From: an uncultured Gammaproteobacteria bacterium
GTDB taxonomy: Bacteria; Pseudomonadota; Gammaproteobacteria; JAAEPA01
Assembly: GCA_963731655.1 (NCBI GenBank)
Contig: CAVSWL010000005.1
Coordinates: 282,926-346,925 of the forward strand
Direction of reading: 5' to 3'
Length of the DNA: 64,000 nt
In this document: positions 1 through 64,000 of the stretch, in pieces
How the letters are laid out: each line of letters opens with the position of its first letter
Numbering within the stretch: the stretch's first letter is position 1
Program-made: the position numbers and the translations under genes
The notes under the pieces: generated by a model
What the model was told of the DNA's origin: nothing
What the model saw: only the letters and a program-made list of their open reading frames with translations
Database searches by the model: none

Positions 1-385
1 AGGGCGCCGGCGGTTTCCCGCCGAATGCCGGGCCGAGCGGGTTGCAATTCTTGATGGTGACCCGGCCCTGCAGAAGGTTGCCGCGGGAATTTTCGCTGAA
101 TATACAGCTGTTGGTGGCAGGGTCATAGTTCTCGATCCACAGCTCATTACCTTTCCAGGTGGTGGCGATGTGGTACTGACCCGCCGGCATGTTGATGCTC
201 ATGACGCCGCCCCAGCGCTTCACGAAGAGCTGCTGCAGATTGAAATAATAGAGGGCCCAGCCAACCAGCAGCACTATGGCCGCGACAGCCAGAGCGCTTT
301 TCAGATTGTCCAGTTTTACCCCGATGATAATCACCGCGGCGATGGCCAACCCGAAAACAAACGCCCAGTACAAATAGGTGATCAT
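1..385 (-). CDS. hypothetical membrane-anchored protein; 5' part in window, C-terminus lies beyond the window start
   Basis: ATG at 385-383 with a GAGGAG Shine-Dalgarno 7 nt upstream. N-terminal TM helix (MITYLYWAFVFGLAIAAVIIIGV...) then a soluble domain. The frame stays open to position 1, so it is absent from the complete-ORF track. Confidence 0.5.
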   Translation of the reverse strand, partial: MITYLYWAFVFGLAIAAVIIIGVKLDNLKSALAVAAIVLLVGWALYYFNLQQLFVKRWGGVMSINMPAGQYHIATTWKGNELWIENYDPATNSCIFSENSRGNLLQGRVTIKNCNPLGPAFGGKPPAP

Positions 386-684
386 AGCGGCACTCCTCGT
401 CTGTCTTGTGGGTATGACGACCTCTGCGGGGACTGCGCATCAGGCGCAGCAATACCGCCGAACGCCTCTGCAACAGGCAACTTTCGCTGGTATTGAAAGT
501 ACGCCCGGTCCGCACGCAGGTCGTCTTCGTAGCCGGTGTCGATCTCCACGCCCCAGCGGGCGATGGCCCTAAGCTTCGGCATTAGGAAAAATACTATCCG
601 GACGTCGGGACTTGCGGTCTGCTGAGTGCCCCTTTCCCACGGTTGGACTTCGGCTTTCCCGGCCCGGGCTGTCTCGTGGACAAA

Positions 685-789
685 TCTCTACGCCTGCTCG
701 CTAGCCTTGTTACTTTTCGCCCATCCCGCACTGCTCAGACCGCCAAGAGCGACTACGATGAAGGCGGTGTAGAGTATTGATCGTTTCAT
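685..789 (-). CDS. small (34 aa) signal-peptide-like ORF MKRSILYTAFIVVALGGLSSAGWAKSNKASEQA
   Basis: ATG preceded by AAGGTGA at 5 nt spacing; hydrophobic N-terminus; too short for the ORF track. Confidence 0.3.
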
Positions 790-831
790 AAGATCACCTT
801 TCTTTGCTTAACCGGCCATCATATACGAAGG

Positions 832-1385
832 ATGCGGAGGATCCTGAGGACAACTCCGTGCAGGTCCCACAACATGTCTCTGGGACCTGCACGCGCCTAC
901 CCCCAAATGCGCTATCGCCATGAAACAGCGGCGAACTATAGGGGTTCCTATTTATGGCCATACGCAAAATTCGTTCCACCTGTAAGCCTTACCGAGCCGG
1001 TGGTTAGAGCCGCGCGGCCTTATCTGGGGTAGCCGAGCGCCGCCCCGAGGATGCTGACCGGCGTAACGGCATCCTCCCACGGCCTGGACGTCGGTATCAA
1101 CAAAGACGGCTTTGGCGGTTCGCGGATCTCACCCATGCGCCCGCGTCGGTAGGAATCGGTAGGCAGTTGTCTCTCTCAGCACCAGAGACATTTCTCAGGC
1201 ATCCATTCATGAATTTGGAACTCGTGAAGCCCAGGCTGTTGGGTCATAGGGGTACTATACCCGGGCTGAATTCCATCTCCGTCCGCCTAAACCGCGTCAT
1301 CAAGAAATACGACCTGAACATGATCTACGTCGCGAGTGCAGGTCACGGCGGCCTAGGGATGGTAGCCAATACCTATCACGTGTAA
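832..1385 (+). pseudogene. phosphoketolase (Xfp) N-terminal remnant, frameshifted and truncated
   Basis: ORF 1167-1385 reads [17 protein letters not shown]...[29 protein letters not shown], matching the conserved Xfp N-terminal region (HWGTTPGLNF...GPGHGG). The upstream frame 832-1032 has a degraded ...AANY...YL segment. A stop at 1383 occurs where homology should continue. Confidence 0.5.
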
Positions 1386-1413
1386 AAATTACACTATCGT
1401 GTAAAAACTACAT
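1379..1413. repeat. paired box GTGTAAAAATTACAC-N3-GTGTAAAAACTACAT (family B, site a)
   Basis: Two 6-bp inverted-repeat boxes GTGTAA-N3-TTACAC in tandem. The same arrangement recurs at 25005, 34267, 51801 and 55219. Confidence 0.5.
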
Positions 1414-1432
1414 CAGAAGCATACGATACGGT

Positions 1433-2603
1433 GCTAGGGCCTTGATATACCAAGCCACGGCATAAATCATGATTTTTTTAAGGGTTGGAATCGAATAGGT
1501 TTTTCCATTCTTCAATCACCTGGAGGAGCTGGAAAAGTTCGATGATTCAGTTGGAGTTTACCGAGACCGAGATCGACGCGTTGAATTATGAGCGCTACCA
1601 CCACCCGCATCCGCGGGTACGACGGAAAATGGAAGCGGTGTGGTTGAAAAGCCAAGGATTGCCGCACCGAGAAATTAGCCGACTGACGGGGATAGGTTCG
1701 GCGACACTGACGAGCTATCTTCGGAGCTACGATCAAGGGGGACTGGACGCGCTCAAAGCGGTTGGTTTTTATCGACCGGTGAGTGAGTTGGAAGCGTATC
1801 GAGAGACGCTGGAGGCGTATTTCCGTGCGCACCCGCCCGCCACAATCAAAGAGGCGATGGCGGAGATTGAACACTTAACGGGGGTCCGCCGCAGTGAGGA
1901 GCGGGTGCGGGTGTTTCTCAAAGCGTTGGGGATGGCCTATCGCAAAGTGGGGATGGTGCCCGCGAAAGCCGATGTTGAGGCTCAACAGGCCTTTAAACTC
2001 AACGAATTAGAACCGCGCCTTGAGCAAGCTAAAGCCGGTCAACGGGCGGTCTTCTTTGTGGATGCCGCCCACTTTGTTCTGGCCCCGTTCCTGGGCTTGG
2101 TGTGGTGTTTTGCCCGCGTGTTTATCCGCGCACCGGCCGGGCGACAGCGGTTCAATGTGCTGGGTGCCTTGAATGCGATCACTCACGAGTGGGTAGCGGT
2201 AACCAATGACACCTACATTAACGCCCACAGTGTCTGTCAGTTATTGCGAGAGCTGGCCGCTTTGCAGTTGGAGGCGCCCATAACCCTGGTGCTGGATAAC
2301 GCGCGCTACCAGAAGTGTCAGCTGGTCTGGGCTTTGGCGAAGGCGCTGGGCATCGAATTGCTCTACCTGCCAGCCTATTCACCTAACTTGAATTTGATCG
2401 AACGGCTGTGGAAATTCGTGAAGAAAAAGTGCCTCTACTCCATTTACTACGCGAATTTCAAAGACTTCAAACAAGCCATTTCTAAGTGCTTGGCGCAAAC
2501 CCACACCACCTATAAAACGGAACTTGATTCCCTACTTGCGCTACGATTTCAGACCTTCAGAAAATCTCAGGTTATAGCGTTGTGAAGTATAACAGGCACT
2601 AGT
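1433..2603. mobile_element. IS630-family insertion sequence (~1.17 kb)
   Basis: Imperfect terminal inverted repeats gCTAGgGCCTtgaTATAC (left) and GTATAacaGGCAcTAG (right), both ending in CTAG, the IS630 target with TA duplication. Contains a single DDE transposase gene. Confidence 0.65.
1542..2585 (+). CDS. IS630/Tc1-mariner family DDE transposase
   Basis: N-terminal HTH region plus DDE_3 domain with the signature ...AYSPNLNLIERLWKFVKK. 347 aa from the first ATG (the track ORF starts at an upstream TTG). Confidence 0.85.
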   Translation: MIQLEFTETEIDALNYERYHHPHPRVRRKMEAVWLKSQGLPHREISRLTGIGSATLTSYLRSYDQGGLDALKAVGFYRPVSELEAYRETLEAYFRAHPPATIKEAMAEIEHLTGVRRSEERVRVFLKALGMAYRKVGMVPAKADVEAQQAFKLNELEPRLEQAKAGQRAVFFVDAAHFVLAPFLGLVWCFARVFIRAPAGRQRFNVLGALNAITHEWVAVTNDTYINAHSVCQLLRELAALQLEAPITLVLDNARYQKCQLVWALAKALGIELLYLPAYSPNLNLIERLWKFVKKKCLYSIYYANFKDFKQAISKCLAQTHTTYKTELDSLLALRFQTFRKSQVIAL

Positions 2604-2946
2604 GAATCTCGATGTAAACGGGCTCCCCATCGATTTCCTTCGTTTTGCAACGGAGATCAATCGTACACCGTTTGCAAAGTGGGCCTTGATCGCATTGCTG
2701 TCGAATGCCTGCAGCCGGCAAGTTCCCTGCCGGTTAGAAACAGTGAGTGTCAAACTACGGATAGCGCCGATAGTTATTCGGCCGGTATGAATTTCCGGTA
2801 CTGTATGCGGCTTGAAGAAGACAATTTCCTGAAAATAGGTGCTTATGATAAATAAAACCGGCAAGAAAGATGTTCCTGTGCTAGTGGATGAGCTGGGACA
2901 GACGTCTGCGGAGGAGTTGGGTATTCGCCTGGAGTAGAACACACCG

Positions 2947-3099
2947 TTCCCCCTGTTCCGATTGCTGGTGTTTTCATTGCTTGCCAGTGCCCGTATCAGC
3001 CTTGAAAAAGCTCTGACTCCGGCGCGTTGGCCGAAAGAGGCTGGAACACGGCCGAAAAAATGGCCGCAGCTAGTTAGCGGGAGCGTACCGACATATTGA
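2947..3099 (+). pseudogene. HhH-GPD (endonuclease III-like) glycosylase N-terminal fragment
   Basis: Frame reads FPLFRLLVFSLLASARISLEKALTPARWPKEAG, resembling the Nth N-terminus (FELLIAxLLSAQxTDxxVNKAT). No start codon and no continuation. Confidence 0.3.
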
Positions 3100-3420
3100 A
3101 CCGCTCCGACTACGCTCGTTAAGTTGAAAGCACATTGCGCATGTTGGGCGATACGCCCGAGTATCTGCTGGATTATTACCGTGGTGAAAGGTGCGCAAGC
3201 CAACATCGCCCCAGCGCTGCCCCGCACGGGATAGCAACAGACTTATCCCGCCGAGAATTGCCGTGCCCTGTAGGACGAGCAGTAGCGGCAGAGGCTCGTG
3301 TCCTTCAGTCAATTGCGCGAGCAACGCGACCGCGACGCCGTTTACCGCAACGAGCACCAGCAATAGCAGGATCGCCAGCCAGGCACGCCGCCGGTCCAAC
3401 TCACTCACCGCCTTGCACAC
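3070..3420 (-). CDS. hypothetical small membrane protein
   Basis: ORF with two long hydrophobic segments (WLAILLLLVLVAVNGVAVALLAQL...LLLVLQGTAILGGISLLL). The opposite-strand frames are R/P/A-rich and look like antisense artefacts. Confidence 0.3.
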   Translation of the reverse strand: MCKAVSELDRRRAWLAILLLLVLVAVNGVAVALLAQLTEGHEPLPLLLVLQGTAILGGISLLLSRAGQRWGDVGLRTFHHGNNPADTRAYRPTCAMCFQLNERSRSGSICRYAPAN

Positions 3421-3644
3421 ACCGGGATGTGCAAGCGCCCGCAGCGCCGTTTACGGTCTCGCCAATCTTGGCGGTCAGCCTGTTGCACGCTCCACACGTC
3501 AATTGCAACAGCCGTCCCCTATCGGGTTACATCGAGTCCATAGCTTCGCCGCTGCAATTCGTCACCGGTTTTCATGATCGGATACGTCACCCCCGGCAAT
3601 GAGTATCCGGTTACCACGCCCACAGGGTGGTTTCGATTCCGTGC

Positions 3645-4031
3645 TCATGAAGGCCCGCTATGAGTCGATGAACCGGGTTCCTGGATCCAGGCGCGTGCCG
3701 CATCGAGTTGCTGTTCCTTAAAAAATTCTACTTCGGCACCGGTGAATGGCCGTGAAACAGTTGCCATCCATTTTATGGATTCATCTTTACCCACTACCGC
3801 AAGGCGGCCCACGTCATTGAAGTGCTTGACGTCGAACTTAAGGTCTTCCCACAGGGCCGCCGGAGTCCAGCCGTGGAAGTTCTTGATTCGAACCAGCAGG
3901 TTCACTTTTCCTTGGCGTTCGATACTCTGCTCGGCGAGGGGGATGAACTCACGGTAATCGTCCGAGTTCAGTTTATCCAATATGTCGAGTTCCAGTGCTG
4001 ACGGACCCAATATTTCAATTGCTATGGTCAT
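3645..4031 (-). CDS. SpoIIAA-like / STAS-type protein (paralog of 17031-17405)
   Basis: 128 aa with GGGGAG RBS before the ATG. About 30% identity to the second copy at 17031-17405, conserved FxGWxxxAL and KLAVVxD segments. Confidence 0.7.
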   Translation of the reverse strand: MTIAIEILGPSALELDILDKLNSDDYREFIPLAEQSIERQGKVNLLVRIKNFHGWTPAALWEDLKFDVKHFNDVGRLAVVGKDESIKWMATVSRPFTGAEVEFFKEQQLDAARAWIQEPGSSTHSGPS

Positions 4032-4242
4032 GATTGCTCCCCTTTCGGTATCGGGGACAGCTTAGCCACCCGATTATTCAGAAGTTATAGACGGTGCGTC
4101 AAGAAGCGTACCACCGGTTCAATCTTTCAACACGGCGACGGCACCTTCTTTGCGAATTAATGGAATGTCGATTTCGTACGCACGAAGGCGCCTATGATGC
4201 CGGCTCACATTTAAGTTTATATGCCCTCATGAGTGCCTGGGG

Positions 4243-4260
4243 CATTGAGAAATATCAATG
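4243..4260. promoter_or_regulatory. palindrome CATTGAGAAATATCAATG (family A site)
   Basis: 18-bp inverted repeat with core TTGA-N6-TCAA, 212 bp upstream of the STAS gene start. Confidence 0.45.
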
Positions 4261-4512
4261 ATTTTAGTTTGCTGTTTCGTCATATTTGGATTTACCCAAT
4301 TGTTGCATAACTTCGTGGTCCTGGGCGTCAGTTACCGAAAACTTTCTGCGGACTTGTAGGATGGGCTGAGCTTAGCGAAGCGCATCTGTCGCGATCGATG
4401 CGGTTCGTGTTACTCACCACATTCTAATGGTAATTTTCCCATGTAGCTTAACCTCACTGGGAGTGAACTTAAGCCACACGCCGTTTTGTAGCGAAAATAC
4501 CGCATTTAATAG

Positions 4513-4791
4513 ACCCAAAACGATTCAGAGCAGATACTTTATGCAACTGGCAGGTTTACTGACAGCGAAGGCTCTGAAGCGTACAACCAACGACTGTCCG
4601 AACGGCGTGCGAATGCGGTCCGCGAGGCATTGCTACAGCGGGGAATCAATGCGGATCGGATTCGGTTGCGAGGCTATGGTGAAGCCTATCCCGTCGCCAC
4701 CAACGACACGCCAGCCGGTCGAGCGCAAAACCGTCGAGTTGAAATCATCGTTTCTGATCGTGATGGAGAGATACCGCAACGTGCTTCCTGA
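4513..4791 (+). pseudogene. OmpA-family C-terminal (peptidoglycan-binding) domain fragment
   Basis: Frame reads ...TGRFTDSEGSEAYNQRLSERRANAVREALLQRGINADRIRLRGYGEAYPVATNDTPAGRAQNRRVEIIVSD. It opens just after a TAG, has no start codon, and no N-terminal barrel. Confidence 0.55.
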
Positions 4792-5324
4792 ACATCTCCC
4801 CTTATATTAATAACAAGTCATAACAAGTCATGATTTGTTTACGCGATCTAGCTAACGCCTCGAAGTCATTTGAAACTCCCTCCGATGGCATTGTACGGTA
4901 TAAAAAAATCGGCTCGAAATGGTTAACTCGCGTGAATACTGCGCTTTAGTCCGGACTTGTACGCTACGCTTCCTTAAGTTTTCCACAAGTCCGGCCTTAC
5001 TCACAGTAGAGCGTTTAAAACTTTTAACCCGCTTCTCTCGCCCTTTTCCTGATTCTCACTTTGTCTTCCAGCCCGATGGAGCGAGTCGAGCCGTTCCAAA
5101 TCGCCTAAGATTCGAAGCTTCTTTCTTCGTCAAGAACACCGCTTGCTTTATACGTAAGATGAAGATTCGCAAGACTACCGGTGAATTCGCGGTCGTGCCG
5201 AATTCATTCTCGTTGAAAATTCCAGTTAACATTGCGACGAATCGAAACCACCGTCGTGTGGCTGGGTATGAATCGATTGGCTACAGATCCATGAAACGAT
5301 AAAAAGCCAAACACAAGGGCCGCG

Positions 5325-8027
5325 TCAGCTTCGATTGTTCGGCGTCGCTTGGTCCTGCAGCGCACGCAGGTGAGTTTGTATGGCTTCCGTGATTCGTGTT
5401 GCCGCATCCTCTCCTTGTCCCTGCTCGGCGAGCCGGCGAGAATCGATCGCCGTACCGAAACGCACTCTGAGGCGGCACAGGCGTGGAAAGAGACGCCCGG
5501 GGGGCATCGCCTCGTGACTGCCGTGGATGGATACTGCGACCACCGGCGCGGGAAAACGATCCAGAAGCCTACCGATGCCCGGGCGAAACGGCTGCAGCTC
5601 GCCACTCTCAGAGCGTTGGCCCTCGGGGAACCAGATCAGTCCGCGGTTTTGCTTGAGGACCGAAGCGGTCAGCGCTAGGCTGCTGCGCACGCCAGCCTGT
5701 GGATCGATCGGCAGTACCTGTGCCGCTCGGCTGACGAAGCGACTCAGTGGGTTGCTGAATGCCACCCCTGTCCATCCGCCCCAGTACAAGCTATGCAGCC
5801 GCGCCAAGGACAGCGCTGCCGCTACCGCGAAGGGGTCCAGATAACTGGCATGGTTGCAGGCAATCACTACCGGCCCCTGCATGGGCATCCGGTCGCGGTC
5901 TTGCACCTGCAAGCGGAACAGTCCCCGTAAGGCCAACCAGTTAATAGCATACAGGGTGTTGGCGACGGCCCGCAGAAGCGGGCCGCGGGCTTGCAGCCAG
6001 TGGCGGTGAGCGGCATCGAGAGCGTCCTCGGGATCATCAAGCGGGTCGGTGATCAGTTTGTCCTGTGCCGCGGAACTCACCAACTCGCGCAGTAGATCAC
6101 GCACGGTCTCGATGCCGCCGATGGCTTCCTCGTCGAGTTCCATGCCGGTACGCCGACCCAATTCCATGGTCAGATTAAGCCATGCCAGGGAATCCACGCC
6201 CAGTTCGCTCTGCAGGCGAGTGTCGGGCGTGAGTCCCCGTTTCGGATAGCGCTGTGCCAGCCAATCCCAGGTGTGGCGGGCTGCGGCGTGTTCCATCAAA
6301 CTGCGGTCTTCGGCGGACATCTCTTCGATGTCCAGCGGTGCAAGCTGTTGCGGTTCGCCGCCCTCGGCGCGGGCGCGCTCGTAACGCTCCTCAAGCTCAT
6401 GCCGCTTGATTTTGCCGAGTCGAGTGCGCGGCAGTGGGTTGCGCGTCGGCGTGGCATCGACGAGCCGCTGATAGGAAGGCAACTTGCGGGCGATCTCGCC
6501 AATCGTGCCTCGAATGCGCCGTTGAGAATCCTCGGAAACACCGCCGGTAGGCACCACAAGCGCCACTAGTTGCCCGTTATGCTGCAAAATGCCGATCTCC
6601 GCAATGGCTTCGTGGCCCGCATAGCGCGCTTCCAGATCGTCAGGCTGAATGTTTTCGCCCCCATCGGTCACGATCAGCGTCGATACCCGGCCGGTAATAT
6701 GCAGATAACCGTCATCGTCCAGCAAGCCGAGATCACCGGTGCGAAACCAGCCGTCGTGCGTAAACGTTTCCTCGGTCTTTCGTGGTTGATTTCGGTAGCC
6801 GGCGAATACATTCGGCCCACGGGCCTGGATTTCGCCTTCGTTGCTGCGCGATTCCTGCGCCGGCGGCGCGGCTTGCCGGTCGATGCGCAGTTCCACGCCA
6901 GGGGGCGGCCGACCCGCGCTACCCAGTCGCGTTCCGCCGGGTGAGTCGAGCGTCAGCAATGGCGCGGTCTCGGTCAGGCCGTAGCCCACCGCCACCTGCC
7001 AGCCCAGTGCTTCGAGGTTCAAGGCCAGCTGCTTGTCCAGCGCGGACCCGCCGCAGGCGAGCATTCGCAATTGCCTGCCTGTCTTGCGGTGCAGCGGATA
7101 CAGCAAGACCTTACCGATATGCCAACCGGTGCGGCGGCGCACGGAGCGGCTCAGTCGAAACAGGCCCCGGAAGAAAGTACGCCCGAGGAAACCGGCATTT
7201 TCAGCTTGCACGGTGATGCCTTCGAACAGGGCTGCATAGAACCGTGGCACGCCGATGATGACGCTCGCCGAGCCGTCGCGAACCGCCCGCATCACCTGCG
7301 GACCGGTCAGGGCGTGAGGAAGGATCAGGGTCAGTCCCATCAGTATTGGCGCCAACATGCCGATCACGAACGGATAGACATGGTGCAGCGGCAGGGGCAA
7401 CAGGATACGGTCGCCCTCATGGACTACGCCGGCCGCGCCTAAAGTGTCCAGTTGAAATTCCAGGTTACGGTGCGTCAGCGGCACCCCTTTAGGCGGCCCG
7501 GTGGTGCCCGAGGTATAAAACAACGCCGCGGTGGCGTCGGCCCGGTTATCAGGCAGCGTTGCGGCACTATCGGTCAGCGCACGCCAGCCTGGCATGCTGT
7601 CAGCTGTACTATCCAGAAGCATGAGCTGGGCTTGCGGCGCGGCTGCGTGCACGCGCTCGCGCTGCGCGGCGTTGGTGAACACCCAGCGAGCATCGCTGTT
7701 GTGCAGTATCCGTTGCAGTGTATCGTCGGCAAGCTGGACGTCGAGAGGTGTGACGACGGCGCCGGAGCGCAGTACGGCGAGCGCGGCGATGATCCATTCC
7801 GGCCGGTCGGCGCCGATCAGAACCACGCTTTCTCCGGGCTGGGTTCGCTCCCTTATGCCACGTGCTAGTGCCTGCACCTGTTCGCCGACACTGTGATAGG
7901 GCCATTGTTGCGTTTCCTTCTCCGTGTATGCTTGAAACAGGGGTTGCTCCCCTCGCTGGTCGAGTCCATCGATCAATTTGTCGAGTCGGGAGCGTGAGGT
8001 TGTTGCACTGGTGTTCGTTCGGCCCAT
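5325..8027 (-). CDS. tri-domain acyl-CoA/AMP ligase - acyl carrier domain - 1-acylglycerol-3-phosphate acyltransferase (Aas-like lipid re-acylation enzyme)
   Basis: 900 aa. AMP-binding motif FYTSGTTGPPKGV, phosphopantetheine attachment motif LGVDSLAWLNL, and PlsC motifs CNHASYLDP (HX4D) and FPEGQRS. Confidence 0.85.
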   Translation of the reverse strand: MGRTNTSATTSRSRLDKLIDGLDQRGEQPLFQAYTEKETQQWPYHSVGEQVQALARGIRERTQPGESVVLIGADRPEWIIAALAVLRSGAVVTPLDVQLADDTLQRILHNSDARWVFTNAAQRERVHAAAPQAQLMLLDSTADSMPGWRALTDSAATLPDNRADATAALFYTSGTTGPPKGVPLTHRNLEFQLDTLGAAGVVHEGDRILLPLPLHHVYPFVIGMLAPILMGLTLILPHALTGPQVMRAVRDGSASVIIGVPRFYAALFEGITVQAENAGFLGRTFFRGLFRLSRSVRRRTGWHIGKVLLYPLHRKTGRQLRMLACGGSALDKQLALNLEALGWQVAVGYGLTETAPLLTLDSPGGTRLGSAGRPPPGVELRIDRQAAPPAQESRSNEGEIQARGPNVFAGYRNQPRKTEETFTHDGWFRTGDLGLLDDDGYLHITGRVSTLIVTDGGENIQPDDLEARYAGHEAIAEIGILQHNGQLVALVVPTGGVSEDSQRRIRGTIGEIARKLPSYQRLVDATPTRNPLPRTRLGKIKRHELEERYERARAEGGEPQQLAPLDIEEMSAEDRSLMEHAAARHTWDWLAQRYPKRGLTPDTRLQSELGVDSLAWLNLTMELGRRTGMELDEEAIGGIETVRDLLRELVSSAAQDKLITDPLDDPEDALDAAHRHWLQARGPLLRAVANTLYAINWLALRGLFRLQVQDRDRMPMQGPVVIACNHASYLDPFAVAAALSLARLHSLYWGGWTGVAFSNPLSRFVSRAAQVLPIDPQAGVRSSLALTASVLKQNRGLIWFPEGQRSESGELQPFRPGIGRLLDRFPAPVVAVSIHGSHEAMPPGRLFPRLCRLRVRFGTAIDSRRLAEQGQGEDAATRITEAIQTHLRALQDQATPNNRS

Positions 8028-8173
8028 GGAGTTTTGTTCCGCCGTGACGGGAGTGAGATCAGTACAGCTGTACCGCGCACGAAAAGTACCTTACGTTTCT
8101 ATCGACCATCTTGCCCGGAGAAGCCTGAAAAGGACATGATGCAGCCGACGCCGGGGCTCCGGTGCCGGTGTTG

Positions 8174-8380
8174 TCATCCCCCCATGTTCTGCGCTACGAA
8201 GTGCCGGTTAACCCGGTGCCAAAATGCCTCGATGTATTGAGCGTGGGCATTGCGGTCGTCGATAGAGTAGGCATGTTCCCATACCTCACAGCTTAGCAAC
8301 GGCCGCTTGTCATCGGCCATCGGGTTGTCCGGCTGGGCTTCGTGCCGAGTTTCCCATGCCGCTGTCGGACATTGTCGCAT
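8174..8380 (-). pseudogene. Fe/Mn superoxide dismutase C-terminal fragment
   Basis: ...AQPDNPMADDKRPLLSCEVWEHAYSIDDRNAHAQYIEAFWHRVNRHFVAQN aligns to the C-terminus of sodB at 14569-15153 (DVWEHAYYIDYRN...YIEAFWN). The N-terminal three-quarters are absent. Confidence 0.65.
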
Positions 8381-8454
8381 TTGTCCAATTACCCTCTATC
8401 GAGGCTAATATGCCTCTGATATAACTTCAAAATAACTTCCAATCGCGCGGGTAG

Positions 8455-8472
8455 CATTGAAATAAATCAATG
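8455..8472. promoter_or_regulatory. palindrome CATTGAAATAAATCAATG (family A site)
   Basis: 75 bp upstream of the sod fragment. Confidence 0.45.
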
Positions 8473-9041
8473 CACCAGTCATGGGAAAACGGTTAGCTGT
8501 ACACGTTTACCTATGATTGAGGTTTGAATGAATGAGTGAAGGGGTGGGATAGGACAACGGTGTAGGCCGCAAGACCTTACCGGATGCATCTGCAGTCTCT
8601 GGACGATGAAGAAGGCGAGTGAAATAGATTTAATTTGACGACCAATTGTGGACCGTGCGTTGTCTTGTCGTGCATACCGGCAGCTGCTTGCTGGGCAAGG
8701 AAGTGCTGATTTCCCCATAGCCGATGACGAAGGTAGACCTGGAGATTACACGCCATCAACTCAGCGGGGTCACCATGAACCGAACGGCGTGCTAGGAAGC
8801 CAGTAATCAGTCGCCTGTCGATTTCCATTGTTTGCGGTTTTTCACCGCATTTTCCCAGTGTTCAATGCATTCTAATCCGCAAAAGTAGAGGATGGAATCA
8901 GCGTTCTCGGGTGTCATGGCGGCGTCGCGGGAAATCTCCCTGCGGCGGATATGACATTTCAAGAGAATCTCCTAAAAACAGGTGCTTATCTATCCTCCAT
9001 TCACCAGCCGCTGATGGAAACAAGGAGCAAAACAAGGCGCA

Positions 9042-9799
9042 ATGAAAACTTCGTTGAAAGTAAACTTGACCCACCGCTGCATCTATTTCATCCGGCGTCT
9101 GACCCATAAAATCGGACCTTCGGAAATGGCTGTGCTCATATCTCTGGCGCTGATCATGGGTGGCGTTTGGCTGTTTGCCGAGATCGCCGATGAAGTCATA
9201 GCACAGGAAAAGATCGGTTTCGATCAGCGGATCCTTTCGATGCTGCGACCGCCTGGCCCACCGTGGCAGCCGGTCGGTCCCGCGTGGCTCGTGCAAATCG
9301 CCAGGGATATCACCGCGCTCGGCGGGCTTACCTTATTGACCTTGCTTAGCGCGCTGGTCTCCATTTATTTCGGGCTGAAACGAAGATTCAGTTTGATGAT
9401 ACTGACGCTTTCGACGCAGATCGGCGGGGTGGCGGCCAGCCATGCGCTCAAGATTTACTGCGGACGAGCCCGTCCGGATATCGAGCAACTCGTAACGGTG
9501 TCGACTTTAAGCTTTCCCAGCGGCCATGCCATGATGTCCGCCGTAGTTTATCTCACCTTGGGTGCCTTGCTGGCACGTGCTGAAGACAAAAACGATTCAA
9601 GATCTTCTTTTTAGGCACGGCACTGCTACTGACCTTGCTGGTGGGAATAAGCCGAGTCTATCTGGGAGTTCACTTCCCAACCGATGTGCTGGCCGGCTGG
9701 ATCGTGGGCGCCGTATGGGCCATGATTTGCCTGGGCGCTGCCACCCTCATCAGCCGGCGGTACGATTCGTCCCGTCGGGCTGTGGAATCCGACGCTTGA
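9042..9799 (+). pseudogene. PAP2-family phosphatase (undecaprenyl-diphosphatase/PgpB-like), frameshifted
   Basis: Frame 1 (9042-9614) has KxxxxxxRP and PSGH motifs and stops after ...ARAEDKNDSRSSF. A second frame from ~9590 continues with ...FFLGTALLLTLLVGISRVYLGVHFPTDVLAGW (the third PAP2 motif SRxxxxxHxxxD) to 9799. The shift maps to the A5 run at 9588-9592. Confidence 0.6.
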
Positions 9800-9931
9800 C
9801 CGCCGCCCTGACCAAACCGGTCGTGAGGAGTATCGGGTGCCGGTCTGTCTGTATAACCCTGCCGATCCCTGCAATTCTCAAATGGTGCATTCTATGGCGG
9901 ATGCTGCTCTAGGGGCGTTCTCGGTCCTCTA

Positions 9932-10189
9932 TTGCAAATGACCGCTATGCGAAATCTTCCTTCGGCAGGGTTGAATTTTATCCTGGTGTGCAAGCCCGAT
10001 TCCCACAAGACGTTATCGGAATGGGTGGGGGGACTGACAGTCACCGGTGATGTGCAAACGCTCGAGCTCAACCGTCGACAAGGCAAATACCACTCTATCG
10101 ATACCTACCGCTTCGTCAATCAGGTGCCTTTACGCGATCGCGAAGCGACCCTCGAGGTCAACGGAAGCGAGCTATTCACCATCCGCTAG
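9932..10189 (+). CDS. hypothetical ORF, possibly an N-terminal fragment of a DDE transposase
   Basis: 85-aa ORF at the edge of the low-GC island. MRNLPSAGLNFILV weakly resembles IS4/IS1380 transposase N-termini. Confidence 0.25.
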   Translation: MQMTAMRNLPSAGLNFILVCKPDSHKTLSEWVGGLTVTGDVQTLELNRRQGKYHSIDTYRFVNQVPLRDREATLEVNGSELFTIR

Positions 10190-10374
10190 GAAAACCACCA
10201 CCTCTTTCTCGTTCAGTTGGCTTATGCAAACTGATGCCGGTTATCATTCCACGGTAGCAACCGCACTTCCTGCCACGGACCGCAAAGGAAAAGGAAGCAG
10301 AAGGAGGCCCAAATTATGCCCGGCAATATGGGCAGGTATCGAGCTATTGATGCACCAGAAACCCACGTAGTTAA

Positions 10375-11325
10375 TTGTTAATTATGAAAATTTTTAAAAC
10401 TTACTGGCAAATCATCGAAGATACTTTCACAAAGTTCTCAAACGACGCCTTGTTGACTCGATCGGCGGCACTGTCCTACTACACTATTTTTTCACTGCCA
10501 CCCATGCTGCTTATCATCCTGCAGATTGCTACCCAGTTTTACGGTGAAGAAAGGATTAAGAAGGCCTTGTTCGGGGAAATTGGCGATCTCGTGGGTCGGG
10601 AAGGCGCTATGCAACTACTTGAGACGATCAACAAACTGGATATTTTCGAACCAGCATTGTGGGCTACTATCGTTGGCATCGGGGCGATGATTTTCACCTC
10701 GACTACGGTTTTTATCACCATGCAGGATTCCTTGAACACAATATTCGAGGTGAAATCAGCTATGAAAACCAAAGGCTTTGGCCTCCTGAAAATGTTGCGG
10801 GACAGGGTGGTGTCCTTTGCGCTTTTGGTCAGTATGGCCTTTATCCTGTTGGTGTCATTAACGATAGACACCATTATTTCGAGCTTGGGCAACTACATAG
10901 AACAACAAATTGGAGACATCTCCTGGATCATGATTATCTTAACTTCCATCATTGTCCCACTTGCCATCGTAACGCTGTTGTTTGCCCTGATTTTCAAATT
11001 TCTCCCAGATGCCAAGCTAGCCTGGAAAGACATCTGGTTTGGAGCGCTGGTCACTGCGCTTTTGTTTTCGCTAGACAAATACCTGATTGGTTTTTATATC
11101 GGCAAAAGCGAAAATGCCAACCTCTATGATGCGGCGGGGAGTATCCTGGTCATCATGATCTGGGCCTATTATGCTTCGGCCATTTTCCTTTTTGGAGGCA
11201 CGTTTACCTATGTTCGAGCAAAAAACCTGAATGGAGATGTACATCCTGAAGACTATGCTATGAGGGTCAAAAACGTAGAAGTGAAAATAGAAAAAGGAAT
11301 GGATGTAGAAGTTACTACTGGCTAA
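10375..11325 (+). CDS. YihY/BrkB (virulence factor BrkB) family inner-membrane protein
   Basis: 316 aa, six predicted TM segments and the family-typical layout. AT-rich codon usage unlike the flanking DNA. Confidence 0.8.
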   Translation: MLIMKIFKTYWQIIEDTFTKFSNDALLTRSAALSYYTIFSLPPMLLIILQIATQFYGEERIKKALFGEIGDLVGREGAMQLLETINKLDIFEPALWATIVGIGAMIFTSTTVFITMQDSLNTIFEVKSAMKTKGFGLLKMLRDRVVSFALLVSMAFILLVSLTIDTIISSLGNYIEQQIGDISWIMIILTSIIVPLAIVTLLFALIFKFLPDAKLAWKDIWFGALVTALLFSLDKYLIGFYIGKSENANLYDAAGSILVIMIWAYYASAIFLFGGTFTYVRAKNLNGDVHPEDYAMRVKNVEVKIEKGMDVEVTTG

Positions 11326-11829
11326 ATTTATAGAGAAACGTCATTAAATGTCATTGGTCAATGAAGTCATTGGGGTATCAGTCTTCAATGCGATTTTTAT
11401 AAAATTTATCGTTACGCACTGACCTGAAATTGAAATTGATATTTCCATATTAATTGTCGATTGATTTATTCAAGAACCATGATCGCTAGGCAATTGAATA
11501 AGAGGAGACAAATCTAATCTGGTATGCTTACTGTATTGTTAAACAATCGATTACACCTTGTTTCCTCCTGTCATGTATGTCTTGGCAGTGTTATTGCTCT
11601 CTCTTAGACAACCAATCTTCAATTGATCTATATTCTACTTACTCCATACGAGACCAAAAAGACTTGAAAAGATAAAACGCATTCTCACTATAGAAAATTA
11701 GCCAAGTCTCGTGCCAATGATTCTACTGCGCAGAATTTGCATTAATTGAGCCCAATAACATTGGGTAATGGACTAAAATTTGCTGCGTTCATATTGATTG
11801 TTAAAGCCATAGACTATTAGGATCCAATC

Positions 11830-12018
11830 ATGACTCAACTTAAAATACAGACTGTAACTTTAATGCTCTTAGGCCTAATAACTTTAAATGGTTGCGGGTT
11901 TATGGCTGGTGCGGCCGTTGGAGGAACAGCTGCGTATGAAGCTAAAGATAAAGGTTATGAAGTCCAATCACCGATTAAAAAAGAGGAAGCGGATGACAAC
12001 AAGAGTGATACACACTAA
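11830..12018 (+). CDS. small lipoprotein (62 aa)
   Basis: Signal peptide with a lipobox-like LITLNGC, then a Gly/Ala-rich mature region. Confidence 0.45.
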   Translation: MTQLKIQTVTLMLLGLITLNGCGFMAGAAVGGTAAYEAKDKGYEVQSPIKKEEADDNKSDTH

Positions 12019-12273
12019 CTGTCAAATAGCCTTAAAGAGCAACATTGAGGTTGTTTTCAGTTGGACTTAATTGGATTTCCATCGATAACAAGATTTGGTT
12101 AAGCTTTTTGATAAGTTATGACTTATTCCACTCTAAGAATACAACATAGAATCCATAGTAACACAAGCGCTTAGAGTATTTAATCGCTATGGGTCTAATT
12201 CCCCGCATCTTGCTGCGTGTCAAACGATGCGTTGCAAGGGAAATCTATGATTTTCGAGCAACTCATCTCAATA

Positions 12274-12306
12274 CCCCGCTGCAAGCAGCGGGGTAGTTTA
12301 TTCATC
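12274..12306 (+). terminator. Rho-independent terminator-like hairpin
   Basis: Perfect 9-bp stem CCCCGCTGC aa GCAGCGGGG followed by TAGTTTATTCATC. Confidence 0.4.
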
Positions 12307-12673
12307 TAGGAAGAAAGTAAGTCACATACATTGAAGCTAAATGAAAGAATAAGTTGATCTCACCCTGCTTTCACTACTTCATTTACAAAACGTAACTTTT
12401 CTACTACTTGAGAAGATAAAACAAATGGGTAGGTATCTCCTTGTCACATACTGCGATTGAGCTCATTAAACATCACGGATAAGCGCATCCATTCGGTTAC
12501 CTCATCGTCGAATTATCTGGTTTCTTACTCTGTTTTGATTTATCTAAAATCCAAAGCGCACCGCAATCTCGAACCGTTTCTAAAGTATCGTTCATATGAA
12601 GATAGTGCGCCCAGATTTCTGCCCAGTCTTCCCAAGGATGAGAACTAGCATAAGACGATATAAAACGTTCATT

Positions 12674-12909
12674 CTAGTTTGCAACAGGATCTTCGGTGTA
12701 GTACCGCTCCAGTGCATAGGCATAGTCACCACGTTTGTCCCCGAAATGCAAACGAAAAACGGAAAACGGAAAGTTTTTTTTCTATCGCGTATGAGTCGAT
12801 CCCAATAATAATGGCCTGATTCGTGACGCATGTGTCCAAGCAAAGTGCGATATTGTTCGTTCATACGTTCCCGCGTGCGCACGCGTTTTACGGGGTCCGC
12901 TTCAATCAC
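12674..12909 (-). pseudogene. small HExxH (zinc-metallopeptidase-like) protein, frameshifted at an A8/T8 tract
   Basis: Frame A: VIEADPVKRVRTRERMNEQYRTLLGHMRHESGHYYWDRLIRDRKK.... After the A8 run (plus-strand T8 at 12774-12781) the protein-like sequence continues in another frame: ...NFPFSVFRLHFGDKRGDYAYALERYYTEDPVAN*. A single-A insertion would restore one ~77-aa ORF. Confidence 0.4.
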
Positions 12910-13301
12910 ATTAAAAATACTGAACTCTAACTCGCAAGTACTTCTATACTATTGTAAATTTTATAAGTAATTGCAAATACTACAAACACAAGACTAACTT
13001 GCTTATTCGCTATACCTTTAGGTATGCGTAAAAATAGATGTTGCTCTATGAATCAGTTGCTGTTATCACGGTTTAATGTATTTATATTAACTAAGTGTTC
13101 TCAGATAGGATTGAGTCAATCGATAAGTTAAGAGTACTGTTTTAGTTGTTATAGCAAAGCTGGTTGATACACTACTACTCAACTTATCCAATACTGTCAA
13201 TTACATTATTTATACTTCATATGGCATCGTTTAGAACAAATTTACGCATCACAAAAATCGAATGTTTTCAGATCATTGCGATGCGCAATGTCGGAATTGT
13301 T

Positions 13302-13466
13302 CTATATGATTGGTCGTCGCCCAGTCACAAAGAATACGATTGCCAAAATTAAACCCACGATAAATAGGATCCAAGCAATATTAGTAGCCGTACCCGCGAT
13401 TCCAGATAAACCAAATACCGCTGCAATGATAGCAATGATTAAAAATATAACAGCCCAATTAAACAT
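13302..13466 (-). CDS. UPF0391/DUF1328 family small membrane protein
   Basis: [54 protein letters not shown] with a strong AAGGAGAGG SD 7 nt upstream; the track ORF starts 7 codons earlier. Confidence 0.75.
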
Positions 13467-13761
13467 AACACCTCTCCTTCGAATCACTTTGTCTAATAAT
13501 CATATGTACAAATGCACTTCGTATTCAATCGTAGCAGTGATTAATCATCGAAATCTACTTGATTGAATCATCGTTTATATTCAATCGTCGTGCCATTGTT
13601 TAAATAAGCCGGCTTATAATGCACTCAATATATCAAGGCAATAGTAAATAATACAGATAGGAAAACAAATATATCTTTTGATGATTTAGACTCTCACATA
13701 ATTATTTCTAATGAATATAAATTATTTTTTGCTCATGCTTAAATACTCTTTATTGTTTGTG

Positions 13762-14330
13762 TTAAAGTTTAAAGCAAATAACGTTGTAGATAGAAAGCAA
13801 ATAAAAAATAAAATAATGTGTCTTGAGTCCAACGCTACCACCTCTCGAAGGCTTCAAGGTTCTCGGGCTTGACCTGAATGCCGTCGCCGTGGGCCTGTAT
13901 GCACGGCGTGCTACTTTCCGGTCGACGAACCAATTCCACCGACCGGGTGTCAGCACCGGCGGAAAATCCCTATAGCGGTGGCTGGCGAAGTGGGGACGGC
14001 GGGCTAGAAATTCCAGCAGAATGGTCGTGCCCGAGCAGGCCAGACCAGCGATGTCGATAGGCTTGACGATAGGTATACTCGCGTCCATGCGCACCGGATT
14101 CACGTATTTCCACCCCATTTTCTTGTCCGGTATGACTTCCAGAATACGACCACCATCCGATTCGGTGATCAGCGTGTTGCCGGTTGGGCTGGCGTTGCCG
14201 CGCAGTTCGGGCCACGCCTGGCCGCGAAGCGACTTCGATTTCCCCGGTTATGTAGGCACTACGGAACGGAGAGTCGATACCACCGCGCTCATTCCCGACT
14301 TCTTCTCACACTACCCTCGCGTAAACGACT
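13762..14330 (-). pseudogene. arylsulfotransferase-like beta-propeller protein remnant (frameshifted, degraded)
   Basis: Two frames give ...EEVGNERGGIDSPFRSAYITGEIEV and ...GNASPTGNTLITESDGGRILEVIPDKKMGWKYVNPV.... The NGNTLI...DGGRI.EV motif suggests an ASST/PQQ-like propeller repeat. Stops and low-complexity tail. Confidence 0.3.
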
Positions 14331-14568
14331 GAAGCCTTCGACGTTGAAAGGGGCGAACTGACAGGTTAGCCGCGAATCCACTTCTTTGGTTCTCAAGGCG
14401 AGAATCTCGATCGTCGAGCTCGTGAACGGTGGTAGACTGCCCGTCCGCTGGAGGTAGTACCCAAGCAGATTTATGGAGGAACAATCACCATGTGGTAGAC
14501 CTTTAGGCTGAGAGTGACGAATTTGCGCGAGTCATGTCCTCGCATCCATAGATATCTGTCCGGCGGTG

Positions 14569-15153
14569 TTATTTACTCAGGTTTTGCGTTACGAAATTCC
14601 AATTAACGAGGTTCCAGAATGCCTCGATATACTTTGGCCGCACGTTGCGGTAATCGATGTAATAGGCGTGTTCCCAAACGTCGCATGTTAACAATGGTTG
14701 TTTCCCCTCGGTCATTGGGTTGTCCGCGTTGCTAGTGTTTACGATCTCTAGCGCCCCGGCGGAATCCTTTACCAGCCAAGTCCAACCGGAACCGAAGTTG
14801 GTGGCGGCCGACTTGGAGAAGTGGTCTTTAAATTCCGCGAAATTGCCAAACGAGGTTTCAATAGCCTGCGCCAGCTCTCCCGAGGGTTCGCCGCCACCTT
14901 CAGGCTCCATGCAGTACCAATAGAACGTGTGATTCCAGACTTGTGCGCCATTGTTAAAAATTCCGCCGGAGGCATTCCGGATGATTTCTTCGAGTGATGC
15001 CGTCTCGAATTCAGTGTTCGGGATCAGCTCATTCAATTTGTTTACGTAGGTGGCATGATGTTTTCCGTGGTGATAATCGAGTGTTTCGGCCGAGATATGG
15101 GGTTCAAGAGCGTTGTTGGGATAGGGAAGTTCGGGGAGTGTATGTTGTGTCAT
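14569..15153 (-). CDS. sodB: iron superoxide dismutase
   Basis: 194 aa from MTQHTLPELPY... with GAGGAGG SD. Fe-SOD signatures AQVWNHTFYW and DVWEHAYYIDY. Confidence 0.9.
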   Translation of the reverse strand: MTQHTLPELPYPNNALEPHISAETLDYHHGKHHATYVNKLNELIPNTEFETASLEEIIRNASGGIFNNGAQVWNHTFYWYCMEPEGGGEPSGELAQAIETSFGNFAEFKDHFSKSAATNFGSGWTWLVKDSAGALEIVNTSNADNPMTEGKQPLLTCDVWEHAYYIDYRNVRPKYIEAFWNLVNWNFVTQNLSK

Positions 15154-15385
15154 GGTGACCTCCTCAGGGGGGCATAGTGACAACCTTTGTTTGTCATGAA
15201 ACCGAAAACCGGGGTGCCGTGGGCGAACCTCACGGTATTAACATGCCTGTTGGAATGCTGATCGTTTTTTCATCCGCTTGGATACTCGGCTCATTTCGGC
15301 CGTTACTATGGAAGCAGCCAGCATTTCCTTGCCTAGCAACATGTGCTCAGCTTTCGCTATTTTTTTACAAGGTGTGGAGTGCTTT

Positions 15386-15403
15386 CATTGAAAAATTTCA
15401 ATG
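15386..15403. promoter_or_regulatory. palindrome CATTGAAAAATTTCAATG (family A site, near-perfect)
   Basis: 233 bp upstream of the sodB start. Confidence 0.5.
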
Positions 15404-15962
15404 AGACTCAGACACGCTTCCACCAACATTAAAAAAAGATTTTGCGAGGATTCGGAGCTCAGGGGGTAGTTGCCTGATTGGGCATGGCTTTGAGGCACGG
15501 CGAGTGCAAATGAAAGAGTGATTAATAGTGCTAACGTCAGGAAGCCGATCTCCAGGAGCCTGCCGGAACCGGAGGACGACGGCGATGCCGTGGCTCGGAT
15601 GTAGTTTTTCATGGCTTGCTTCTCTTTTTTGCGGTGTAAACACACAGATCAAGTTGGGTGCCACGGGCCTTAGCCACTGAAATAGATAACGGAGCGAATC
15701 CCATTATTATCGACAGCAGGTTGTTGCGTCTCGGCGACAGAGAATCAGAGTGTATCTACCAGAATCGGGATCTCGACCGGTCCCCACGTCCCTGGCGCCA
15801 CCTGGTAGAACATCTGCACTGCTGGCTGCTTTTGTCGTGAGAAAGAAGGCATTGAGTGATACTGTAGTCGAACCTCCACTCGGTTGGCGAGGTGGCTAAT
15901 CAGGGGGGGTAATATGGTGAGAATTTCCACTGGAAACCGATCGGGACAAGTGTACTTTGCTT

Positions 15963-16586
15963 TTATCCATAGTTTTCTCCGCCGGGGAGAGGTGTCAAGC
16001 CGAGAATACGCGAAAGTGCTAGCGGATAAGACTGGTTTTCAAAATCCTGGATCCGCAATGCTGTGCGCAGTTCCAGCACCGCCCTCGGATCCTCCGATTC
16101 GAGGGCGATGGATTCAATGGCTGCGCCGTTGATCAGCATGTGGTCGAGTTCGGCACGGCAGCCGGCCAACCTAAAGCGATAGCGGCGTTTGCGGACATTG
16201 GCGTGGTAGAGGGTGGACGTCGGGCGCGCAACAAAGCCTAGCAAATCGCTGCGCGACAGCCTGTCCGGTAGCTCCGCCACCAGCTGTTTTGTACTAGCGT
16301 TTGGCCAGAGTGCTTCATAGAAGATGCTGCGTGCAACCGGAAATGTCCATCGGCCGGCGGGCCGCCAACGTTCCAGGCCCTGATGCCGTTCCACGATACG
16401 CTTGAGTTCTAATTGATCGTGGCGAATCTTAACGTTGTGATCGCGGATGTTGGCCTGGTTGAGCAGATAGATCTCTTTGCTTTCATTAATCTCTTCGCAG
16501 GACGCCATGGCGCGTATGCGTTCTTCGGCCAATCTGAGGCTGTGCGAAAAGATCCGAAATTCGAATCGTGGCTTAATGTCAGTCAT
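15963..16586 (-). CDS. hypothetical protein, possibly a CYTH-like (triphosphate tunnel) domain
   Basis: PRFEFRIFSH...NVKIRHDQLELKRIV...RRYRFRLAGCRAELDHMLINGAAIESIALESED resembles the alternating E/K/R beta-strand pattern of CYTH domains. Start taken at the internal MTDIKP. Confidence 0.45.
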   Translation of the reverse strand: MTDIKPRFEFRIFSHSLRLAEERIRAMASCEEINESKEIYLLNQANIRDHNVKIRHDQLELKRIVERHQGLERWRPAGRWTFPVARSIFYEALWPNASTKQLVAELPDRLSRSDLLGFVARPTSTLYHANVRKRRYRFRLAGCRAELDHMLINGAAIESIALESEDPRAVLELRTALRIQDFENQSYPLALSRILGLTPLPGGENYG

Positions 16587-17030
16587 TAGGAGTACAGCAG
16601 AAGACATGCTTCGGTTCTATCTGCGTGCTGGCTAACAGCGCCATGGCGGAGCAGTGACGAAAGTCGTCTCCAGCGGGCATAAAAACGGAGCACCGTTTAG
16701 CGGGTTGGCGCTGGGAATGCGTCAATCCTCGGCGACCACCTGAGCCATGCTGTGGATGTGCCCATAAAACGGGTAACAAACGACCAACGTTTTTTCATTC
16801 CCGACCCCGATAAGTGTTCGGAAAGTCAACGCCGCTGTTGCAGTTTGGCCCGGGGGCAGCGCTGCGACGATTATGTTCGCGTAACGTCCGTTGGACATTA
16901 CGATTTCGCAATGCGGTCAGTATTACCGTGGAATACGTGAAGACTCAGCACTGGGTTCGTTTGCCAGTTGTTCTAGCACTTTGGCACCTGTCGGGGAAGG
17001 CACGAGACCACCCGCAACGGGTGTCGGCAG

Positions 17031-17405
17031 CTAGTTAGAATTCGATCCGGTGCGCAGCCAGTCCAGAGCCAAGTCACGGTCGTGGTACTCGAAGTGACGC
17101 ACCTTGGCGGCCATGAAATGGTCCGCGACTGCCGGCAGAATAGCGAGAAAGCTGTTGTCGGTCACGGCCGCAACCCGTTCGATTTTCAACTGGTAGTCGC
17201 GTACGAATCGGATATGCGATAGCATGCCGGAAAAATCCTCCCAGCCGAAGAATGACTCGGCATCGATCAACATTCCCTTCAGATTGCCATGTTCCTCAAT
17301 GTAAGTATCGGCCAGCAGGCGAATTCTCTCGAAGTCCACTTCCTGCAGCTTATCCACCGGAGCGACAATTAAGATGCCCTCGGGTAGCAGTTTTGCATCA
17401 ATCAT
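17031..17405 (-). CDS. SpoIIAA-like / STAS-type protein (paralog of 3645-4031)
   Basis: 124 aa, homologous to the 3645-4031 product. Confidence 0.7.
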   Translation of the reverse strand: MIDAKLLPEGILIVAPVDKLQEVDFERIRLLADTYIEEHGNLKGMLIDAESFFGWEDFSGMLSHIRFVRDYQLKIERVAAVTDNSFLAILPAVADHFMAAKVRHFEYHDRDLALDWLRTGSNSN

Positions 17406-17513
17406 ATAGCCTCACCGGTTGGAGTTATTACCTTAGAAAGCGCTGGAGTAGGACGCTTTCCACATCTGATATCGAAAATCGATTGCACGTTACGCCCTGA
17501 GAAAAGTGATTCG

Positions 17514-17531
17514 CATTGAAATTTCGCAATG
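17514..17531. promoter_or_regulatory. palindrome CATTGAAATTTCGCAATG (family A site)
   Basis: 109 bp upstream of the STAS paralog start. Confidence 0.45.
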
Positions 17532-17715
17532 AACGAGATCATGGCTTGATAAATTGCGAACGCGGATGAGTCCAGAGATACAGCGCGTAGTGCGATTACT
17601 TGAAGAGTCCTTCGAAAGCCGCCCTTCCTCTAACCGGCTACCACTATTCTTTTGCCGGCAAGTTCTCCCTCACGAGGATTTCGGATGGCGAAGCCGCGGT
17701 GAAGAGCGAAGTATC

Positions 17716-17733
17716 TATTGATCAATTTCAATG
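17716..17733. promoter_or_regulatory. palindrome TATTGATCAATTTCAATG (family A site)
   Basis: Divergent position between the STAS paralog and the ORF starting at 17817. Confidence 0.4.
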
Positions 17734-17816
17734 ATTGGCCGAGCAAAAGGCGGTTAGCTCCATGATCGGATGGCAACTGAGCAACCAATCAGTTGTAGAC
17801 GAAGAGGAAATGACGC

Positions 17817-18155
17817 GTGTCGAACATCATCCATTATCCGGTCAATGTCATCGGTAGAGAGGACCGGAAGAGTTTGGAAAACTTTGGTTGGCACGCTATC
17901 GTTCGTGGTCGCGTTACGCGCTGGCAATGGTGCCGAAACACCAATCACGATAGAGTGTTCGAAATCTACGGAAGTAGAAGGATAGAGGTGATGGTTGCTT
18001 GCGTCAGCCGTGGCCGTGAGCGTAATGAGTATTATGCGACCAACGTTCGGGGTGACCCGATAGTTTGGGGCACGCTTGATCACGTGCTCTCTGTGCTGGA
18101 AATGTACCTGTTGCGTTGGCAGGCGAAAGATCCCAATCCAGGATCCAGGCAGTGA
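17817..18155 (+). CDS. hypothetical protein (112 aa)
   Basis: GTG start with AGAGGAAA SD 9 nt upstream. Balanced composition; the overlapping minus-strand ORF looks less protein-like. Confidence 0.3.
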   Translation: MSNIIHYPVNVIGREDRKSLENFGWHAIVRGRVTRWQWCRNTNHDRVFEIYGSRRIEVMVACVSRGRERNEYYATNVRGDPIVWGTLDHVLSVLEMYLLRWQAKDPNPGSRQ

Positions 18156-18553
18156 TGGCATTAGTTAAGCGAAGCATCGGTTACAAAGGATGGCTCTACC
18201 CTTTTTGGGATAAGGCAAAAGCCTTGAGCTTAGGCAATGTCGCCGGAGAATCCGCAGCGGCTATTACGTTGTCATGAATACGCTGATGGGTTGATCGTCT
18301 TGTCCCAGGTCCAGCGCTGATCGATACGCTCAAGAGTCCCGTTACGACCGGGGCCTTTCCACCAGGTCCACGCTTGACAGGCCCACAATTGTTCCCGACC
18401 TCCCGCATTGACATGTGCTCGAAATTCATTGGGCTGTTCGCCGTCTGATCGGTTACTCCTTGACCTCGTGGGGTTACCACGGCACGGATCTTGGAAGATC
18501 ACAGTATGTTACAGTGATAACTCTCGGGAAGCACGCCATTAAAAGAAACCCGC

Positions 18554-18571
18554 CATTAAAAAATATCAATG
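18554..18571. promoter_or_regulatory. palindrome CATTAAAAAATATCAATG (family A site)
   Basis: 79 bp upstream of the likely start of the RND adaptor gene. Confidence 0.45.
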
Positions 18572-18649
18572 CGCCGGATTTGCAAAGCGGGTAAGAATAA
18601 TATTAAAGATTATTTCGGGTGGCGCGTTCCGGGCGGTGACGTAAGTCTT

Positions 18650-19774
18650 ATGGTCAAGCGATTCGCTATCACAATTCTCGGGTTGTTTTTCCTGATCGGC
18701 CTGCCGGCTGCCATCAAGATGAGGCAATTCAGCATCATGGGTTCCACCCCTACGAATACGCCACCCGAAACGGTTACTACCGAGGCGGTCCACAGCGAAT
18801 TCTGGCCACATACAGTTAAGGCGGTTGGGTCGCTCGTCGCGGTGCAGGGTGTCACGCTGGGCGCCGAGTTAAGTGGCAAGGTCGTTAAAATCAACTTCGA
18901 GTCGGGAGACCGTGTCAAAGCTGGTGATGTGCTCGTTCAGTTCGATACCGCTATGGAAAAGGCACAGTTGCGCTCGGCCGAAGCGGCTGTCGAGCTGGCA
19001 CGGCTCAATCTCGCTCGCACGCAGGATCTGCTCTCCACGCGGATGACTTCGAGGTCCGAGTTCGATACCGCCGAGGCCCAGTTCAAGCAGGCGGTAGCCG
19101 AAGCTGACGATATTCGCGCGGTCATCGAGAAGAAAACATTACGCGCGCCTTTTGCGGGCCGATTGGGTCTGCGTCTGATCAATGTCGGCCAAATCCTCGA
19201 CGCAGGCGACCCTATAGTGACCCTGCAAACACTCGATCCGATCTACGCCGACTTCTCGGTGCCACAGAAGCGTTTGTCCACCCTTACACTGGGTGCCATC
19301 GTCCGCGTTACCACCGACGCGGCGCCAGGCCGGATTTTTCAAGGGAGAATCAATGCCGTGAATCCGGAGATCGACCCGGTCACACGGGCTGTTCGCGTAC
19401 AGGCGACCGTTTCCAATGTCGACGAAAAGCTGCGGTCGGGTATGTTCGCCGACGTTGAGGTGGTGCTCCATGACCGGCAAGAGATACTGGCCATTCCGGC
19501 GACGGCAATACTCTATGCACCCTATGGCGATACGGTTTTCGTCATCGAGAAAAAGAAAAACGAGCAGAGCGGTCAAGTACAAAAAGTCCTGCGTCAGCAA
19601 ATTGTACGGCTAGGCCGCACTCGCGGCGACTACGTGGCCGTCAATTCCGGCCTCAAGGCGGGCGAAGCGGTAGTGAGCAGCGGCGTGTTCAAGCTCAGAC
19701 CGCATATGACGGTGGTGGTCGATAATACGCTTGCCCCCGACGCACAGCTTGCACCGCATCCCGAGAACAAGTGA
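18650..19774 (+). CDS. RND efflux membrane fusion (periplasmic adaptor) protein, HlyD family
   Basis: N-terminal TM/signal region, coiled-coil hairpin and beta-barrel segments typical of AcrA/MexA. Start set at MVKRFAITILGLFF; stop overlaps the pump gene. Confidence 0.85.
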   Translation: MVKRFAITILGLFFLIGLPAAIKMRQFSIMGSTPTNTPPETVTTEAVHSEFWPHTVKAVGSLVAVQGVTLGAELSGKVVKINFESGDRVKAGDVLVQFDTAMEKAQLRSAEAAVELARLNLARTQDLLSTRMTSRSEFDTAEAQFKQAVAEADDIRAVIEKKTLRAPFAGRLGLRLINVGQILDAGDPIVTLQTLDPIYADFSVPQKRLSTLTLGAIVRVTTDAAPGRIFQGRINAVNPEIDPVTRAVRVQATVSNVDEKLRSGMFADVEVVLHDRQEILAIPATAILYAPYGDTVFVIEKKKNEQSGQVQKVLRQQIVRLGRTRGDYVAVNSGLKAGEAVVSSGVFKLRPHMTVVVDNTLAPDAQLAPHPENK

Positions 19775-19830
19775 TCGGTGGGCATCGGACTGGACATACA
19801 GCGTTTCGAGCCACCTCGGCGACTTTAGCC

Positions 19831-22800
19831 ATGAACGTAATTACCGATCTTTTTATCCGCCGCCCCGTACTCGCGATTGTAGTCAATCTGCTTATCGTGA
19901 TCGCAGGCCTTCAAGCCTGGCGTTTGCTCAGTATCCGGCAATACCCCCGCAGCGAAAATGCCACGGTCAACATAACGACGGTCTACGTCGGCGCGAGTGC
20001 GGAGCTGGTGCGCGGCTTCATCACCACGCCCCTCGAGCAGGCCATCGCGTCGTCCGATGGCATCGACTACATCGAGTCGAAAAGCCTACAGGGATTCTCG
20101 GTGATCAACGCCCGTCTGAAGCTAAACTATGAACCGACCAAGGCGTTGGCTGATATTACGGCCAAAGTGGATCAGGTTCGCAACGATCTGCCGCCGGAGG
20201 CCGAGCTGCCATCGATCACGGTGCAATCCGCGGATTCACAGTTTGCGTCGGCGTATATCAGTTTTGCGTCCGACGTGCTTTCGCAGGCGGAAATCACCGA
20301 CTATCTCACACGCGTTGTACAACCGCGGCTGGCGTCGGTCGCCGGCGTGCAGCGCGCGGACATTCTCGGTGCGCGCACTTTCGCGATGCGCATTTGGCTC
20401 AAGCCTGACAAAATGGCGGCGTTGCATATCAGCCCGGCCCAGGTGCGCCAGGCGCTCGCCGATAACAATTTTCTTGCAGCGGTCGGAAGCACCAAGGGCT
20501 CGCTGGTTCAGGTCAGGCTGACCGCCAATACCGATCTCCACTCGATGAAGGATTTTAAGCATCTGGTTATTTACCAGCGTAACGATACCCTCGTGCGCCT
20601 CGGCGATATTGCAGACGTCGTTCTTGGCGCGGAGGACTATGACACTACGGTGCGTTATTCCGGTCAGACGGCGGTATTCATGGGCATATTTCCGCTACCG
20701 GATGCCAATACGATCGATACCATCCGACGGGTCACGGCAGAACTCGATGCGGTCAAGCGCGACCTGCCCGCGGGCCTCGAAGTGAGCGTCGGCTATGATG
20801 CATCGCAATACATCGCCAATGCGATCCGCGAGGTTACTAAGACCCTGGCCGACACATTGCTAATCGTCATTATCGTGATCTTTCTGTTTCTGGGCTCGAT
20901 GCGTTCCGCGCTGGTGCCGATGGCCGCGATCCCAGTTTCGCTCATCGGCGGCATCTTTCTCATGCAGGTATTCGGCTTTACACTCAACCTGCTCACGCTA
21001 CTCGCGATCGTGCTATCGGTCGGTCTGGTGGTCGACGACGCCATCGTGGTTGTCGAAAATATCGAACGTCATCTGCGCGAGGGGCTTAGCAAACGCGAAG
21101 CGGCGTTGATCGGCGCGCGCGAGTTGGTAGGGCCCGTCATCGCCATGACCATTACGTTGGTGGCGGTATATACGCCGATTGCGCTGCAGGGCGGCCTTAC
21201 CGGCGCACTGTTCCGTGAGTTCGCGCTTACGTTGGCCGGAACCGTGGCCATTTCGGGCCTGGTTGCGCTTACGCTGTCTCCGATGATGTCGGCCTACCTG
21301 CTGCGCAGCGCCGACATAGAGAAGGGCGGCTTTCCCCGCTGGATAAATCACCACTTTGACCGGCTACGTCTATCTTATGGCCATGCGGTCGGTGGCACGC
21401 TGAAATTGCGACCCTATATCTATGCGATCTGGATCTTGGTATCCCTGGCGGCGTTTCCGCTGTACAAACTATCGCCGAAAGAGCTTGCGCCCAGCGAAGA
21501 TCAGAGTGTGCTGTTCGGCCTGATCACCGCGCCGGCCAATGCTACCGCCGACCAGAAGGCCTATTTCGGCCGTGCCGCGGAGCGTGTCTTCCTCAGCACG
21601 CCCGAAGAAGAGCTCACGTTTCAGATCCTGTTCCCGCCTTCGACAGCCGCGATGTACGACACCGACGGATTTTCCGGAATGGTGGTCAAACCCTGGCACG
21701 ATCCCCGCCAGCGGACCGTGTTCGAGATCCTGCCTGAGGTGCAGGCCAAGCTCTCACGGATCCCCGGCTTCCAAATGTTTGTCACTACGCCGCCGGCGCT
21801 GCCTGGCGGCAGCAACTTTCCGGTGGAGTTCATTATCGCTTCGACCGCCGACGCCGAGCGACTGCTCGAGTTTGCTAAAAAGATACAGACGAAGGCGACG
21901 CAAAGCGGCATATTCTTTTTCCCGCCCCAGATTGATCTGAAATACGATCAGCCGCAAGCCGAGGTGGTAATCGATCGCGACACAGTGGGTATACTGGGTC
22001 TGGATCTGAACCAGGTTGGCAGCGATCTCGCCGCGGCTTTGGGTGGCGATTTTGTCAATCGTTTCAATATGTCTGGCCGCAGCTACAAGGTCATTCCGCA
22101 AATCGAGCGTACCGGACGTCTCAATCCGGAGCAGCTCACCAACCTCTACATCAACGGTCCGCAGGAGCAACTCATTCCGTTGAGCACCGTGGCGCATATC
22201 GAGACCAAAACGGTTCCGCGCTCGCTCAACCGCTTCCAGCAATTGAACTCCGTCAAACTCTCGGGCATGACCAATCGTACGCTGGATCAAGCGCTTAGGG
22301 TGTTGGAGGACGCGGCGCACGCGATTCTGCCGCCGGGTTACTCGATCGATTACACCGGCGAATCGCGCCAGCTCCGCCAGGAAGGCAACAAATTTCTGCC
22401 CGCGTTTGTGCTGGCCATCCTGATGATCTTTCTCGCGCTCGCGGTGCAATTCAATTCGTTTCGTGACCCCTGCATCATCCTGTTCGGATCGGTGCCGCTG
22501 GCGATGTTCGGTGCGTTGTTGTTCACCTTTCTGAAGATGCCCAACCCCAATATCCCTTTCTGGACAAACGGCTGGACCACGACGCTCAATATCTACGCAC
22601 AAGTCGGCCTCGTCACTCTAGTAGGCCTTATCTCAAAGAACGGCATTCTCATCGTCCAGTTCGCTAACAAGCTCCAGAAGCAGGGCAGGACCAAGGTCGA
22701 CGCGATCCACGAAGCCGCCATGACGCGCCTGCGGCCGATATTAATGACGACCGTAGCGACCGTAGCCGGCCATTTTCCGCTGACGCTGGTCACCGGTGCG

Positions 22801-22977
22801 GGCGCGGCGGCGCGTAACTCGATCGGCCTCGTGCTCGTGGGCGGGATGACCATCGGCACGCTGTTCACGCTGTTTGTGCTACCTTCAATCTATATCCTGC
22901 TTGCAAAGGATCACCACGTGGACAAACGCGTATCCAGGTCGAGCACAAAATTTTCGATGGCGCACGACCCCTCATAA
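19831..22977 (+). CDS. RND efflux transporter permease (AcrB/MexB family)
   Basis: 1048 aa, 12-TM hydrophobe/amphiphile efflux architecture. Begins MNVITDLFIRRPVLAIVVNLLIV... Confidence 0.9.
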   Translation: MNVITDLFIRRPVLAIVVNLLIVIAGLQAWRLLSIRQYPRSENATVNITTVYVGASAELVRGFITTPLEQAIASSDGIDYIESKSLQGFSVINARLKLNYEPTKALADITAKVDQVRNDLPPEAELPSITVQSADSQFASAYISFASDVLSQAEITDYLTRVVQPRLASVAGVQRADILGARTFAMRIWLKPDKMAALHISPAQVRQALADNNFLAAVGSTKGSLVQVRLTANTDLHSMKDFKHLVIYQRNDTLVRLGDIADVVLGAEDYDTTVRYSGQTAVFMGIFPLPDANTIDTIRRVTAELDAVKRDLPAGLEVSVGYDASQYIANAIREVTKTLADTLLIVIIVIFLFLGSMRSALVPMAAIPVSLIGGIFLMQVFGFTLNLLTLLAIVLSVGLVVDDAIVVVENIERHLREGLSKREAALIGARELVGPVIAMTITLVAVYTPIALQGGLTGALFREFALTLAGTVAISGLVALTLSPMMSAYLLRSADIEKGGFPRWINHHFDRLRLSYGHAVGGTLKLRPYIYAIWILVSLAAFPLYKLSPKELAPSEDQSVLFGLITAPANATADQKAYFGRAAERVFLSTPEEELTFQILFPPSTAAMYDTDGFSGMVVKPWHDPRQRTVFEILPEVQAKLSRIPGFQMFVTTPPALPGGSNFPVEFIIASTADAERLLEFAKKIQTKATQSGIFFFPPQIDLKYDQPQAEVVIDRDTVGILGLDLNQVGSDLAAALGGDFVNRFNMSGRSYKVIPQIERTGRLNPEQLTNLYINGPQEQLIPLSTVAHIETKTVPRSLNRFQQLNSVKLSGMTNRTLDQALRVLEDAAHAILPPGYSIDYTGESRQLRQEGNKFLPAFVLAILMIFLALAVQFNSFRDPCIILFGSVPLAMFGALLFTFLKMPNPNIPFWTNGWTTTLNIYAQVGLVTLVGLISKNGILIVQFANKLQKQGRTKVDAIHEAAMTRLRPILMTTVATVAGHFPLTLVTGAGAAARNSIGLVLVGGMTIGTLFTLFVLPSIYILLAKDHHVDKRVSRSSTKFSMAHDPS

Positions 22978-23217
22978 GCGACTTCTAACTATTTAGCATG
23001 AGTGCAGACCCCGAACTTAAAGGGGGATATTGGGCTCCAGCTACTCGATCACCATAATGCCTGGAGTAGGCTTTATTGAGCCGCATCCGCTAATGCAGGC
23101 CAAAAAAAATTGGGTAGCTCAAATGTTACGGACACGATGCCAACCTTGCCTCGCCCGACAAAGGTTGTCGCATTCGCGGTAGAGCTGCGTATTCAGTCGA
23201 TCGGTATGGCTTATGAT

Positions 23218-24411
23218 TCAGGGTCTAATGGAACGGTAGTCCAGGTGTTCGCCTCGCCGCGACAACACGATCTGCCACAGCTGTGTCTGTCCACTGCGGA
23301 AGCTGGCGGCGCAGGCGTGCAAATAATATTTCCACATACGGTAAAAGCTTTGGCTGTACCGAGCGCGCAAAGACGGCCAAGCGCGGTTGAAGTTATCCCA
23401 CCAGGCCATCAGCGTACGGTCGTAGTCGGCACCGAACTCGTGCCAGTCACGGATCACGAGGTCCGGTTCGATGGCTGCGGCAAGCTGTTTTGCCGACGGC
23501 AGCGCGCCGTTGGGGAAAATATACTTGTCGATCCAAGGATCAATTCCACCGCTGCTGGTGCTGTTGCCAATCGTATGTAACAGAAAAAGGCCATCGTCTT
23601 GCAGCAGCCGGCCTATGATATTGAAGAATACCTGGTAGTTTTTCTGACCCACGTGTTCGAACATGCCCACCGAGACAATTTTGTCGAAGCGGCCCTGCAG
23701 GTCGCGGTAGTCCATAAGTTCGAGAGTAACCGGCAGGCCGGCACAGCGTTCACGTCCCAATGCCACTTGCTGGCGTGACACAGTGATACCGAAGACTTCC
23801 ACCGCGTAGTGCTCGGCGGCATAGCGCGCCAAACCGCCCCAGCCGCAGCCTATATCGAGTAGGCGCTCACCGGGTTTGAGTTCCAGTTTGCGGCAGATCA
23901 TGTCCAGCTTGTCATATTGCGCCTGCTCGAGATTGTGTGCATGCGCCCAGTAGCCACAGCTATAGCTTAACGTGGGATCCAGCATAGCCTGGAATACATC
24001 GTTGCCGATATCATAGTGCTGCTCTCCAACTCTGAAAGCGCGACGCTTTGACTGGCGGTTCAACAACTGTATCGAGGCGTCCTTAATAGCTACGTTGAGT
24101 CGCAGGCGGAAGCGCCGCAGCGCGTAGAGCTTTTCGTCGATATTGGCGCGCAGCAAGATAGTGAACATCGTATCGAGCTGCTGGCAATCCCAGAGGCCAT
24201 CCATATATGCTTCACCGAAACCCAGGGAACCGCGTGTCACGATTCGTCGGTACGTATCTGCGTCGTGCACCTTAATATCTTCAGGATTGCTGCCATTGAA
24301 GCGCAACCCCGTCCCTTTCATCAGCTTAGTCAGCAGCCGAGGCGGTGATGCGCTGCGATGGTCATGGTGTCGGTCGCCGGTGTTTACATTTGAACCGATA
24401 GCATCAGACAT
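23218..24411 (-). CDS. cfa: cyclopropane-fatty-acyl-phospholipid synthase
   Basis: Collinear with E. coli Cfa. SAM-binding LDIGCGWGGLA, FEHVG and the C-terminal YYLxxCAxxF motif. Start at MSDAIGSN. Confidence 0.85.
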   Translation of the reverse strand: MSDAIGSNVNTGDRHHDHRSASPPRLLTKLMKGTGLRFNGSNPEDIKVHDADTYRRIVTRGSLGFGEAYMDGLWDCQQLDTMFTILLRANIDEKLYALRRFRLRLNVAIKDASIQLLNRQSKRRAFRVGEQHYDIGNDVFQAMLDPTLSYSCGYWAHAHNLEQAQYDKLDMICRKLELKPGERLLDIGCGWGGLARYAAEHYAVEVFGITVSRQQVALGRERCAGLPVTLELMDYRDLQGRFDKIVSVGMFEHVGQKNYQVFFNIIGRLLQDDGLFLLHTIGNSTSSGGIDPWIDKYIFPNGALPSAKQLAAAIEPDLVIRDWHEFGADYDRTLMAWWDNFNRAWPSLRARYSQSFYRMWKYYLHACAASFRSGQTQLWQIVLSRRGEHLDYRSIRP

Positions 24412-24515
24412 GGGTTGAATTCTCGTTGCCTGGTTAGGCTCAGCGCAAGTAATTGTGTGATGCTGGCCACTTGGGTAGTACATGCAATGTATTATCCAAA
24501 GCCTCTATCTCACCG

Positions 24516-24533
24516 CATTAAAAAATCTCAATG
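24516..24533. promoter_or_regulatory. palindrome CATTAAAAAATCTCAATG (family A site)
   Basis: 105 bp upstream of the cfa start. Confidence 0.45.
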
Positions 24534-25004
24534 TCTGGTGCCGTCTTTATTAAGCCTGCGACGCACAACATACCGTCCTAGCCGTGAAATCGGAATGCTT
24601 GGTGTGTGCTGGAAGCCCCATATGTAGACAGGCACTGTCGCCGGTTTGCGCTGCGAGTAGACAGGTAAATTCCAGGTAACGATCTCTAACGAGGATGTGA
24701 TGGCGGCTAAATTTTTCTGGAGTTCAATTGCCTAGCCGTTAATGTAAGTTTGGAATGCTTAAATGCCCTAAGGCAAAGTAGCAATTTGAGTTGAATGTAG
24801 ATTTTCGCTTTGTGCTTGGTCGGAGTGCGGTTAATCCGGTTTTGGATTCAGCTAGTCATATGCCGGTGTTCCATGGCCCACAGTTCCGGCCTCTTTACAG
24901 ATTAAACGCCAATATGGCGATTCCTTTACGTTCAAGTGTTATATTATCTGGCGGTTCTGAAATACCAGCGGGTACCTTCACTATGAGTAAGGATCACCTA
25001 CGTT

Positions 25005-25039
25005 TGTAACTCTTACACGCCCAAGTGTAAATCTTACAC
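25005..25039. repeat. paired box TGTAACTCTTACAC-N6-GTGTAAATCTTACAC (family B, site b)
   Basis: Same two-box structure as at 1379. Confidence 0.45.
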
Positions 25040-25751
25040 CTGATGCCTCGGATCTTTAAACGCTGTAAAGCCGATCCTATTCAATTGATATACGAGCCCT
25101 CCGGCTTATTGCGTGCTCGAATACATCGGGTGGTGCTAAGCAGGCGAGAAGATAGTGATAGAGGGCATCACGAAGATCCTCGGAAATCATTGGACGATCT
25201 GCCGATCTCATGTGGGATGTATTCGCCTCCCGTATTACTCAACCAGCTTTTTTAGGACCAAACGATTGAGCCGTTTAGCTATACTGAACTCGTTCTTCGA
25301 CGAAAACACGTTGGAAACTTTCTTGAGTTTAAGCTTCAGACTATCGAGCAGGATATAAGCCCGAGTGATTGCCCGATTGGCCAGAGCAATACCTCCGGCC
25401 ATATTCTCCCGTTATTGTTGGATGAGTAGTTCTACTCTATCGGCGAACATGAAGGCACACGTTGAGAACAATATCTTACCGCGATGAAGGGGTAGTTTGC
25501 GTTTTCGTGGTCAGCCGATTTATTGGTTTCGGGAAGCCGCAACTGTCGCTTATAGCGTTCCGATTGATTACTCTTCCCCCGATTCCACTGTTCGCTGACG
25601 ACATCTGCATCCGGCGTTCAACAGTGCGACTGCGTTCCTTAATTACGCTAATGGGAAGTTAAATTTGGTATAGGGCTTGCTTTATTGCTAGTTGTACCGA
25701 TTGCATTGGTGCAGTCGTATTGTTGAACTAGTTACCAGGAGAAACTAAATC

Positions 25752-26285
25752 ATGCGTAGCAAACACTTAGTAATCACCACGGCCGCCATCCTTGGTTTGT
25801 CCACGCCATTCATGGGGTGGACGGCTCAGACTCAGTCGGAGCCACAATCCTCGCCGGGCACCGAATCGGGTATGACACCTCAAGGGGGAATGCCGTCCCA
25901 AAACTCGACACCGTTAAATCCGGCCGAGAAACAATCGACGGCCCCTTCCGAAGGTAGTCAGACCAATACGGGGACTGAGTCGGGTCTCGGCCACGGCGCC
26001 GTCTACCCGAATCAATATGTTGATAAAGATGTAATCAATAAGAAAGGCGACAAAATTGGAGAGGTTCATAAACTGGTGATAAACAACCAGACCAAAGGTG
26101 TTGAGGCAGTCATCGGTGTAGGTGGGCTCTTGGGTGTTGGGGAGAAGAAGGTTGCGCTTCCCATTGAGGATTTACAACCGTCGAGTGACAAGGTTGTATT
26201 AAATACGATCCAAACAGAGGATGAGTTAAAACAAGCTACTCCATATAATAATACGGAATTCCGTGATTTTGAGCCTAAACAGTAG
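25752..26285 (+). CDS. secreted PRC-barrel domain protein
   Basis: AGGAGAAA SD. Signal peptide, a low-complexity S/T/G/Q-rich linker, and a C-terminal PRC-barrel-like segment (KGDKIGEVHKLVINNQTKGVEAVIGVGGLLGVGEKKVALPIEDL). Confidence 0.65.
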   Translation: MRSKHLVITTAAILGLSTPFMGWTAQTQSEPQSSPGTESGMTPQGGMPSQNSTPLNPAEKQSTAPSEGSQTNTGTESGLGHGAVYPNQYVDKDVINKKGDKIGEVHKLVINNQTKGVEAVIGVGGLLGVGEKKVALPIEDLQPSSDKVVLNTIQTEDELKQATPYNNTEFRDFEPKQ

Positions 26286-26602
26286 GACAGCAAAAATCAG
26301 GGAGACCAATAACTCAGTCGGATAGTTAATGGCGCCCTGGCGTTTCGGTTTATTCCGCGTCAGGGTATTTCGTCGTCGCATACAAATACAGTTTCATACC
26401 ATCACAACCGTGTTCGCGGAATGAACAGCTAGTCCAACTAACCGCCCATCGTTCGCGCTTATATTTCGCGCTCATATTTTTCTTTTCCCAAATTTTTTCT
26501 TTTTTTTTCGAGATAGAGCTAGTGTCTTGTTTCCAGGAGCCGGGGCATGCAAAAGTATAGGAAAACCTCGTTAAAGTTTGAGTGATAATGTGAACGTGTA
26601 AT

Positions 26603-26640
26603 GGTGACCGATCAAGCTGGGGTATAATATATCGGTCACC
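26603..26640. promoter_or_regulatory. perfect 10-bp inverted repeat GGTGACCGAT-N18-ATCGGTCACC enclosing a TATAAT hexamer
   Basis: 70 bp upstream of the PAS hybrid kinase gene; operator-like symmetry around a -10-like element. Confidence 0.3.
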
Positions 26641-26707
26641 GTTTCATCGATGTCCCCGCATCCGAGGGGCTTGAACGCTTGTAGGGTGCTGATACTGCGA
26701 GTTCAGG

Positions 26708-29700
26708 ATGTGCCGTATGATCATCGCCCTATGCCTATTTCTCACGGCTGTATTTCTGGCCACTGACCTGCTAGTTCCGCTTGGCAAGGCACTGATCGTC
26801 CTCTACATCCTGGTAGTTCTCTTGGCGGGGCAGACCGGAACGCCTAGGATCCCCATTGCCTTTGCCGCGCTCAGCACGCTTTTCATCGGCATCGGCTGGG
26901 TCGTGGCGCCGGTGATCCATACCAGCGACCCCGCCTTCGTCGCCACGAACCGTTTGTTGGCTCTTTTCGTGGTCTGGGTAATCGCCGTCACGATTGCATT
27001 TCGGCTACGGACGGAACAAGCGCGATCCGCGGCCGACGAATTCACTCAAGCCATTCTCGAATCCACGCCTATCGCCTCCGTCGTGGTGGATGGGGAGGGC
27101 AGGATCGTACGGATTAATCGGCAGACGGAAGAGCTTTTCGGCTATGAGCGTGACGAGCTTCTCAACCAACCCGTGGAAATGCTCGTTCCCAGTGTAAACC
27201 GCGAGCGGCATGCGCGGGATCGGCTGACGTATCTGTCGCGGCCGCGAGCGCGGCCCATGGGACACGGACGTGCTTTGCTCGGACGGCGTAAGGACGACAG
27301 CACATTCCCCGTCGAAGTCGCGTTGAATCCCGTGGAGACGTCACAGGGTGTTCTCGTACTGGCGGCGGTAGTGGACATCACCGAACGCGAGAACGCCCGA
27401 GCAGCGCTGCAACAAAGCGAAAGACGTTTTCGGTCCACGTTCGAAAACGCCGCGGTGGGTATCGCACACGTCGCCATCGATGGCCATTGGTTGCGCGTCA
27501 ATCAGCGGCTTTGCGAGATCGTCGGTTACCCAGCACACGAACTGCTCGAGAAAACCTTCCAGGACATCACCCATCCCGACGATCTCAAGCAGGACTTGAC
27601 CTATGTTGGCCGGCTGCTCGCCGGCGAGATCGATAAGTACAGCATGGAGAAGCGGTATATCCACAAAGACGGCTCGATCGTGTGGATCAATCTGACGGTA
27701 TCGCTGGTACGTGATGAACGCGGTGAACCCAAGTACTTCCTCCCGGTGATCGAGGAGATTTCGCAGAAAAAGCGTGCCGAGCAATTCATGGCAGAGAGTA
27801 AGCGACAGTTGGAACGACAAACCAACGAACTGGAAACTTTATACCAAACGGCGCCGGTTGGCTTAGTCGTTGTTGATCGAGATCATCGAATCCTCAAGAT
27901 TAACCAATGGCTTGCGAAAAGTAACGGAGGTCAGGTACAGAACTGTATTGGCCGAAACTGCCGAGACTGCCGTGAGTTGCTGCCCGATATCGCAGAGCAA
28001 TTCGAAGCATTGATTGAACAGGTCTTTAACACCGGTCAGCCTGTGTTCGATGCCGAGATTCGCAGTGATATCTCCGAGAGTGATGTCGCGAAACGATTTT
28101 TTCTAGTTAATTATTCACCGATACACGCACCCGACGGGAAGGTGGATGCGGTTCAATGTGTCCTGAGCGATATTACGGACCGAATGCGCGCAGAGCAAGC
28201 GAAACGTCGTCGGGAACGTCGTTTTAGGGTCATGGCCGATTCGATCCCCGAGATCATCTTTACCAATAGAGCGGATGGCGCTTGCGATTATCAGAATGCG
28301 CGCTTCTATGAACTCACCGGCATGGCCTCGGGAGAGGCGCAAGGGTGGGGATGGACGGGGGCCTTGCATCCCGAAGACGCGCAGCGGTGCCGGGAGCAGT
28401 GGACAGCATCGGTACGTTCCGGCGCGCCCTATGAATGCCGCTATCGATTGCGACTGGCAGATGGCGAGTATCGCTGGTTTATGGCGCGTTCGCGCCCACT
28501 CTTCAATCGGGAAGGCAGGCTCATCCAATGGTTCGGCGCAGCCACCGATATCCACGACCTGGTGTTGGCTGAGAAGGCGCTAAGCGAAGCCCGTGCGGCG
28601 GCCGAAGTGGCCAACCGCGCCAAGAGCGAGTTTCTCGCTAACATGAGCCATGAGATCCGCACGCCCATGACCGCCATCATGGGTTTTTTGGATGTGTTGT
28701 TGTCGCATACCCCAGAACCGGACGATCTGCAATCCCTGCCAATTATCAAACGTAACGCTGCGTATTTGCTGGAGTTGATCAACGATATTCTGGATCTGTC
28801 CAAGATAGAAGCACACAAGTTGGAGTTCCACAAGACGCGTTTTTCTCTCCAGGAATTGGTCTCAGACGTCCATGGATCGATGAGCGTGTGCGCACGAGAA
28901 AAAGGCTTGCCGTTGAGCATCGAGTATGATGGACCTATCCCAGAAACCCTCGAAGGCGACCGTACGCGGGTCCGGCAGATTCTCATGAATTTAATCACCA
29001 ATGCGATTAAATTCACCGACCGGGGACAGGTACGAGTCATCATCCGATTTTTGTCCGATGAGGTCAATCCGGGAATTCAGTTCCAAGTGACCGATACCGG
29101 CATCGGAATCAAACCGCACGAATTGCGGAGGCTGTTTCAACCGTTTACCCAAGGCGATGGTTCCACCAAACGACAGCAGGGTGGCACGGGGCTGGGTTTG
29201 ACCATCACCAATCGTCTGGTCGAGAGTCTCGGTGGGCAGATTGCTGTGGATAGTCAACCCGGTAAAGGCAGCACCTTTACGGTAACGCTTCCCACCGCAG
29301 CTGTTAAGGAGCTTACCCTGATTGAGGCGGATAACTCTGTATTGTACGCGAGTTCGCCGTTCGCGGATCTGCGCAACCTGCAGCACAACTGCCGGGTGCT
29401 GGTGGTCGATGATCGAAGCGATATTCGCCTGTTGATTCGGCATTTCTTAGAGGAGGCGGGTGCCGAGGTTGCGACGGCCGGGAATGGCCGCAAGGCCATT
29501 GAGGCAATTGATGAGGCGCACAAGCAAGGCCAACCATTCGATGTGATTGTCATGGACATGCAAATGCCGGTGATGGATGGTTATACCGCCACGGCCGAGT
29601 TGCGCGGGCGAGGTTTTAAACGTCCCATCATCGCCTTGACGGCAAGCGCCATGAAGGGGGAACGAGAAGCCTGTCTTGCGGTTGGATGTGACGCTTATCT

Positions 29701-30196
29701 TAGCAAACCCATAACCCAAAGCGATTTAGTGGCCGCGGTCGCCCGATACAGTAGCGACGAGGACTATCGGGCATCGATCGCTAAGCACGCCCCAGAGCAC
29801 GATGCACCAACTCAGCAGCGAAACGACACGTGTCGCAAAGGAAATCCGTCACGCATTCTCGTGGTGGATGATCATAAGGATGCGGCCAATGCCACCGGAA
29901 CGTTACTGGAGCTGCTCGGTTACCAGGTGCGTGTGGCGCTCGATGGTGAATCGGCGCTCAACTGCGCACGCACGTATAGACCCCATGTCGCACTCTTGGA
30001 TTTGGGCTTGCCGGATATGCACGGTCATGATCTGCTCAGAGCGCTCAAGGCGCAAGGCTTGACTGCGACCCACTTCATCGCCTTGTCGGGTCGTAGCGAA
30101 CCAGAAGATGAAACGCAGGCGTTTGCTGTAGGTTTTAACCATTATCTGGTAAAGCCGTTGGATCTGGAGCGATTGAAATTGCTGTTGGCTGACTGA
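26708..30196 (+). CDS. multi-PAS hybrid sensor histidine kinase with two C-terminal receiver domains
   Basis: N-terminal membrane region, several PAS/PAC repeats, HisKA box SHEIRTPM, HATPase_c (GLGLTITNRLVE), and two REC domains (VLVVDD...DMQMP; ILVVDD...DLGLPDM). Confidence 0.85.
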   Translation: MCRMIIALCLFLTAVFLATDLLVPLGKALIVLYILVVLLAGQTGTPRIPIAFAALSTLFIGIGWVVAPVIHTSDPAFVATNRLLALFVVWVIAVTIAFRLRTEQARSAADEFTQAILESTPIASVVVDGEGRIVRINRQTEELFGYERDELLNQPVEMLVPSVNRERHARDRLTYLSRPRARPMGHGRALLGRRKDDSTFPVEVALNPVETSQGVLVLAAVVDITERENARAALQQSERRFRSTFENAAVGIAHVAIDGHWLRVNQRLCEIVGYPAHELLEKTFQDITHPDDLKQDLTYVGRLLAGEIDKYSMEKRYIHKDGSIVWINLTVSLVRDERGEPKYFLPVIEEISQKKRAEQFMAESKRQLERQTNELETLYQTAPVGLVVVDRDHRILKINQWLAKSNGGQVQNCIGRNCRDCRELLPDIAEQFEALIEQVFNTGQPVFDAEIRSDISESDVAKRFFLVNYSPIHAPDGKVDAVQCVLSDITDRMRAEQAKRRRERRFRVMADSIPEIIFTNRADGACDYQNARFYELTGMASGEAQGWGWTGALHPEDAQRCREQWTASVRSGAPYECRYRLRLADGEYRWFMARSRPLFNREGRLIQWFGAATDIHDLVLAEKALSEARAAAEVANRAKSEFLANMSHEIRTPMTAIMGFLDVLLSHTPEPDDLQSLPIIKRNAAYLLELINDILDLSKIEAHKLEFHKTRFSLQELVSDVHGSMSVCAREKGLPLSIEYDGPIPETLEGDRTRVRQILMNLITNAIKFTDRGQVRVIIRFLSDEVNPGIQFQVTDTGIGIKPHELRRLFQPFTQGDGSTKRQQGGTGLGLTITNRLVESLGGQIAVDSQPGKGSTFTVTLPTAAVKELTLIEADNSVLYASSPFADLRNLQHNCRVLVVDDRSDIRLLIRHFLEEAGAEVATAGNGRKAIEAIDEAHKQGQPFDVIVMDMQMPVMDGYTATAELRGRGFKRPIIALTASAMKGEREACLAVGCDAYLSKPITQSDLVAAVARYSSDEDYRASIAKHAPEHDAPTQQRNDTCRKGNPSRILVVDDHKDAANATGTLLELLGYQVRVALDGESALNCARTYRPHVALLDLGLPDMHGHDLLRALKAQGLTATHFIALSGRSEPEDETQAFAVGFNHYLVKPLDLERLKLLLAD

Positions 30197-30802
30197 AATC
30201 TTGCTTTAACTTTTTTAATCAACAGCTTGCGCGATTACACACAATAACTTGGGACATAAGACAAGGAGTCTTTGGCGCAAAGGGAGGGATATAACACGAC
30301 CAGGTCTGAAATTGTCCTTGAGCCTCTTTAAGAAGTCCTAGGTAGCTATCCGCACTCGCTATAAAAGCCACATTTGCTACAGTAATAGCAGCCGCCAAGG
30401 TCTCGAAAAAGATTGGCTCCCAGTATTCGGGCTTCCGTTCGTGTCGGGCCAAAGCGTGGGCTACGCAGTGACGCACTGCGTTAGCATCGAGTTTCTCCGG
30501 GGTGGCGCACTTCTACCGCAGAATAGAGAGGCATATCGGTTGAGGATTCATTGGATTGATGCGCTCACAGTTACTTTGGAAATGGCCGGTTCCGATATTC
30601 CCGTTAGAGACGGCATATCGAACAAAAGTAGGGAAAACTACACAGATGCCATTGCGGGACGGAATATCACTGTTCATCTTATTTGCGCTCTACTGGAATG
30701 GGTGAAGCTTGTTTTAAGATCTTGCCAGCGGAATAATCCAGGATTTCAAGGAGGGTGCCCCGTTCGAAAGTCTGACCGCCGCGGTCGAGTCGCCAGCTGT
30801 CC

Positions 30803-31267
30803 TCATCGGTCAGACAGTGGTCTATTCGGGTCGCTGAGCACACTCAGGACGACAGCCCCAAACGCAAGCAGAGTCAAGACGGCGGCTGATGCATGGGCGT
30901 ATTCCCATTGGGTTCGGAGTGCTTCCCAATTCTCTGGCACGCGCGTCCAGTTTTCCGTCGCCTGATTCGCGGGAAAGGTCCAAATGAAGAAAATCACTAG
31001 CGTTGCTGCCATGAAAAGAAATGCCGCGGTGGCCCAACCAAACGCCGCGCGCCGCCCTCGCATTACGATCGCGAGACTGAGATTGGACATAATAGCGCCT
31101 ACCAGGACAATGCCGAAGAACGCCCAGCCGCGATAAATGTCCTGCACGGTGAAATAAGCCTCCTGTGGTAGATCGATTTTGTTTGGAAGTACAGCAAGGT
31201 GGGCGCCAGCGGGAACCAGCGCCAGGGCTGTCAAAACGAGCGCCAGGAATTGTATTGTGCGTATCAT
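30803..31267 (-). CDS. small integral membrane protein (DUF1772-like, 4 TM)
   Basis: Start set at MIRTIQFLALV with an AGGCAGG SD. Four hydrophobic helices of ~154 aa total. Confidence 0.45.
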   Translation of the reverse strand: MIRTIQFLALVLTALALVPAGAHLAVLPNKIDLPQEAYFTVQDIYRGWAFFGIVLVGAIMSNLSLAIVMRGRRAAFGWATAAFLFMAATLVIFFIWTFPANQATENWTRVPENWEALRTQWEYAHASAAVLTLLAFGAVVLSVLSDPNRPLSDR

Positions 31268-31386
31268 GCTACCTGCCTTGGGTAAGGGAGAACCAGGATT
31301 TAATGGCTGGGGTATGTTCATAACGGAGTCGCCGTAGGGTAATACGAAAGGCTGTTCAACACTCAATCACACGGCTGGCTGCATGT

Positions 31387-31404
31387 CATTGCGTTTTTTC
31401 AATG
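31387..31404. promoter_or_regulatory. palindrome CATTGCGTTTTTTCAATG (family A site)
   Basis: In the divergent intergenic region, ~115 bp from both the membrane-protein gene and ccp. Confidence 0.45.
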
Positions 31405-31516
31405 AATACGGTTTTTTCCTCAAAGATAATATCCGGCAAAACTGTTTTCATCTGCTTGCAGCACTCGCCACCGATGCTTTTTGAGCTGTTCACGCGCAAC
31501 CGAGGAGAACAATAAA

Positions 31517-32671
31517 ATGACCAGTCTGGATAGAGGCCGAGCCATTGCGCTCGGTATTTTAATCACGGTATTGGACGTTCCAGTGATAAACGGCGCGCCG
31601 CTTGGTCTGCCCCCGGTGCCAATTCCGCCCGGCAATCTCCAGTCGGCGGCCAAGATTGCGCTTGGCGACCGGTTGTTTCACGAGGCGCGCTTCAGTAGCG
31701 ATGGCAAGGTGAGTTGCTCGACCTGTCACGCCGAAGACAAAGCCTTCACCGACCACCAGCGGGTGTCTAAAGGTCATAATGGCTTGCTCGGTACCCGCAA
31801 TGCCCCTACCGTCATCAACGCTGCCTACATGGAAACCCTGTTCTGGGACGGTCGCGAGCCCGATCTGGAGGGGCAGTCCAAGCAGCCCCCAGTCAATCCG
31901 GTGGAAGGCGGTCTGCCGGATCACGAAGCGTTGCTGGCGATCATTCGCGGTGATCCTTCCTACGTGAAGGCTTTCAAGAAAGTATTTGGCGTCGATGCCG
32001 AGGAGATCACCATTGATCATTACGCGCAAGCTATTGCCAGTTTCGAACGCACCCAGATCGCCGGCGACTCGCCCTTCGACCGCTACCAGTTCGGTGGCGA
32101 CAAGTCGGCCATGAGTGAAGCGGCTATCCGTGGTCTGGAAGTGTTCACCGGCCAGGGCCGCTGTGTGTCCTGCCACATTATCGAGCAGACCCAAGCCCTT
32201 TTCACCGACAATCGCTTCCACAACATCGGCGTGGGCTTCAAGAATATTAAAGGTCGTGAGGCGGTAATCGCCGCGGAGTTTCTGAAAGCAAAGAACGCCG
32301 GAGCAGATGTCGACAAGACAGTACTCGCTGACCCAGATGCCTCGGAGCTGGGACGCTTCGCGGTCAATGAGGACATCAACAAGATTGGCGCCTTCAAGAC
32401 CGCCACACTACGCAACATCGAGCTGACCCCGCCGTACATGCACGATGGCAGCCAGAAAACCTTGGAAGACATGGTCGAATTTTATAATAACGGCGGTCGA
32501 GTCCACGAGAGTGATCCGTTTTCGCCCTTTCTAAGCGGCGGCATTCGGCCTTTAAATCTCTCAGAGCAGCAGAAGAAAAATTTGGTCGAATTCCTCAAAG
32601 CGCTGACCAGCCCCAGCGTCGCCAAGCATGTGCCTAAAGTCGAGGTCATCGAAGTAAAGGAGGCTCCATGA
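31517..32671 (+). CDS. ccp: di-haem cytochrome c peroxidase (CcpA/MauG family)
   Basis: Two CXXCH motifs (CSTCHAED, CVSCHIIE), signal peptide, GAGGAGAA SD. Confidence 0.85.
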   Translation: MTSLDRGRAIALGILITVLDVPVINGAPLGLPPVPIPPGNLQSAAKIALGDRLFHEARFSSDGKVSCSTCHAEDKAFTDHQRVSKGHNGLLGTRNAPTVINAAYMETLFWDGREPDLEGQSKQPPVNPVEGGLPDHEALLAIIRGDPSYVKAFKKVFGVDAEEITIDHYAQAIASFERTQIAGDSPFDRYQFGGDKSAMSEAAIRGLEVFTGQGRCVSCHIIEQTQALFTDNRFHNIGVGFKNIKGREAVIAAEFLKAKNAGADVDKTVLADPDASELGRFAVNEDINKIGAFKTATLRNIELTPPYMHDGSQKTLEDMVEFYNNGGRVHESDPFSPFLSGGIRPLNLSEQQKKNLVEFLKALTSPSVAKHVPKVEVIEVKEAP

Positions 32672-33741
32672 GCAATATGAACCGTAGAACGTTTCTTAAG
32701 ACCGGAGGCGCGGCGCTGGCCGCCAGCAGCCTACCATTAAGTCTGGTGGAAATCGCCTTCGGCAAGTCGGAACCTGAGAGCTTCACCTTTGCCTTTATCT
32801 CCGACTCCCACATCACCCATATCCAGGGCAAGGAATTTGTGCGCAATTGGGATCGCGGGTTGGTCCGTGCCGTGGCGGAGACCAATCTGCTCGATCCGCG
32901 TCCGGACTTCGTCTTCTACGGTGGCGATATAGCTCAGCTCGGCATTCCCGAGGAGATCGATCACGGGCTGGAACTGCTTAGCGCTCTACGCGGCGATGTG
33001 CATTACGTCATGGGGGAGCACGATTATTACTTCGATTTGGGCGAACACTGGCGCGAGCGGCTCGGTCCCGATCACTACAGTTTCGACCACAAGGGCGTAC
33101 ACTTCGTGGTGCTGAATAGCATTCTCACCTATGACGACTGGACCTTTGACAAGTGGGACACGCCGATGCGGCGCATGAAGGAGATGGCGCGTCTGGATAA
33201 CCCCCAGGGATCGCCGTTCATGGTCGGCGACAAGCAACGCGATTGGCTCCGCAAGGATCTCGCCACGGTCAGCAAGGACACGCCGATCGTGGTGATGTCG
33301 CATTCGCCGCTACAGAAGATCTACAAGGGATGGAACTTCTGGACCGAGGACGCGGGGCAGGTACAGGAACTGCTCAAACCTTTCAATAAGGCGACTGTTC
33401 TGTATGGCCACGTGCACCAGATTCAGTACAACCAGATCGGCAACATCAGCTTCAACTCCGCCATGGCCACCGCCTGGCCCTGGCCCTACCCGGCCAGTTT
33501 CACCCAGGAAGCCAGCTATCTGCCTAAGCTGACGGTGGAAATGAACCGCGCCGATCCGTTTTTCGAACGCGACGCCACCGGCTGGCAGTTCATCAATTTG
33601 CAAACCGGCGATGCGGATGTCCACTACGTTTTACCCGACAACCGCAATCGTATCGTTGCCTTCAATGAAAACAAAGGCTACCCGGTCGACACCTATTATC
33701 AGCCGCAGTCAGACCGCATCCCGCCGCAGCACCACTTCTGA
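32668..33741 (+). CDS. Tat-exported calcineurin-like metallophosphoesterase
   Basis: Twin-arginine motif NRRTFLK. MPE motifs DSH, GGD, GEHDYY, NSILT, GHVH. Start overlaps the ccp stop (ATGA), suggesting translational coupling. Confidence 0.8.
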   Translation: MSNMNRRTFLKTGGAALAASSLPLSLVEIAFGKSEPESFTFAFISDSHITHIQGKEFVRNWDRGLVRAVAETNLLDPRPDFVFYGGDIAQLGIPEEIDHGLELLSALRGDVHYVMGEHDYYFDLGEHWRERLGPDHYSFDHKGVHFVVLNSILTYDDWTFDKWDTPMRRMKEMARLDNPQGSPFMVGDKQRDWLRKDLATVSKDTPIVVMSHSPLQKIYKGWNFWTEDAGQVQELLKPFNKATVLYGHVHQIQYNQIGNISFNSAMATAWPWPYPASFTQEASYLPKLTVEMNRADPFFERDATGWQFINLQTGDADVHYVLPDNRNRIVAFNENKGYPVDTYYQPQSDRIPPQHHF

Positions 33742-34257
33742 ATCGAGGCAAAGGAAACTGACATGAACATGATCGATCATCTTACACAACACCTCTTTAT
33801 TATGGCAGCTTTGTTGATAGCGCTTGGTCAAGGGGCACGGGCCGACGAATTCACCGGGTCCGATCTAGAACGCTGGAAACAGGAATACATGACCATGGTG
33901 AAAAAAGGCGAGCAGCTGTTTCACGGGGGTCTCCCAAGCAAGAACACGGTGTCCTGCGACCAGTGTCATCCAGACGCTGCCAATACACACCCGGAGACTT
34001 ACCCAAAATTTCAGCAGCAGCTCGGGAAGGTGGCCGTACTAGGCGAGATGGTCAACTGGTGCATCGAAAACCCGCTGGAGTCCGACCCGCTGGCGCTAGA
34101 TGATCCACGCATGACCGCCCTACAGGCCTATATCACGGAACAGAGGCGTGAAGTGCCGCTGGTACCCGGCACGCACTAGTACGTAAGTGCCGACCCGATA
34201 GAGTTACACCCCGGCACTACATTTACTTAACCTGAAATCTAGCGATCCGTAATCACC
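32692..34257. repeat. segmental duplication, copy 1 (MPE + cytochrome c genes)
   Basis: ~97% identical to 40559-42113. Confidence 0.8.
33763..34179 (+). CDS. small periplasmic mono-haem c-type cytochrome
   Basis: Signal peptide and a single CDQCH haem-binding motif; 22 bp downstream of the MPE gene. Confidence 0.7.
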   Translation: MNMIDHLTQHLFIMAALLIALGQGARADEFTGSDLERWKQEYMTMVKKGEQLFHGGLPSKNTVSCDQCHPDAANTHPETYPKFQQQLGKVAVLGEMVNWCIENPLESDPLALDDPRMTALQAYITEQRREVPLVPGTH

Positions 34258-34266
34258 ATGATTACT

Positions 34267-34299
34267 TGTAAGAACTACAGGGAAGTGTAAATTTTTAAA
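34267..34299. repeat. paired box TGTAAGAACTACAG-N4-GTGTAAATTTTTAAA (family B, site c; second box degenerate)
   Basis: Same structure as at 1379. Confidence 0.35.
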
Positions 34300-34541
34300 T
34301 CGATGGGCTCCGCTAGAGGCAGACAATAAGCCACCATGCGGGCACTCGCCGCCGCTGTCAAATGTACGTGCGAAAAGATCCGAGGTCAGCTCCCGCTCAT
34401 GAAGTCTAGATTCCGGATGCGTGAGATCCTGCTGTTCCCAAAGCGGAGCATTGCGCTTGTTACCTCCGAAGATCTTCGTCCGACTGCTTTCTGCAACGAC
34501 AACCCTGTTATTGCCCTCAGGAAAATCTCACCCCGGCCTTA

Positions 34542-34859
34542 TTAGGTTTCGAGCTCAGATGCCATTATACCGGCAGCGTGCCAACCGGCCGCTAACGTAA
34601 CCACAAGAATTACTCGTTTAAACCGGCGAGTGGCTGCCGGTGGGTCGTAGGTGGCGATTCGTTTCGGCGGTATACTGAATAGCCCTGGATTCATCCCCGC
34701 CAGCGCCACCTGAGAGTGTCCCGCGCTGTAGCACTCGAGGTAGCCACGACGCAGGGCCCAGGCATAATCGAGAAGGTTGTAAACGTGTGTGACGGGTGGG
34801 GTAAAGCTCAGTTGCGGGACGTTTTTGTGTAGTTTTTGGGCTATCTCGACCAGCTTCAC
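34542..34859 (-). pseudogene. SMUG-family uracil-DNA glycosylase, N-terminal part only
   Basis: LSFTPPVTHVYNLLDYAWALRRGYLECYSAGHSQVALAGMNPG matches the SMUG1 N-terminal region (YNPLDYAW...GMNPGP). Homology ends right after GMNPG and the ORF stops at ~105 aa of an expected ~240. Confidence 0.5.
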
Positions 34860-35085
34860 GATCCGGTCTCTACGGACGCAACCCTAGGATACCGCTCATC
34901 GAACCCGGACTATTGAACATGGCCTCAGACTCGGGACGCAGGATTGGAATTCGAACCACTTTAACAATTTCACAATCATTGCCGGGAGGTTGTATCCCTT
35001 CGCCCTTTTGGCTGGCATCGATTAGCGGTTCAGGGGACACCTGACTGGGGGGCTCGTGCTTGTAAGGTAGTAGGGTAGGGGCATA

Positions 35086-35295
35086 CGTCACAAGTTAACC
35101 AAATTAGGAAAATGTCAAGTTCCCTGGTAAAGAAAATTTTACTTTAATAATCATTAAATTACATGTCTGCCCGATGTGTTGTGGTCAGAATGGCAAAAGC
35201 TATTCACTTTTAGGTTTTTTTAACATATTGTTTTAATTTAGATTTTATTTCTTGACAAATCCACTTTTTTCCTAACTTGTGACGAATGGGGTAGG
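35086..35295. mobile_element. MITE-like element: 15-bp terminal inverted repeats around a 180-bp AT-rich core, flanked by a 9-bp direct repeat
   Basis: Left IR CGTCACAAGTTAACC and right IR CCTAACTTGTGACG (14/15 complementary). GGGTAGGGG sits immediately outside both ends (TSD-like). No coding capacity. Confidence 0.4.
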
Positions 35296-35373
35296 GGTCT
35301 TAAAACAATCTGGAAACACATTACCTAATTTCAGAACCCCTGACCTCGCCGGAAGCGAAATGGGACCTTGTCG

Positions 35374-35814
35374 TCATTCTTCCGGGGGGCCGGTGAGGGT
35401 GTAGGTAAGACGCAAAGTTGTTCCGGGGTACACGAATTCGGCAGCATTCAGGTGATCCAAGAGGTGCTGGATCGCTCGGTTCGAACGCGGGTTGGCCAGT
35501 GTGTGCAACCGTACCTCTAACACCCCCGCGGCCGCATCCGGATAAATGTCCGCGTCCGATCGGAACAGATCGCGGAGCAAGGAACGCGCCTTGTCGGCGT
35601 GCGACATCTTTTCTCGCACAATCATCGCCAACGCCGTTTCCGCGCGGTACGCCACCAGCTTGACCGTGTCCGTCAGTCGTTTGCGGCTCGGAGCCAAACG
35701 CTGGAACTTCTCGCCTTCCGGCAATTCGTCCCATTCCCAATGTTTGGGCGTGGACGGCATCCGTTCTTTCAAGACGGTCAATTCGTGCTCCAACTGCTCG
35801 ATCTCTTCCTGCAT
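35374..35814 (-). CDS. hypothetical coiled-coil protein, possibly a mobile-element remnant
   Basis: 146 aa from the ATG. The frame is open upstream to ~36031 without a further ATG. Lies between a MITE-like element and an IS110 fragment. Confidence 0.35.
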   Translation of the reverse strand: MQEEIEQLEHELTVLKERMPSTPKHWEWDELPEGEKFQRLAPSRKRLTDTVKLVAYRAETALAMIVREKMSHADKARSLLRDLFRSDADIYPDAAAGVLEVRLHTLANPRSNRAIQHLLDHLNAAEFVYPGTTLRLTYTLTGPPEE

Positions 35815-36381
35815 TTTGCCTTTCTCGCGCTCCCATTTCGTGATGTCCGACTCTTCAGCTTGCGGGTGAAGGGTCAGGGCTGCAAAGCGAGCTTGACGGT
35901 GCGTCAGTTTGCTCTTGACCGAGCGAAATTGCCGGTCCAGTTCCCGCCTGGCCGGGTTGACTACCGGCCGCGTGGTCCCAGAAATCGCTTCCGTTCCGTA
36001 TTCACTAAGTGCATCCAGGGCTAACTGAGGATTTTAGGATCATTGATGGGAGCCCTCGATTCGGGTAAAAAGGGGGGGGCGTCTATATTTTCTATACTCA
36101 TGCTCGCGTTGAGGCTAGAGGTGCGGCCCCGTGTTAAAGTGTAGCGGCTCAAATATGTTCGGCGATGATCGATCCTATCGTGGTGATTAGACCCCGGCAA
36201 CAAAACGGATCTGGGGGGGGTTGGAGTTGCACCTCTGATAGTTTCCCACCCCTTGGTGGTGAACGCACGGTAAAGTAGTTCTTAAGGCGGAGTGTCAGGT
36301 AGCCCCAGCCGCCTGTCGATACGGGTTTAAAGTAGGGTAGGCACGTCCCCTTCTCGATAGGTCCTTTGAGGAGGTGTCATC

Positions 36382-36618
36382 ATGATAGAGCCGTTAGTTC
36401 GGTGCTGTGCGGGATTGGATGTACACAAAGCGGTGGTGGTCTGCACAGTACTTCAAGAACACCCAAAAGGAGAGTTGAGTAAGGAAACGTGCGAGTATGC
36501 CACGTTTATTGGCGAAGTAACCGTACTGGCCAGCTGGTTAGCGTCGCTAGGCGTTGAATTGGCGGTCATGGAGAGTACGGGTGTTACTCTCGTCCGCTCA
36601 CGTGACAGGATAAAATAG
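36382..36618 (+). pseudogene. IS110-family transposase N-terminal fragment
   Basis: ...CAGLDVHKAVVVCTVL...LASLGVELAVMESTGV matches the IS110/DEDD transposase N-terminus (GIDVxK...VAMEATG). Truncated at 78 aa. Confidence 0.6.
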
Positions 36619-38139
36619 ATGACTGCCAACTCAAACTCGAATCAAAACTCGGCCAAGGAGAAGGTCGCCGACCGTTGTACTAGCGGCGTCGAAGGCCTCG
36701 ACGATATCCTGGCCGGCGGCCTGCCGCGCAACTGTTTCTATCTGGTGCAAGGCGACCCCGGTTCGGGCAAGACCACCTTGGCCTTGCAATTTCTCCTTGA
36801 AGGAGTGCGGCGAGGCGAAAAGGTCTTCTACATCACGCTTTCGGAAACGAAAGCGGAACTGCTGATGGTCGCCCGATCGCACGGTTGGTCGCTGGATAAC
36901 ATTCCACTACTGGAGATGTCGGCTATCGAATCTCTTCTTCGCCCGGAAGCGCAGACCACCGTGTTTCATCCCTCGGAATTGGAACTGACTAAGGTAACGA
37001 AGCTATTACTCGACGAGACGCGCGCGGCCGAGCCCTCGCGAATTGTATTTGATTCACTCTCCGAGTTTCGCTTAATGGCGGAAGCGCAGTTGCGTTATCG
37101 GCGGCAATTATTGAATCTCAAGCAGGAGTTCGCCAAGCTGCAAAGCTCAGTGCTGCTCCTGGACGACAAGATGAGCGGCCAGGGGATCCAAGCAGATCCG
37201 CACGTGCTCAGCCTCTCACATGGAGTCATAGAGATGGAACAGCTCGCGCCTGACTACGGCACTTCGCGCCGGCGTTTGCGCGTGCTCAAAATGCGCGGCG
37301 TAAAGTTTCGCGAGGGCTATCACGATTACACAATCGTGACTGGTGGCCTGCGTATTTTCCCAAGGCTGATTGCGGCCGAACATCACAGGGCGTTTGTGCA
37401 TGACGCAGTATCCAGCGGGATAGATGAGTTGGATAAGTTGTTGGGCGGTGGATTAGACCGCGGAACGACTACACTAATGCTGGGCGCCGCAGGTACGGGC
37501 AAATCCACTTTGGCGATGCAATTCGCGGCGCAGATGGCCGCGCGAAACGAGCCCGGCATGATTTTCACCTTCGACGAAAGCCTCGGCATTATGCTCGGCC
37601 GGGCGAAGGCCCTGGGCTTCGATTTGGAAAAGCACTTGCGAAGCGGTGTCGTGACTGCGCATCAGGTTGACCCTGCTGAACTATCGCCCGGCGAGTTCGC
37701 GGTCCGAGTGCGGCAGGGCGTGGAAGCCGGGGCCAAGCTTGTCATCATCGATAGTCTCAATGGTTATCTCAATGCCATGCCGGGCGAGAAATATCTCAAT
37801 ATCCAGCTACATGAACTTTCGTCGTATCTGAACCAGCAAGGCGTCATCACTATTCTGATTCTGGCACAACACGGATTGATCTCTCTGGCCGTATCACCGG
37901 TCGATCTCAGCTATTTGACGGATACGGTGGTGTATCTCCGGTATTTTGAAGTAGCCGGAGAGGTAAAGCAGGCGCTCGCCGTAGTTAAGAAGCGCAGTGG
38001 TCGTCACGAAAAAACGATTCGTGAATTCAAGTTGGAATCCGATCGTGGGATTCGCGTTGGTGAGTCGTTGAAAGAATTTCATGGCGTTTTGACGGGCGCG
38101 CCAGTGTTCGAAGGCACCGATAAACGAATGATGAAATAA
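36619..38139 (+). CDS. KaiC-like double-domain RecA-superfamily ATPase
   Basis: Two tandem KaiC domains, each with Walker A (GDPGSGKTTLALQF; GAAGTGKSTLAMQF) and Walker B. AGGATAAAA SD. Confidence 0.85.
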   Translation: MTANSNSNQNSAKEKVADRCTSGVEGLDDILAGGLPRNCFYLVQGDPGSGKTTLALQFLLEGVRRGEKVFYITLSETKAELLMVARSHGWSLDNIPLLEMSAIESLLRPEAQTTVFHPSELELTKVTKLLLDETRAAEPSRIVFDSLSEFRLMAEAQLRYRRQLLNLKQEFAKLQSSVLLLDDKMSGQGIQADPHVLSLSHGVIEMEQLAPDYGTSRRRLRVLKMRGVKFREGYHDYTIVTGGLRIFPRLIAAEHHRAFVHDAVSSGIDELDKLLGGGLDRGTTTLMLGAAGTGKSTLAMQFAAQMAARNEPGMIFTFDESLGIMLGRAKALGFDLEKHLRSGVVTAHQVDPAELSPGEFAVRVRQGVEAGAKLVIIDSLNGYLNAMPGEKYLNIQLHELSSYLNQQGVITILILAQHGLISLAVSPVDLSYLTDTVVYLRYFEVAGEVKQALAVVKKRSGRHEKTIREFKLESDRGIRVGESLKEFHGVLTGAPVFEGTDKRMMK

Positions 38140-38143
38140 GACG

Positions 38144-39763
38144 ATGCCGCTGACCAAATCAGAGGAGCGGATCATCATCATGGCGCCGATAGGACAAGAC
38201 GCCAGAGCTATGGCCATGCTGCTAGAGCCCGAAGGTTTTCAGCCTGAGATTGTGAGTGGTCCCGCGCAATGTTGCGAAAAACTTTCTGATGCGGGCGCGG
38301 TATTGTTGACCGAGGAAGCGTTGGAACTGCCGCAAGTTGCCGACCTGATCGATACTCTCGAGGCGCAGCCGCCATGGTCTGAATTGCCGCTAATCGTGTT
38401 GACTAGTGGTGGAGAATCTCGGCTGGCTAAGTTGTTGGATTTGCTGGCCGAAGCAGCTGGAAGTGTTACCCTGCTCGAGCGCCCGATGAGCGCAGCCACT
38501 CTGCTGCGTTCGGTTCAAGTGGCCCTGCGTTCACGACGCCGCCAATATCAGGTGCGTGACTTGCTTGAGCGTCAACAGATCCTGCGCGGCGAAGCAGAAG
38601 AAGCTAACCGCATTAAAGATGAATTTCTCGCCACTGTCTCTCATGAGTTACGCACGCCGCTGAATGCAATTTTGGGATGGGCGACGCTGATCCGCCAAGC
38701 CAGAGCGGATGAGCATACCCTCGCTCGGGCGATTGAAACGATTGAACGCAATGCGAAAGCCCAAGCGCAACTGATCGAAGACCTGCTGGATGTTTCACGA
38801 ATGATCTCAGGCAACCTACGGCTCAACGTGGAACAAATCGACCTTGTATCGGTTATCAAAGCAGCCGTCGACGTCGTCCATCCGGCGGTGGAAGCCAAGG
38901 GTATTCAATTGGATTTGGATCTGGACTTCGTCGACCGCTTGGAAGCGGATGCCCATCGCCTGCAACAAGTTGTTTGGAATTTTCTGTCCAATGCAGTCAA
39001 GTTTACGGGCGCTGGCGGACGAGTTCAGATCAGGCTGGAACAAGTTGAGTCTCAAGCTCGAATCACAGTGAGCGATACTGGCGAAGGCATCGATCCCGAA
39101 TTCCTGCCGCACATCTTCGAACCGTTCCGGCAGGCTGACGGCACGAGCACGAAACGAAGTGGCGGACTGGGGTTGGGGCTCGCCATCGCGCGCCGTCTCG
39201 TCGAAATGCATGGCGGAACCATCTCCGCGAAAAGTGAAGGCGCAGGGCGCGGTTCGACTTTTACGCTCGGTATTCCCATGAGACCAGTTCACGAGACATT
39301 ACCGGCACTAGCGCGTACTTCCGAAGGTTCGCTGTTACACACCTCCAGTTCAGACACGGACCTGCCGAGTCTTACTGGCGTAAGGATTCTGGCGGTCGAC
39401 GATGAAAAAGACACGCGCGAGATGGTCAAAGAAGTGCTCGAGCAATTCGGCGCGAATGTTTTGTCTGCCGGGTCAGCCAGGGAAGCGTTCGCCGCACTTC
39501 ATGACTGGAACCCGGACGTCATTGTGTGTGACATCGGAATGCCGGGCGAAGACGGCTATTCCTTGATTCGGAAAGTCAGACAGTTGGAATCTCACCGGGA
39601 TAGAAACACACCTGCAATTGCACTGACGGGATTTGCACGCCCGGAAGATCGCAAATGCGCACTAGCCGCCGGCTATCAGATGTTCATACCGAAACCCGTC
39701 GAGGCGAATCAATTAGTCAGCACCATAGCCAAGCTGATTGGGACAGCTAATGGCCAACACTAA
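38144..39763 (+). CDS. hybrid histidine kinase: N-terminal pseudo-receiver, HisKA-HATPase core, C-terminal receiver
   Basis: N-terminal REC-like fold lacking the acidic pocket ([12 protein letters not shown] in place of DD; AVLLTEE in place of the phospho-Asp). H-box [14 protein letters not shown], HATPase_c ([16 protein letters not shown]), C-terminal REC (ILAVDDEKD...[11 protein letters not shown]). Starts 4 bp after the kaiC-like stop. Confidence 0.8.
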
Positions 39764-40032
39764 AGAGAGCGGCTCGATTGAAAAGTTGCGAAGATTGTCC
39801 AGTGCGGAGAGCCGGATAGCATGATCGTGACGGTCTTCATGATGAGTGAAAGATGAGGGACCTACGTGCGTTGACCAGTCTGACGTTACTTGCTTTGACG
39901 GCCAAAACATCGATAAATACTGCTTGGTCATGCATAGTACCCGAAACAAAAACACAACATCACTACTGATGACCGAAAGAGCGATACCGAGATGAGCGCG
40001 CCATAGCATAAATCTTTCTTATCACTGGATGC

Positions 40033-40400
40033 TTAGGTGAACAACCTATAACCCTCCAGATCGAGATAAATTCTCTGGAACAAATGCTGAATATTACCGA
40101 TCCCATAGCAACGACGTTGAAGCACCTTGTTCTTGTTGTTCAGCCCCTCGACAAAGCCACTGGTATGGCGGTTATGGAAATAAATTGGTGATGTCCTCCA
40201 TTCGCGCGTCCACTCGCTCGATTGCCCTGTTATTTTTAAGCCGCTAAGAAGTCGAGTCGACGACAACATTAAATTTACGATCCAGCATCCTGGCTATCGT
40301 TTTATTTTGAAATTTCTCTAGCGCGGTCAGCGGTGCGGGGATATTACGCTTCTTTTTCATGACGACGGTCACCGAGTGGGCGTATCCGATATATGGGGGA
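40033..40400 (-). pseudogene. ISL3-family transposase C-terminal remnant (frameshifted)
   Basis: ...HTSGFVEGLNNKNKVLQRRCYGIGNIQHLFQRIYLDLEG matches the ISL3 C-terminus (NGxVEGxNNKIKVLKRRAYG). The upstream segment is in another frame. Confidence 0.55.
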
Positions 40401-40612
40401 GGGCTATTTAGGAGTTTAAAAGGAATCCCGCAAATAACAAAATCTTACTTTCAAATCAGCTTAAAATGCTTATGTACTCCATGAATGCCTCGTTTTTATC
40501 TATTTTAAAGGATTTTTCTATCTATTAAATTTCTCTCCCTCACTTATCAGATGCGCCCTTTCTTAAGACCGGAGGCGCGGCGCTGGCCGCCAGCAGCCTA
40601 CCATTAAGTCTG

Positions 40613-41608
40613 GTGGAAATCGCCTTCGGTAAGTCGGAACCCGAGAGCTTCTCCTTTGCCTTTGTCTCAGACTCCCACATCACCCATATCCAAGGGAAGG
40701 AGTTCGTGCGCAATTGGGACCGCGGGCTGATTCGTGCCGTGGCGGAGACCAATCTGCTCGATCCGCGCCCGGACTTCATCTTCTACGGTGGCGATATAGC
40801 TCAGCTCGGCATTCCCGAGGAGATCGATCACGGGCTGGATCTGCTTAGCGCTCTACGCGGCGATGTGCATTACGTCATGGGGGAGCACGATTATTACTTC
40901 GATTTGGGCGAACACTGGCGCAAGCGGCTCGGTCCCGATCACTACAGTTTCGACCACAAGGGCGTACACTTCGTGGTGCTGAATAGCATTCTCACCTATG
41001 ACGACTGGACCTTTGACAAGTGGGACACGCCGATGCGGCGCATGAAGGAGATGGCGCGTCTGGATAACCCCCAGGGATCGCCGTTCATGGTCGGCGACAA
41101 GCAACGCGATTGGCTCCGCAAGGATCTCGCCACGGTCAGCAAGGACACGCCGATCGTGGTGATGTCGCATTCGCCGCTACAGAAGATCTACAAGGGATGG
41201 AACTTCTGGACCGAGGACGCGGGGCAGGTACAGGAACTGCTCAAACCTTTCAATAAGGCGACTGTTCTGTATGGCCACGTGCACCAGATTCAGTACAACC
41301 AGATCGGCAACATCAGCTTCAACTCCGCCATGGCCACCGCCTGGCCCTGGCCCTACCCGGCCAGTTTCACCCAGGAAGCCAGCTATCTGCCTAAGCTGAC
41401 GGTGGAAATGAACCGCGCCGATCCGTTTTTCGAACGCGACGCCACCGGCTGGCAGTTCATCAATTTGCAAACCGGCGATGCGGATGTCCACTACGTTTTA
41501 CCCGACAACCGCAATCGTATCGTTGCCTTCAATGAAAACAAAGGCTACCCGGTCGACACCTATTATCAGCCGCAGTCAGACCGCATCCCGCCGCAGCACC
41601 ACTTCTGA
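40613..41608 (+). CDS. metallophosphoesterase paralog, 5'-truncated (no start codon or complete Tat signal)
   Basis: ~97% identical to 32668-33741, but the copy begins within the signal peptide. The track ORF starts at an in-frame GTG. Confidence 0.55.
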   Translation: MEIAFGKSEPESFSFAFVSDSHITHIQGKEFVRNWDRGLIRAVAETNLLDPRPDFIFYGGDIAQLGIPEEIDHGLDLLSALRGDVHYVMGEHDYYFDLGEHWRKRLGPDHYSFDHKGVHFVVLNSILTYDDWTFDKWDTPMRRMKEMARLDNPQGSPFMVGDKQRDWLRKDLATVSKDTPIVVMSHSPLQKIYKGWNFWTEDAGQVQELLKPFNKATVLYGHVHQIQYNQIGNISFNSAMATAWPWPYPASFTQEASYLPKLTVEMNRADPFFERDATGWQFINLQTGDADVHYVLPDNRNRIVAFNENKGYPVDTYYQPQSDRIPPQHHF

Positions 41609-41629
41609 ATCGAGGCAAAGGAAACTGAC

Positions 41630-41986
41630 ATGAACATGATCGATCATCTTACACAACACCTCTTTATTATGGCAGCTTTGTTGATAGCGCTTGGTCAAGG
41701 GGCACGGGCCGACGAATTCACCGGGTCCGATCTAGAACGCTGGAAACAGGAATACATGACCGTGGTGAAAAAAGGTGAGCAGCTGTTTCACCGTGGTTTA
41801 GCAAGCAAGAACACGGTGTCCTGCGACCAGTGTCATCCAGACGCTGCCAATACACACCCGGAGACTTACCCAAAATTTCAGCAGCAGCTCGGGAAGGTGA
41901 CCGTACTAGGCGAGATGGTTAACTGGTGCATCGAGAACCCGCTGGAGTCCGACCCGCTGGCGCTAGATGAGATGATCCACGCCTGA
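41630..41986 (+). CDS. mono-haem cytochrome c paralog, C-terminus altered by a 5-bp tandem duplication
   Basis: Identical to 33763-34179 except for a GATGA duplication near the 3' end that changes the frame and truncates the last ~20 aa. Confidence 0.5.
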   Translation: MNMIDHLTQHLFIMAALLIALGQGARADEFTGSDLERWKQEYMTVVKKGEQLFHRGLASKNTVSCDQCHPDAANTHPETYPKFQQQLGKVTVLGEMVNWCIENPLESDPLALDEMIHA

Positions 41987-42102
41987 CCGCCCTACAGGCC
42001 TATATCACGGAGCAGAGGCGTAAGGTGCCGTTAGCACCGGGTACGCACTAGTACCCAAGTGCTGATCCGATGGAGTTTAATTTCGGCACGATATTTTCTT
42101 AA

Positions 42103-42297
42103 GCTCGAATCCCAGCGATCTCTTTTAGCGAGACGGATGCGTATGCCGACGGTTACCTGAGCAAGAAAGAGGTCAATGAGCATCCCGCTCTGATTGCACA
42201 TCGGGATCGCGGCGACCAGAATGGCGACAACCGGATCGACCTGACTGAATTCAGTGCCTTCAAAGCGAGCGGTTTCAGGACGTCGCCCACGCAATAA
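42103..42297 (+). pseudogene. EF-hand calcium-binding protein C-terminal fragment
   Basis: ...DAYADGYLSKKEVNEHPALIAHRDRGDQNGDNRIDLTEFSAFKAS contains a canonical EF-hand loop (DxNxDxxIxxxE). No start codon. Confidence 0.3.
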
Positions 42298-42907
42298 ATT
42301 GCTCTTGGCAATGTCCAACCGGGCGAGGGGTAGCCAGGGCAATGCGGTAGGGGGCACGAAAGTGGCAGCAGTGGATCTGGGTCTTACTAAGTTCTCGGTG
42401 GCGTTCCAGCGTTATTGGGATCGGCGGGGTAGTTCCGCCGGTCTTTTATCTCGGCGGTTGTTCGCTTGGCGCGATACGGCGCCGGTTCGCTTCCATCTTA
42501 GTAGTTCGCCTTCCACGCGTACTTTAAAACCAGCGTCCATTCTATAATCTATCTCCCATGCCGGTTTGTAGGGAGTTATGTTTCTAGCGATGAAGTACTG
42601 ACGATCAAAAATTACTACAAAATGGCACAGAAGCAGCAAGTTGATTTCTACCGCAACTTAAGTTGGATAGCTTCGGTGAATTGATTCCGGAAAAGTCTAG
42701 CGATTAGAAATCAATGCGGGGAAAAGCATCCCAAATAGGGACGGAACGCGAAGTGGCGGGCCGCAACCGTTCTTTTAGACAACTGTAGGCATATCTAACC
42801 TCTATAACGATTCATGAAAACGACAACATGAGTGGAGCAGCAAAGATAATTCGTGGTTGGTTCCTAAGAGTTGTTTTGCAACCTATTCATCAAAATATCG
42901 TCGCTAA

Positions 42908-43426
42908 TTGATGGACATATCCTTTCCTGATCTCAACTGGCAATTATATCTTTCTCACATTACCAGGCTCATCGTTGCGCTTGTTCTGGCGCTGCCCATT
43001 GGTTGGGATCGCGAACGAACAGCGCGCAGCGCGGGAATGCGCACATTCTCGCTTGTCTCGATTGCGAGTTGTGGTTATATGCTAGTAGGGCAGGCTGTGG
43101 CTGGAGACTCTCCTGAAGCGTTAGCCAGGGTTTTCTATGGATTGATGACCGGAATTGGTTTTATCGGTGGCGGTGCGATTTTAAAAGAAGAGGGTATAGT
43201 TAGAGGAACGGCGACTGCAGCTAGTATTTGGAATACCGGCGCAGTAGGTGCCGCAGTAGCCTTTAACCGTTATGAAATAGGCATAATGCTATCCTTGCTG
43301 AATTTTCTGATCATGTTAATCATGTCGCCAATCAAAGCCAAGCTTAGCAGCCGATCAAAGCCAAGTTTAGCAAATGACTCAAAAACAGCTCTCCACAAGG
43401 TGCATTCAGAAACAAGTAATCACTGA
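42908..43426 (+). CDS. MgtC/SapB family membrane protein
   Basis: MgtC-type N-terminal membrane domain with GIGFIGGGAIL. Confidence 0.8.
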   Translation: MMDISFPDLNWQLYLSHITRLIVALVLALPIGWDRERTARSAGMRTFSLVSIASCGYMLVGQAVAGDSPEALARVFYGLMTGIGFIGGGAILKEEGIVRGTATAASIWNTGAVGAAVAFNRYEIGIMLSLLNFLIMLIMSPIKAKLSSRSKPSLANDSKTALHKVHSETSNH

Positions 43427-43925
43427 GCTATTGGGTGGTTTACTCAGGGCTCTAGGCTGCACGGTTCGGAGTGGTTATTGGTGGTTTACACATGGTCATT
43501 GATCAATGTCATCGATTAATTGTTCTTCCACGAGTTTGATACTGTCTACTCGAGTTGGCATTTTGGATTTCGAGGAGAGTTCTGGAGGCCATAGCATCCA
43601 GGGTAGCTCACTGGTTCAGTTTATGGTTGCGAGGTTGGGGCGATACGTTATTACGCGGTGGTATTGCACTTGCTTGGTTATATATGCGCCCTATTTCTAG
43701 GGCAGAAGTGTAATCAACGCCGACCAGTCGCATGGATTTCAAACATTATTCAATACTTCATATTAACTTGGCCGATCATGTATTGAAGCAGGTGGCTGTG
43801 GCCGATGTAAAGGACTTCGATCGCTTCGTAACCCGGGAAACAGGTCAATGCTTCGTCGACTACCTGCTTGAACCAGAGCTAGATGCATTGTCGGTTGAGG
43901 TAGTGTACGAGAATGGCTGCAGCTC

Positions 43926-44324
43926 GTGCGGACTACAGTGAGGGTCTGGCGAAACGGCATTTCGGGAATTACGATGGAGATGAACAGTTTCGAAAGTCTC
44001 GGAGCGGATTCACGAGTTGTAGAAATACGTCCAGTGTCGGCGGACAACGAAGTGCAACGGCGCCACGCGGTACAGGCAGCTCCGACATCGGAAGCCGGGG
44101 CCGGCCCGCTGCTGCAATTGGTGGCAGCGGCGGCTTTATGCACGGCATACACGGTCAGCAACGAGCTGACACGCCGCGCCACGGACTCGCAGGCATCCAG
44201 AGCCGAAATCCGGCAGGTCTTGGCACAGATGACTTCTACCCTGGGATTTCTGGCCGTTGGCGCGTTGCCTTCGAAAAAGTTATTCGAAAGTGGCGAGTCA
44301 GAGCGTCGTAAGAGCGAAGCCTGA
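43926..44324 (+). CDS. hypothetical protein
   Basis: Protein-like ORF directly upstream of polX. The internal ATG at 43975 is an alternative start. No recognisable family. Confidence 0.25.
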   Translation: MRTTVRVWRNGISGITMEMNSFESLGADSRVVEIRPVSADNEVQRRHAVQAAPTSEAGAGPLLQLVAAAALCTAYTVSNELTRRATDSQASRAEIRQVLAQMTSTLGFLAVGALPSKKLFESGESERRKSEA

Positions 44325-44338
44325 GGCTGGGTGCCAAT

Positions 44339-45997
44339 ATGGTCATACATAACCGCCAGATCGCCAATCTATTTGCCAGACTAGCCGACCTGATGGAGTT
44401 GGATGGCGCCAATCCGTTTCGCGTCCGCTCCTACCGCCAGGCGGCACAGACCATCGCCGGCCTTTCCGATACCCTCGTCAAGCGGGTGCGAAACGGTGAA
44501 GATCTGACCGACCTGCCAAGTATCGGCAAAAGCATTGCGGAAAAGATCGCTACCATTGTGGAAACGGGGCGCTTGCCCCAGCTCGAGGAACTCGAAAAAC
44601 GGATGCCTGCGGAGCTCAGCGAGGTGATGAGGCTATCTGGCCTCGGATCCCAACGGGTAAAACTCTTGCACCAGGATCTGGGCGTCGATAGCCTGGCGGA
44701 TCTGGAGCGGGTGGTCGAGCGCCACGAGGTGCGCGAGCTTCCCGGCTTCGGCGCCAAGACCGAGCAGAGCATCGGCGAACGGCTGGCCCGCTGGGAAGGG
44801 GCTGAGCGACGCACGCCACTGCCGCAGGCGGAAGAAATCGCCCGGTCCCTGCTGGACTATCTCAAGGCTATCGACGGAATTAAGGATCTGACGATCGCAG
44901 GCAGTTATCGTCGCCGCAAGGACACCTTGGGCGACCTCGATATCCTGGTCACGGCCACGCAGGGCGCACCGGTAATGGAGCGATTCGTCGGCTACGACGA
45001 AGTGCGGGAGATTGTTACTCAAGGCCAAGCCCGTTCCACCGTGATCCTGAGCTCCGGCATGCAGGTGGATCTGCGGCGGGTGCCGCAGCTTAGCTACGGC
45101 GCGGCGCTGCATTATTTCACCGGTTCCAAGTCTCACAACATCGCGGTGCGCCGGATGGGTGTCAGGAAAGGTTTGAAGATCAACGAATACGGTGTGTTCC
45201 GAGGCGACAAGAGGGTCGGCGGACGCACCGAGGAGCAAGTCTACGAAAGCATCGACCTCCCTTATATCGAGCCGGAGCTACGCGAGAACCAAGGCGAGAT
45301 CGATGCTGCCGGTGAAGGCAAACTGCCGCATCTGGTTACGCTCGCGGACATACAAGGTGATTTGCATGCCCACACTCGGGCCAGCGATGGCTACGACAGC
45401 CTGGAGACCATGGCGGAAGGCGCCGCCAAATGTGGCTATGCTTATCTTGCCATCACCGACCATTCGCAGCATCTGACCGTGGCCCACGGCCTGGATGAAC
45501 GACGCCTTGCTGCGCAGATCAACGAAATCGATCGGCTAAATGACAAGCTGGATGGCCGCATTGAGCTGCTTAAGGCGATCGAATTGGACATCCTCGAGGA
45601 TGGCACCTTGGATCTTCCGGATACGATCCTGAAACAGCTCGACCTTCGGGTGTGCTCAGTCCATTACAAATTCGATCTACCGCGAAACAAGCAGACCGAG
45701 CGTATCCAGCGTGCCATGGAAAGCCCCTACTTCAATATCCTGGCTCATCCCACCGGACGCCTGATCGGGGAGCGTGAGGCTTATGAAGTGGATCTGGAAA
45801 AGCTCATCGAAGCAGCGGCCAAGCACGGCTGCTTTCTAGAGGTGAATGCGCAGCCAAAACGCCTGGATCTGGATCCTGCGGGGTGTCGGTTGGCCAAGGA
45901 GGCGGGCGTAAAGGTCGCCATCTCTACCGACGCGCCAGGCATGGCGCGTAGCGTTGACGGGCGCTGGCAACGGAAGGCGAAAGCCGGCGGGAAGTGA
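44339..45997 (+). CDS. polX: DNA polymerase X family protein (Pol-beta-like nucleotidyltransferase + PHP phosphoesterase)
   Basis: HhH motifs, GSYRRRKDTLGDLDILV NT-transferase motif, and a C-terminal PHP domain (DLHAHTRASDG...AITDHS). Confidence 0.85.
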   Translation: MVIHNRQIANLFARLADLMELDGANPFRVRSYRQAAQTIAGLSDTLVKRVRNGEDLTDLPSIGKSIAEKIATIVETGRLPQLEELEKRMPAELSEVMRLSGLGSQRVKLLHQDLGVDSLADLERVVERHEVRELPGFGAKTEQSIGERLARWEGAERRTPLPQAEEIARSLLDYLKAIDGIKDLTIAGSYRRRKDTLGDLDILVTATQGAPVMERFVGYDEVREIVTQGQARSTVILSSGMQVDLRRVPQLSYGAALHYFTGSKSHNIAVRRMGVRKGLKINEYGVFRGDKRVGGRTEEQVYESIDLPYIEPELRENQGEIDAAGEGKLPHLVTLADIQGDLHAHTRASDGYDSLETMAEGAAKCGYAYLAITDHSQHLTVAHGLDERRLAAQINEIDRLNDKLDGRIELLKAIELDILEDGTLDLPDTILKQLDLRVCSVHYKFDLPRNKQTERIQRAMESPYFNILAHPTGRLIGEREAYEVDLEKLIEAAAKHGCFLEVNAQPKRLDLDPAGCRLAKEAGVKVAISTDAPGMARSVDGRWQRKAKAGGK

Positions 45998-46472
45998 CTC
46001 GAGGGTGAAAGTCCTTGGAGACCTGATGACGGGAACTCTAGCCGAACAGCAAGGGTGTCCACGCGAGGTGGAATCTGAAGGAAGCTGAAGGCAAACGTCT
46101 GGCCCGAGGCACACGAACGCATGTGAGGCATCGTCTTGTGGGTGAGGAAGCGTCGGTGTGCGAAGCCGAAGTCATCCGGAACGAGGTGGTGTATATGCGG
46201 CGGGGATGGACGGAAAGTCACGCGTCTTACCTGGGAGATCTGTCCACTTGCCTTGTGCTAGAGCAACCGAGAGGTTGGTCGATGGGTGGGCAGAAGTGAG
46301 CAGACGGGATAGTAGGTGAGTGTCAGGCGAAGCTAGTGAGGCACTCCGAGACCGAAAGGTGGAGCAAACGGATAGGCCGAGCGTAACGACACTCACTGAA
46401 GGCCTGAACAAGTGAACCGGCCCGATGCCGGAACCTCGATGCGGAAGGAGACACCGTTATGACAACTGAGAT

Positions 46473-47013
46473 GTGCAACGACCCGGGAAGGAGGCGGCCG
46501 GCAGTCGCCATGAGCCCGGTGTTGGGGGTCAAGCGGCGACGGCGGCGACGGAAGCCATCGGACCACCGACCGAAGCGTTGATGGAGCAGATTCTAGACAG
46601 AGAAAACCTACGAAACGCGTTGCAGCGGGTACAGGCCAATAACGGGGCACCGGGCGTAGACGGGATGACCGTGGACGAGCTACCGGACCACCTACGGGAG
46701 CACTGGCCCGCGATCCGAGAGCAGCTACTGAATATGACCTACAGGCCATCGCCGGTGCGGGAAGTCTACGTGCCCAAACCCGGCGGTGGTCAGCGGATGC
46801 TCGGTATACCCACCGTACTGGACGGCTCATCACCCAAGCGGTTTTGCGGGTGATGAGTCCGATCTTCGAACCCGGTTTTTCAGAGCACAGCTATGGGTTT
46901 CGCCCTGGACGTAGCGCACACCAAGCGGTTGAGCAGGCGTGTGGCTATATAGCCGAGGGTTACCGATGGTTGGTCGATATTGACTTGGAAAAGTTTTTCG
47001 ACGATTCGTCATA
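46473..47013 (+). pseudogene. group II intron reverse transcriptase, N-terminal part (RT domains 0-4), frameshifted and interrupted
   Basis: ...TVDELPDHLREHWPAIREQLLNMTYRPSPVREVYVPKPGGGQRMLGIPTVLD, then a 1-nt frame change at ~46830, then RLITQAVLRVMSPIFEPGFSEHSYGFRPGRSAHQAVEQACGYIAEGYRWLVDIDLEKFFD. The gene then runs into the nested element. Confidence 0.7.
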
Positions 47014-47025
47014 ATGCCCCCTGGT

Positions 47026-49239
47026 TCATGAAGAGTGGTTAAACAAGTCGAGCTGATTATCTACTACATTGATTCTTAGTCCTTTTCTGCGGCCCAGATA
47101 AACGTGGACGGCTTTGAGTTCGCCATTCTTTACACGCTGCAACACCGTTTGGCGCGAGACCCCCAGGATTTTAGTCGCTTCCTGCATAGTCACGTAATTC
47201 TCCGGAGCCTGTTCGACAAAGCGATTGCGCAGTTCCTCGGTGATCCGGATTTGCCACGGTGCACCCGGCGTAACCTGCTCGCCGGCAACGAATCCGTCGT
47301 TCACCCATCGGTGCAGCGTCGAAGGTGCGAGGTCCAGGATCTTAGCCGCTTGTTTGATACTCACCAAATCACCTTCGGGTGACTCGATCGGTGGTTCGAA
47401 ACGGAGGATATTCCAATGTCGGCGTAAATTGCCGACGAGGTTGGCGGTGAAGCGCAATCCACGCGCCGTGGTTCGACCCTGTCTGTTCAGGATACCGGCG
47501 ATGACGGTGTCCGGATAGTGAGTGGCTAATCGGCGGAGCAGTTCGATGGTGTCTTCATCCGTGCGCACGGTGGCTGGTCGAGAACGTGGGAGGTTGACAT
47601 CGAGTTCGGTCAGCAGTCCACCGCGCCAGCGCAGGGTCAGATGCGCACGCTTTTCGTCGCGACATACCGTGATGATGACTTCCTCGAGCAGAGTACGCAG
47701 CAGTTCCTTTTGGTCGCGGCATGTTGTGGTGGGTGCACACCACACGCGTTTGAGATCGTTACCGAACGAAAGGATGGCACGCCGTTCATCGGCGCTCAGT
47801 GTTTTGGGTCGTTGGGTTTCTCGACGCTCAAGCTCGGCTTGGGCCTGTTCGAGGTGACGTAACCGTTGTTCCCATTCGGCCTCCAGGCCGCGTGCGACTA
47901 GCCTATTTTCGGGCTCTACAGATCGGTAGCGGCGTTCGGCCCGCTCGGCCTCATAGCGAGCGCGTTCGAGCGCCAAGCGCCATTGTGCCAAGGCGGCATC
48001 GTGGTTGGCTTCTATCTGCTCAGCGGCGATCAATGCGGCCTTCACACCGGCGGGCGAGAGTGCCTCAACAAAGGCCTCGGTGACAGCCTGATCGATTTGC
48101 ACACCGCCGACGTTGAGGCAATAGACGCCTCGACCCTCGACGATGTCTTTGCCTGCACAATGATAGCCTGGGGTGTGGTTTCTCCCGCGGTAATGGGTGC
48201 GCAGCCGGCGTCCGCAATGACCACAGGTTGCCAAACCTTGCAGCAAGGCCGCCCCTTCTCTCACCGCGCCGCCACCTTTGTGGGGTTGTGGGCGGGTATT
48301 ACTGGCAATACGGGTTTGATTGGCTTCATAGGTCGCCCAGTCGATATAACCTTCATGGTGTTCGTGGATGAGCACACCCCATTGCGACTGAGGGAGTTTG
48401 CGGACGCGTTTTCTCACCCGTCCGTGCTCATCGACATAGCGCTCATGTCGCGTTTTACCATAGACATAGGCTCCCGCATACACTGGGCTGCTCAGCACGC
48501 TGTGGATCGCATGATAGGTGGGTGCGACCCACTGGATGTCACGCAACTGGATCGACTGCAGAGGAAAGTCCAGACCCTCAGAACGGAACCATAACCAGAC
48601 CCGACGCACTGAGCCGAACTCTTCGAAGCGCTCAAAAACTGTGCGTATAGCGCCCGTGACCGCCTCATCGGGATGCAAGCGCACCTCACCGTCGGCTTCG
48701 CCCCAGACCAGGCCGACCGGCAGCCCTCGGCGCAGTTCCCCGCGCGTGGCTTTGTTGCGAATGCCGCCATCAAGACGGGCTCGCAGGATATGAAGCTCTG
48801 CTTCAGACATGGTCCCTTTCAACCCGAGCACGAGCCTGTCGTTGAACTGCGCCGGGTGATAGAGGCCATCGGCGTCACCAATCAGAGTATCGGTCATGGC
48901 ACACAGATCGAGCAACTGATACCAATGGGCGTTATTGCGTGCCAAGCGCGAGACCTCGAGGCCGAGAATGATCCCGACCCGTGCCAGCGCTACCTCAGCG
49001 GTCATGCGGGCGAAGCCGGTGCGCGCCGTGACGCTGGCACCGGACAGGCCCAGGTCTTCGTCAATGATCGTCACCTGCTCAGGTTGCCAACCGAGGGCGC
49101 AGGCCTTGTCGAGCAGCGCATATTGACGTTCGGTGGACTCGCGGTTGTATTCGACTTGGGTGGTGGTGGATTGGCGCACATAGACAAAGGCGGCGCGGTT
49201 TAAATGATTCGGCGTGACTTTGCTTGTTTCAGTCATCAT
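47026..49239 (-). CDS. large serine recombinase (resolvase catalytic domain, recombinase domain, zinc ribbon, coiled coil, C-terminal HTH)
   Basis: N-terminal AFVYVRQSTTTQ with catalytic Ser; zinc-ribbon cysteines CGHCGRRL...YHCAG; C-terminal MQEATKILGVSRQTVLQRV HTH. AGGAGAAAG SD before ATGATG. Confidence 0.85.
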   Translation of the reverse strand: MMTETSKVTPNHLNRAAFVYVRQSTTTQVEYNRESTERQYALLDKACALGWQPEQVTIIDEDLGLSGASVTARTGFARMTAEVALARVGIILGLEVSRLARNNAHWYQLLDLCAMTDTLIGDADGLYHPAQFNDRLVLGLKGTMSEAELHILRARLDGGIRNKATRGELRRGLPVGLVWGEADGEVRLHPDEAVTGAIRTVFERFEEFGSVRRVWLWFRSEGLDFPLQSIQLRDIQWVAPTYHAIHSVLSSPVYAGAYVYGKTRHERYVDEHGRVRKRVRKLPQSQWGVLIHEHHEGYIDWATYEANQTRIASNTRPQPHKGGGAVREGAALLQGLATCGHCGRRLRTHYRGRNHTPGYHCAGKDIVEGRGVYCLNVGGVQIDQAVTEAFVEALSPAGVKAALIAAEQIEANHDAALAQWRLALERARYEAERAERRYRSVEPENRLVARGLEAEWEQRLRHLEQAQAELERRETQRPKTLSADERRAILSFGNDLKRVWCAPTTTCRDQKELLRTLLEEVIITVCRDEKRAHLTLRWRGGLLTELDVNLPRSRPATVRTDEDTIELLRRLATHYPDTVIAGILNRQGRTTARGLRFTANLVGNLRRHWNILRFEPPIESPEGDLVSIKQAAKILDLAPSTLHRWVNDGFVAGEQVTPGAPWQIRITEELRNRFVEQAPENYVTMQEATKILGVSRQTVLQRVKNGELKAVHVYLGRRKGLRINVVDNQLDLFNHSS

Positions 49240-49453
49240 CTTTCTCCTGCCTTGGGGCTTGCGGCGTTGCCGTCTGTGCAATCAGACGAGCCAGCACGTC
49301 GACGACGGCCAGGCGTTGTTCGTCGTTCAGTTGTGTCCACACCGCTTCGTGGGGGCAGGGGATGTCCAAGAACATCAGATGTCTTTGTTGCACAGTGGCG
49401 CTCCTCTGAGTTGGTGATACGTTGTCGAAGAGCATTGACGAGAGAGCCGGCAT
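49229..49453 (-). CDS. small ORF (74 aa) whose stop overlaps the recombinase start
   Basis: Stop TGA overlaps the recombinase ATGATGA (gat gat gac tga / atg atg act). Acidic C-terminus. Could be an accessory or directionality-factor-like protein. Confidence 0.4.
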   Translation of the reverse strand: MPALSSMLFDNVSPTQRSATVQQRHLMFLDIPCPHEAVWTQLNDEQRLAVVDVLARLIAQTATPQAPRQEKDDD

Positions 49454-49711
49454 GGAGCAAGTCGGAGAGCGGGGCGAGGACTTGCTTAGGCGCCGTTCGC
49501 CTAGCCTCAGAAGGGGCGTCTTCAGCCGAGGGCCAGTCAGTCCAATCGGCCGGGATCAGTGATCGACTTTCATCTGGGAGGATCAGTAGTAGGTGGAGCT
49601 GACCTCCTCGGTGGGTTTGCCATAACGCTTGCAGCGTTTGGCCTTCTAACGGATGGCGTCTACGAGTGATAGTAACGGGTCGCGGAAAGTCTTTGAGATG
49701 GGTAGTGTGTC

Positions 49712-50560
49712 GTGTTTTCTTTCGACCGAGTCAACCACGACATGCTCGTGAGTCGGGTAGCGAGGAAAATCAAGGACAAGCGACTCCTGAAACTGATCCG
49801 ACGCTATCTGAGCGCAGGGATCATGAGCGGGGGGGTGGTCAGTGCTCGACAAACAGGGACCCCTCAGGGGTCACCGCTTTCACCGTTATTATCGAATATC
49901 CTATTGGATGACTTTGATAAAGAACTCGAACGCAGGGGCCACTGCTTCTGCCGCTACGCTGATGACGCCAATATCTACGTCAAAAGCCGGCGTGCGGGAG
50001 AACGGGTGATGGCGTCACTAACGCATTTCCTGGAAGGCCGATTGCGATTGAAGGTGAATCGAGCCAAAAGTGCCGTGGATCGGCCCTGGAACCGAGCGTT
50101 TCTGGGCTACACGGTGACGAACCACCGCTCGCCGCGATTGAAACCGGCACCGAAGTCGGTCAAAAGGGCGAAGGATCGGATACGTCAGATTACCCAGCAG
50201 GGGCGGGGTCGTAATATCCGCCAGGTCATCAAGGAGATCAATGAATTTACCCGAGGATGGGTAGGCTACTTTCGGCTTGCCAGCGTGAAAGCCGCGTTCG
50301 AGCAGTTGGATCAATGGCTACGTCGTCGACTGCGCAAAATCCTTTGGGAGCAGTGGCGTAAACCAAAGACTCGGCGTCGAAAGCTGATAGCGCTAGGGGT
50401 TGAGGCGACGCGGGCACGTAAAGCAGCGGCCACCGGTCTTGGGGCTTGGTGGAACGCAGGGGCTTCGCACATGCATGCGGCAGTGACCATTCGGCTACTG
50501 GCTCAGTGGGGACTTCTCGGTCTGCTAGATCAACTCCGCAGTTGGCAGCGGTCCACTTGA
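49712..50560 (+). CDS. group II intron reverse transcriptase, C-terminal part (RT domains 5-7 incl. YADD, plus maturase X domain)
   Basis: Resumes at FSFDRVNHDMLVSRVARKIKDKRLLKLIRRYLSAG, continues through the YADDANIY motif and the thumb/X domain. No En domain. Confidence 0.75.
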   Translation: MFSFDRVNHDMLVSRVARKIKDKRLLKLIRRYLSAGIMSGGVVSARQTGTPQGSPLSPLLSNILLDDFDKELERRGHCFCRYADDANIYVKSRRAGERVMASLTHFLEGRLRLKVNRAKSAVDRPWNRAFLGYTVTNHRSPRLKPAPKSVKRAKDRIRQITQQGRGRNIRQVIKEINEFTRGWVGYFRLASVKAAFEQLDQWLRRRLRKILWEQWRKPKTRRRKLIALGVEATRARKAAATGLGAWWNAGASHMHAAVTIRLLAQWGLLGLLDQLRSWQRST

Positions 50561-51084
50561 ACCGCCGTGTACGGTCCCGTACGCACGGTGGTGTGGGCGG
50601 ACGGGAGGAGTAATGCTCCCTCCGACCCGATTCTCACAGCACGGCGAACTTACAAAATATGCGACTTGGAGTCGATCAAGCACGCCGCGGTTGGCTGGAA
50701 GCGGGTGATGTGATCAACACCCGTCGTATTGCTGATCTACGCCGGTTGTTGCAACGCGACTGAGCGTACGTCAGCAGATTGGCTAGCGATCCGGGGACAG
50801 CATGCATAGCCGATTATCGCTGCCCATCAACCTTTTCTTGCGTTTCCCCGAGGCAATGGTTCGACCGGTTGACGGCCGGGGGGATGGGCTGGGTTTGAGC
50901 ATCACCAATCGCCTGCTTGGAAAGCTCGATAGGCAGCTGGTAGTGTATAATCAACTCGATATGGGCAACTCCTGCCCCTATTCTTCTGACCGAACCTTTA
51001 AAGGAACTCACTCCGATTGTTGCGATAGAAGGACATCGGTCGGGGATTCATTGGATCGATTGGCGAATGAATGTGATACGTCGA

Positions 51085-51772
51085 TCAAATAGTGAGGTGT
51101 TTCCGCGCCATATCCTTTTTAATAATTTTTAGTGAGAGGCCATACCGAAGTGTTTCGGGCACCTCGTTGATGGCAAGAATGTCGTTGCACTCCACGGCGT
51201 CATAGTCCTCTTTATGGGTGAAGCTCAGCGGAACAATGCCGAAGTTGACCATGTTCTGCCAATGGATGCGGGCGAAACTCTTAGCGAGGATCACGCGCAG
51301 CCCCAGCGAGCGCGGCGCAAGGGCAGCGTGTTCACGGCTCGATCCCTGCCCGTAGTTATCCCCGGCAACCACAAACAAGCCCGTATCGCGATAGGGCTTG
51401 GTGCGCTCGCAAAATGTCGCATCGATCGGTTCGAAGACGAACCTGGCGATTGCCTCAATGTTGCTGCGGTAAGGCAGCACGCGGGCCCCCGCGGGCATGA
51501 TCTCATCGGTGGAGATTGTTGTCTTCAAACTTGAGCAGTACCGGCCCCTTGATTCGATTCGGCAAGGGTTCAAGTACGGGCAGCGGCTTGATGTTGGGAC
51601 CTTTTTCGATGGGCACGTCATGGCCATCGGGCAACGGAGCTAACATGACCAGGGTGCCGGTCGCATCCTGCGTAAGGGTCCGGTCGATCTTGATCGAGAT
51701 CTCCGCGCCCGGTGTCAGATTGCCCTGCATCAGGTGCGAAGCGATCGATGTTTGTGCAACGTTCATAGCCAT
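51085..51772 (-). pseudogene. aconitase-family remnant: short N-terminal segment fused to the C-terminal swivel domain, with a 1-nt frameshift
   Basis: ORF 51503-51772 has ...IDRTLTQDATGTLVMLAPL (an N-terminal aconitase motif) followed by the linker ...IKGPVLLKFEDNNL. ORF 51085-51627 continues in another frame with STDEIMPAGARVLPYRSN...GDNYGQGSSREHAALAP...SFARIH. The core domains are missing. Confidence 0.5.
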
Positions 51773-51800
51773 GTTTATTTATCCATGAGGCCTTCGGGTT

Positions 51801-51834
51801 TGTAACAATTACAAAGCACTAGTAAACATTACAA
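51801..51834. repeat. paired box TGTAACAATTACAA-N7-GTAAACATTACAA (family B, site d)
   Basis: Same structure as at 1379. Confidence 0.4.
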
Positions 51835-51873
51835 TAGCTGGTGCGGGGTTACGCGCACCCTATCCATTGCCGA

Positions 51874-54849
51874 TCAAAAGGCCGATGCGTGAGCGGTGCC
51901 GCGGCCCTCCACGATTTCAAGCACGCGCTCTTCGATGGACTGACGATCGATTCCTTGACGGGCGAGCAGCTCGGCTCGTGATCCCGAGTGGAGGTGTCTC
52001 GTGATGGCTAACCGGTGTACCGGGGCGAGAGCGCTTACGGCACCGGCTACCGCTTCGCCGAGTCCACCTTCGGCAAGGTGGTCTTCGACCACCATCAATT
52101 GTCCCGTTTCATGCGCCGCTTGCGTTAAGGTTGCCGTATCCAGCGGCTTGATGGAGTAGGCATCGATCACACGGCAGGCAATGCCGTATTTAGCTAGCGC
52201 TTGATGAGCGGCTAGGGCTTCGTGAACCGTGATGCCTGCCGCGATGAGGGTGATGGTATCCTCTGCCGAGCTGCATAGCGTTTTGCTGCCGCCGACCGCA
52301 AAGCTCGCCTCCATCGGGTAGATGACTGGCGTTTTGGGTCGGGTCATGCGCAGGTAAACGATGCCGGGTGTCGTTGTGGCCAGTTCGGTGAGCCGCTCGG
52401 CGCTCACCGCATCGCAGGGGTAGAAGACCGTGCTGCCGACCACGGCGCGAAATAGGGCCAAATCCTCGAGACCCATCTGCGAAGGGCCGTCCTCGCCGAT
52501 GGAAACACCGGCGTGGCTGCCGCACAGTACCAGGTGCGGGGGTTGTGTGTGACCGGCCATACGCACGAAGTCGGCGGCTCGGGTGAGAAAGCAGGCAAAA
52601 CTGGTCGCAACGGGAACCTTGCCGTTAACGGCCAGTCCGAGCGCCGTTCCCACCATATTCTGCTCGGCGATGTAGCTCTGGAAGAAGCGTTCCGGAGCGG
52701 TTTCGGCGAATAGCTTCGCATAGGTGGAATTCTTAACGTCGCCATCCAACACGACGAGCTGAGGATTAACCGCGGCGAGCTTTCTTAAGGCGTTGCCGAA
52801 AGCCGCGCGCGTGGCGATCTCGTCGCCGAGGGCATATTCGTTTACGCTTATAGCGCGCGGGGTTGCGCTAGGGGGAGCCGTTGTCTGTCCTAGACGACGG
52901 GGTGTTATCTGCCGCTGCCGCGGTGCCTCCGCCTCGCCGAGTTCCTGCAAAGCGAGTTCGAGTTGGTCTTCGTCCAGCGCTTTGCCGTGCCAGCCTAGCT
53001 GGCCCTCGAGAAACGAAATGCCTTTGCCTTTATCAGTGCGCGCGATGATCGCTGTGGGGCCATCCTCCCGGGCGGTTTCCAAGGCGTCAAGAATCGCCGC
53101 CAGGTCGTGACCATCGATCTCACAGGCTTGCCAGCCGAAGCTTCTAAACCGCTGCGCCAGCACTTGGGTGTTGTGTCGATAGGGGGTATAGCCGGTCTGA
53201 CCGAGTCCATTGACGTCGACGATGGCAACCAGATTGGTGAGCGATTGCAGGGAGGCGAATTGGGCGGCTTCCCAAACGGAACCCTCCGAACATTCGCCAT
53301 CTCCCAACAGGCAATAGACGCGAGTATCCAAGCCATCGAGGCGGTTGGCCAGCGCCATGCCATTGGCCGCCGCCAGGCCCTGGCCCAGCGATCCGGTAGC
53401 CACCTTCACCCAGGGGTTGTCCGGCGTGGGATGGCCTTCCAGGGGACTGTCGATTTGTCGTAGCGACAGGGGATCTTCCGTGATTGCGCCGGCCTCCGCC
53501 AAGGCGGCCCACAGGATGGGGGCGGCGTGGCCTTTGGAAAGGATAAAACGATCGACATCGCGTGCGTCAGAGTCGCCGGGGTCCCAGCGCATTTCGTGGA
53601 AAAATAACGCCGCGACCAGCTCTGCGCAGGACAGGCAGGACGTTGGGTGGCCAGAGCCTGCGGCGCTGGTCATGCGCAGCACCAAGCGACGTAACCGCTT
53701 CGCCGTCTGTGCGAGCTCTGCAACCGACTTAGGATTGCGGTATCGTTGGCGGCGTGACTCGAGCGTATTCAGCAACGTGACGTAAGGATCGATGAATTTC
53801 TGAATGCCTTCGTTGAGGAGTTGTGCGGTGATGGACTCGAAGTCGATTCCCAGCACAGCTAACTGTTCCAAGACCCGCAGCGACGCATCGATTTCCGTTT
53901 CGAGGGTAGGTTCCACGACACCGTGATCGGCGAATGCGGCAATCGTCGTCTCGGGCATTGTGTTTACCGTGTGCGCACCGATGAGAGGTTCGACATACAT
54001 CACATCGCGGTAGCTGGGGTTCTTGGTGCTGGTGCTTGCCCACAACAAGCGTTGAACCCTGGCGCCCTGTTGAGCCAGAGCGCACCAGCGCTCGCTTTGA
54101 GTCAACCGTTTAAAGCGCTGATAGGCGAGCTTGGCGTTGGCGATGGCCGCCTTGCCAAGGAGTTGCTGCGCTGTGGACTTGCTTGCCGGTGTCATGCGGT
54201 GCATGAGCAGTTGATCGACCAACACATCGATGCGACTTAGGAAAAAACTCGCCACCGAGGCAACCTCAGTTAGACTGCGACCGGCTTTGACGCGTCGTTC
54301 GAGGGCGTTGAGATAGGCTTTGGCGACGGCGGAATAGCGGTCGATGGAGAACAATAAGGTAATGTTGATGGGAATCCCTTCGAAGAGCAGCTCTTCGATG
54401 GCGGCTAAGCCCGCGATTGTTCCCGGGATCTTGATAAATAGGTTAGGTCGATCCACCAGGCGGTGCAAACCCTTGGCTTCAGCGATGGAGGCCTGGGTGT
54501 CGTGGGCCAAATGTGGAGAAACCTCTAAGCTCACGTAGCCATCCACCCCCTCCGTCCGATCATAGACGGGCCGTAGCACATCGCAGGCCTCGCGCACGTC
54601 GGTGGTGACCAGGGCTTCGTAGACTGCCTGCGTGGCCCCATCGTTATTTTCCACAAGTTGCTGGATTTGCTCGTCATAGTCGCGGCTGCCGGCGATCGCT
54701 GTGTGAAAAATCGCCGGGTTGGAGGTGATTCCGCGTAATCCACGGTCGGACACCCATGCTTGGAGCTGACCCCGCTTCATCATCGCGCGCGTGAGATTGT
54801 CGAGCCAGTAACTCTGACCGTAACGTTGAAGCGTTAACAAGGGATTCAT
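51874..54849 (-). CDS. transaldolase-transketolase fusion protein
   Basis: 991 aa. N-terminal ~370 aa transaldolase (GITSNPAIFH, active-site FIKIPGT); C-terminal ~620 aa transketolase (GHPTSCLSCAEL..., TPP motif GDGECSEGSVWEAA, C-terminal domain). GGAGGAAA SD. Confidence 0.85.
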   Translation of the reverse strand: MNPLLTLQRYGQSYWLDNLTRAMMKRGQLQAWVSDRGLRGITSNPAIFHTAIAGSRDYDEQIQQLVENNDGATQAVYEALVTTDVREACDVLRPVYDRTEGVDGYVSLEVSPHLAHDTQASIAEAKGLHRLVDRPNLFIKIPGTIAGLAAIEELLFEGIPINITLLFSIDRYSAVAKAYLNALERRVKAGRSLTEVASVASFFLSRIDVLVDQLLMHRMTPASKSTAQQLLGKAAIANAKLAYQRFKRLTQSERWCALAQQGARVQRLLWASTSTKNPSYRDVMYVEPLIGAHTVNTMPETTIAAFADHGVVEPTLETEIDASLRVLEQLAVLGIDFESITAQLLNEGIQKFIDPYVTLLNTLESRRQRYRNPKSVAELAQTAKRLRRLVLRMTSAAGSGHPTSCLSCAELVAALFFHEMRWDPGDSDARDVDRFILSKGHAAPILWAALAEAGAITEDPLSLRQIDSPLEGHPTPDNPWVKVATGSLGQGLAAANGMALANRLDGLDTRVYCLLGDGECSEGSVWEAAQFASLQSLTNLVAIVDVNGLGQTGYTPYRHNTQVLAQRFRSFGWQACEIDGHDLAAILDALETAREDGPTAIIARTDKGKGISFLEGQLGWHGKALDEDQLELALQELGEAEAPRQRQITPRRLGQTTAPPSATPRAISVNEYALGDEIATRAAFGNALRKLAAVNPQLVVLDGDVKNSTYAKLFAETAPERFFQSYIAEQNMVGTALGLAVNGKVPVATSFACFLTRAADFVRMAGHTQPPHLVLCGSHAGVSIGEDGPSQMGLEDLALFRAVVGSTVFYPCDAVSAERLTELATTTPGIVYLRMTRPKTPVIYPMEASFAVGGSKTLCSSAEDTITLIAAGITVHEALAAHQALAKYGIACRVIDAYSIKPLDTATLTQAAHETGQLMVVEDHLAEGGLGEAVAGAVSALAPVHRLAITRHLHSGSRAELLARQGIDRQSIEERVLEIVEGRGTAHASAF

Positions 54850-55218
54850 AAATCATTTCCTCCGTGGGCTGCGCCTGGGTTGCTTGACATGCTTCTTAAG
54901 GAATGGCTGTCCCAGAATGGGCTTGGCACAAAGCGTGCGGTTCGACATTGGGCTTTTAGGCGGATTGCTGCTGCGACTGTCCTGAGAACGTACACTTCGA
55001 AATCGACCCCCGCCGCCGCTCGAAAGGCACGTTAATTCGCGGTTCTCAAGCACGTCTGTCCAGATAGGCTGCGCCACACACCTTCGCCGTTGGTTTCACT
55101 TGATCAAACAGTCTGCATGAATTACGCCTACTAGGGTTTAAAACCCATAGAACGTCCAATTTAGCCGCGAGGGTTGCCGATCTTCTGTCCCCATGGTCTG
55201 TAACCGCAACGGATGACA

Positions 55219-55251
55219 TGTAAAAACTACACCGGTGTGTAATTTTTACAA
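55219..55251. repeat. paired box TGTAAAAACTACAC-N4-GTGTAATTTTTACAA (family B, site e)
   Basis: Nearly identical boxes to site a. Confidence 0.5.
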
Positions 55252-55400
55252 TTTATTAGAAGCACGGTAAGCAATTCTTTTCTTTAGGTGTCCTCGTAAT
55301 TTCGACCCTTCTTTAATTTAACTTTTTGAATCTTGGAATCATGTTCTCTCGTCGTGTTCATGAAGGTATGCCCCTTGCAGGTCTCAAGACATTGCTGGAG

Positions 55401-56084
55401 ATGATGCGGATAACTGAAAAAATGATTCACATCGATCGCACCCACAGCGTGTTGTTGCTCATCGATATCCAGCCCGATTTCATGCCGGGCGGTGCCTTGC
55501 CGGTGGAAGAGGGTGACCGTATCGTCGAGCCGGTGCGTTTGCTGATGGCATCGGAACAATTCCATTATTACGCGGCGACCCAGGACTGGCACCCCTCGAA
55601 CCATGTTTCGTTCGCAAGCAACCACGCGGAGAGACAGCCGTTTGAGACGATTAACCTCTATGGGCATGAGCAGACCCTCTGGCCGGATCACTGTGTACAA
55701 GGCACAGAAGGCGCACAGCTGCACGAGGCTATTCTATGGGATAAAGCCGCAGTGATTATTCGCAAGGGTATGGAGCCGGACAACGATTCCTATAGTGGTT
55801 TTCGAAATAACTGGAATCCGTTAGGCGAACGGCGGCCCACCGGACTTGCGGGCTATTTGCGCGAGCGGAACATCGACACCGTATGCTGTTGCGGGTTGGC
55901 CCGTGATGTGTGCGTTAAATGGACAGCATTAGATGCAGCGCAGGCAGGTTTTCGCACCTGTGTGTTGTGGGATATGACGCGCCCCGTCTACCCGCAAACC
56001 GATAACGAGGTGTATAGGGTACTGAGCAAGCATGGAGTAGAGGTTATCGCATCTAGGGAATTGATAAACGGCCTTGGGGATTAA
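55401..56084 (+). CDS. pncA: nicotinamidase/pyrazinamidase (isochorismatase family)
   Basis: Collinear with E. coli PncA: LLLIDIQPDF, QDWHP.NH.SFAS, WPDHCVQGT. The start is ambiguous (ATG at 55401, 55404 or 55422); the track ORF starts at 55326. Confidence 0.75.
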   Translation: MMRITEKMIHIDRTHSVLLLIDIQPDFMPGGALPVEEGDRIVEPVRLLMASEQFHYYAATQDWHPSNHVSFASNHAERQPFETINLYGHEQTLWPDHCVQGTEGAQLHEAILWDKAAVIIRKGMEPDNDSYSGFRNNWNPLGERRPTGLAGYLRERNIDTVCCCGLARDVCVKWTALDAAQAGFRTCVLWDMTRPVYPQTDNEVYRVLSKHGVEVIASRELINGLGD

Positions 56085-56104
56085 CGGTCGCCAGGCTGCA
56101 GAGA

Positions 56105-56518
56105 ATGGACATGATGGAGACACAATCGATGTATTGGCCACTGGGATTATACGTCGGAGCGGTCCTCGTACTGATCGGCGGTGTGATGTTGGTCTCTTTC
56201 ATGCTTGGACAACGACACCGGGAACGGGCTACAGGCGAGCCCTTTGAATCGGGTGTGGTCTCGGTGGGTTATGGACGATTGCGTTATCCCGCGCATTTTT
56301 TTCTTGTTGCGGTGCTGTTCGTGATTTTTGATCTCGAAGCCGTTTTTGTTTTCGCCTGGGCCGTAGCAGTGCGCGAGACCGGATGGGCAGGTTATATCGA
56401 AATTCTGATTTTCATCGGCGTTCTGGTGGTAGCGCTAATCTATCTGTGGCGGGTGGGCGCCTTGGAGTGGGGTTCTCGCCGGGGTCGACATTTAGGCCGA
56501 CAAACCCGTGTAAGGTGA
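56105..56518 (+). CDS. nuoA: NADH-quinone oxidoreductase subunit A
   Basis: Three-TM small subunit with ...FESGV...FFLVAVLFVIFDLEAVF... Confidence 0.9.
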   Translation: MDMMETQSMYWPLGLYVGAVLVLIGGVMLVSFMLGQRHRERATGEPFESGVVSVGYGRLRYPAHFFLVAVLFVIFDLEAVFVFAWAVAVRETGWAGYIEILIFIGVLVVALIYLWRVGALEWGSRRGRHLGRQTRVR

Positions 56519-57160
56519 ATGACTATGCAATGGTGGTTGAGTAAGGCGCAGCGGGATCCAAAAGAATCCAACCAGTACACCACGACTGATGCCGTGCGTC
56601 GTAGTCTAATCCTTGCGCGGCTGCAAGACCTGGTTGCCTGGGGTCGCAAGCACTCAGTTTGGCCATTTAACTTTGGATTATCGTGTTGTTATGTGGAGAT
56701 GGCGACGGCTTTTACTCCCCCGCATGACATTGCGCGATTCGGTGCCGAAGTGATTCGCGCCACGCCTCGAGAAGCGGATTTGCTCATCATATCGGGTACG
56801 GTATTCATCAAGATGGCCCCGGTGATTCGCCGACTATACGAGCAAATGATGGAGCCGCGTTGGGTGATTTCGATGGGCTCCTGCGCCAACTCCGGTGGAA
56901 TGTACGACATTTACAGCGTGGTGCAGGGTGTAGACAAGTTCATGCCGGTCGATGTCTACGTGCCCGGGTGTCCACCGCGCCCCGAGGCGCTGCTTGAAGG
57001 ACTGATCTTGCTGCAAGATGCGATCGGCACCGAGCGACGCCCCCTGAGCTGGATGATTGGACCTCAAGGCGTTGTCAAGGGTCCGTTACCAAGTCAGCGC
57101 GAGCGCAAGCGAGAAATCCGCATCGACGCTACCACTCTACGGAGTCCTGATCATGTCTGA
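56519..57160 (+). CDS. nuoB: NADH-quinone oxidoreductase subunit B
   Basis: CCxxE...GxCxxxGG...CPP cluster N2 ligand motifs ([23 protein letters not shown]). Confidence 0.95.
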
Positions 57161-58922
57161 AGCGGCCATCGCCGAGCGCGTTGTGATATCCGCGGAAGAA
57201 ACGCTGAGACAGGTCTTCGGCGATGAAGTCTTCAAGCCGCAGCCGGTATGCGATGGTATTACCACACTCTGGTTGGTGCGCGAGCGTATAGAAGACGTCT
57301 TGAGCTATCTGAAGTCGGGGATCCCGCATCCCTATTCGATGCTTTACGACCTCAGCGCCATCGATGAGCGCGTACGTGCAAACCGCGCGGAACAACCCCA
57401 GAACGATTTCACCGTCTTTTATCAACTGCTCTCGTTCGAACGCAATGAAGATATCCGTCTCAAAGTCGCGTTGCGGGAGAGCGATCTTGTATTACCCTCT
57501 GTACGGCACATTTACCTCAACGCGGATTGGTACGAACGCGAGGTGTGGGATCTGTTCGGCATTCGCTTCACTGGGCACCCGCATCTCAAGCGGATACTGC
57601 TGCCACCGACTTGGGACGGACATCCGTTGCGCAAAGATCACCCGGCACGCGCCACAGAGATGGGCCTTTTTACTCTGCCCGAGGAAAAGCAAGTGCTTGA
57701 GCAGGAGGCGTTGCGCTTCCAACCGGAAGAATGGGGCATGCGGCGGCGCGATAACGGCACCGATTTCATGTTCCTCAACCTCGGGCCAAACCATCCCAGT
57801 GCGCATGGCGTATTCCGGGTCGTCCTACAGCTCGACGGTGAGGAGATTGTCGATGCGGTACCCGACATCGGCTACCACCACCGTGGAGCGGAAAAGATGG
57901 GCGAGCGGCAGTCCTGGCATACCTACATCCCTTACACGGACCGTGTCGACTATCTGGGCGGGGTGCTGAATAACCTGCCTTATGTGCTCGCCGTCGAGCA
58001 GTTGGCAAACATTGAAGCGCCCCCACGTGCCCAAGTCATTCGCGTGATGTTATGCGAGCTCTTCCGCGTCTGCAGCCACCTGCTATTTCTCGGGACCATG
58101 GCCCAGGATGTGGGGCAGCTGTCGCCGATTTTTTACATGTTCAGCGATCGCCAGCGGGCCTACGACATTATCGAGGCCATCTGCGGCTTCCGTATGCACC
58201 CGGGATGGTTTCGCATCGGCGGTGTGGCGCAGGATCTACCAAAAGGTTGGGACTCACTCGTTCGCGGATTTACCGATTACCTCTCGCCACGTCTCAAGGA
58301 ATATGAAGATATGGTGCTGAAGAACGGCCTATTCCGGCGTCGCACGCGCCGGGTCGGCGATTATACGACGGAGGAAGCTTTAGATTGGGGAATCACCGGT
58401 CCGGGCCTGCGCGCCTCGGGCTTCGAATGGGATTACCGTAAGATTCGACCCTACTCGGGCTATGAACAATTTGAATTCGATATTCCCACGGGGCACTACG
58501 GTGATTGCTTCGATCGGACCTGGGTGCGCCTGGAAGAGATGCGTCAGAGTCTGCGAATCGTCGAGCAATGCGTGAACCACATGCCGAGTGGCGATTACAA
58601 GGCACGTCATCCGCTTACCACGCCGCCGCTCAAAGAACGCACGCTGCAGGATATTGAAACGCTCATCACGCACTTTCTCAACGTGAGTTGGGGTCCGGTG
58701 ATTGCGCCGGGAGAGGCGTGCGCCAGGGTAGAAGCGGCCAGAGGGCTGAACAGTTATTACCTGATCTCGGATGGCGGCACCGTTTCCTATCGAACTCGAA
58801 TCCGCACGCCGTCCTTTGCCCATCTACAGATGATCCCACTGATCAGCCGGGGTTTCATGATAGCGGATCTGGTGGCGATTCTCGGCAGTATTGACTTCGT
58901 GATGGCGGATGTGGATCGGTGA
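57153..58922 (+). CDS. nuoC: NADH-quinone oxidoreductase fused subunit C/D
   Basis: 589 aa. N-terminal 30-kDa (NuoC) and C-terminal 49-kDa (NuoD) regions in one ORF. ATG overlaps the nuoB stop. Confidence 0.95.
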
Positions 58923-58949
58923 GATAGAGTAATTAATGGGATCACAATC

Positions 58950-59414
58950 ATGTTGACCGAAGCTGAAAAAAGCGAAATCGAGATACAACTGAGTCACTAT
59001 GAAAACGTCCGGGCCGGCTGCGTTGATGCCCTGAAAATCGCGCAGCGCCGGCGGGGCTGGATCTCGGATGAGACGCTGGTGGCCATAGCCCAGATGTTAG
59101 GGATATCACCCTCCGAGGTGGATGCCGTTGCCACCTTCTATAACCTGATTTTCCGGCAACCGGTGGGCCGGCATGTGATTTTGCTCTGCGACAGTGTGAG
59201 CTGCTGGATTCTGGGATACGAGCGGTTGCGTGCGCGACTCGAGGAACAGCTTGGCATCGGCTTCGGGGAGACCACCACCGACCGGCGTTTTACTTTGTTG
59301 CCTAGTGTGTGCTTAGGCGCCTGCGATCATGCGCCGGTATTGATGATCGACGAGACCTTACACGAGGATGTCAATCTCGATCGGCTTGATCGGATCTTGA
59401 TGCGCTATGAGTGA
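58950..59414 (+). CDS. nuoE: NADH-quinone oxidoreductase subunit E
   Basis: Thioredoxin-like [2Fe-2S] subunit with CDSVSC...CLGACDHAP. Confidence 0.9.
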   Translation: MLTEAEKSEIEIQLSHYENVRAGCVDALKIAQRRRGWISDETLVAIAQMLGISPSEVDAVATFYNLIFRQPVGRHVILLCDSVSCWILGYERLRARLEEQLGIGFGETTTDRRFTLLPSVCLGACDHAPVLMIDETLHEDVNLDRLDRILMRYE

Positions 59415-60696
59415 CCGACCACTAACCGGCCATATCCGGCCCGACGGCAGCCCACTTGGGATTAAAGCCTATGAACAGGAGGGAGGGTACCAAGCGCTGC
59501 GTCGCGCGCTCAAGGCGATGAGCGCCGAAGAGGTGATCGAGGAAGTGAGTGCTGCCAAGCTTCGTGGGCGCGGTGGCGCAGGTTTTCCTACCGGCAAGAA
59601 ATGGAGCTTTGTACCCCGGGGAAAAGACGCCCCACGGCGCAGATATCTCGTCGTTAATGCCGACGAGATGGAACCCGGGACTTTCAAAGACCGGCTGTTG
59701 ATGGAAGGCGACCCTCATCAGTTAATCGAAGGCATGATCATAAGCGCCTATGCCATTGGCGCCGAGGTGGCCTATATCTTTCTGCGCGGCGAGTACCTGA
59801 CTGCGGCGGCACGGTTGCGTCAGGCCATTGTTGAAGCCCATGCTGGACGCTGGTTGGGACGCGATATTCTAGGATCGGGTTTCAGTCTCGCGGTGCATTT
59901 ACATACCGGGGCGGGTCGCTACATTTGCGGCGAAGAGACCGCGCTGATTAGTGCGCTCGAAGGCGGGCGCGCAATTCCCCGCGCCAAACCGCCCTTTCCG
60001 CAGGTGAGCGGCTTGTGGGGCTGTCCCACCGTCGTCAACAATGTCGAGACGATCTGCAACGTGCCGCATATCATCAACCGCGGTGCCGCAGCCTACCGCG
60101 CGCTCAGCCACAGTGAGGACGGTGGAACTAAAATCTATGGAGCCAGCGGGCGGGTACGTCACCCCGGCGCGTGGGAGCTCCCCATGGGGACCCCGCTGAG
60201 GGAGATACTGGAAACACATGCCGCTGGCCTGTGGGACGGCTATACCTTTCGCGGTGTCCTGCCCGGAGGCGCATCGACGGATTTTCTTACCGATGAACAG
60301 CTCGATACCCCGATGGATTTCGATTCGGTCATGAAGGCGGGTAGCCGGCTGGGTACCGGAACGCTGATCGTGCTCGATGACCGGACGTGCCCCGTAGGCT
60401 TGTGCCGCAACCTGGAGCATTTCTTTGCCCAAGAGTCTTGCGGATGGTGCACGCCATGCCGCGAGGGTCTGCCCTGGATCGAACAGACCCTCACCGCCAT
60501 CGAGGAGGGACAAGGTCGAACGGAAGATCTCGACCGACTTGAGCAGCATACCCGGTTGCTGGGCATGGGGCACACCTTCTGCGCCCATGCGCCGGGTGCC
60601 ATGGAGCCGTTGCAGAGTGCGCTTAGGTTTTTTCGCGAAGACTTTGAACGGCACATTGATGAACGGCGTTGCCCGTACAGGTACCGAGATGGCTAA
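59407..60696 (+). CDS. nuoF: NADH-quinone oxidoreductase subunit F
   Basis: NADH/FMN-binding GRGGAGFPTGKKW and the 4Fe-4S motif ESCGWCTPCREG. Confidence 0.95.
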   Translation: MSDRPLTGHIRPDGSPLGIKAYEQEGGYQALRRALKAMSAEEVIEEVSAAKLRGRGGAGFPTGKKWSFVPRGKDAPRRRYLVVNADEMEPGTFKDRLLMEGDPHQLIEGMIISAYAIGAEVAYIFLRGEYLTAAARLRQAIVEAHAGRWLGRDILGSGFSLAVHLHTGAGRYICGEETALISALEGGRAIPRAKPPFPQVSGLWGCPTVVNNVETICNVPHIINRGAAAYRALSHSEDGGTKIYGASGRVRHPGAWELPMGTPLREILETHAAGLWDGYTFRGVLPGGASTDFLTDEQLDTPMDFDSVMKAGSRLGTGTLIVLDDRTCPVGLCRNLEHFFAQESCGWCTPCREGLPWIEQTLTAIEEGQGRTEDLDRLEQHTRLLGMGHTFCAHAPGAMEPLQSALRFFREDFERHIDERRCPYRYRDG

Positions 60697-63418
60697 GATC
60701 TTCGTGGAGAATCGGCCTTTTCCAGCAGATCCATCGCAAAATATGCTGCATGCGAGTCTTTCGCTGGGCTTTAATTTGCCGTATTTCTGCTGGCACCCGG
60801 CGCTCGGTTCGGTCGGCGCCTGTCGGCAATGCGCGGTGAAGCAGTTTAAGGATGAGGAGGATACCCGAGGGCGCATCGTTATGGCCTGCATGCTACCTGC
60901 GGTCGATGGTACGCGAATTTCGATAAATGATCCCGAGGCGCGGGAGTTTCGCAAGGCTGTTATCGAATGGCTTATGAACAATCATCCGCACGACTGCCCT
61001 GTCTGCGAGGAAGGCGGGGAATGCCATCTGCAAGATATGACGATAATGAGCGGGCATGTCTACCGCCGTCATCGTTTTCCGAAGCGAACCTTCCGCAATC
61101 AGGCGCTCGGTCCTTTTATTGGCCATGAGATGAACCGCTGTATTACCTGTTATCGGTGCATACGTTTGTATCAAGACTATGCCGGTGGGCAGGATCTGCA
61201 GGCGTTTGCGATTGGCAACCGGGTGTACTTCGGCCGGCATGAGGACGGAATACTGGAAAACGAGTTCAGTGGAAATCTGGTCGAAGTCTGTCCGACGGGC
61301 GTATTTACCGACAAGACCTTCGGCCATGCTTACACGCGCAAGTGGGACCTGCGTTGCGCGCCATCGATCTGCGTACATTGTGCCGTGGGTTGCAATACCA
61401 GTCCCGGTGAGCGATACGGTGAGCTACGGCGCATCATGAACCGTTACAACGGGGCGGTGAACGGGTATTTTCTCTGCGACCGCGGACGTTTTGGTTACGG
61501 CTTCGTCAACAGCGAGCGGCGCATCCGCAAGGTACTCAGCCGATCCTCGGAGAGTGGCGGCGTGTTTCGATCCCAAGAGGAGAGGCTGGCTATTGCCCAG
61601 CTAGCCGCGCGAGTGCAGGCGAAGCGTGCCATCGGCATCGGCTCAGCTCGGGCCTCGTTAGAAGCCAATTTTGCGCTGCGTTCGCTGGTCGGCAGCGAGC
61701 GTTTTTTCGCCGGGGTATCCCTTGCCGAGCACACTCTGGTGAAGCGGGCGCTTGAAATTTTACGGTCTGGTCCGGTAGCCGCCGCAACGCTCCCGGATAT
61801 GGAGCAGGCCGACGCGGTGCTCGTGCTCGGCGAGGATCTGACGAATACGGCTCCGCGGGTGGCCTTGGCGTTGCGCCAAACCCTGCGCCAACGCGCCCGG
61901 ACGATTGCGGCTCGGGAGGGTATCCCTGCCTGGCAAGACGCTTCCGTTCGGCAGGCGGCCGGGCCGGCCTCGTCTCCGATCTTCATCGCAAGTGTCGACA
62001 CCACGCCGCTTGATACGGCGGCCGGTGAAAGCTGGTACGCACCCCCCGATGATCTCGCACGGTTGGGGTTTGGTGTCGCGCACGCGTTGCTGGACCGGCT
62101 CCCGGCGGTCGAGATGCATTCCTCGGAAATGCGTGATTTCGCCGAACGCATGGCACGGGCTTTAGGTGCTGCCGAGCGGCCGCTGATTGTGAGCGGTACG
62201 GGATGTGGCAGCACCGCCGTGCTCGAGGCAGCGGCGGATCTGGCTTGGGCATTACATGCCCGGGGGCAACATCCGCGAGTGTATTTCGCACTGCGCGAGT
62301 GCAATAGCGCAGGGCTAGCCTTGATGAACGCGTCACCGATCGAAGACGCCTTTAAGCGCTTGAAGACGCAGGATATCGATACGCTAATCGTTCTGGAAAA
62401 CGACCTCTTCCGTCATGCGAGTCGGGGTGAGGTTGAGACCGCGCTTGCAGAAGCAGACAGCGTGGCGGTGATCGATCAGCTTCATCACGCCACGGCAGAG
62501 CGCGCCAAGTTGCTCTTTCCTGCCGCCACCTTCGCCGAGAGCGACGGGACGCTGGTCAGTGCGGAAGGACGGGCGCAACGCTACTTTCAGGTGTTCCCGC
62601 CCGAGACGCCAATCCGCGAAAGTTGGCGCTGGCTCGATGCCTTACGCCAGGCGGCCGACGTAGCCCCTTCGGGTTGGCCTACCCTGGATGCGGTGAACAT
62701 GGATTGCGCACGTGAATGGTCAATCTTTACGCCGATATCGCGGGCGGCCCCGGCGTCCGGCTATCGTATGCACGGGATGCGAATCGCGCGCAGCCCACAA
62801 CGTTATAGCGGGCGCACGGCGATGACGGCGAATCGGTCCGTGCATGAGCCCAAACCGCCGGAAGATCCAGATGCGCCGCTGTCTTTTTCCATGGAGGGGT
62901 ATCAAGGAGCTGGTATACCGCCGTCGCTGCTGCCCTTCGTCTGGACGCCAGCGTGGAACTCCAACGCGGCGGTGAACAAGTTTCAGGAAGAGATTGCCGG
63001 GCCGCTGCGCGGCGGCAATCCCGGCGTGCGGCTGATCGACCCGTCCAGCGCAGCCAGACCGCAGTTCTTCAGCACATACCCTGCCGTGTTCCAACCGCGT
63101 GCCGGCGAGTGGTTGCTATTGCCCTTGTATCACATCTTTGGCAGTGAAGCACTGAGCAGGCAGGCCGAACCCATCGCACAACGGTCTCCGAGGCCCTACC
63201 TGGCGCTTTGCCCGCAGGATGCCGAGGCACAGGACATCGTGGCAGGAGACGAGGTGCAAGTGGAATTGCAGGGGAACGTTTATCGGCTGGCGACATCGAT
63301 CCATCCGGCACTCGTCCCGGGAACGGCGGGCTTGCCGGTGGGTTTAATTGGGCTCGAAGACGTTATCCTGCCGGCCTGGGGGGTTGTGCGTGTCGCAAGC
63401 AGCGAGGAGCAAGCCTAA
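60689..63418 (+). CDS. nuoG: NADH-quinone oxidoreductase subunit G
   Basis: 909 aa from [11 protein letters not shown], overlapping the nuoF stop. 2Fe-2S and 4Fe-4S cysteine clusters ([17 protein letters not shown]; [16 protein letters not shown]). The track ORF has a spurious upstream extension. Confidence 0.95.
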
Positions 63419-64000
63419 TGAGCGAGACTTCCCTAGTCTGGCTGAACGTCGGGGGTATCTTGCTGGCGCTGCTGTTTGTCTCGGCCCTGCTGACCTGGGT
63501 CGAGCGACGCCTGCTCGGGTTGTGGCAGGATCGCTACGGACCAAACCGAGTCGGGCCATTCGGCTTTCTGCAGGCAGTAGCCGATGGGATCAAGCTGCTA
63601 ACCAAGGAAGATTGGGTGCCGCCATTCGCCGAGCGCGCGATCTTCGTAATCGCTCCGGCCATCGTGATGGCCGTCATGCTGATCGCCTTTGCCGTGGTCC
63701 CGATTGCGCCAGGCATCGGTGTGATCGACCTCAACATCGGTTTGCTGTTCTTTCTCGCCATGACCTCGCTCGCGGTCTACAGCGTCGCGCTCGGCGGATG
63801 GGCTTCCAACAGCAAGTACTCGTTGCTGGGCGGACTGCGCGCGGCCGCCCAAATGGTCAGCTACGAGGTCTTCATGGGGTTGTCCCTCATGGGCGTGGTG
63901 ATTCTTGCCGGCAGCTTCAATCTGCGCGAAATCGTGGAGGCGCAACGCGGCTTGTGGTTTTTCATCCCCCAGTTTCTCGGGCTAGTGATTTTTCTTATCG
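63418..64000 (+). CDS. nuoH: NADH-quinone oxidoreductase subunit H (5' part; continues beyond the window)
   Basis: ATG overlapping the nuo[65 protein letters not shown]... is the conserved NuoH N-terminus. Runs off the window end. Confidence 0.9.

Follow-up and report, generated by a model that had tools for sequence, protein, structure and literature searches.

The E. coli regulator FNR activates class II promoters from sites centered at -41.5, the position also predicted for the boxes described here. Two Thermus proteins of the same superfamily, TAP/LdrP and SdrP (PDB 2zcw), activate class II promoters without an effector, and SdrP turns on genes of the stationary phase and of the oxidative stress response. 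The gene content of the regulons controlled by RpoS in Gammaproteobacteria and by EcfG in Alphaproteobacteria, which we used to assess overlap with our predicted targets, is established. In the FixLJ-FixK system of Alphaproteobacteria, the consensus of FixK/FnrN sites is TTGANCNNGATCAANG (PMC4999443); it contains the TTGA-N6-TCAA core with a flanking G that is also found in our boxes.

Compared with the FixK/FnrN sites, the boxes of this study have an A/T-rich spacer with conserved A8/T11 instead of C..GATC. They occur in Gammaproteobacteria and are linked to stress genes, not to microaerobic respiration or nitrogen fixation. With the RpoS and EcfG regulons, the gene set shares cfa, superoxide dismutase (SOD), BON/OsmY-like, PRC-barrel, trehalose and glycogen genes and neighboring CsbD genes; however, the control proposed here would be exerted through an activator box at -41.5 and not through an alternative sigma-factor promoter.

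Identification of the palindrome

The window, i.e., the whole 64-kb stretch of DNA from an uncultured Gammaproteobacteria bacterium that was analyzed, contains three perfect copies of the palindrome CATTGA-N6-TCAATG (4243, 8455 and 15386) versus 0.01 expected, and allowing up to one mismatch adds five copies (17514, 17716, 18554, 24516 and 31387). An earlier note on this DNA had listed at least eight copies, and all eight were recovered at exactly its coordinates. When other spacings were allowed with up to one mismatch, N6 gave 8 matches and each other spacing from 0 to 15 gave 0–2, while the everted arrangement of the half-sites gave 0–1. A position weight matrix (PWM) was derived from the eight sites (three perfect and five with one mismatch), which score 22.5–31.9 bits on their own matrix. 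Scanning the window with this PWM added one weaker ninth candidate at 16896 (CATTACGATTTCGCAATG, 18.3 bits); the best score after it was 12.2, leaving a clear gap below the real sites. All box copies are intergenic and outside every Pfam-supported gene, and for seven of the eight listed copies the gap between the box edge and the start codon, calculated anew, runs from 78 nt (RND adaptor) to 232 nt (sodB). We predict, with a probability of roughly 0.7, that the palindrome is the binding site of an uncharacterized CRP/FNR-family activator of oxidative and general stress genes in a group of sulfur- and methane-oxidizing Gammaproteobacteria.

Boxes and predicted target genes

The perfect box CATTGAGAAATATCAATG (4243..4260; 28.6 bits) lies 211 nt upstream of STAS1 (3645..4031, minus strand), a predicted target encoding a SpoIIAA-like protein (PF11964) of 128 aa, and -10-like hexamers (TAAACT/TATAAA) are found 22–24 nt from the box on the STAS1 side. 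The second perfect box, CATTGAAATAAATCAATG (8455..8472; 27.8 bits), is flanked by the remains of two genes, a degraded PRC-barrel gene on the plus strand and a C-terminal sod fragment on the minus strand. The former (8544..8830, start approximate), recognized by translation and by tblastx to the PRC genes of relatives' loci L003 and L004, contains in-frame stops and begins ~72 nt downstream of the box. The sod fragment (8183..8362) is 55% identical to SodB and covers only SodB residues 143–202, so the box occupies the place where the missing N-terminal codons would be. The earlier note took a box retained before the sod pseudogene as a site that had travelled with that gene; given the C-terminal nature of the fragment, it is more likely that the 8455 box originally served the PRC-barrel gene. 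PRC-barrel genes bear boxes in five loci of relatives (L095, L096, L099, L105 and L114).

The third perfect box, CATTGAAAAATTTCAATG (15386..15403; 31.9 bits), lies 232 nt upstream of the ATG (15153) of sodB (14569..15153, minus strand), a predicted target encoding an Fe/Mn superoxide dismutase. The weaker candidate CATTACGATTTCGCAATG (16896..16913) is found 288 nt upstream of a gene for a 214-aa protein (15963..16607, minus strand), with a CATAAT hexamer at offset 21 on the side of that gene, which is a possible target; searches of the 214-aa protein against Pfam and NCBIfam gave zero matches.

The remaining boxes have one mismatch each. The box CATTGAAATTTCGCAATG (17514..17531; 27.4 bits) is 108 nt upstream of STAS2 (17031..17405, minus strand), predicted as a target and encoding a second SpoIIAA-like protein (PF11964) of 124 aa. 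The box TATTGATCAATTTCAATG (17716..17733; 22.5 bits) lies 83 nt upstream of p112 (17817..18155, plus strand), another predicted target encoding a conserved 112-aa protein; it is this gene, and not the sod fragment as the earlier note had it, that follows the box. Family searches of p112 gave no match, a protein search gave no homologues, and a single-sequence AlphaFold model (pLDDT 47) was too poor to read; in the loci of relatives, a p112 homologue is located directly downstream of the Crp/Fnr regulator gene described below. An RND efflux operon comprising a HlyD-family adaptor and an AcrB-family pump (18650..22977, plus strand) is a predicted target of the box CATTAAAAAATATCAATG (18554..18571; 25.8 bits), 78 nt upstream of the adaptor start (18650). 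The box CATTAAAAAATCTCAATG (24516..24533; 25.1 bits), with a GATAAT hexamer at offset 20, lies 104 nt upstream of the start (24411) of cfa (23218..24411, minus strand), a predicted target that encodes a cyclopropane fatty acyl phospholipid synthase of 397 aa with an identical 397-aa database entry. Finally, the box CATTGCGTTTTTTCAATG (31387..31404; 25.5 bits), with GATAAT at offset 21, lies 112 nt upstream of the ATG (31517) of the predicted target ccp (31517..32671, plus strand), encoding a di-haem cytochrome c peroxidase; a divergent membrane-protein gene is present on the far side of this box from ccp.

Consensus and conservation in relatives

The consensus of 37 non-redundant boxes is CATTGA-nAwwTn-TCAATG, in which T3, T4, G5 and A6 are conserved at 88–100%. 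C1/A2 and A8/T11 are conserved as well, and positions 7 and 12 are not. This arrangement corresponds to the inverted-repeat geometry of Crp/Fnr-superfamily operators, TTGA/TGTGA-N6-TCAA/TCACA. The earlier note had recognized a CRP/FNR-superfamily geometry, and this assignment is strengthened by the N6-only spacing, the TTGA core and a candidate regulator whose recognition helix predicts a TTGA half-site.

Phylogenetic footprinting of sodB, cfa and ccp, which that note had proposed, revealed boxes kept upstream of orthologues of all three genes. The sodB orthologues of L002, L003, L004 and L085 have a box 82 nt upstream, the cfa orthologues with a box are those of L111, L113, L114 and L115, and the ccp orthologues with a box are those of L098 (27.6 bits) and L105 (15.8 bits). 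A box is also found 88 nt upstream of the STAS2 orthologue in L002 (15.7 bits) and 145 nt upstream of that in L090 (17.0 bits). Boxes scoring at least 20 bits numbered 47 in 327 kb of clade loci versus 0 in the sodB loci of other Gammaproteobacteria, which total 1.36 Mb.

Promoter geometry

For 38 boxes of the window and of relatives, each oriented by its gene, the mean score of a -10 PWM peaks sharply at a hexamer start 21 nt past the box (-0.9 versus ~ -5.5 elsewhere). A -10 hexamer at this offset places the box center at -41.5 relative to the predicted promoters (not mapped starts), i.e., at the class II position of CRP/FNR activators. A consensus sigma-70 scan of positions 4000–19000, which include seven of the nine boxes, found a full -35/-10 promoter at none of them. 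Where a box at ~ -41.5 accompanies a -10 element and a usable -35 is lacking, a bound activator dimer would recruit RNA polymerase directly, in the class II manner. For sodB and STAS1, this geometry would imply long 5' untranslated leaders (~ 200 nt), which was counted against the activator reading.

Candidate regulator

All four sodB loci with a box contain one particular Crp/Fnr-family gene, which is absent from the 76 other sodB loci. Phylogeny confounds this co-occurrence of box and regulator, as does the retrieval of many clade loci through the regulator protein itself. The loci retrieved through this protein are box-rich. It consists of ~ 239 aa with cNMP_binding and HTH_Crp_2 domains, and a member of its family is encoded by the cultured Methylohalobius crimeensis (WP_022948719). 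The recognition helix reads QESVSR, opposite VETISR of E. coli FNR in the alignment (E--SR pattern), and the TTGA half-site core is likewise that of FNR. In contrast to FNR, the alignment showed that the candidate has neither the N-terminal cysteine cluster nor the central cysteine (Cys122 equivalent), and the boxes lack the conserved T7/A12. The candidate has His in place of the cAMP-binding Arg82 of CRP and Gln/Ser in place of its recognition residue R180, and the half-site is TTGA, not the TGTGA of CRP. The NCBIfam models for Fnr (33.6–41.4 bits versus a cut-off of 228), CRP (35–46 versus 266) and the FixK equivalog (47.5–54.3 versus 300) all scored below their cut-offs; the top NCBIfam match was LdrP, with 60–70 bits versus a cut-off of 300.

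Like FixK/FnrN, the candidate is a Crp/Fnr-family protein without an Fe-S cysteine cluster, and it would be expected to recognize a TTGA-N6-TCAA site. This uncharacterized FixK-like subfamily is the best candidate for the box-binding activator, as judged from its sequence and its distribution; other Crp/Fnr paralogues with an E--SR helix could bind the same core. Since the candidate regulator lacks both the Fe-S cysteine cluster and the arginine that binds cAMP, its activity is probably set by the amount of protein made. The closest solved structure is that of Thermus thermophilus TAP/LdrP (PDB 5i2d/3b02; E ~ 4e-13, 53 bits), a distant protein from another phylum, and by analogy we propose for the candidate the working principle of the Thermus activators.

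In eight loci (L003, L004, L084, L087, L088, L101, L106 and L110, the last from an organism other than the window's source), a gene for a PAS histidine kinase is followed by one for a FixJ/NarL-type response regulator and then by the regulator gene; other loci lack the pair. The arrangement may be compared with FixLJ-FixK, in which FixL, a haem-PAS kinase, and FixJ control the transcription of fixK. Four box-rich loci (L096, L105, L107 and L091) carry a Crp/Fnr gene without an adjacent response regulator. We infer that the PAS kinase and the FixJ-type response regulator would control the regulator in response to a signal, and that the regulator would in turn bind and activate from the boxes. 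Autoregulation is not general, since a box directly upstream is missing from most regulator genes in the relatives' loci.

In the 64-kb window, Pfam scans of 40 ORFs and tblastn did not find the regulator, and the syntenic position, with STAS2 on one side and p112 on the other, does not contain it; the source genome may carry it elsewhere.

Alternative explanations

A perfect inverted repeat that recurs in intergenic DNA could also be a dispersed repeat (REP/MITE), an RNA hairpin or terminator, or a product of chance, which we consider highly improbable. When the box regions were compared with each other by BLAST, similarity ended with the 18 bp. A larger dispersed repeat, which the earlier note had named as a finding that would speak against a regulon, was not seen; the only shared extension is CGGTTAGCT, common to boxes 8455 and 17716 at an equal offset after the box. 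Folded as RNA, the boxes give weak hairpins of -0.5 to -8.4 kcal/mol with no T tract behind them, so they do not fit the pattern of an intrinsic terminator (a G+C-rich stem with a T tract, downstream of a gene); they are located instead upstream of genes and of predicted transcription starts. Chance is excluded by the counts, the N6-only spacing and the clade enrichment. An oxygen-sensing [4Fe-4S] FNR/ANR encoded elsewhere, with the boxes defining an anaerobic or microaerobic regulon, deserves more weight but is still unlikely. FNR sites have precisely this TTGA-N6-TCAA core and this -41.5 position, and ccp is under FNR or ANR control in several bacteria. However, T7 and A12 of the FNR site (TTGAT-N4-ATCAA) are not conserved in the boxes, whereas C1/A2 and A8/T11 are, and the 76 sodB loci of other Gammaproteobacteria contain zero such boxes although many of these organisms encode FNR. 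Furthermore, the targets are stress and storage genes, with no respiratory or anaerobic genes seen among them, and the boxes track a regulator that lacks the cysteines.

Some NarL-family regulators, e.g., GacA/UvrY, use a 6-N6-6 palindrome, and the FixJ/NarL-type response regulator, whose gene adjoins the regulator gene in eight loci, might bind the palindrome in place of the Crp/Fnr protein. The sites of FixJ itself are 18-bp imperfect palindromes (PMC4999443). Nevertheless, the TTGA-N6-TCAA core with its flanking G is an established Crp/Fnr-family code that fits the E--SR helix, a strict position of -41.5 is what class II activators of the Crp/Fnr family typically show, and in the four box-rich loci mentioned above the Crp/Fnr gene has no response regulator gene beside it, which leaves this explanation with less probability than FNR/ANR. 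Another doubt concerns the source genome, in which the boxes could be relics that ceased to function when the regulator was lost in genome decay. The regulator is gone from its syntenic position, and the window shows signs of decay, i.e., the sod and PRC fragments, an IS630-type transposase gene and an apparently truncated reverse transcriptase/maturase ORF. On the other hand, three perfect and five single-mismatch boxes with -10 elements in register argue for continuing selection, and the regulator sits in other contexts in relatives (e.g., after the histidine kinase–response regulator pair) and may lie outside the window. We regard such a loss as about as improbable as FNR/ANR; for the source genome, this raises the question whether a lineage in decay has lost its master regulator while the rest of the regulon stayed intact.

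Predicted stress regulon

The core proposal of the earlier note, a shared stress-regulon operator, is upheld by boxes that lie at -41.5, are conserved in relatives and, within the confounding noted above, co-occur with one Crp/Fnr gene. The box-linked genes in the window are sodB, ccp, cfa, the RND pump, the two SpoIIAA-like proteins, p112 and the decayed PRC-barrel gene. Relatives add genes for peroxiredoxin, a ferredoxin-NADP-reductase-like oxidoreductase (FAD/NAD-binding domains), BON, DJ-1 and LonC, as well as trehalose and glycogen genes. The conserved set looks like a general stress or stationary-phase regulon. With its BON, DJ-1, trehalose and glycogen genes, it is wider than the oxygen or oxidative/envelope-stress regulon suggested earlier.

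A more far-reaching interpretation, which we put forward tentatively and rate at slightly less than an even chance, is that a clade of sulfur- and methane-oxidizing Gammaproteobacteria runs a general stress or dormancy program (antioxidants, membrane remodeling, trehalose/glycogen) through a dedicated module of a PAS kinase, a FixJ-type response regulator, a FixK-like activator and p112, acting on dozens of -41.5 boxes in stress islands as an undescribed counterpart of RpoS/EcfG. The clade includes Thiogranum, Methylohalobius, relatives of Granulosicoccaceae and many uncultured lineages, and a literature search did not find a description of such a regulon. A FixK-type circuit would then have been reused for stress protection outside Alphaproteobacteria, and sulfur and methane oxidizers of environmental importance would gain a testable cis-code, together with a candidate regulator, for many of their unannotated stress genes. 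Methylohalobius crimeensis 10Ki is a cultured organism in which the prediction is open to testing.

Other palindromes and promoter-like elements

Sigma-54 promoters were considered downstream of the boxes and dropped, as several GG...GC pairs are one base too far apart. Spacer-less 12-bp palindromes are present at 43497 and 11352. The earlier note had grouped them with the motif; they differ in geometry, have low PWM scores, and nothing ties them to this system. The palindrome at 11352 adjoins a terminator-like hairpin downstream of a BrkB-family gene (10375–11325).

Palindromic boxes and their predicted target genes

The perfect palindrome CATTGA-N6-TCAATG occurs three times in the window (boxes 4243, 8455 and 15386, named by their start coordinates) versus 0.01 times in shuffled sequences, and five more boxes were found at one mismatch or less (17514, 17716, 18554, 24516 and 31387). 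All eight coordinates listed in the earlier note were thereby recovered exactly, three as perfect and five as one-mismatch copies. The arrangement is specific to N6: this spacing gave eight matches at up to one mismatch, any other spacing from 0 to 15 gave 0–2, and the everted arrangement gave 0–1. A position weight matrix (PWM) trained on the eight sites scored these same sites at 22.5–31.9 bits and revealed one extra candidate, 16896, at 18.3 bits, the next best match in the window reaching 12.2. The spacers are A/T-rich in every case, and every box in the window is intergenic with respect to Pfam-supported genes.

Four boxes precede genes on the reverse strand: 4243 lies 211 nt from the start of STAS1, which encodes a SpoIIAA-like protein (PF11964; 3645-4031), 15386 lies 232 nt from sodB (14569-15153), 17514 lies 108 nt from the SpoIIAA-like STAS2 (17031-17405), and 24516 lies 104 nt from cfa (23218-24411), whose start at 24411 agrees with an identical 397-aa database entry. 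The weaker box 16896 is 288 nt from a gene for a 214-aa protein of unknown function (15963-16607, reverse strand). On the forward strand, 17716 is located 83 nt before p112, encoding a conserved 112-aa protein (17817-18155), 18554 is 78 nt before the RND adaptor and pump genes (18650-22977), and 31387 is 112 nt before ccp (31517-32671), with a divergent membrane-protein gene on its other side.

Box 8455 had been regarded as a copy retained in front of a sod pseudogene, which the gene remnants around it do not bear out. The sod fragment (8362-8183, reverse strand) comprises just the C-terminal third of what was a second sod gene (SodB residues 143-202), and the box therefore sits where the absent N-terminal codons would have been. 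A PRC-barrel gene remnant with many in-frame stops (~8544-8830, forward strand) begins ~72 nt downstream of the box, and genes of this family are box-bearing in several relatives; box 8455 is thus more plausibly read as promoter DNA of a PRC-barrel gene that has since decayed. The adjacent sod and PRC-barrel remnants (8183-8362 and ~8544-8830) are signs of gene decay. The 9-mer CGGTTAGCT is present at 8490-8498 and 17751-17759, at the same offset of 35 nt from the start of boxes 8455 and 17716, which may point to promoters of common origin or to an additional element that both have.

Promoter geometry

When 38 boxes from the window and relatives were oriented to the nearest gene and the -10 PWM score was averaged per offset, a single sharp peak appeared with the hexamer starting 21 nt past the box end (mean -0.9 vs approximately -5.5 elsewhere). 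With the hexamer taken as -12 to -7, the predicted centre of the box falls at -41.5, the canonical class II position of CRP/FNR-type activators. A scan of 4000-19000 for consensus sigma-70 promoters, an interval with seven of the nine boxes, detected a full -35/-10 promoter at none of these seven, in keeping with activator-dependent promoters.

Conservation in relatives and a candidate regulator

Among species representatives, a set that does not contain the source genome, the closest SodB proteins are 76–78% identical and belong to uncultured Gammaproteobacteria and to one MAG each of Thiogranum and Ectothiorhodospiraceae. Out of 80 sodB loci, boxes were confined to the four closest (L002-L005), and lie exactly 82 nt upstream of sodB in L002, L003 and L004; the window's sodB upstream region is unlike these three counterparts except for the box, and its box-to-gene distance also differs. 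Boxes likewise precede ccp orthologues in L098 (27.6 bits) and L105 (15.8 bits), STAS2 orthologues in L002 and L090, and the cfa orthologues of another four organisms (L111, L113, L114 and L115), so that footprinting of the sodB, ccp and cfa promoters, as the earlier note had proposed, found the box kept upstream of all three. At 20 bits or more, 47 boxes occur in 327 kb of clade loci and zero in 1.36 Mb of other gammaproteobacterial loci. Based on the returned gene calls of five long loci (L106, L107, L110, L111 and L114), 19 of 22 such boxes are intergenic, and the other three fall in small hypothetical ORFs. Over 37 non-redundant boxes the consensus reads CATTGA-nAwwTn-TCAATG (C1 89%, A2 95%, T3/T4/G5 95–100%, A6 88%, A8/T11 84%).

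All four box-bearing sodB loci encode the same Crp/Fnr-family protein (cNMP_binding and HTH_Crp_2 domains) 2–3 kb from sodB, and this candidate regulator is absent from the other 76 loci of the set. A metagenome scan with the regulator as query returned 24 loci (56–88% identity) with 23 boxes in 158 kb, and additional regulator contexts are likewise box-rich, including that of the cultured Methylohalobius crimeensis 10Ki (L106; PMC4463540). The FixK/FnrN consensus TTGANCNNGATCAANG (PMC4999443) has the core and the flanking G in common with the box. The nearest solved structure to the regulator is a Thermus class II activator (5i2d/3b02), and the regulator scored far below every cut-off of the curated NCBIfam models LdrP, FixK, FnrL, CRP and Fnr. 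Alignment to FNR and CRP of E. coli placed QESVSR as its recognition helix, opposite VETISR in FNR and RETVGR in CRP, and this helix therefore predicts a TTGA half-site. In the same alignment the FNR cysteines are missing and His occupies the position of CRP Arg82; the effector domain matches neither the Fe-S nor the cAMP type.

In eight loci (L003, L004, L084, L087, L088, L101, L106 and L110) a PAS histidine kinase and a FixJ/NarL-type response regulator precede the regulator gene, with a strong box 370–380 nt upstream of the module in L106 and L110; the response regulators of Methylohalobius and the uncultured clade are 62% identical. A p112 homologue (~108 aa in relatives) lies directly 3' of the regulator in 11 loci, without its own box (e.g., L003 12495-12824). 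A protein search with p112 returned no homologues and no family was assigned; p112 may act as a partner of the regulator or modulate it. The gene order in L089 and L090 is STAS2 (-), regulator (+), p112 (+). In L089, L090 and L002-L004 the regulator gene lies between STAS2 and p112. The window's corresponding 412-bp gap (17405-17817) contains boxes 17514 and 17716 without any remnant of that gene, and the regulator, its kinase and its response regulator are all missing from the 64 kb. The master regulator may have been deleted here or moved elsewhere.

Regulon content

Box-linked genes in relatives include those for SodB, Ccp, an AhpC-type peroxiredoxin and an oxidoreductase resembling ferredoxin-NADP reductase (FAD/NAD-binding domains), for Cfa, for proteins of the BON-domain, PRC-barrel, SpoIIAA-like and DJ-1/PfpI kinds, for CHAD, LigD_N and LonC, for trehalose synthesis, GlgC, GlgB and a GH15 enzyme, and for DsrC, a rhodanese, HiPIP and NnrU, and DUF202, DUF308 and DUF4396 proteins, with CsbD genes as frequent neighbours. 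The stress character previously proposed is retained (sodB, ccp, peroxiredoxin, cfa), but the restriction to oxygen or oxidative/envelope stress is not, given trehalose, GlgC/GlgB, BON and DJ-1/PfpI; the regulon is wider and looks more like a programme for general stress or stationary phase.

Proposed mechanism and alternative explanations

The earlier reading of an operator with CRP/FNR geometry serving a stress regulon is supported by the -41.5 geometry, the conservation and the co-occurrence with the regulator. In the proposed mechanism, binding, activation, cascade and signal are all inferred: a dimer of the FixK-like regulator would bind each box at -41.5 and activate a promoter lacking a -35 element. 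The regulator has no recognisable sensory site, and its level is probably the regulated quantity, possibly set by the adjacent kinase and response regulator by analogy to the FixLJ-FixK cascade. A Crp/Fnr class II operator with its regulon is a textbook kind of element; literature searches found no description of this regulator subfamily, box variant or stress-type regulon, nor of the kinase/response regulator/p112 association in Gammaproteobacteria.

That the boxes are a repeat, a terminator or a chance pattern is scarcely credible in view of the copy counts and N6 specificity. Similarity between flanks ends at the 18 bp, so REP/MITE-type repeats were rejected and the operator reading stands against the dispersed-repeat objection raised in the earlier note. 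The boxes are situated upstream of genes and thus are not terminators; as RNA they form weak hairpins (-0.5 to -8.4 kcal/mol) without T tracts.

Binding by a true Fe-S FNR is unlikely: the positions conserved in the box are not those of TTGAT-N4-ATCAA, the target set is not one of anaerobic genes, and it is the cysteine-less regulator with which the boxes co-occur. We consider it equally improbable that the boxes are relics whose regulator was lost from this decaying genome, since three perfect and five near-perfect copies retain -10 elements in register. The FixJ-type response regulator is a still less likely binder: the core follows the Crp/Fnr code, placement is strictly at -41.5, and there are box-rich loci without a neighbouring response regulator.

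Other features of the window

Two spacer-less 12-mers that the earlier note had grouped with the boxes do exist (43497 and 11352); they were not counted as boxes because their geometry differs and their PWM scores are low. The perfect 12-bp palindrome CATTGATCAATG (43497-43508) has the same half-sites without a spacer and lies 71 nt past an MgtC-family gene. The 11352 copy adjoins a terminator-like hairpin 3' of a BrkB-family gene (10375-11325), CATTGGGGTATCAGTCTTCAATG followed by a T-rich tail (11368-11390), with box-like half-sites at spacing 11. The surrounding 10000-14000 region has a low G+C content (38–43% vs ~55% elsewhere) and is probably an inserted or decaying segment; besides the BrkB-family gene it carries several broken ORFs whose homologues are present in relatives.

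A 900-aa AMP-binding/carrier/acyltransferase fusion (5325-8027) is 65% identical to its M. crimeensis counterpart (L106 295-2973); the latter has a weak box (15.4 bits) 92 nt upstream, and the box nearest to the window gene is 8455, 428 nt off, past the sod fragment. A 1.56-kb direct duplication with 96% identity (32692-34247 and 40559-42120), containing genes for a TAT-signal metallophosphoesterase and a SoxA/TsdA-type cytochrome c, brackets KaiC and hybrid kinase genes (36619-39763). Mobile-element genes encode an IS630-type DDE transposase (1485-2585), a large serine recombinase (47026-49281) and a group II intron reverse transcriptase/maturase (49712-50560), the last seemingly truncated, with its RVT_1 profile match beginning at position 79. 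A 991-aa ORF (51874-54849) combines a transaldolase domain with an entire transketolase, its N, pyrimidine-binding and C domains included; it is unusual for these two pentose-phosphate enzymes to be fused.

Follow-up and report, generated by a model that had tools for sequence, protein, structure and literature searches.

Within the 64,000-nucleotide stretch of DNA analysed here (the window), three adjacent genes encode a di-haem enzyme, a metallophosphoesterase-fold (MPE) protein and a small c-type cytochrome (Table 1). The ATG of the di-haem gene is preceded by the ribosome-binding site GAGGAG; an alternative TTG lies upstream at 31481 in the open reading frame listing, and the orthologues align from the ATG instead. 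The MPE start codon and the stop codon of the di-haem gene share the sequence ATGA (32668–32671), as the preliminary description had stated. It also correctly placed a mono-haem cytochrome downstream of the MPE, with the spacing given as 22 bp; we count 21 nt after the MPE stop codon. Its view of a translationally coupled operon for periplasmic proteins is supported. An Rfam scan of positions 30000–43000 returned no RNA family.

Table 1 Features of the operon, its upstream region and the second copy (window coordinates).
Feature	Position	Strand	Description
Palindrome CATTGCGTTTTTTCAATG	31387–31404		CATTG-N8-CAATG; core TTG-N8-CAA, resembling FNR/FixK/CRP-type boxes
GATAAT, candidate −10 hexamer	31425–31430	+	Read directly in the sequence
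Di-haem gene	31517–32671	+	MauG-type enzyme, 384 aa; ATG start
MPE gene	32668–33741	+	Tat-exported MPE-fold binuclear-metal protein, GEHD subfamily, 357 aa
Cytochrome gene	33763–34179	+	Single-domain SoxA/TsdA-type mono-haem cytochrome c, 138 aa
Transposase remnants between copies	35374–36618		Transposase_29 C-terminal fragment (minus strand) and ORF 36382–36618
Second MPE copy	40559–41608	+	5′-truncated; no start codon or twin-arginine motif
Second cytochrome copy	41630–42051	+	5-bp insertion near codon 113, giving a frameshift; conserved C-terminus lost

The order di-haem gene, MPE gene, cytochrome gene is kept, wherever the contig allows, in 80 of 80 loci, these being the best from at least 513 species genomes in which a relative is encoded. 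This is far beyond chance, and the objection that the preliminary description had anticipated, that the order might be missing from related genomes, falls away. The trio stays together even where the MPE is only 35–53% identical to the window protein (loci L085, L088 and L177), and in Thiohalobacter the operon is flanked by unrelated housekeeping genes. Of the three proteins, the MPE is the best conserved, and the trio never lacks it. Hosts include sulfur oxidisers, methanotrophs, methylotrophs and sulfate reducers, and two-gene relatives of the module are present in Ralstonia solanacearum, Burkholderia cenocepacia and Sinorhizobium meliloti. Synteny kept inside one clade is not independent evidence; independent support comes from four carrier types and a few fusions, described below. 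The combination had earlier been held not to match a known pathway, and a search of the published literature on MPEs with MauG-type, di-haem, SoxA or cupredoxin partners agreed, yielding no publication on the module. We conclude that the module is real, widespread and uncharacterised.

The di-haem protein matches Pfam CCP_MauG (1.4e-53) and carries two CxxCH motifs (C67/C70/H71 and C216/C219/H220) conserved in 74 of 74 orthologues, the set over which its residues were scored. At the E-haem ligand position stands Tyr323, again Tyr in all 74, which aligns (as fragment residue 103) with MauG chain residue 294, with MbnH ‘IYSEGG’ and with the Met of the N. europaea CCP (‘VETM’). Other residues include the inter-haem Trp110, Gln120, Glu130 and the Ca-site Asn95/Thr304/Pro306, and the bCCP distal-His position is not conserved among the orthologues. 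Canonical peroxidases of the CcpA type combine two CxxCH motifs in a CCP_MauG fold with His-Met ligation of the E-haem (PMC11892367). The window protein shares the former and not the latter, and by alignment has the Tyr at the E-haem axial position that marks MauG-type enzymes. The original label ‘cytochrome c peroxidase’ therefore gives way, on the invariant Tyr323, to assignment by sequence as MauG-type and not CcpA-type. Scores against the NCBIfam models for MbnH (TIGR04039; 240 bits, cut-off 363) and MauG (TIGR03791; 197 bits, cut-off 444) both lie below threshold, which points to a separate subfamily. The best solved relative is MbnH (PDB 6e1c, so identified from a homologue search with its sequence), aligning over the full length at 6.7e-44, and BthA (6nx0) is distant (9e-8). 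E-haems of the MauG type have His-Tyr ligation and potentials of about −100 to −200 mV (PMC11892367), and His/Tyr ligation with a low potential is likewise predicted for this E-haem. BthA is Tyr-ligated yet a good peroxidase, with a kcat/KM of 1.6e6 M−1 s−1 (PMC6405878).

The MPE matches Pfam Metallophos (1.4e-11) and shows the fold and the DxH / GD / GNH[DE] / H / GHxH motifs of the PF00149 superfamily. The twin-arginine signal reported earlier is confirmed by the TAT_signal profile (PF10518; 25.2 bits, cut-off 22.7) and the motif NRRTFLK; the arginine pair is conserved in 81/81 sequences and found in most distant relatives. Predicted metal ligands are D46, H48, D87, E117 (replacing Asn), H212, H248 and H250, joined by H118/D119, Q90, the motif TAWPWPYP and the invariant aromatics W222, W225, W270, W272 and Y274. 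Judged by these motifs, the MPE is a distinct Tat-exported subfamily in which GEHD replaces GNHD. By fold, it is nearest to phosphodiesterases and purple acid phosphatases (PAPs). Compared with the class III phosphodiesterases GpdQ and Rv0805 and with PAPs, the window protein is about 20% identical, has GEHD for GNHD, carries a Tat signal and some 90 additional residues in a C-terminal beta region, has an obligatory electron-carrier neighbour, and is without the PAP Tyr ligand: GDxxY reads GDIAQ, with Gln90 invariant and His at that place in distant clades. Subtyping matched no characterised phosphatase, the scores falling far below cut-off for CpdA/Icc (NF008359; 26.5 bits, cut-off 225) and for the NCBIfam model of SpdA (26 bits, cut-off 400). 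Nor does the protein conform to SoxB, for which an MPE domain with a 5′-nucleotidase-type C-terminal domain and close structural similarity are expected. Public records nevertheless carry it as ‘Icc protein / 3′,5′-cyclic AMP phosphodiesterase CpdA’ or ‘metallophosphoesterase’, and no identical copy was found in public assemblies. An AF2 model rose from a pLDDT of 57 with 35 close orthologues to 79.6 once distant relatives were added. The hydrolytic apparatus (His118/Asp119 of GEHD and all metal ligands) is fully kept, so a hydrolase role is possible.

The third protein has a Sec signal peptide and one haem motif, C65-x2-C68-H69. It scores 49.9 bits (cut-off 27) against PF21342, the SoxA-TsdA domain. 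Cys100 occupies the axial-ligand position, corresponding in alignments to chain residue 96 of TsdA and to the haem-1 Cys of SoxA (‘INAC’), and is conserved in 78 of 78 sequences; H76 and H138 are invariant. The protein does not have the two-domain, di-haem architecture of SoxA and TsdA, since its 138 aa form one domain with one CxxCH, and it reaches 46.8 bits against a cut-off of 110 for the SoxA equivalog TIGR04484. Its description as a small c-type cytochrome thus holds as to the single haem and is refined to a SoxA/TsdA-type domain with a conserved Cys ligand, which makes the Sox analogy drawn earlier more apt than its reader knew. The alignment predicts His/Cys ligation, which would imply a low potential.

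Every MPE clade inspected is tied to an electron carrier, a link that the preliminary description overlooked. The carrier is a SoxA-type cytochrome in some, including the rhizobial clade. Among 73 distant loci, a type-1 copper cupredoxin gene lies directly downstream of the MPE in 44 and a class I cytochrome c gene beside it in 4; Ralstonia and Burkholderia likewise have the MPE–cupredoxin arrangement. In some relatives the MPE is fused to Rieske, cupredoxin or haem domains, with two of the linkers unlike signal peptides. In Phyllobacterium the module is directly upstream of cbb3-type oxidase genes. Such consistent pairing with, or fusion to, electron carriers indicates that the MPE is probably a redox enzyme and not a plain phosphatase. 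The di-haem gene is less constant: it is found in 0 of 80 loci of the cupredoxin clade, and is not nearby in the rhizobial clade, which keeps the SoxA-type cytochrome. The di-haem enzyme therefore appears to serve as an optional redox partner, not as a maturase on which the MPE depends. The WPWPY motif follows the SoxA-type cytochrome, being present in the rhizobial clade and absent from L085, which has a di-haem gene.

The family-A palindrome that had been noted ahead of the operon is confirmed, with 11 sites of the family in the window against 2.6 expected, a number reached in 0 of 100 shuffles. It was recovered solely by direct pattern search; inverted-repeat searches and consensus promoter and terminator scans around the operon gave nothing useful, and the latter did not report the GATAAT. 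The palindrome is probably the operator of the operon, and the position of the candidate −10 hexamer would suit a promoter of class II, the palindrome being centred near −41.5. Locus L009 has a near-identical box, TTGCGTTTTATCAA, about as far upstream, and L004, L043 and L010 also have good boxes upstream. Across orthologous loci, FNR-like boxes are weakly enriched (14 of 72, about 9.5 expected), so the FNR link depends on the window and its closest relatives. The operon has its upstream palindrome in common with the Fe/Mn superoxide dismutase gene. An OxyR-type regulator gene is divergently upstream in 27 of 69 loci; none adjoins the operon in the window itself. Oxidative-stress regulators near relatives comprise OxyR and an ECF sigma factor with a zinc-finger (zf-HC2) anti-sigma factor.

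Taken together, these observations lead us to propose, at something just short of an even chance, that the trio is a self-contained periplasmic electron-transfer module running from a redox MPE through the cytochrome to an H2O2-using di-haem enzyme. The MPE would acquire two metal ions in the cytoplasm before Tat export, with Glu in place of the usual Asn ligand, and would be the catalytic, redox-active part, oxidising a small periplasmic substrate, which we would guess to be a sulfur oxyanion (sulfite or thiosulfate) or Fe(II). Electrons would pass singly to the dedicated SoxA/TsdA-type cytochrome, a low-potential donor to which the low-potential His/Tyr E-haem would be suited. The di-haem enzyme would take H2O2 as the terminal oxidant of the chain and may additionally activate the MPE by oxidation, and expression would be tied to peroxide and low-oxygen signals. 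Several points stand against this reading: the hydrolytic residues of the MPE are intact, no OxyR gene adjoins the operon in the window, FNR-like boxes are weakly enriched across orthologous loci, and, to our knowledge, all MauG-type enzymes with an assigned function modify a partner protein and none serves as an electron sink. More tentatively still, the GEHD branch of MPEs may be an unrecognised class of periplasmic oxidoreductases that perform redox catalysis at the binuclear centre and exchange electrons with cytochromes c, cupredoxins or Rieske domains, here coupled to H2O2 through a MauG-type enzyme. We know of no earlier redox enzyme family on the MPE fold, and the GEHD branch would be the first.

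The foremost alternative, which we consider unlikely, takes MauG/MbnH-style maturation as its model. The di-haem enzyme, through a bis-Fe(IV) state formed with H2O2, would oxidise an aromatic residue of the MPE or the cytochrome to a protein-derived cofactor or metal ligand, and the mature MPE would use the cytochrome as acceptor, much as in MauG/methylamine dehydrogenase/amicyanin. The invariant Tyr323 and the unconserved distal-His position are as in MauG, the closest solved relative, MbnH, installs kynurenine on its neighbour's product MbnP, the ATGA couples translation of the di-haem and MPE genes, and the five invariant MPE aromatics offer candidate targets. BthA, moreover, always has a putative purple acid phosphatase as its neighbour, a partner that the authors of the BthA study suggested it oxidises. 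Against this, the carrier is kept in many MPE clades where no di-haem gene is nearby (the cupredoxin and rhizobial clades above), so the core function of the MPE needs no such maturase. The occurrence of WPWPY goes with that of the SoxA-type cytochrome, not with that of the di-haem enzyme, which itself scores under the curated MauG and MbnH cut-offs.

We regard as improbable a miniature Sox-like sulfur oxidation, in which the cytochrome would attach thiosulfate or sulfite to a Cys (its own haem ligand or one on a carrier protein), the MPE would free sulfate as a SoxB-like hydrolase, and the di-haem enzyme or the respiratory chain would take the electrons. It accommodates the SoxA/TsdA domain with its conserved active-site Cys, the hydrolytic residues of the MPE and the many hosts that oxidise sulfur or reduce sulfate (Thiogranum, Thiohalobacter, Thiocapsa, Thiodiazotropha, Desulfobacteraceae). 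On S. meliloti pSymA the module even has soxY and soxZ as neighbours, together with genes for a cytochrome c and an FAD oxidoreductase. That neighbourhood is not general, however: soxYZ is missing beside the module in S. fredii, Rhizobium and Phyllobacterium, and neither soxY nor soxZ occurs within 6 kb of the trio, whether in the window or at the 80 close loci. The cupredoxin-linked clade of soil bacteria, Ralstonia and Burkholderia is without nearby sulfur genes, and methanotrophs and methylotrophs are also among the hosts.

A comparably slim prospect is that the MPE genuinely works as a phosphodiesterase or phosphatase in the periplasm, with a di-iron-type centre that functions only in one oxidation state; the cytochrome or, in other clades, a cupredoxin would hold that state, and the di-haem enzyme would remove inactivating H2O2. 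Mammalian PAPs provide the precedent, as they are active in the Fe(III)-Fe(II) form and inactivated by oxidation. The intact catalytic motifs, the nearest folds and the nearby oxidative-stress regulators fit this account, which explains a one-electron carrier without new chemistry. It is weakened by the replacement of the defining PAP Tyr ligand with the invariant Gln90 and by neighbourhoods in which inspection found no phosphate-regulon or phosphate-transport genes. Furthermore, we know of no case in which a dedicated, sometimes fused, electron carrier merely sets the redox state of a hydrolase. Very improbable, and already largely refuted, is ordinary peroxide defence by a CcpA-type peroxidase and its cytochrome donor with an unrelated Icc/CpdA-like phosphodiesterase between them by chance: the CCP_MauG match, the OxyR neighbours and the public annotation of the MPE are outweighed by the invariant Tyr in place of Met, the low CpdA score, the retention of the MPE as the best-conserved member and the persistence of the MPE–carrier pairing where there is no peroxidase gene.

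Among known systems, the mau cluster likewise sets a Tyr-bearing CCP_MauG di-haem enzyme beside a periplasmic enzyme and its dedicated small carrier, and the inter-haem Trp, Ca-site residues, Gln and Glu of MauG are conserved in the window protein. The partner here is an MPE-fold metal protein and not a quinoprotein precursor, and the carrier is a SoxA/TsdA-type cytochrome, with cupredoxins in that role in distant MPE clades. MbnH resembles the window enzyme in acting on the product of a neighbouring gene, although the neighbour here is not an MbnP-type copper protein. With SoxAX/SoxB and TsdA the window shares the SoxA/TsdA domain and its conserved Cys ligand, and, as for SoxB, a Tat-signal MPE-family protein beside such a cytochrome. 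E. coli Ccp (YhjA) is tri-haem, quinol-linked and canonically Met-ligated, and so differs from the two-haem Tyr323 enzyme. YhjA, the enzyme of peroxide respiration under OxyR/FNR control, is cited as a periplasmic CCP-family enzyme with H2O2 as acceptor at low oxygen, a respiratory substrate under anoxia; the OxyR neighbours and FNR-like box at window-type operons imply similar regulation. For a Tyr-ligated di-haem enzyme paired with an MPE-superfamily protein, BthA/PhosA of Burkholderia is the only published case we found (PMC6405878). Both genes are induced under anaerobic growth, and PhosA, the putative purple acid phosphatase of the pair, has a predicted outward-facing position at the outer membrane (PMC6405878). 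BthA has neither the inter-haem Trp nor the Ca site (PMC11892367), both of which the window protein retains in its residues, and the partner of the Burkholderia GEHD-family MPE that we found is a cupredoxin, not BthA.

Should the MPE-fold protein prove to be a redox enzyme, many genome annotations would be misleading and a well-studied fold would gain a new catalytic use; GEHD MPEs could then be a missing enzyme for oxidising an oxyanion or metal in the periplasm, for example sulfite, thiosulfate, phosphite or Fe(II). The module would add a third kind of partner for MauG-type enzymes, after quinoprotein precursors and MbnP, would give a testable context for the unexplained BthA–phosphatase pairing, and suggests a route by which periplasmic H2O2 serves as oxidant in low-oxygen habitats. 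MPE relatives occur in genetically tractable hosts, so the question is directly testable.

A second MPE and cytochrome pair had been taken as a sign that the module matters. The pair is present at 40559–42120, 96% identical to 32692–34247, though not in intact form. The homology sets in immediately after the twin arginines, the interval from the upstream stop to the junction contains no start codon, and the frameshift removes from the cytochrome G136 and H138, both invariant in orthologues. A functional paralogue is accordingly rejected; as a broken remnant of a rearrangement, the copy says nothing about the importance of the module. By a synteny argument, the transposase remnants between the copies mark the rearrangement behind the duplication; we read ORF 36382–36618 as an IS110-like N-terminal fragment, for which Pfam gave no family. 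The two MPE copies differ at 17 nucleotides with a dN/dS of 0.15, and this low value suggests either recent decay of the second copy or gene conversion.

Three consecutive plus-strand genes encode a di-haem protein, a metallophosphoesterase-fold protein (MPE) with a Tat signal, and a small cytochrome, as the preliminary description had it. The close packing and Pfam families agree: CCP_MauG for the di-haem protein (1.4e-53), Metallophos for the MPE (1.4e-11, with TAT_signal also over its cut-off and an N-terminus reading NRRTFLK), and PF21342, the SoxA/TsdA cytochrome c domain, for the cytochrome (3.2e-13; 49.9 bits versus a cut-off of 27). Upstream on the same strand lies a gene for a hybrid histidine kinase of 1162 aa that has multiple PAS and two receiver domains. 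Divergent from the operon is a gene for a predicted membrane protein of 187 aa; it has no Pfam or NCBIfam match and is not conserved beside the trio in other genomes.

Coordinates of features in the window or, where a locus (L) is named, in another genome
Feature	Position	Strand	Remarks
Di-haem protein, 384 aa	31517-32671	+	ATG start, GAGGAG ahead
MPE, 357 aa	32668-33741	+	ATG shares ATGA with di-haem stop codon
Cytochrome, 138 aa	33763-34179	+	21-nt spacer before; own AAGGAAA ribosome-binding site
Palindrome CATTGCGTTTTTTCAATG	31387-31404		Centre 31395.5; upstream of operon
GATAAT	31425-31430		Candidate -10
18-bp palindrome sites	4243, 8455, 15386, 17514, 17716, 18554, 24516, 31387		Form CATTGA-N6-TCAATG
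Fe/Mn superoxide dismutase gene	14569-15183	minus	Palindrome upstream
HlyD/RND efflux operon	18569-22977		Palindrome upstream
Cyclopropane-fatty-acid (CFA) synthase gene	23218-24483	minus	Palindrome upstream
DDE_3/IS630-type transposase gene	1485-2585
Multi-PAS hybrid histidine kinase gene	26708-30196	+
187-aa membrane protein gene	30803-31366	minus
Interval between copies	34260-40558
Transposase_29 C-terminal remnant	35374-35814	minus	Between copies
ORF read as IS110-like N-terminal fragment	36382-36618		Between copies
KaiC-like double-domain ATPase gene	36619-38139		Between copies
Hybrid histidine kinase/receiver gene	38144-39763		After KaiC-like gene
Copy 2	40559-42120		Matches 32692-34247
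MgtC and PolX/PHP DNA polymerase gene	42908-45997		Adjoin copy 2
PolX orthologue after trio, related genome	L002 9403-10895
CFA synthase orthologue after trio, Thiogranum	L004 8147-9264
MPE-cupredoxin pair, B. cenocepacia chromosome 2	L174 4659-6135
Sigma/anti-sigma/MPE/cupredoxin, R. solanacearum megaplasmid	L175 3292-6220
Rhizobial cluster: SCO copper chaperone, CarboxypepD_reg-like protein, GEHD-type MPE, SoxA-type cytochrome	L172 3146-6447		SCO gene on minus strand; equivalents in L176, L178, L179

The gene order holds across genomes. With one genome scanned per species, at least 513 species encode a relative, and di-haem protein, MPE and cytochrome follow one another in all of the best 80 loci, as far as each contig reaches. 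Among the hosts are Thiogranum, Thiohalobacter, Thiocapsa, Thiodiazotropha, Sedimenticola and Woeseiaceae, as well as Methylococcales, Methylophilaceae, Steroidobacteraceae, Desulfobacteraceae, Desulfobulbaceae and Syntrophaceae. Thiohalobacter has the trio on its own, flanked by thrS-infC-rpmI-rplT-pheST and uvrB, and the trio is still intact where the MPE is 35-53% identical to that of the window (L085, L088 and, on a Methylocystis plasmid, L177). Only one neighbour recurs, a LysR regulator of the OxyR type that is transcribed divergently, found at 27 of the 69 loci with enough upstream DNA and mostly 87-300 nt from the trio; its top NCBIfam match is OxyR (232 bits, under the 329-bit cut-off) and it holds a CxxxxxxxxC motif.

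The key finding is the association of the MPE family with electron carriers. For a distant clade with ~33% identity to the window MPE, 80 loci from soil metagenomes were sampled. The next gene downstream of the MPE encodes a secreted type-1 copper cupredoxin at 44 of 73 of these loci (Cupredoxin_1 51.9 bits, Copper-bind 43.4 bits in Pfam; C-x2-H-x-M ligand motif in 41/44) and a class I cytochrome c at 4 of 73, while a di-haem gene lies within 3 kb of the MPE at 0 of 80. Upstream there are often an ECF sigma factor and a zinc-finger (zf-HC2) anti-sigma factor. The same layout is annotated on a Ralstonia solanacearum megaplasmid, where the pair also adjoins genes for a Bfd-like 2Fe-2S protein and a ferritin, and the MPE-cupredoxin pair recurs in B. 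cenocepacia. This two-gene form of the Burkholderiaceae combines a Tat-signal MPE of the GEHD type with a cupredoxin that bears the annotation 'cytochrome c oxidase subunit II', and its plant- and human-associated carriers offer tractable systems in which to test the family.

Rhizobial MPEs share ~39% identity with that of the window and belong to a conserved cluster of four genes on megaplasmids, whose CarboxypepD_reg-like product contains the motif HNTH...CDAHGWM, reminiscent of a type-1 copper site. Genes for soxY, soxZ, a cytochrome c and an FAD oxidoreductase stand beside this cluster in S. meliloti pSymA only; in Phyllobacterium genes for cbb3-type oxidase subunits follow it directly. 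Where near-full-length representatives have a domain fused to the MPE, it is in every case one for electron transfer: Rieske (P0183), cupredoxin (P0192, P0222) and a CxxCH haem domain (P0259), with Ala/Pro/Thr-rich linkers in P0183 and P0192 that are unlike signal peptides. Since four carrier types are adjacent or fused to it, in clades with different regulators, we argue that the MPE-fold protein itself probably takes part in electron transfer.

The di-haem protein had been called a di-haem cytochrome c peroxidase. The family placement stands, but the protein is, as judged from its residues, MauG-type and not CcpA-type, the decisive one being Tyr323 at the E-haem ligand position. This residue (FYNNGG; Tyr in 74/74 orthologues) aligns with MauG chain residue 294 and with the Tyr of MbnH 'IYSEGG', where N. 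europaea CCP has Met ('VETM'). His-Met versus His-Tyr E-haem ligation divides canonical from MauG-type enzymes, and MauG-type E haems lie at about -100 to -200 mV (PMC11892367). W110, the inter-haem Trp, is kept in 72/74 orthologues; Gln120 and Glu130 are conserved too, as are Asn95, Thr304 and Pro306 of the Ca site. Where canonical enzymes place their resting-state distal His, the residue varies (F 39, I 22, H 9, V 4). The nearest solved relative is 6e1c (6.7e-44, full length), which a homologue search with its sequence identified as MbnH. Canonical peroxidases score about equally, chiefly across the N-terminal domain, MauG reaches 1e-29 and BthA, a Tyr-ligated Burkholderia enzyme (6nx0), just 9e-8. 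The NCBIfam scores fall below both the MbnH (240 versus 363) and the MauG (197 versus 444) cut-offs; the protein forms a separate MauG-type subfamily. MauG with methylamine dehydrogenase and amicyanin, and MbnH with MbnP, nevertheless resemble the trio in architecture, and we file it with these systems of a di-haem enzyme plus partner as a variant not described before. That the combination is not a known pathway, as first supposed, agrees with searches of the literature covered here, which gave nothing on the module; their one hint that di-haem and MPE proteins pair is BthA and a neighbouring putative purple acid phosphatase, both anaerobically induced (PMC6405878).

The cytochrome, first described as small and mono-haem, indeed has a single CxxCH (C65, C68, H69). 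In alignments its Cys100 (NWC) matches TsdA chain residue 96 as well as the Rhodovulum SoxA haem-1 Cys, and Cys100, H76 and H138 are invariant among 78 orthologues. The single CxxCH and the aligned Cys place it as single-domain kin of the two-domain SoxA/TsdA proteins, with predicted His/Cys haem ligation.

The MPE keeps the seven positions of the binuclear site complete and invariant (D46, H48, D87, E117, H212, H248, H250). E117 replaces the usual Asn ligand, turning GNHD into GEHD, in 81/81 orthologues and in at least 90% of relatives down to 29% identity. Neither subtype raised earlier, purple-acid-phosphatase-like or Icc-like, fits: the purple acid phosphatase tyrosine of GDxxY is an invariant Gln, and the CpdA and SpdA families score ~26 bits where 225 and 400 would be needed, so public 'Icc/CpdA' names are fold-level guesses. 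The family is compact, with 83 relatives at E <= 1e-30 and 527 at E <= 1e-10 in an exhaustive search of 1.84 billion representatives, and orthologues from different orders are still 68-88% identical. The structure model from a diverse alignment has a pLDDT of 79.6.

Tentatively, and with a little less than even confidence, we favour reading the three genes as a periplasmic electron-transfer module. The Tat-exported binuclear MPE-fold enzyme would oxidise a small periplasmic substrate and hand electrons to its His/Cys cytochrome, and the MauG-type di-haem enzyme would use them up with H2O2; it may additionally activate the MPE. BthA combines Tyr ligation with good peroxidase turnover and does not accept horse-heart cytochrome c as donor (PMC6405878), as would fit an enzyme that requires a special one. 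Two arguments favour an electron sink over an obligatory maturase: MPE clades that keep a carrier often have no di-haem gene, and a His/Cys donor of low potential would go well with a His/Tyr E haem whose potential is also low. The chance that this branch of MPEs represents a new class of periplasmic oxidoreductases is substantial, though clearly short of even. Maturation of the MPE by the di-haem enzyme, in the manner of MauG or MbnH, is unlikely.

A miniature Sox-like hydrolytic pathway has in its favour the likeness of the cytochrome domain and Tat-exported MPE to SoxAX/SoxB. The trio nonetheless does not qualify as SoxB or SoxA by domain architecture, structure or scores (cytochrome 46.8 against a SoxA equivalog cut-off of 110) and is not accompanied by SoxYZ, and we consider such a pathway distinctly improbable. 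A similarly small probability attaches to a redox-switched true phosphoesterase. Because the His118/Asp119 pair is kept, the MPE may be a hydrolase. A conventional CcpA operon carrying a passenger gene, which the CCP_MauG family might suggest and Tyr323 contradicts, is very improbable.

The palindrome noted upstream of the operon is present and belongs to a family enriched across the window: CATTG-N8-CAATG with at most one mismatch occurs at 11 sites versus 2.6 expected, and 0 of 100 shuffles reach 11. Its core, TTG-N8-CAA (TTGA-N6-TCAA), resembles FNR/FixK/CRP boxes, and relative to the palindrome centre GATAAT may be placed as the -10 of a class II activated promoter. Palindromes ahead of the superoxide dismutase, CFA synthase and RND efflux genes suggest that the family marks a single regulon for stress or low oxygen. 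Comparable boxes occur at comparable distances upstream of the operon in its nearest relatives; across all orthologous loci boxes are weakly enriched (14/72 versus about 9.5 expected). Rfam gave no RNA element in the operon region.

A second MPE-cytochrome region (copy 2), 96% identical to the operon under study, had been taken as a sign of the module's importance. It is a rearrangement scar and lends that inference no support. Homology begins directly past the twin-arginine codons, with unrelated DNA bearing an in-frame stop upstream; no ATG, GTG or TTG precedes the junction in the MPE, and the first usable start gives a product without signal peptide. In the cytochrome, a 5-bp insertion near codon 113 removes G136 and H138, both invariant in the 78 orthologues, and identity drops past the frameshift. 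The missing start and signal peptide and the frameshifted cytochrome rule out a maintained paralogue. The MPE parts differ at just 17 sites (dN/dS 0.15), so either the event is recent or gene conversion has acted. PolX adjoins copy 2, not copy 1, but follows the intact trio in L002, which indicates that the window locus is rearranged relative to relatives; in Thiogranum a CFA synthase orthologue comes after the trio. The IS630-type transposase and the remnants at 35-36.6 kb show that mobile elements shaped the region. The KaiC-like ATPase and hybrid kinase between the copies form a non-cyanobacterial KaiC-kinase pair.

Follow-up and report, generated by a model that had tools for sequence, protein, structure and literature searches.

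A KaiC-like ATPase gene and a hybrid histidine kinase gene with an N-terminal pseudo-receiver form a putative KaiB-less signalling module

The 64-kb stretch of DNA analysed here (hereafter the window) carries a gene for a KaiC-like ATPase and, directly downstream, a gene for a hybrid histidine kinase that begins with a pseudo-receiver (PsR) domain. Both genes are intact and represent a bacterial pair that is widespread and little studied and was first described in 2011. We consider it likely that they constitute a signalling module, organised like an operon, of the KaiB-less 'KaiC(SY) + Nt_HK' type, in which the PsR would dock on the KaiC hexamer. Judged from the sequences, docking onto the KaiC-like ATPase is the most likely function of the PsR and, by analogy to the Pseudomonas pairs, the biological role of the module is probably stationary-phase or stress adaptation, not that of a circadian clock. 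The docking idea itself is already in print, as a KaiC-interacting N-terminal domain was proposed in 2011 (PMC3164672).

Results

The features of the module and of its surroundings are collected in Table 1. As the original prediction had stated, the first gene encodes a two-domain KaiC homolog, in which Walker A and Walker B are intact in both the CI and the CII halves. Solved KaiC structures align to this protein from end to end (E 2e-55). The Gly, Lys and Thr of the CI Walker motif and the Asp of CI Walker B are invariant in the 80 aligned family members, and the CI 'LSET' is kept in 78-79 of them. The Glu-Glu pair of Synechococcus elongatus CI is replaced by Ser-Glu, so the ATPase activity of CI may be altered. 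At the phosphorylation site, the HMMER alignment to KaiC (1u9i/2gbl) sets 'shISTitdt' against 'vdLSYltdt', and Ser431 is the single conserved phospho-acceptor that is retained. Position 431 of the 80-sequence alignment is Ser in 75 members, Thr in 4 and Ala in 1, while position 432 is Tyr in 77 and Phe in 3; apart from one paralog, the members that are not SY have TY or SF. The protein ends in a tail motif, the core of which (G.P.[FYW].G) is present in 73 of 79 KaiC-like family members. Column counts of the alignment show that the hydrophobic pair of this tail, residues 504-505, is also conserved, and the motif could hypothetically serve as a docking peptide.

Table 1 Positions of the features in the window.
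Feature	Position	Strand	Evidence or remark
Direct repeat, copy 1 (1.56 kb)	32692-34247	+	Tat-signal metallophosphoesterase and SoxA/TsdA-like cytochrome c (Pfam)
Transposase_29 C-terminal remnant	35374-35814	-	PF21804, model positions 422-560 of 562, E 5.4e-40
IS110-family transposase 5' remnant, 78-aa ORF	36382-36618	+	NCBIfam NF033542
Shine-Dalgarno-like site AGGA of kaiC-like gene	36607-36610	+
KaiC-like ATPase, double RecA-type domains, 506 aa	36619-38139	+	PF06745 x2, E 1.5e-71; CI ~residues 21-249, CII ~260-500
CI Walker A GDPGSGKT	36751-36774	+
CI catalytic pair Ser75-Glu76	36838-36849	+	Aligned to S. elongatus KaiC E77-E78
CI Walker B IVFDS	37042-37056	+
CII Walker A GAAGTGKS	37483-37506	+
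CII catalytic pair Asp319-Glu320	37570-37581	+	S. elongatus equivalent E318-E319
CII Walker B VIIDS	37741-37755	+
Phosphorylation-site position Ser431-Tyr432	37909-37914	+	Aligned to S. elongatus KaiC S431-T432
C-terminal tail motif G-x-P-x-[FY]-x-G-x4-[IMVL]-[ML] (GAPVFEGTDKRMMK)	38095-38136	+
Intergenic spacer GACG, 4 nt	38140-38143		kaiC-like stop ends 38139, kinase ATG at 38144
Hybrid histidine kinase, 539 aa	38144-39763	+	Order PsR, long helix, DHp (HisKA), CA (HATPase_c), C-terminal receiver; Pfam and AlphaFold2 model
PsR, residues ~9-145	38168-38578	+	Fold model, Foldseek, hhalign
PsR signature motifs			A14-P15..D19; T56-E57-E58; Q75-P-P-W78-S79-x-L-P82; T87-x-G-G-E91; E112-R113-P114; S130-RRRQYQVRD139
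HisKA/DHp, residues 158-222	38615-38809	+	PF00512, E 9.7e-18; phospho-acceptor His167 in SHELRTP, 38639-38659
HATPase_c, residues 269-380, with N box	38948-39283	+	PF02518, E 2.3e-32
HATPase_c boxes			G1 DTGEGI; F FEPFRQ; G2 GGLGLGLAI
C-terminal receiver, Response_reg, residues 415-528	39386-39727	+	PF00072, E 1.3e-23
ISL3-family transposase 3' remnant, last ~40 model residues only	40033-40269	-	PF01610 203-240 of 240; NF033550 330-369 of 370
Direct repeat, copy 2	40559-42120	+	Begins 24 nt inside phosphoesterase ORF

The kinase gene starts 4 bp downstream of the KaiC-like gene, as had been predicted. There is no terminator-like site between the two genes, and across the family the corresponding junctions are, approximately, short or overlapping. 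The full-length AlphaFold2 model of the kinase has a pLDDT of 86.0. The HisKA/HATPase core and the real C-terminal receiver that had been announced for this protein were both recovered by Pfam; in the latter, alignment to CheY locates D419-D420, the phospho-acceptor D463, T495 and K517, and its motifs include IPKPV. The PsR is, by Pfam, the sole domain N-terminal of the DHp.

Residues 1-150 of the kinase have no Pfam match, and the isolated N-terminal domain has none even at E<=10. The AlphaFold2 model of the isolated domain is a fivefold repeat of beta-alpha units (pLDDT 85.6), and its best 50 PDB matches in Foldseek are all receiver domains; no KaiA, CikA or ShkA structure is found among these 50. 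In hhalign, the PsR profile matched canonical receivers with a probability of 97.3% and an E-value of 1.8e-11. Compared with CheY, D12/D13 correspond to A14/P15, the phospho-Asp D57 to E57 and K109 to R113. Since these canonical residues are all replaced, the domain is a pseudo-receiver and, with Ala-Pro, Glu57 and Arg113 at these positions, is predicted not to be phosphorylatable in the canonical manner. A receiver fold that lacks the phospho-Asp was what the original prediction had described; its further claim of a missing acidic pocket stands only in part. The canonical Asp-Asp pair is gone, but D19, E57, E58, E91 and E112, which lie in the pseudo-active-site loops, are invariant in the close-family alignment of 31 sequences, and so are A14-P15 and the loops themselves. 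In the broader PsR alignment, R113 is the only invariant residue, D19, E58 and E112 are conserved in at least 90%, and E57 varies. In the full-length model, α5 of the PsR and helix 1 of the DHp, which carries His167, form a single predicted helix that comprises residues 117-184 (DSSP).

The pairing of the two genes recurs in other genomes. A KaiC-like gene (65-77% identity) is located directly upstream of the PsR kinase gene, on the same strand, at 79 of 80 species-level genome loci, and the sole locus that lacks it is cut 139 nt from the contig end (L076). The same arrangement is found on 3 of 3 metagenome contigs and at all seven plasmid loci (7/7), though the PsR of the latter is only 30-43% identical. 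Plasmid matches to the PsR and to the KaiC-like protein are near equal in number by genus (Sinorhizobium 60/60, Agrobacterium 51/51, Sphingobium 18/18). The closest relatives of the module belong to Acidobacteriota, Nitrospirota and Verrucomicrobiota, which makes the earlier designation of a proteobacterial module too narrow. The adjacent kinase gene is the only conserved neighbour of the KaiC-like gene. Relative to the window, KaiC has a median identity of 72% and the PsR of 62%, DHp plus CA of only 31%. Moreover, the domains C-terminal of the PsR vary within the family, comprising HisKA, HisKA_3, HWE/HisKA_2, PAS, GAF, DUF4118 and EAL. The pairwise identities of KaiC and PsR are correlated (r=0.80, Mantel p=0.001), a correlation that stems in part from shared phylogeny and from the distant plasmid clade.

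The module lies between an IS110 fragment and an ISL3 fragment, as originally noted, both of them being partial matches to transposase models. Residues 9-68 of the IS110 remnant correspond to model positions 1-59 of 343, which is a weak match (E 1.4e-5). This homology ends at about nt 36585, some 30 nt before the start codon of the KaiC-like gene, and the stop codon of the remnant ORF abuts the ATG. The IS110 remnant has thereby replaced the native sequence 5' of the KaiC-like gene. The module is furthermore bracketed by two direct repeats that are 96.2% identical over 1562 nt (blastn), and in copy 2 the cytochrome c ORF is shortened to 118 amino acids, from 138 in copy 1. The transposase remnants and the 1.56-kb duplication would fit either horizontal acquisition or local scrambling.

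Discussion

We propose that the KaiC-like protein forms a hexamer, whose slow ATPase and Ser431 autophosphorylation state could serve as a readout of the time elapsed, of the growth phase or of the energy status. State-dependent binding of this hexamer by the PsR of the dimeric kinase would be transmitted by the continuous α5-DHp helix and would toggle the kinase between acting as an autokinase and as a phosphatase. Phosphotransfer would then run from His167 to Asp463, in the fused C-terminal receiver, and further to an Hpt protein or a response regulator encoded elsewhere. The original prediction of the PsR as a KaiC-docking device, although not a new idea, has strong comparative backing from the synteny and from the joint conservation of KaiC and PsR while the kinase core is swapped.

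Synteny and co-conservation are silent on the direction of signalling, and the kinase might conversely be the input, its KaiA-like PsR tuning the autophosphorylation or the ATPase of a regulated KaiC-like protein, for example via the C-terminal tail. In cyanobacterial KaiC the C-terminal tail is bound by KaiA, and a conserved tail motif is shared by the KaiC-like proteins of the present family; however, KaiA contacts KaiC by its C-terminal domain, not by its N-terminal pseudo-receiver. KaiA does have such a domain (PMC12632262). In many family members PAS, GAF or DUF4118 sensors lie between PsR and DHp, which gives these kinases further inputs to integrate. The kinase of the window has no sensor domain besides the PsR and thus has nothing to relay to KaiC, and the KaiC-like protein has no known effector domain and no other known output partner, which makes this reversed direction rather unlikely. 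Alternatively, the PsR could act independently of the KaiC-like protein, as a small-molecule sensor or an intramolecular autoinhibitory domain, in the manner of the PsRs of ShkA (c-di-GMP) and CikA (quinones). Bacterial PsRs do bind ligands and inhibit kinase cores (PMC12632262), and the loops that are invariant in the close family (A14-P15, D19, T56-E57-E58, E91, E112-R113-P114) could form a pocket. We judge this quite improbable, as it leaves unexplained both the near-absolute synteny with the KaiC-like gene, across phyla and plasmids, and the joint conservation of KaiC and PsR amid exchange of the kinase core.

Given the scrambled mobile-element region, with three transposase remnants and the duplication flanking the module and the native 5' region lost, this copy might also be a passenger that is silent or in decay. 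The + strand showed no promoter-like site, there is no Hpt or cognate response-regulator gene 3' of the kinase, and the GC3 of the kinase gene is 0.57, below the 0.63-0.75 of the other sampled host genes. Nevertheless, both ORFs are full length with all catalytic and family-invariant residues intact, the Shine-Dalgarno-like site is still present, as is the 4-nt junction, the overall GC is in line with that of the surrounding sequence, and read-through from upstream of the IS110 remnant could supply transcription; decay is therefore unlikely. Highly improbable is a genuine KaiBC-type timer, be it an hourglass or a circadian oscillator, whose kaiB would lie elsewhere in the genome, notwithstanding the full-length KaiC homology, the retained Ser431 and the KaiBC timers of some proteobacteria (cited in 10.1101/2022.01.26.477890). 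The predicted absence of kaiA and kaiB nearby was borne out: tblastn with an S. elongatus KaiB sequence gave no match in the 64-kb window, Pfam gave no KaiA or KaiB match for any of the small ORFs in the interval 34-43.4 kb, and no kaiB was found within 6 kb of 83 related loci. In the 2011 survey, genomes with SY/TY/SF KaiC in the Nt_HK context had no kaiB anywhere (PMC3164672). Furthermore, the KaiC-like protein carries Tyr in place of T432, and its scores of 244 and 166 do not reach the NCBIfam KaiC equivalog cut-offs of 408 and 546, respectively. Docking of the PsR on the KaiC-like ATPase is the reading that we prefer.

Comparison with known systems

The KaiC-like protein resembles S. elongatus KaiC (PDB 2GBL/1U9I) in its two KaiC domains, P-loops, Walker B motifs, Ser431 and similar length. 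It differs in the T432 to Tyr exchange, in Ser-Glu and Asp-Glu in place of the Glu-Glu pairs of CI and CII, in a short and different C-terminal tail, and in having no KaiA or KaiB partners.

The analogy drawn originally between the kinase N-terminal domain and the pseudo-receivers of KaiA and CikA holds as far as the degenerate receiver is concerned, but is loose, as the C-terminal PsR of CikA binds KaiB and quinones, not KaiC (PMC12632262). The PsR of KaiA binds quinones, and that of ShkA, which is central, binds c-di-GMP; PsRs of this type act on a kinase or on a component of the clock by binding a protein or a ligand (PMC12632262). The PsR described here shares with them a receiver fold without a working phospho-acceptor site. 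Unlike them, it has a signature of its own (AP, TEE, QPxWSxLP, ERP, RxRQ) and no Pfam model.

The histidine kinase SasA, whose N-terminal domain has a KaiB-like thioredoxin fold, is a closer functional analogue than CikA or KaiA, but its fold differs from that of the PsR. The SasA N-terminal domain docks on KaiC, and the state of KaiC controls the output (10.1101/2022.01.26.477890, PMC3164672). SasA belongs to a KaiABC oscillator and is not a hybrid kinase. Its gene is not adjacent to kaiC (PMC3164672).

Comparable to the pair of the window are stand-alone, KaiB-less KaiC-like genes of Pseudomonas that share an operon with the gene of a (hybrid) histidine kinase, namely PP_3834 (KaiC-like) and PP_3835 (hybrid kinase) of P. 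putida and a pair of P. protegens CHA0 (Terrettaz et al., 10.1101/2022.01.26.477890). Binding between the KaiC-like protein and the neighbouring kinase was demonstrated, and for PP_3835, whose N-terminus the authors call a PAS domain, the stretch of residues 1-138 is enough; phosphorylation shifts with culture age and mutants show stress phenotypes (10.1101/2022.01.26.477890). The docking piece is about the size of the PsR, and the roles of the pairs lie in stress and stationary phase, not in circadian timing. The KaiC groups of Pseudomonas are possibly distinct from the SY group of the window: PSEEN2280, a putida-group KaiC with 'SS', was placed in another KaiC group (PMC3164672), so the docking domain in the binding experiment may not be homologous to the PsR.

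The system most directly comparable is the 'second kaiC context' of Ramlibacter tataouinensis, Rta_04330 (KaiC) and Rta_04340 (Nt_HK), for which De Luca et al. (2011) showed co-transcription by RT-PCR and proposed SasA-like docking (PMC3164672). The N-terminal 'RtaNt' domain of Nt_HK is conserved and has weak receiver similarity, and a similarity to KaiB and the SasA N-terminal domain was also suggested (PMC3164672). In contrast to the latter suggestion, the model and the fold search indicate a receiver fold here, and the present copy lies amid IS remnants. Placement of the module in the Ramlibacter-type family relies on its match to the features that define this family and on relatives from Burkholderiales plasmids (L085). 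Both systems have a specific histidine kinase directly after kaiC, no kaiB and a receiver-like N-terminal domain, and the SY/TY/SF pattern of the Ramlibacter type recurs as SY in the window and as SY, TY and SF at the related loci.

The KaiC-like ATPase

The original prediction described a KaiC homolog with two RecA domains and both Walker A/B sets intact, followed by a hybrid histidine kinase, and a Pfam scan confirmed this composition, with two PF06745 domains in the KaiC-like protein (E 1.5e-71) and HisKA, HATPase_c and receiver domains in the kinase, all three above cut-off. Solved KaiC structures align along the whole KaiC-like protein (E 2e-55 to 1e-50). Each half has one Walker set, GDPGSGKT/IVFDS and GAAGTGKS/VIIDS, respectively, and none of 80 aligned relatives departs from the Walker A Lys or the Walker B Asp in either half. 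The protein scores below the curated cut-offs of the NCBIfam equivalogs for circadian KaiC, NF006799 and TIGR02655 (244.1 vs 408 and 165.9 vs 546.25 bits). The dual phosphosite Ser431-Thr432 of Synechococcus elongatus KaiC is replaced by S431-Y432, and the Glu-Glu pairs of the same protein correspond to Ser-Glu in CI and to Asp-Glu in CII. In the 80-sequence alignment, position 431 is Ser in 75 relatives, Thr in 4 and Ala in 1, and position 432 is Tyr in 77 and Phe in 3; the single Ala and one of the Phe counts trace to a KaiC paralog included from one locus (L013). SY is thus the majority pattern, while TY is found in Agrobacterium, Azospirillum and one genome locus, and SF in Sinorhizobium and Mesorhizobium.

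The C-terminal tail carries the motif GxPx[FY]xG-x4-[IMVL][ML], which is also found in the KaiC-like genes of the related loci L004-L090, with the core present in 73 of 79. This tail is unlike the A-loop and tail at the C-terminus of cyanobacterial KaiC; it is a possible docking or partner-binding peptide.

A distant branch includes two plasmid loci, from Sinorhizobium meliloti pSymA (L088) and from a Mesorhizobium ciceri plasmid (L089). There, the catalytic Glu of CI is replaced by Gln ('LSQT'), the phosphosite is Ser-Phe, and the kinase N-terminal domain has 'THE' in place of 'TEE'. In L088, the kinase gene is followed by that of a stand-alone response regulator. This branch may represent a sub-type with an inactive CI ATPase.

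Positions of the features in the window; kinase domains are given in amino acid residues.
Feature	Position	Strand	Remarks
Low-GC stretch	~11000-14000		GC 0.37-0.40, ~0.55 elsewhere in the window
Unrelated hybrid histidine kinase	26708-30196	+	1162 aa
Match to α5 region of pseudo-receiver	27367-27471		tblastn, 40% identity, E 0.003
Direct repeat, first copy	32692-34247		1.56 kb, 96.2% identity between copies
Transposase_29 C-terminus remnant	35374-35814	-	
Non-coding stretch	36200-36381		upstream of truncated IS110 transposase ORF
ORF 1	36382-36618	+	78 aa, abuts KaiC-like ORF
IS110 N-terminus remnant	36382 to ~36585	+	
AGGA site	36607-36610		
KaiC-like ORF	36619-38139	+	506 aa
C-terminal tail of KaiC-like protein	38095-38136		
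Kinase ORF	38144-39763	+	539 aa
HisKA	158-222 (aa)		Pfam
HATPase_c	269-380 (aa)		Pfam
Canonical receiver	415-528 (aa)		Pfam
ISL3 C-terminus remnant	40033-40269	-	
Direct repeat, second copy	40559-42120		
PolX-like gene	44339-45997		
Group II intron D1-D4	46058-46225	+	RF02001, 100 bits
Large serine recombinase gene	47026-49281	-	
Transaldolase-transketolase ORF	51874-54849	-	991 aa

The N-terminal domain of the kinase

The transmitter part of the kinase has the H box with His167 and the N, G1, F and G2 boxes. Its fused C-terminal receiver is complete (D419-D420, D463, T495 and K517), as expected of a hybrid HisKA-type kinase. In contrast to these domains, residues 1-150 have no Pfam match, even when the N-terminal domain is scanned alone at E<=10, and a PDB sequence search with the kinase returned no chain spanning residues 1-120.

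An AlphaFold2 model of this domain, built with 31 homologs (pLDDT 85.6), has the order β1-α1 to β5-α5, followed by a long helix. When the model was compared with the PDB using Foldseek, the best 50 matches were all receivers (BfmR, YycF, FixJ, CheY and DctD, for example) at a probability of 1.0, with target-normalised TM-scores of ~0.7-0.79 for single-domain receivers; none of these 50 was a KaiA or CikA structure. The profile of the family also aligned with the canonical receiver profile in hhalign (97.3% probability, E 1.8e-11, 119 columns). MAFFT and hhalign agree on the equivalences with CheY, in which D12/D13 correspond to A14/P15, D57 to E57 and K109-P110 to R113-P114, while T56 lies at the position of CheY S56 and T87 at that of CheY T87. 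The catalytic quintet of receivers (Asp-Asp, phospho-Asp, Thr/Ser and Lys) is therefore represented by A14-P15, E57, T87 and R113, and because this quintet is incomplete and Pfam gives no match at E<=10, we describe the domain as a pseudo-receiver (PsR), as the original prediction had proposed.

Two other assignments were weighed. A canonical receiver with a shifted phospho-acceptor was rejected, since both aligners place Glu57 at the position of Asp57 and neither T56 nor E57 is an Asp; the canonical phospho-acceptor Asp that would have refuted the original prediction is thus absent. A KaiB-like fold, suggested in 2011 for the corresponding domain of related kinases, was rejected on the model and the fold search, and the N-terminal thioredoxin-like (KaiB-like) domain of SasA-type kinases is likewise not what is found here. 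The N-terminal domain is thus receiver-derived, and neither PAS nor KaiB-like, the two assignments made in earlier papers.

Residues A14, P15, D19, T56, E57, E58, E91, E112, R113 and P114 are invariant in the close family, and W78, S79, P82, R113, P114 and R131 in the broad family. As read from the alignments, the pseudo-active site is remodelled, not eroded, with a Glu at the position of the phospho-Asp. The replacement of Asp by Glu at this position is phosphomimetic in some response regulators.

In the model of the full-length kinase (pLDDT 86.0), α5 of the PsR continues without a break into the first helix of DHp; the joint predicted helix spans residues 117-184 and includes His167 and the invariant motif S130-RRRQYQVRD139. 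By this model, there is a mechanical link between the PsR and the helix that bears the phospho-acceptor. The kinase has no sensor domain besides the PsR, and therefore whatever the PsR senses is the only input of the kinase.

Pairing of the two genes

The kaiC-like and kinase genes lie on the same strand, separated by 4 nt, and this junction, which has no terminator, is consistent with co-transcription. A search with the N-terminal domain found 278 proteins of 57-75% identity with varied downstream domains, and a PF06745 gene lies directly upstream of the PsR kinase in all three long metagenome contigs. Scanning one genome per species gave 182 PsR loci, of which 80 were fetched; in 79 of these 80, the PsR is immediately preceded, on its own strand, by a KaiC-like gene with 65-77% identity to that of the window. 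In the sole exception (L076), 139 nt separate the match from the end of its contig. Most hosts belong to Pyrinomonadaceae and other Acidobacteriota, Nitrospira and Verrucomicrobiota (Udaeobacter), and a few to Proteobacteria. More distant PsR homologs (30-43% identity) are carried by 228 plasmids, from Rhizobiales, Sphingomonadales, Azospirillum and Burkholderiales; a gene annotated as kaiC or as 'ATPase domain-containing protein' is directly upstream of the PsR in all seven plasmid loci examined, and plasmid genus counts for the PsR and for the KaiC-like gene are nearly equal. In this neighbourhood survey, of the kind called for by the original prediction, the PsR is near-absolutely syntenic with the KaiC-like gene and is essentially never found apart from it.

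The absence of kaiB and kaiA nearby was likewise corroborated. A tblastn search with the S. elongatus KaiB sequence gave no match across the 64 kb of the window, nor in any of 83 related loci, and no Kai Pfam domain was detected in the ORFs neighbouring the module. The adjacent kaiB or kaiA of KaiBC and KaiABC oscillator loci is therefore missing in the window.

The kinase core behaves differently from the rest of the module. Median identity to the window is 72% for KaiC and 62% for the PsR, but only 31% for DHp and CA; in locus L043, for example, identity is 64% for the PsR and 29% for the kinase core. The architectures that follow the PsR extend from PsR-HisKA-HATPase up to multi-PAS/GAF/DUF4118 hybrids longer than 1000 aa; other outputs are HisKA_3, HWE and EAL, the latter in one fragment. 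A rough tblastn count puts a receiver, whether fused to the kinase or encoded directly downstream of it, in at least 45 of the 78 informative loci. Pairwise identities of KaiC and of the PsR correlate (r=0.80, Mantel p=0.001), which is partly due to shared ancestry. In their conservation, KaiC and the PsR behave like an input cassette that is retained while the kinase cores behind it are exchanged.

When the PsR profile was run with HMMER against 1.84 billion representative proteins, it matched 7087, 4277 and 1855 clusters, made at 50% identity, at E<=1e-3, 1e-10 and 1e-30, respectively; the class at E<=1e-3 may contain true receivers. The PsR is N-terminal in all but one of the best 150 hits.

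Genomic setting of the module

The module and three transposase remnants lie within a 6.3-kb stretch between two copies of a direct repeat. Each copy contains a gene for a Tat-signal metallophosphoesterase and one for a SoxA/TsdA-like cytochrome c. The second copy is 5'-truncated, with its start 24 nt into the phosphoesterase ORF, and it has a shorter cytochrome c ORF (118 vs 138 aa). Two of the remnants are the IS110 and ISL3 fragments that the original prediction had seen on either side of the pair. Because the IS110 remnant stops ~30 nt before the kaiC-like start codon, the native promoter of this gene has probably been lost; the AGGA site is kept. A promoter and terminator scan was uninformative (2 promoter-like sites vs 3.2 expected, both on the minus strand), and Rfam detected no RNA element in the vicinity of the module. 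Foreign origin could not be argued from composition, as the GC of the module is indistinguishable from that of its flanks and only the GC3 of the kinase is slightly low. The module is patchily distributed among phyla, carried on plasmids and, here, set among IS remnants, all of which agrees with frequent horizontal transfer.

The remainder of the window is chromosomal, with the nuo operon, AcrAB-type efflux genes and pentose-phosphate enzymes. Judged by NuoCD, which shares 95% identity with a soil-metagenome contig and about 70-72% with named Gammaproteobacteria, Chromatiaceae and Nitrosococcus, the host is probably an uncultivated gammaproteobacterium. Look-ups of the exact sequences of NuoCD and of the KaiC-like protein gave no identical record. 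Intact IS110 elements encode a guide ('bridge') RNA upstream of the transposase ORF; the non-coding stretch upstream of the truncated IS110 ORF had no Rfam match at the gathering threshold. Rfam gave a single hit in the window, to group II intron domain D1-D4, just after the PolX-like gene and near the large serine recombinase gene. No long plus-strand ORF follows it, and it may be ORF-less or truncated. The low-GC stretch suggests a separate foreign insertion. The unrelated hybrid histidine kinase, which has about four PAS domains, HisKA, HATPase_c and two receivers, contains a short, weak match to the α5 region of the PsR that is probably a helical-linker resemblance. In the transaldolase-transketolase ORF, a transaldolase domain is fused to a complete transketolase (N-terminal, pyrimidine-binding and C-terminal domains); their presence on one polypeptide is an unusual arrangement.

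A possible input cassette

KaiC homologs without KaiA and KaiB are common outside cyanobacteria. In the present module, the PsR would dock onto the KaiC-like protein, and the signal would run from there to the kinase. Tentatively, and with more doubt than confidence, the KaiC-like protein and the PsR could be a portable, co-evolving timer or energy-state input cassette placed on many transmitter cores (HisKA, HisKA_3, HWE and, in one fragment, EAL). The PsR would then correspond to a receiver locked in a phosphomimetic-like state, with Glu at its phospho-Asp position, and it would read the state of KaiC by gripping either the family-specific C-terminal tail, through the glycine-proline motif and its hydrophobic pair, or the region of phospho-Ser431. 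If this reading were true, docking would be convergent with that of SasA and KaiA on a different fold, and the 'PAS' or 'KaiB-like' domain of earlier papers would be a family derived from receivers, thousands of members strong and not curated so far. The candidate docking surface and targets for mutation are E57, W78 and R113 of the PsR, and Ser431 and the C-terminal tail of KaiC. These targets serve the study of non-circadian KaiC control over two-component signalling.

Comparison with known systems

The original prediction is essentially right, but the module has been known since 2011 and was partly characterised in 2022. In the genome paper on Ramlibacter tataouinensis, De Luca et al. described a 'second kaiC context', in which a kaiC with an SY, TY or SF phosphosite systematically has a specific kinase gene, 'Nt_HK', behind it and the genome contains no kaiB (PMC3164672). 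Its conserved N-terminal domain, RtaNt, had weak similarity to receivers (19% identity, E 5e-5) and also to SasA-N/KaiB; co-transcription of kaiC and Nt_HK was shown by RT-PCR, and the Nt_HK kinases were proposed as a KaiC-interacting family analogous to SasA (PMC3164672). In the window, the kinase gene similarly follows the kaiC-like gene directly, on the same strand and after 4 nt, and S431-Y432 conforms to the SY/TY/SF pattern. The N-terminal domain of the kinase in the window is highly conserved and a divergent receiver; by the published description of RtaNt, it may be the counterpart of that domain. Judged by sequence, the window matches the KaiC and Nt_HK family in every feature tested. 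By analogy, the PsR would resemble SasA only in its proposed function, not in its fold.

Among 1255 Pseudomonas genomes, Terrettaz et al. found no KaiB, and a kinase adjoins virtually every KaiC-like gene (10.1101/2022.01.26.477890). The Pseudomonas KaiC and kinase bind physically, residues 1-138 of PP_3835, called 'PAS', being sufficient; KaiC phosphorylation varied with culture age, and mutants had stress phenotypes (10.1101/2022.01.26.477890). This binding experiment would support the window module by analogy only, because a putida-group KaiC was put in another KaiC group (PMC3164672). Neither the search with the proteobacterial PsR profile nor the plasmid hits yielded a named Pseudomonas sequence. 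The gene neighbours of related modules (L002 and L084-L090) are often stress-related, encoding DUF892, BON and DUF883 proteins, catalase, HtpG and DnaK, as well as a cold-shock protein, a glutathione S-transferase and a Kup transporter, which fits the Pseudomonas stress phenotypes.

The likeness to the pseudo-receivers of KaiA and CikA drawn in the original prediction holds for a degenerate receiver but is otherwise loose, because, according to a review of bacterial pseudo-receivers, that of CikA binds KaiB and that of KaiA binds quinones (PMC12632262). The passages of that review examined have no mention of a KaiC-linked PsR class. Membership in an anti-phage defence system was rejected, as PADLOC matches were partial and limited to generic P-loop, HATPase and REC regions (best mad8, 49 bits, positions 24-127 of 314).

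The locus is therefore no new kind of system, and its value lies in the survey it prompted. Compared with the earlier work, what is new is the firm assignment of a receiver fold with Glu57 at the phospho-acceptor position, to a domain that has no Pfam model though its family comprises thousands of clusters, together with the near-absolute synteny and the view of KaiC and the PsR as an input cassette on exchangeable cores.

Follow-up and report, generated by a model that had tools for sequence, protein, structure and literature searches.

Serine recombinase elements in group II intron reverse transcriptase genes: a copy nested in a class C-type intron within polX of an uncultured gammaproteobacterium

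Background

Large serine recombinases serve as the sole mobility enzyme of several non-phage elements, among them TnpX of Tn4451 and TndX of Tn5397. Tn4451 and Tn5397 bring cargo with them, and their many insertion sites are only loosely defined. The element described here likewise moves with a large serine recombinase alone, but it is only 2.7 kb long, essentially cargo-free and specific for one site that encodes a protein motif. The C-terminal region of its recombinase, unlike those of TnpX and TndX, has two excisionase-like helix-turn-helix (HTH) domains and no DUF4368 match. Phage integrases such as those of Bxb1 and phiC31 (PHROG 95) share the domain order, phrog_95 aligning with residues 14-545, and follow the same attP x attB logic, in which the arms are conserved and orientation is set by a central dinucleotide that is not palindromic. 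Phage integrases use one chromosomal gene, whereas the target here is a degenerate site on another mobile element, and the element itself is found outside phages: a prophage origin finds no support in its 2.7 kb and two genes or among 50,697 phage records, none of which gave a match (E < 1e-30).

The fdxN element with XisF and the skin element with SpoIVCA are also recombinase elements that split an open reading frame which precise excision would restore. Each of these is present in one copy and is excised in the course of host development. The present family differs from them in being multicopy, in crossing phyla and in having a target that is itself selfish. IS607-family elements resemble it as minimal, IS-like units moved by a serine recombinase. 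IS607 enzymes have an N-terminal HTH domain and low target specificity, and at about 190 aa (NCBIfam model) they are far shorter than the 736-aa recombinase here. Membership of this family was rejected, as NF033518, whose cutoff is 110 bits, gives 22.4 bits and matches only the C-terminal HTH of the recombinase. Homing endonuclease genes, inteins and twintrons, finally, exploit constrained sequence at conserved motifs and nest in other mobile elements in a comparable way; unlike them, the element would move by conservative serine recombination, and it disables its carrier without splicing out.

Its carrier here is a group II intron resembling the class C introns GsI-IIC of Geobacillus stearothermophilus and that of Oceanobacillus iheyensis. 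The locus lies on contig CAVSWL010000005.1 (assembly GCA_963731655.1) of an uncultured Gammaproteobacteria bacterium, of which a stretch of 64,000 nt, hereafter the window, was analysed. We consider it likely that a class C intron entered polX and decayed, and that its reverse transcriptase (RT) gene was invaded by a serine recombinase element that targets an RT motif.

Results

A class C-type intron inside polX

The first-pass annotation of the window had described a group II intron starting at 45998, directly after the polX stop codon. Examination of the locus places the intron within the polX reading frame instead (Table 1). Both of its ends are fixed by two intact copies, L085 (protein 99% identical) and L086 (88%); homology with these copies begins at 45932, 66 nt upstream of the original start, while the original 3' end at 50631 proved exact. 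The TGA taken for the polX stop is intronic, and the frame is split at the PHP motif (STD|SHS, in the codons for Thr-Asp of STD(A/S)H), its last 43 codons lying 3' of the intron. When exon 1 (ending at 45931) is joined to 50632-50763, the product is a PolX of 574 aa that scores 530 bits on NF006375 (positions 3-569 of 571); the truncated ORF reaches 485 bits (positions 3-529). No gaps are needed to align this joined product with Thermus PolX or with uninterrupted orthologs, which are also 574 aa long and read AISTDAHS; its homologs belong to Chromatiales-like Gammaproteobacteria (66% identity). Because the intron interrupts the coding sequence, the annotated 552-aa PolX is a truncated read-through product; it is without the last metal-binding PHP motif, and gene calls at this locus are therefore misleading. 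Neither exon is broken by a stop or a frameshift, and both agree with orthologs, so that either the insertion is recent or some splicing persists.

Table 1. Positions of the features of the polX locus, in window coordinates (strand as + or -; a point where none applies).
Feature	Position	Strand	Description and evidence
polX exon 1	44339..45931	+	531 codons, ending ...ATC TCT ACC GAC; PolX by Pfam and NCBIfam
Group II intron, class C type by protein	45932..50631	+	4,700 nt; blastn and alignment to L085/L086, Rfam, GsI-IIC RT match
TGA inside intron	45995..45997	+	terminates the annotated truncated 552-aa PolX (P0241); ORF list
Ribozyme domain I-IV core	46058..46333	+	Rfam D1D4-3 and D1D4-1 matches
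Candidate EBS1 (GUCGG)	46152..46156	+	domain I terminal loop by Rfam alignment; complementary to exon 1 end CCGAC
RT, N-terminal part	46581..47002	+	residues 1-141; ends in FFD codons; 1-nt deletion inside
attL TT core (left junction)	46997..46998	.	first two bases of second Phe codon; junction alignment
Serine recombinase element	46999..49722	-	2,724 bp with one TT core copy counted; 99.8-100% identical to L081-L084
Large serine recombinase	47026..49236	-	736 aa; ORF finder extends it to 49281 (751 aa)
Small ORF	49229..49393	-	54 aa, GTG start; overlaps recombinase start by 8 nt
attR TT core (right junction)	49721..49722	.	junction alignment
RT/maturase, C-terminal part	49723..50560	+	rest of Phe codon and Asp, RVNHD, YADD, X/maturase, stop
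Domains V and VI	50560..50631	+	RF00029, 41.6 bits (gathering score 40)
polX exon 2	50632..50763	+	encodes SHSTANLQNMRLGVDQARRGWLEAGDVINTRRIADLRRLLQRD, then stop codon

A group II ribozyme is recognised by Rfam on both sides of the RT gene. The group-II-D1D4-3 model (RF02001) matches 46058-46225 with 100.4 bits (gathering score 32), D1D4-1 matches 46258-46333 with 31.9 bits, below its threshold, and RF00029 exceeds its gathering score where hairpins resembling domains V and VI with a bulged A had been proposed. The bulged A, read off the Rfam alignment, is at 50625, 7 nt from the 3' end. Across domains V and VI, a single position separates the window copy from L085 and L086. The catalytic triad position of domain V reads CGC, as in GsI-IIC and the Oceanobacillus iheyensis intron, with which the polX intron also shares a length of about 2 kb: without its insert it measures 1,976 nt, close to the ~1.9 kb first estimated, and an intact relative measures 1,994 nt.

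The 418-aa intron protein has its best match to a solved structure in the GsI-IIC RT (6ar1), to which it aligns over its full length with 518.6 bits; 7uim follows with 374 bits, 6me0 (IIB) with 137 and LtrA (IIA) with 135. The protein is thus of class C type as judged by match scores to solved structures. A domain search found RVT_1 and GIIM and no HNH match, in agreement with the absence of an endonuclease domain noted earlier and with GsI-IIC and the Oceanobacillus iheyensis intron. Of the arguments first given for class IIC, protein type, the missing endonuclease domain and small size hold, and that from gene-end placement and terminator targeting falls. The insertion site is inside the polX ORF and no significant hairpin lies 5' of it: the 60 nt upstream form no more stable a fold than shuffled sequence does (z = -1.07). 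Terminator targeting was therefore rejected for the polX copy. In this respect the polX intron is unlike described class C introns, which follow a terminator or an attC site. The last five bases of exon 1, CCGAC, are likely IBS1, which would be short, as expected of class C introns, and the upstream exon ends in CCGAY at all three copies (window, L085 and L086), which occupy independent sites. The candidate EBS1 could pair with CCGAC. Relative L086 is located 1 nt 3' of the domain V/VI match of another intron.

The RT gene and the nested element

The RT/maturase gene lies in domain IV of the intron, and its course is largely as first described. It carries an internal frameshift, a 1-nt deletion at 46822/46823 (VLD|RLITQ), is cut after the FFD codons at 47002, resumes 2.7 kb further on at RVNHD (49727) and continues through YADD and the maturase X domain to 50560. 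The C-terminal part is 99.9% identical to L085, which is contiguous across the insertion site, and the reconstructed 418-aa RT scores 422 bits on TIGR04416 (cutoff 300). The proposal that a nested mobile element splits the gene was borne out; what the element is had gone unrecognised.

It consists of a large serine recombinase gene and a small ORF upstream. The recombinase carries, in the numbering of the 751-aa ORF, PF00239 Resolvase (31-182), PF07508 Recombinase (211-327) and PF13408 Zn_ribbon_recom (346-403), followed by two excisionase-like HTH_17 domains in its C-terminal region. Ser23, within VRQS, is the putative catalytic residue, and solved recombinase structures resemble the protein only weakly in sequence. 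The small ORF has a core motif, WxQLxxxxRxxxxxxLAxLIAx, and then an acidic tail. It is a gene call in L081-L084 and is kept with the same overlap in 35 unique variants; no match to it was found in Pfam, PHROG or PADLOC, and it may encode an accessory or directionality factor. A promoter scan of the element gave nothing useful on the recombinase strand.

Family, target site and recent mobility

At least 8,000 homologs of the recombinase were found in a wide range of phyla, the best 120 of which are 73-100% identical to it, many of them on contigs of 2.7-3 kb; no copy of the element occurs in 5,426 complete E. coli genomes. In a census of 68 loci from many phyla, the right flank was long enough to be judged at 51 and the left flank likewise at 51. 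An antisense RT fragment broken at RT residues 140-141 adjoins the element in 46 of the right and 42 of the left flanks, so that in about 90% of the family loci with enough flank the insertion is antisense to an RT gene at the same TT of the FFD codons. Five of 51 loci are without an adjacent RT fragment; some of them have extra cargo, and at two the flank is non-RT sequence ending in xVLD. L034 and L049 are among the few members outside RT genes. Alignment of 21 attL and 38 attR junctions revealed element arms that are conserved and RT arms that vary, the change from one to the other falling exactly at the TT, with no duplication beyond this shared core. In a sister clade of recombinase elements the target is the codons for GIPT, a second conserved RT motif.

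An independent JGI contig matches the window element at 100% identity over 2,734 nt. Copies at 99.8-100% identity, L081-L084 among them, are spread over four or five different RT genes, at least three of them other than that of the window. Removal of the element in silico at the TT restored RT ORFs; five of the proteins are full-length, with 364-423 bits on TIGR04416, and a sixth is partial (207 bits). Ten restored RTs and that of the window are only 28-68% identical to each other, and the host introns belong to three different Rfam ribozyme types. Judged from these comparisons, the element has been mobile recently and is RT-motif-specific across the family, and this very abundant family of recombinases seems to be almost confined to the RT genes of group II introns. 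Members occur on the TOL plasmids pWW53 and pDK1, where their annotation reads only "recombinase family protein". Candidate culturable carriers include Pseudomonas mandelii JR-1, Paraburkholderia, Mycetohabitans and Mesorhizobium.

Probable decay of the polX intron copy

The 5' end of the window intron reads GCGCCAGG, not GTGCGCCAGG. It begins GCGCC where L085 and L086 begin GTGCGCC, two nucleotides (U2-G3) being gone from the 5' GUGCG, and the GUGYG end present in intact members of the lineage, as in GsI-IIC and the Oceanobacillus iheyensis intron, is absent; the polX copy further differs from these two introns in being interrupted. Against an intact copy, its 5' half has lost a further 14 bases and shows about 20 substitutions, and 41 of the 42 positions that differ from L085 fall there. 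The ribozyme models reflect this, D1D4-3 scoring about 35 bits lower than the 135-136 bits of intact relatives and D1D4-1 20-28 bits lower than their 52-60. Together with the frameshifted and split RT gene, these losses make the copy probably dead, as the first-pass annotation had suggested, and polX splicing would have been lost with it.

Changes specific to the window are unevenly distributed, with about 30 in 45932-46480, about 7 in 46481-47002, none in the element relative to L081 and one in the last 905 nt, this lone change relative to L085 being 16 nt from the 3' end. Such a gradient would also arise if an old, decayed polX intron had been patched by gene conversion from a young element-bearing copy, with a tract from within the RT gene almost to the 3' end. 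Chimeric flanks of another family member, L014, in which the N part is 66% and the C part 29% identical to the window's RT, show that chimerism of this kind is possible. No donor copy is present in the window, however, and the junctions are indistinguishable from those of direct integration. We regard gene conversion as a possible but less probable origin of the gradient than decay of the intron and direct integration of the element in place.

Nearly all of the 5' deletions remove a single C from a run of C, as consensus errors of long-read assemblies can do, and if they are assembly errors the intron could be less dead than stated. Their exact 49-nt pattern had no match in an independent assembly, which neither confirms nor refutes them. 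On this basis it may be argued that the intron still splices with maturase supplied by intact copies elsewhere in the genome and that polX is functional, an argument to which the undamaged polX exons and the natural occurrence of intact copies with a 99% identical protein lend weight. Consensus errors would, however, have to be confined to one part of a repeat, since the element and the 3' 905 nt match their relatives, and the neighbouring long ORFs are intact. The loss of U2-G3 and the lower domain I score also argue against activity. Continued splicing is accordingly an unlikely account of this locus.

Discussion

A probable history of the intron and its element

The sequence of events that we favour begins with retrohoming of a class C intron into the polX coding sequence after CCGAC. 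This copy would then have decayed by shortening of its 5' GUGCG by two bases, by deletions and substitutions in its 5' half and by the frameshift in its RT. The element, a recombinase with a small upstream ORF, would integrate by conservative site-specific recombination between its attP and a target that encodes the RT motif D-x-D-x-x-x-(F/Y)-F-D-x-(I/V)-x-H. Strand exchange is predicted at the TT that opens the second Phe codon, which would fix the orientation as antisense to the RT. By analogy with TnpX and TndX, a single enzyme probably carries out both excision and insertion at the dinucleotide core. The element would be expected to leave as a circle, whose attP can be deduced as ...GGGTAGTGTGTCGTGnTTTCY-TT-SGAY...TCATAATGCCCCCTGG for the family and is expected to read GGGTAG...TTTCC-TT-GGAT...CATAATGCCC at the circular junction.

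To our knowledge, almost all RTs of group II introns retain this motif, so that the element can colonise introns of many classes and phyla. The insertion cuts the RT before its active site, and an invaded intron is therefore no longer self-mobile. In this sense the element is the parasite of a parasite.

The restoration of intact RT ORFs by precise removal at the TT would equally be expected of a regulated switch like the XisF fdxN or SpoIVCA skin elements, in which excision under some condition turns on intron mobility and the element is a partner of the intron. The conserved small ORF could then be a directionality factor, and XisF (NF041201) is indeed the best NCBIfam match of the recombinase; identity with XisF was nevertheless rejected, the score of 60.6 bits being far under the cutoff of 375. 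The occurrence of the same element in unrelated introns and phyla, and of identical copies in different RTs, indicates that it behaves as an independent mobile element. Many invaded introns, including those of the window and of pWW53, have decayed, and a degenerate attP pattern found no excised circle in assembled JGI metagenome contigs, although assemblies rarely keep such junctions. A switch is in our view improbable. The chance insertion of an ordinary insertion sequence of low specificity, for which the few members outside RT genes could be cited, is effectively refuted by the flanks and junctions of the family, with the same codon-level site and orientation in 46 of 51 loci whose RTs are 28-68% identical, and by the use of a second conserved RT motif in the sister clade.

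Implications for introns and their hosts

The reading of the element as an RT-specific parasite suggests a third trophic level in bacterial mobile DNA, from insertion sequence to intron to recombinase element, and a natural brake on intron spread. It may also explain many of the "fragmented" intron RT genes of genome surveys. More tentatively, the related elements might be specialised group II intron parasites of at least two clades, using FFD and GIPT codons, that might spread by retrohoming, limit introns and reshuffle introns and genomes. Their location in domain IV could allow them to be copied via intron RNA where an intact intron provides RT in trans; if so, this would be a DNA element spreading by retrohoming. 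Knockout of the RT and recombination between copies could in the same way limit the proliferation of introns and rearrange both introns and genomes.

These elements further offer hundreds of natural attP/attB pairs for engineering and a single enzyme that tolerates a degenerate target site, while the excisionase-like domains fused to the recombinase, together with the small partner ORF, may be relevant to the control of directionality.

In the full-text literature that we searched, no recombinase is described as targeting RT genes or group II introns, nor are such targets mentioned in the main text and supplements of a large recombinase survey (PMC10083194), and the family appears, from this literature, to be new as a parasite of group II intron RTs. 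The literature on Tn5397 of C. difficile describes the opposite arrangement, an intron inside a transposon.

Structure and position of the intron in polX

Taken by itself, the group II intron is an ordinary class C intron, decayed and unusually placed; the notable finding is the serine-recombinase element nested in its reverse transcriptase (RT) gene. Both intron ends were set by an intact copy on contig L085 (ENA sample ERZ25039549; protein 99% identical), to which homology of the window begins at 45932 and stops at 50631, and which is uninterrupted at the point of the window insert. A second intact relative, L086 (88%), agrees on these ends. The first-pass annotation had placed the intron directly after the polX stop codon, but that TGA (45995-45997) lies 64 nt within the intron, and the 42 codons directly 3' of the intron, in the frame continuing exon 1, read HSTANLQNMRLGVDQARRGWLEAGDVINTRRIADLRRLLQRD*, the C-terminal end of PolX. 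A junction-spanning fragment gave an ungapped alignment with Thermus thermophilus PolX (3b0x) that runs through STDAH, and the joined 574-aa protein matched positions 3-569 of the 571 of NF006375 (530 bits), whereas the annotated 552-aa ORF matched positions 3-529 (485 bits). Two uninterrupted PolX orthologs, P0242 (80% identical) and P0243 (77%), are exactly 574 aa long and read ...VKVAISTDAHS(V/T)... at the site; the spliced product would be in frame as AISTD|SHSTANL, with Ser replacing the Ala of the orthologs. The 60 nt 5' of the insertion site folded no better than shuffled sequence and, the TGA being intronic, the argument that the intron sits past a gene end and behind a terminator therefore fails.

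The upstream exon ends in CCGAY at all three independent insertion sites, and GUCGG occurs at 46152-46156, in a terminal loop of domain I in the Rfam alignment; the two motifs probably form the IBS1-EBS1 pair. The truncated 552-aa PolX (P0241, window 44339-45997) is held in public records as a normal protein, and its final 21 residues (APGMARSVDGRWQRKAKAGGK) come from translation of the intron.

Mending the 1-nt gap and joining both parts of the RT gene gave a 418-aa protein that scored 422 bits on the group II intron RT model TIGR04416 (cutoff 300) and contained RVT_1 and GIIM domains; a domain search found no HNH domain in it. The ORFs and Rfam matches thus agree with the initial description of the RT gene, its frameshift, the 2.7-kb interruption and the 3' hairpins, and the HNH result with that of a protein lacking an endonuclease domain.

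The best solved-structure match of the RT was the class C enzyme GsI-IIC RT (6ar1; 518.6 bits, residues 1-404), followed by a Eubacterium rectale class C protein (7uim; 374 bits) and further class C RT fragments; a IIB and a IIA protein scored 137 and 135 bits, respectively. Domain V (DV) carries CGC at the place of the Rfam consensus AGC, and class C introns typically have CGC in DV. The earlier assignment to this class is thus supported by structure-match scores and by the endonuclease-less protein, and receives no support from the target site, which had also been invoked. In L086 (2381-2460), the class C intron begins 1 nt past the DV/DVI match of another, HNH-type group II intron, which encodes a 563-aa protein at 709-2400, and seems to have taken the DVI hairpin of that intron as its stem-loop target.

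Features of the polX intron and its nested element (window positions)
Feature	Position	Strand	Basis or remarks
polX exon 1 end (...ACC GAC)	45931	+	Alignment to intact intron copies
group-II-D1D4-3	46058-46225	+	Rfam, 100.4 bits
D1D4-1	46258-46333	+	Rfam, 31.9 bits, sub-threshold
RT ORF, N-terminal part (MEQILDRENL...)	46581-47002	+	Frame change at 46822/46823; RT ends at ...DIDLEKFFD
TT cores	46997-46998 and 49721-49722	.	Junction alignment
Serine recombinase	47026-49236	-	736/751 aa; Resolvase, Recombinase, zinc-ribbon and two C-terminal excisionase-like helix-turn-helix domains
Small ORF, 54 aa	49393-49229	-	Called as gene in near-identical element copies L081-L084
RT ORF, C-terminal part	49727-50560	+	Restarts at RVNHDML..., stop at 50560
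DV/DVI, RF00029	50560-50631	+	Rfam, 41.6 bits; gathering score 40
polX exon 2 start (TCT CAC AGC)	50632	+	Alignment to intact intron copies

The nested element and its target site

The positions of the TT cores give an element of 2,724 bp. Residues 14-545 of its recombinase match a phage serine-integrase PHROG and are followed by about 190 further residues with two excisionase-type helix-turn-helix (HTH) domains; sequence matches to solved structures were weak only. Neither 50,697 phage records nor complete E. coli genomes yielded a match to the recombinase. In 35 unique variants the small ORF ends 8 nt past the recombinase start codon and shows the motif (L/V)W-x-Q-(L/I)-x4-R-x6-LA-x-LIA-(K/Q) with an acidic tail. 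It matched no Pfam, PHROG or PADLOC family and is suspected to encode an accessory or directionality factor.

Alignment of 21 left junctions and 38 right ones, all read in the RT direction, revealed, on the left, a variable RT arm (...GAY NTN NNN NNN TWY), TT and a conserved element arm GGAT-N5-TCATAATGCCCCCTGGTTCATGA, which begins with CGAC... instead of GGAT in the subfamily of the window, and, on the right, a conserved element arm GGGTAGTGTGTCGTGnTTTCC, TT and a variable RT arm (CGAC NNN ATC NNN CAY). The consensus target, tgggTngTnGAnGcnGAccTcnagaanTtc-TT-cGACnnnaTcnacCAcgac, is the DNA for W-V-V-D-A-D-L-x-x-F-F-D-x-I-x-H-D, and the truncated RT fragment always meets a stop codon (TCA TAA) 10-12 nt into the element. 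Such junctions bear the signature expected of two different sites recombining at a shared non-palindromic dinucleotide, which would also explain the constant orientation of the element; we hold this mechanism, read from junction sequences, with moderate confidence.

Distribution of the recombinase family and association with RT genes

For the recombinase, at least 8,000 homologs were found; the best 120 of these share 73-100% identity with it and measure about 736 aa, and a large share of them come from contigs 2.7-3 kb in length, the way multicopy repeats assemble. Scanning a single genome for each species gave 353 matching stretches, from which 80 loci were retained in Gamma-, Beta- and Alphaproteobacteria, Gemmatimonadota, Anaerolineae, Zixibacteria, spirochaetes, Pirellulales, Actinomycetes and Myxococcota; some MAGs hold several copies per genome. 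In the scanned loci, antisense fragments of an RT gene, split at RT residues 140-141, lie beside the recombinase gene. When six-frame translations of the flanks were searched by profile and the family was defined by recombinase identity of at least 57%, the N-terminal RT fragment was found on the right flank in 46 of the 51 family loci with at least 140 nt there, and the C-terminal fragment on the left flank in 42 of 51 with enough flank. In most of the exceptions, additional DNA separates the recombinase gene from the end of the element, and two are located in non-RT sequence likewise ending ...VLD. We have high confidence in this family-wide target and in the anatomy.

Extra DNA past the recombinase gene was seen in L028, L030, L054 and L059, which may be cargo-bearing variants or hosts of another nested insertion; that of L030 and L054 includes the palindrome CACTGTAATTCGTCACGTGACGAATTACAGTG, and the RT fragment of L054 is found over 1 kb further away. 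In a sister clade with recombinases about 40% identical to that of the window, three elements (L066, L067, L068) lie antisense in group II intron RT genes at G(I/V)PT (RT residue ~78), with CCGACG common to both junctions and an element arm, GGCATAATGCACCTCATG, similar to that of the main family. The other loci of this clade (L069-L080) are mostly not beside RT genes.

The element also occurs, with a frameshifted recombinase, adjoining xylS on the TOL plasmids pWW53 (L087; NC_008275: 72509-81712) and pDK1 (NC_014124), and on plasmids of Pseudomonas mandelii, Mycetohabitans, Mesorhizobium and Bradyrhizobium, where it is annotated merely as 'recombinase family protein' and 'hypothetical protein'. 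Both plasmids inspected (pWW53 and that of P. mandelii) have RT remnants at both junctions. Nothing in the current annotation of the TOL plasmids points to an intron or a mobile element.

Site-specific integration by large serine recombinases is a well-known class of mechanism, within which this element is set apart by its minimal size, its exclusive target in another mobile element, its fused HTH domains and its small partner ORF. No description of serine-recombinase elements targeting group II intron RT genes was found in the full-text literature, as far as this was covered, and a systematic recombinase survey that lists target genes names no RT or intron in its main text or supplements (PMC10083194).

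Evidence for independent movement of the element

Four metagenome contigs (L081-L084; two from JGI, two from Logan) are 99.8-100% identical to window 46996-49729, L081 over 2,734 nt with no mismatch, and are flanked by RT genes other than that of the window. Their flanks read ...IEGDLRACFD|RISHSWLL, ...VEADIKSFFD|RIHHDRLI (left arm shared by L084) and ...FFD|KVNHEWML (L083 and L084). Removal of the element in silico at TT yielded continuous RT ORFs: five full-length restored RTs scored 364-423 bits over the whole TIGR04416 model, and a sixth, partial one 207 bits. Pairwise identity among ten restored RTs and the RT of the window is just 28-68%, and the host introns are of Rfam types D1D4-2 (L006), D1D4-3 (L065, also L014) and D1D4-6 (L029), with DV matches near each. 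The element is therefore not tied to one intron lineage, and colonises group II introns generally.

In the gammaproteobacterial MAG CAVWEM (L006, L007, L008, L009, L038, L047), a composite of intron and element of about 4.58 kb, bounded by GTGTG...CTCAC, occurs at five loci at least; copies are 99.85-100% identical over the shared stretch, three pairs exactly 100%. Their 5' flanks translate to ...RPNHVWSTDI, which resembles an IS3-type transposase motif; if it is one, the nest has three levels (insertion sequence, intron, recombinase element). Transposition of the insertion sequence, retrohoming of the composite and repeated integration are all candidate origins of these copies. In L014, the flanking RT fragments are mismatched: identity to the RT of the window is 66% for the N part (class C-like) and 29% for the C part, the latter resembling that of L037. 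This mismatch suggests that element copies in different introns have recombined and thereby rearranged the genome.

Decay of the intron copy in polX

Between 45932 and 47002, 41 positions differ from L085, including 16 deleted bases, two of which fall in the terminal GUGCG, so that the window intron begins GCGCC. Most of the other changes are, on the sense strand, losses of a single C in CC/CCG contexts or substitutions of C by G or T; about two thirds of window-specific changes strike C on that strand. At nearly all changed 5' positions L085 and L086 agree against the window. From 49727 to 50631, in contrast, only one difference from L085 was found in 905 nt. An old copy gene-converted by a younger, element-bearing one would account for this gradient, and a strand-specific mutational process is a further candidate for the asymmetry. 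A local assembly artefact may also lie behind the C-biased, 5'-weighted changes, as the degenerate 5' end had no exact match in JGI metagenomes. Arguing the other way, the element in mid-intron is 100% identical to an independent assembly and the ORFs adjoining the intron are intact.

On D1D4-3 the window scores 100.4 bits and intact relatives 135.5-136.3 bits; on D1D4-1 the figures are 31.9 and 51.5-59.6 bits, respectively. We conclude from these sequence comparisons that the ribozyme is probably damaged and the RT destroyed twice over; the earlier suspicion that the intron is dead is strengthened by the GUGCG loss, the 5' deletions, the lowered ribozyme scores and the frameshifted and split RT. 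Given this damage, the most likely outcome for polX is inactivation at its last PHP motif, to which we attach lower confidence.

Just downstream of polX, a pair of neighbouring short ORFs (180 and 89 aa; 51085-51772, minus strand) resemble, by reading of their translations, the C and N termini of an aconitase-family hydratase that has lost its middle part, and may be a deletion remnant or pseudogene.
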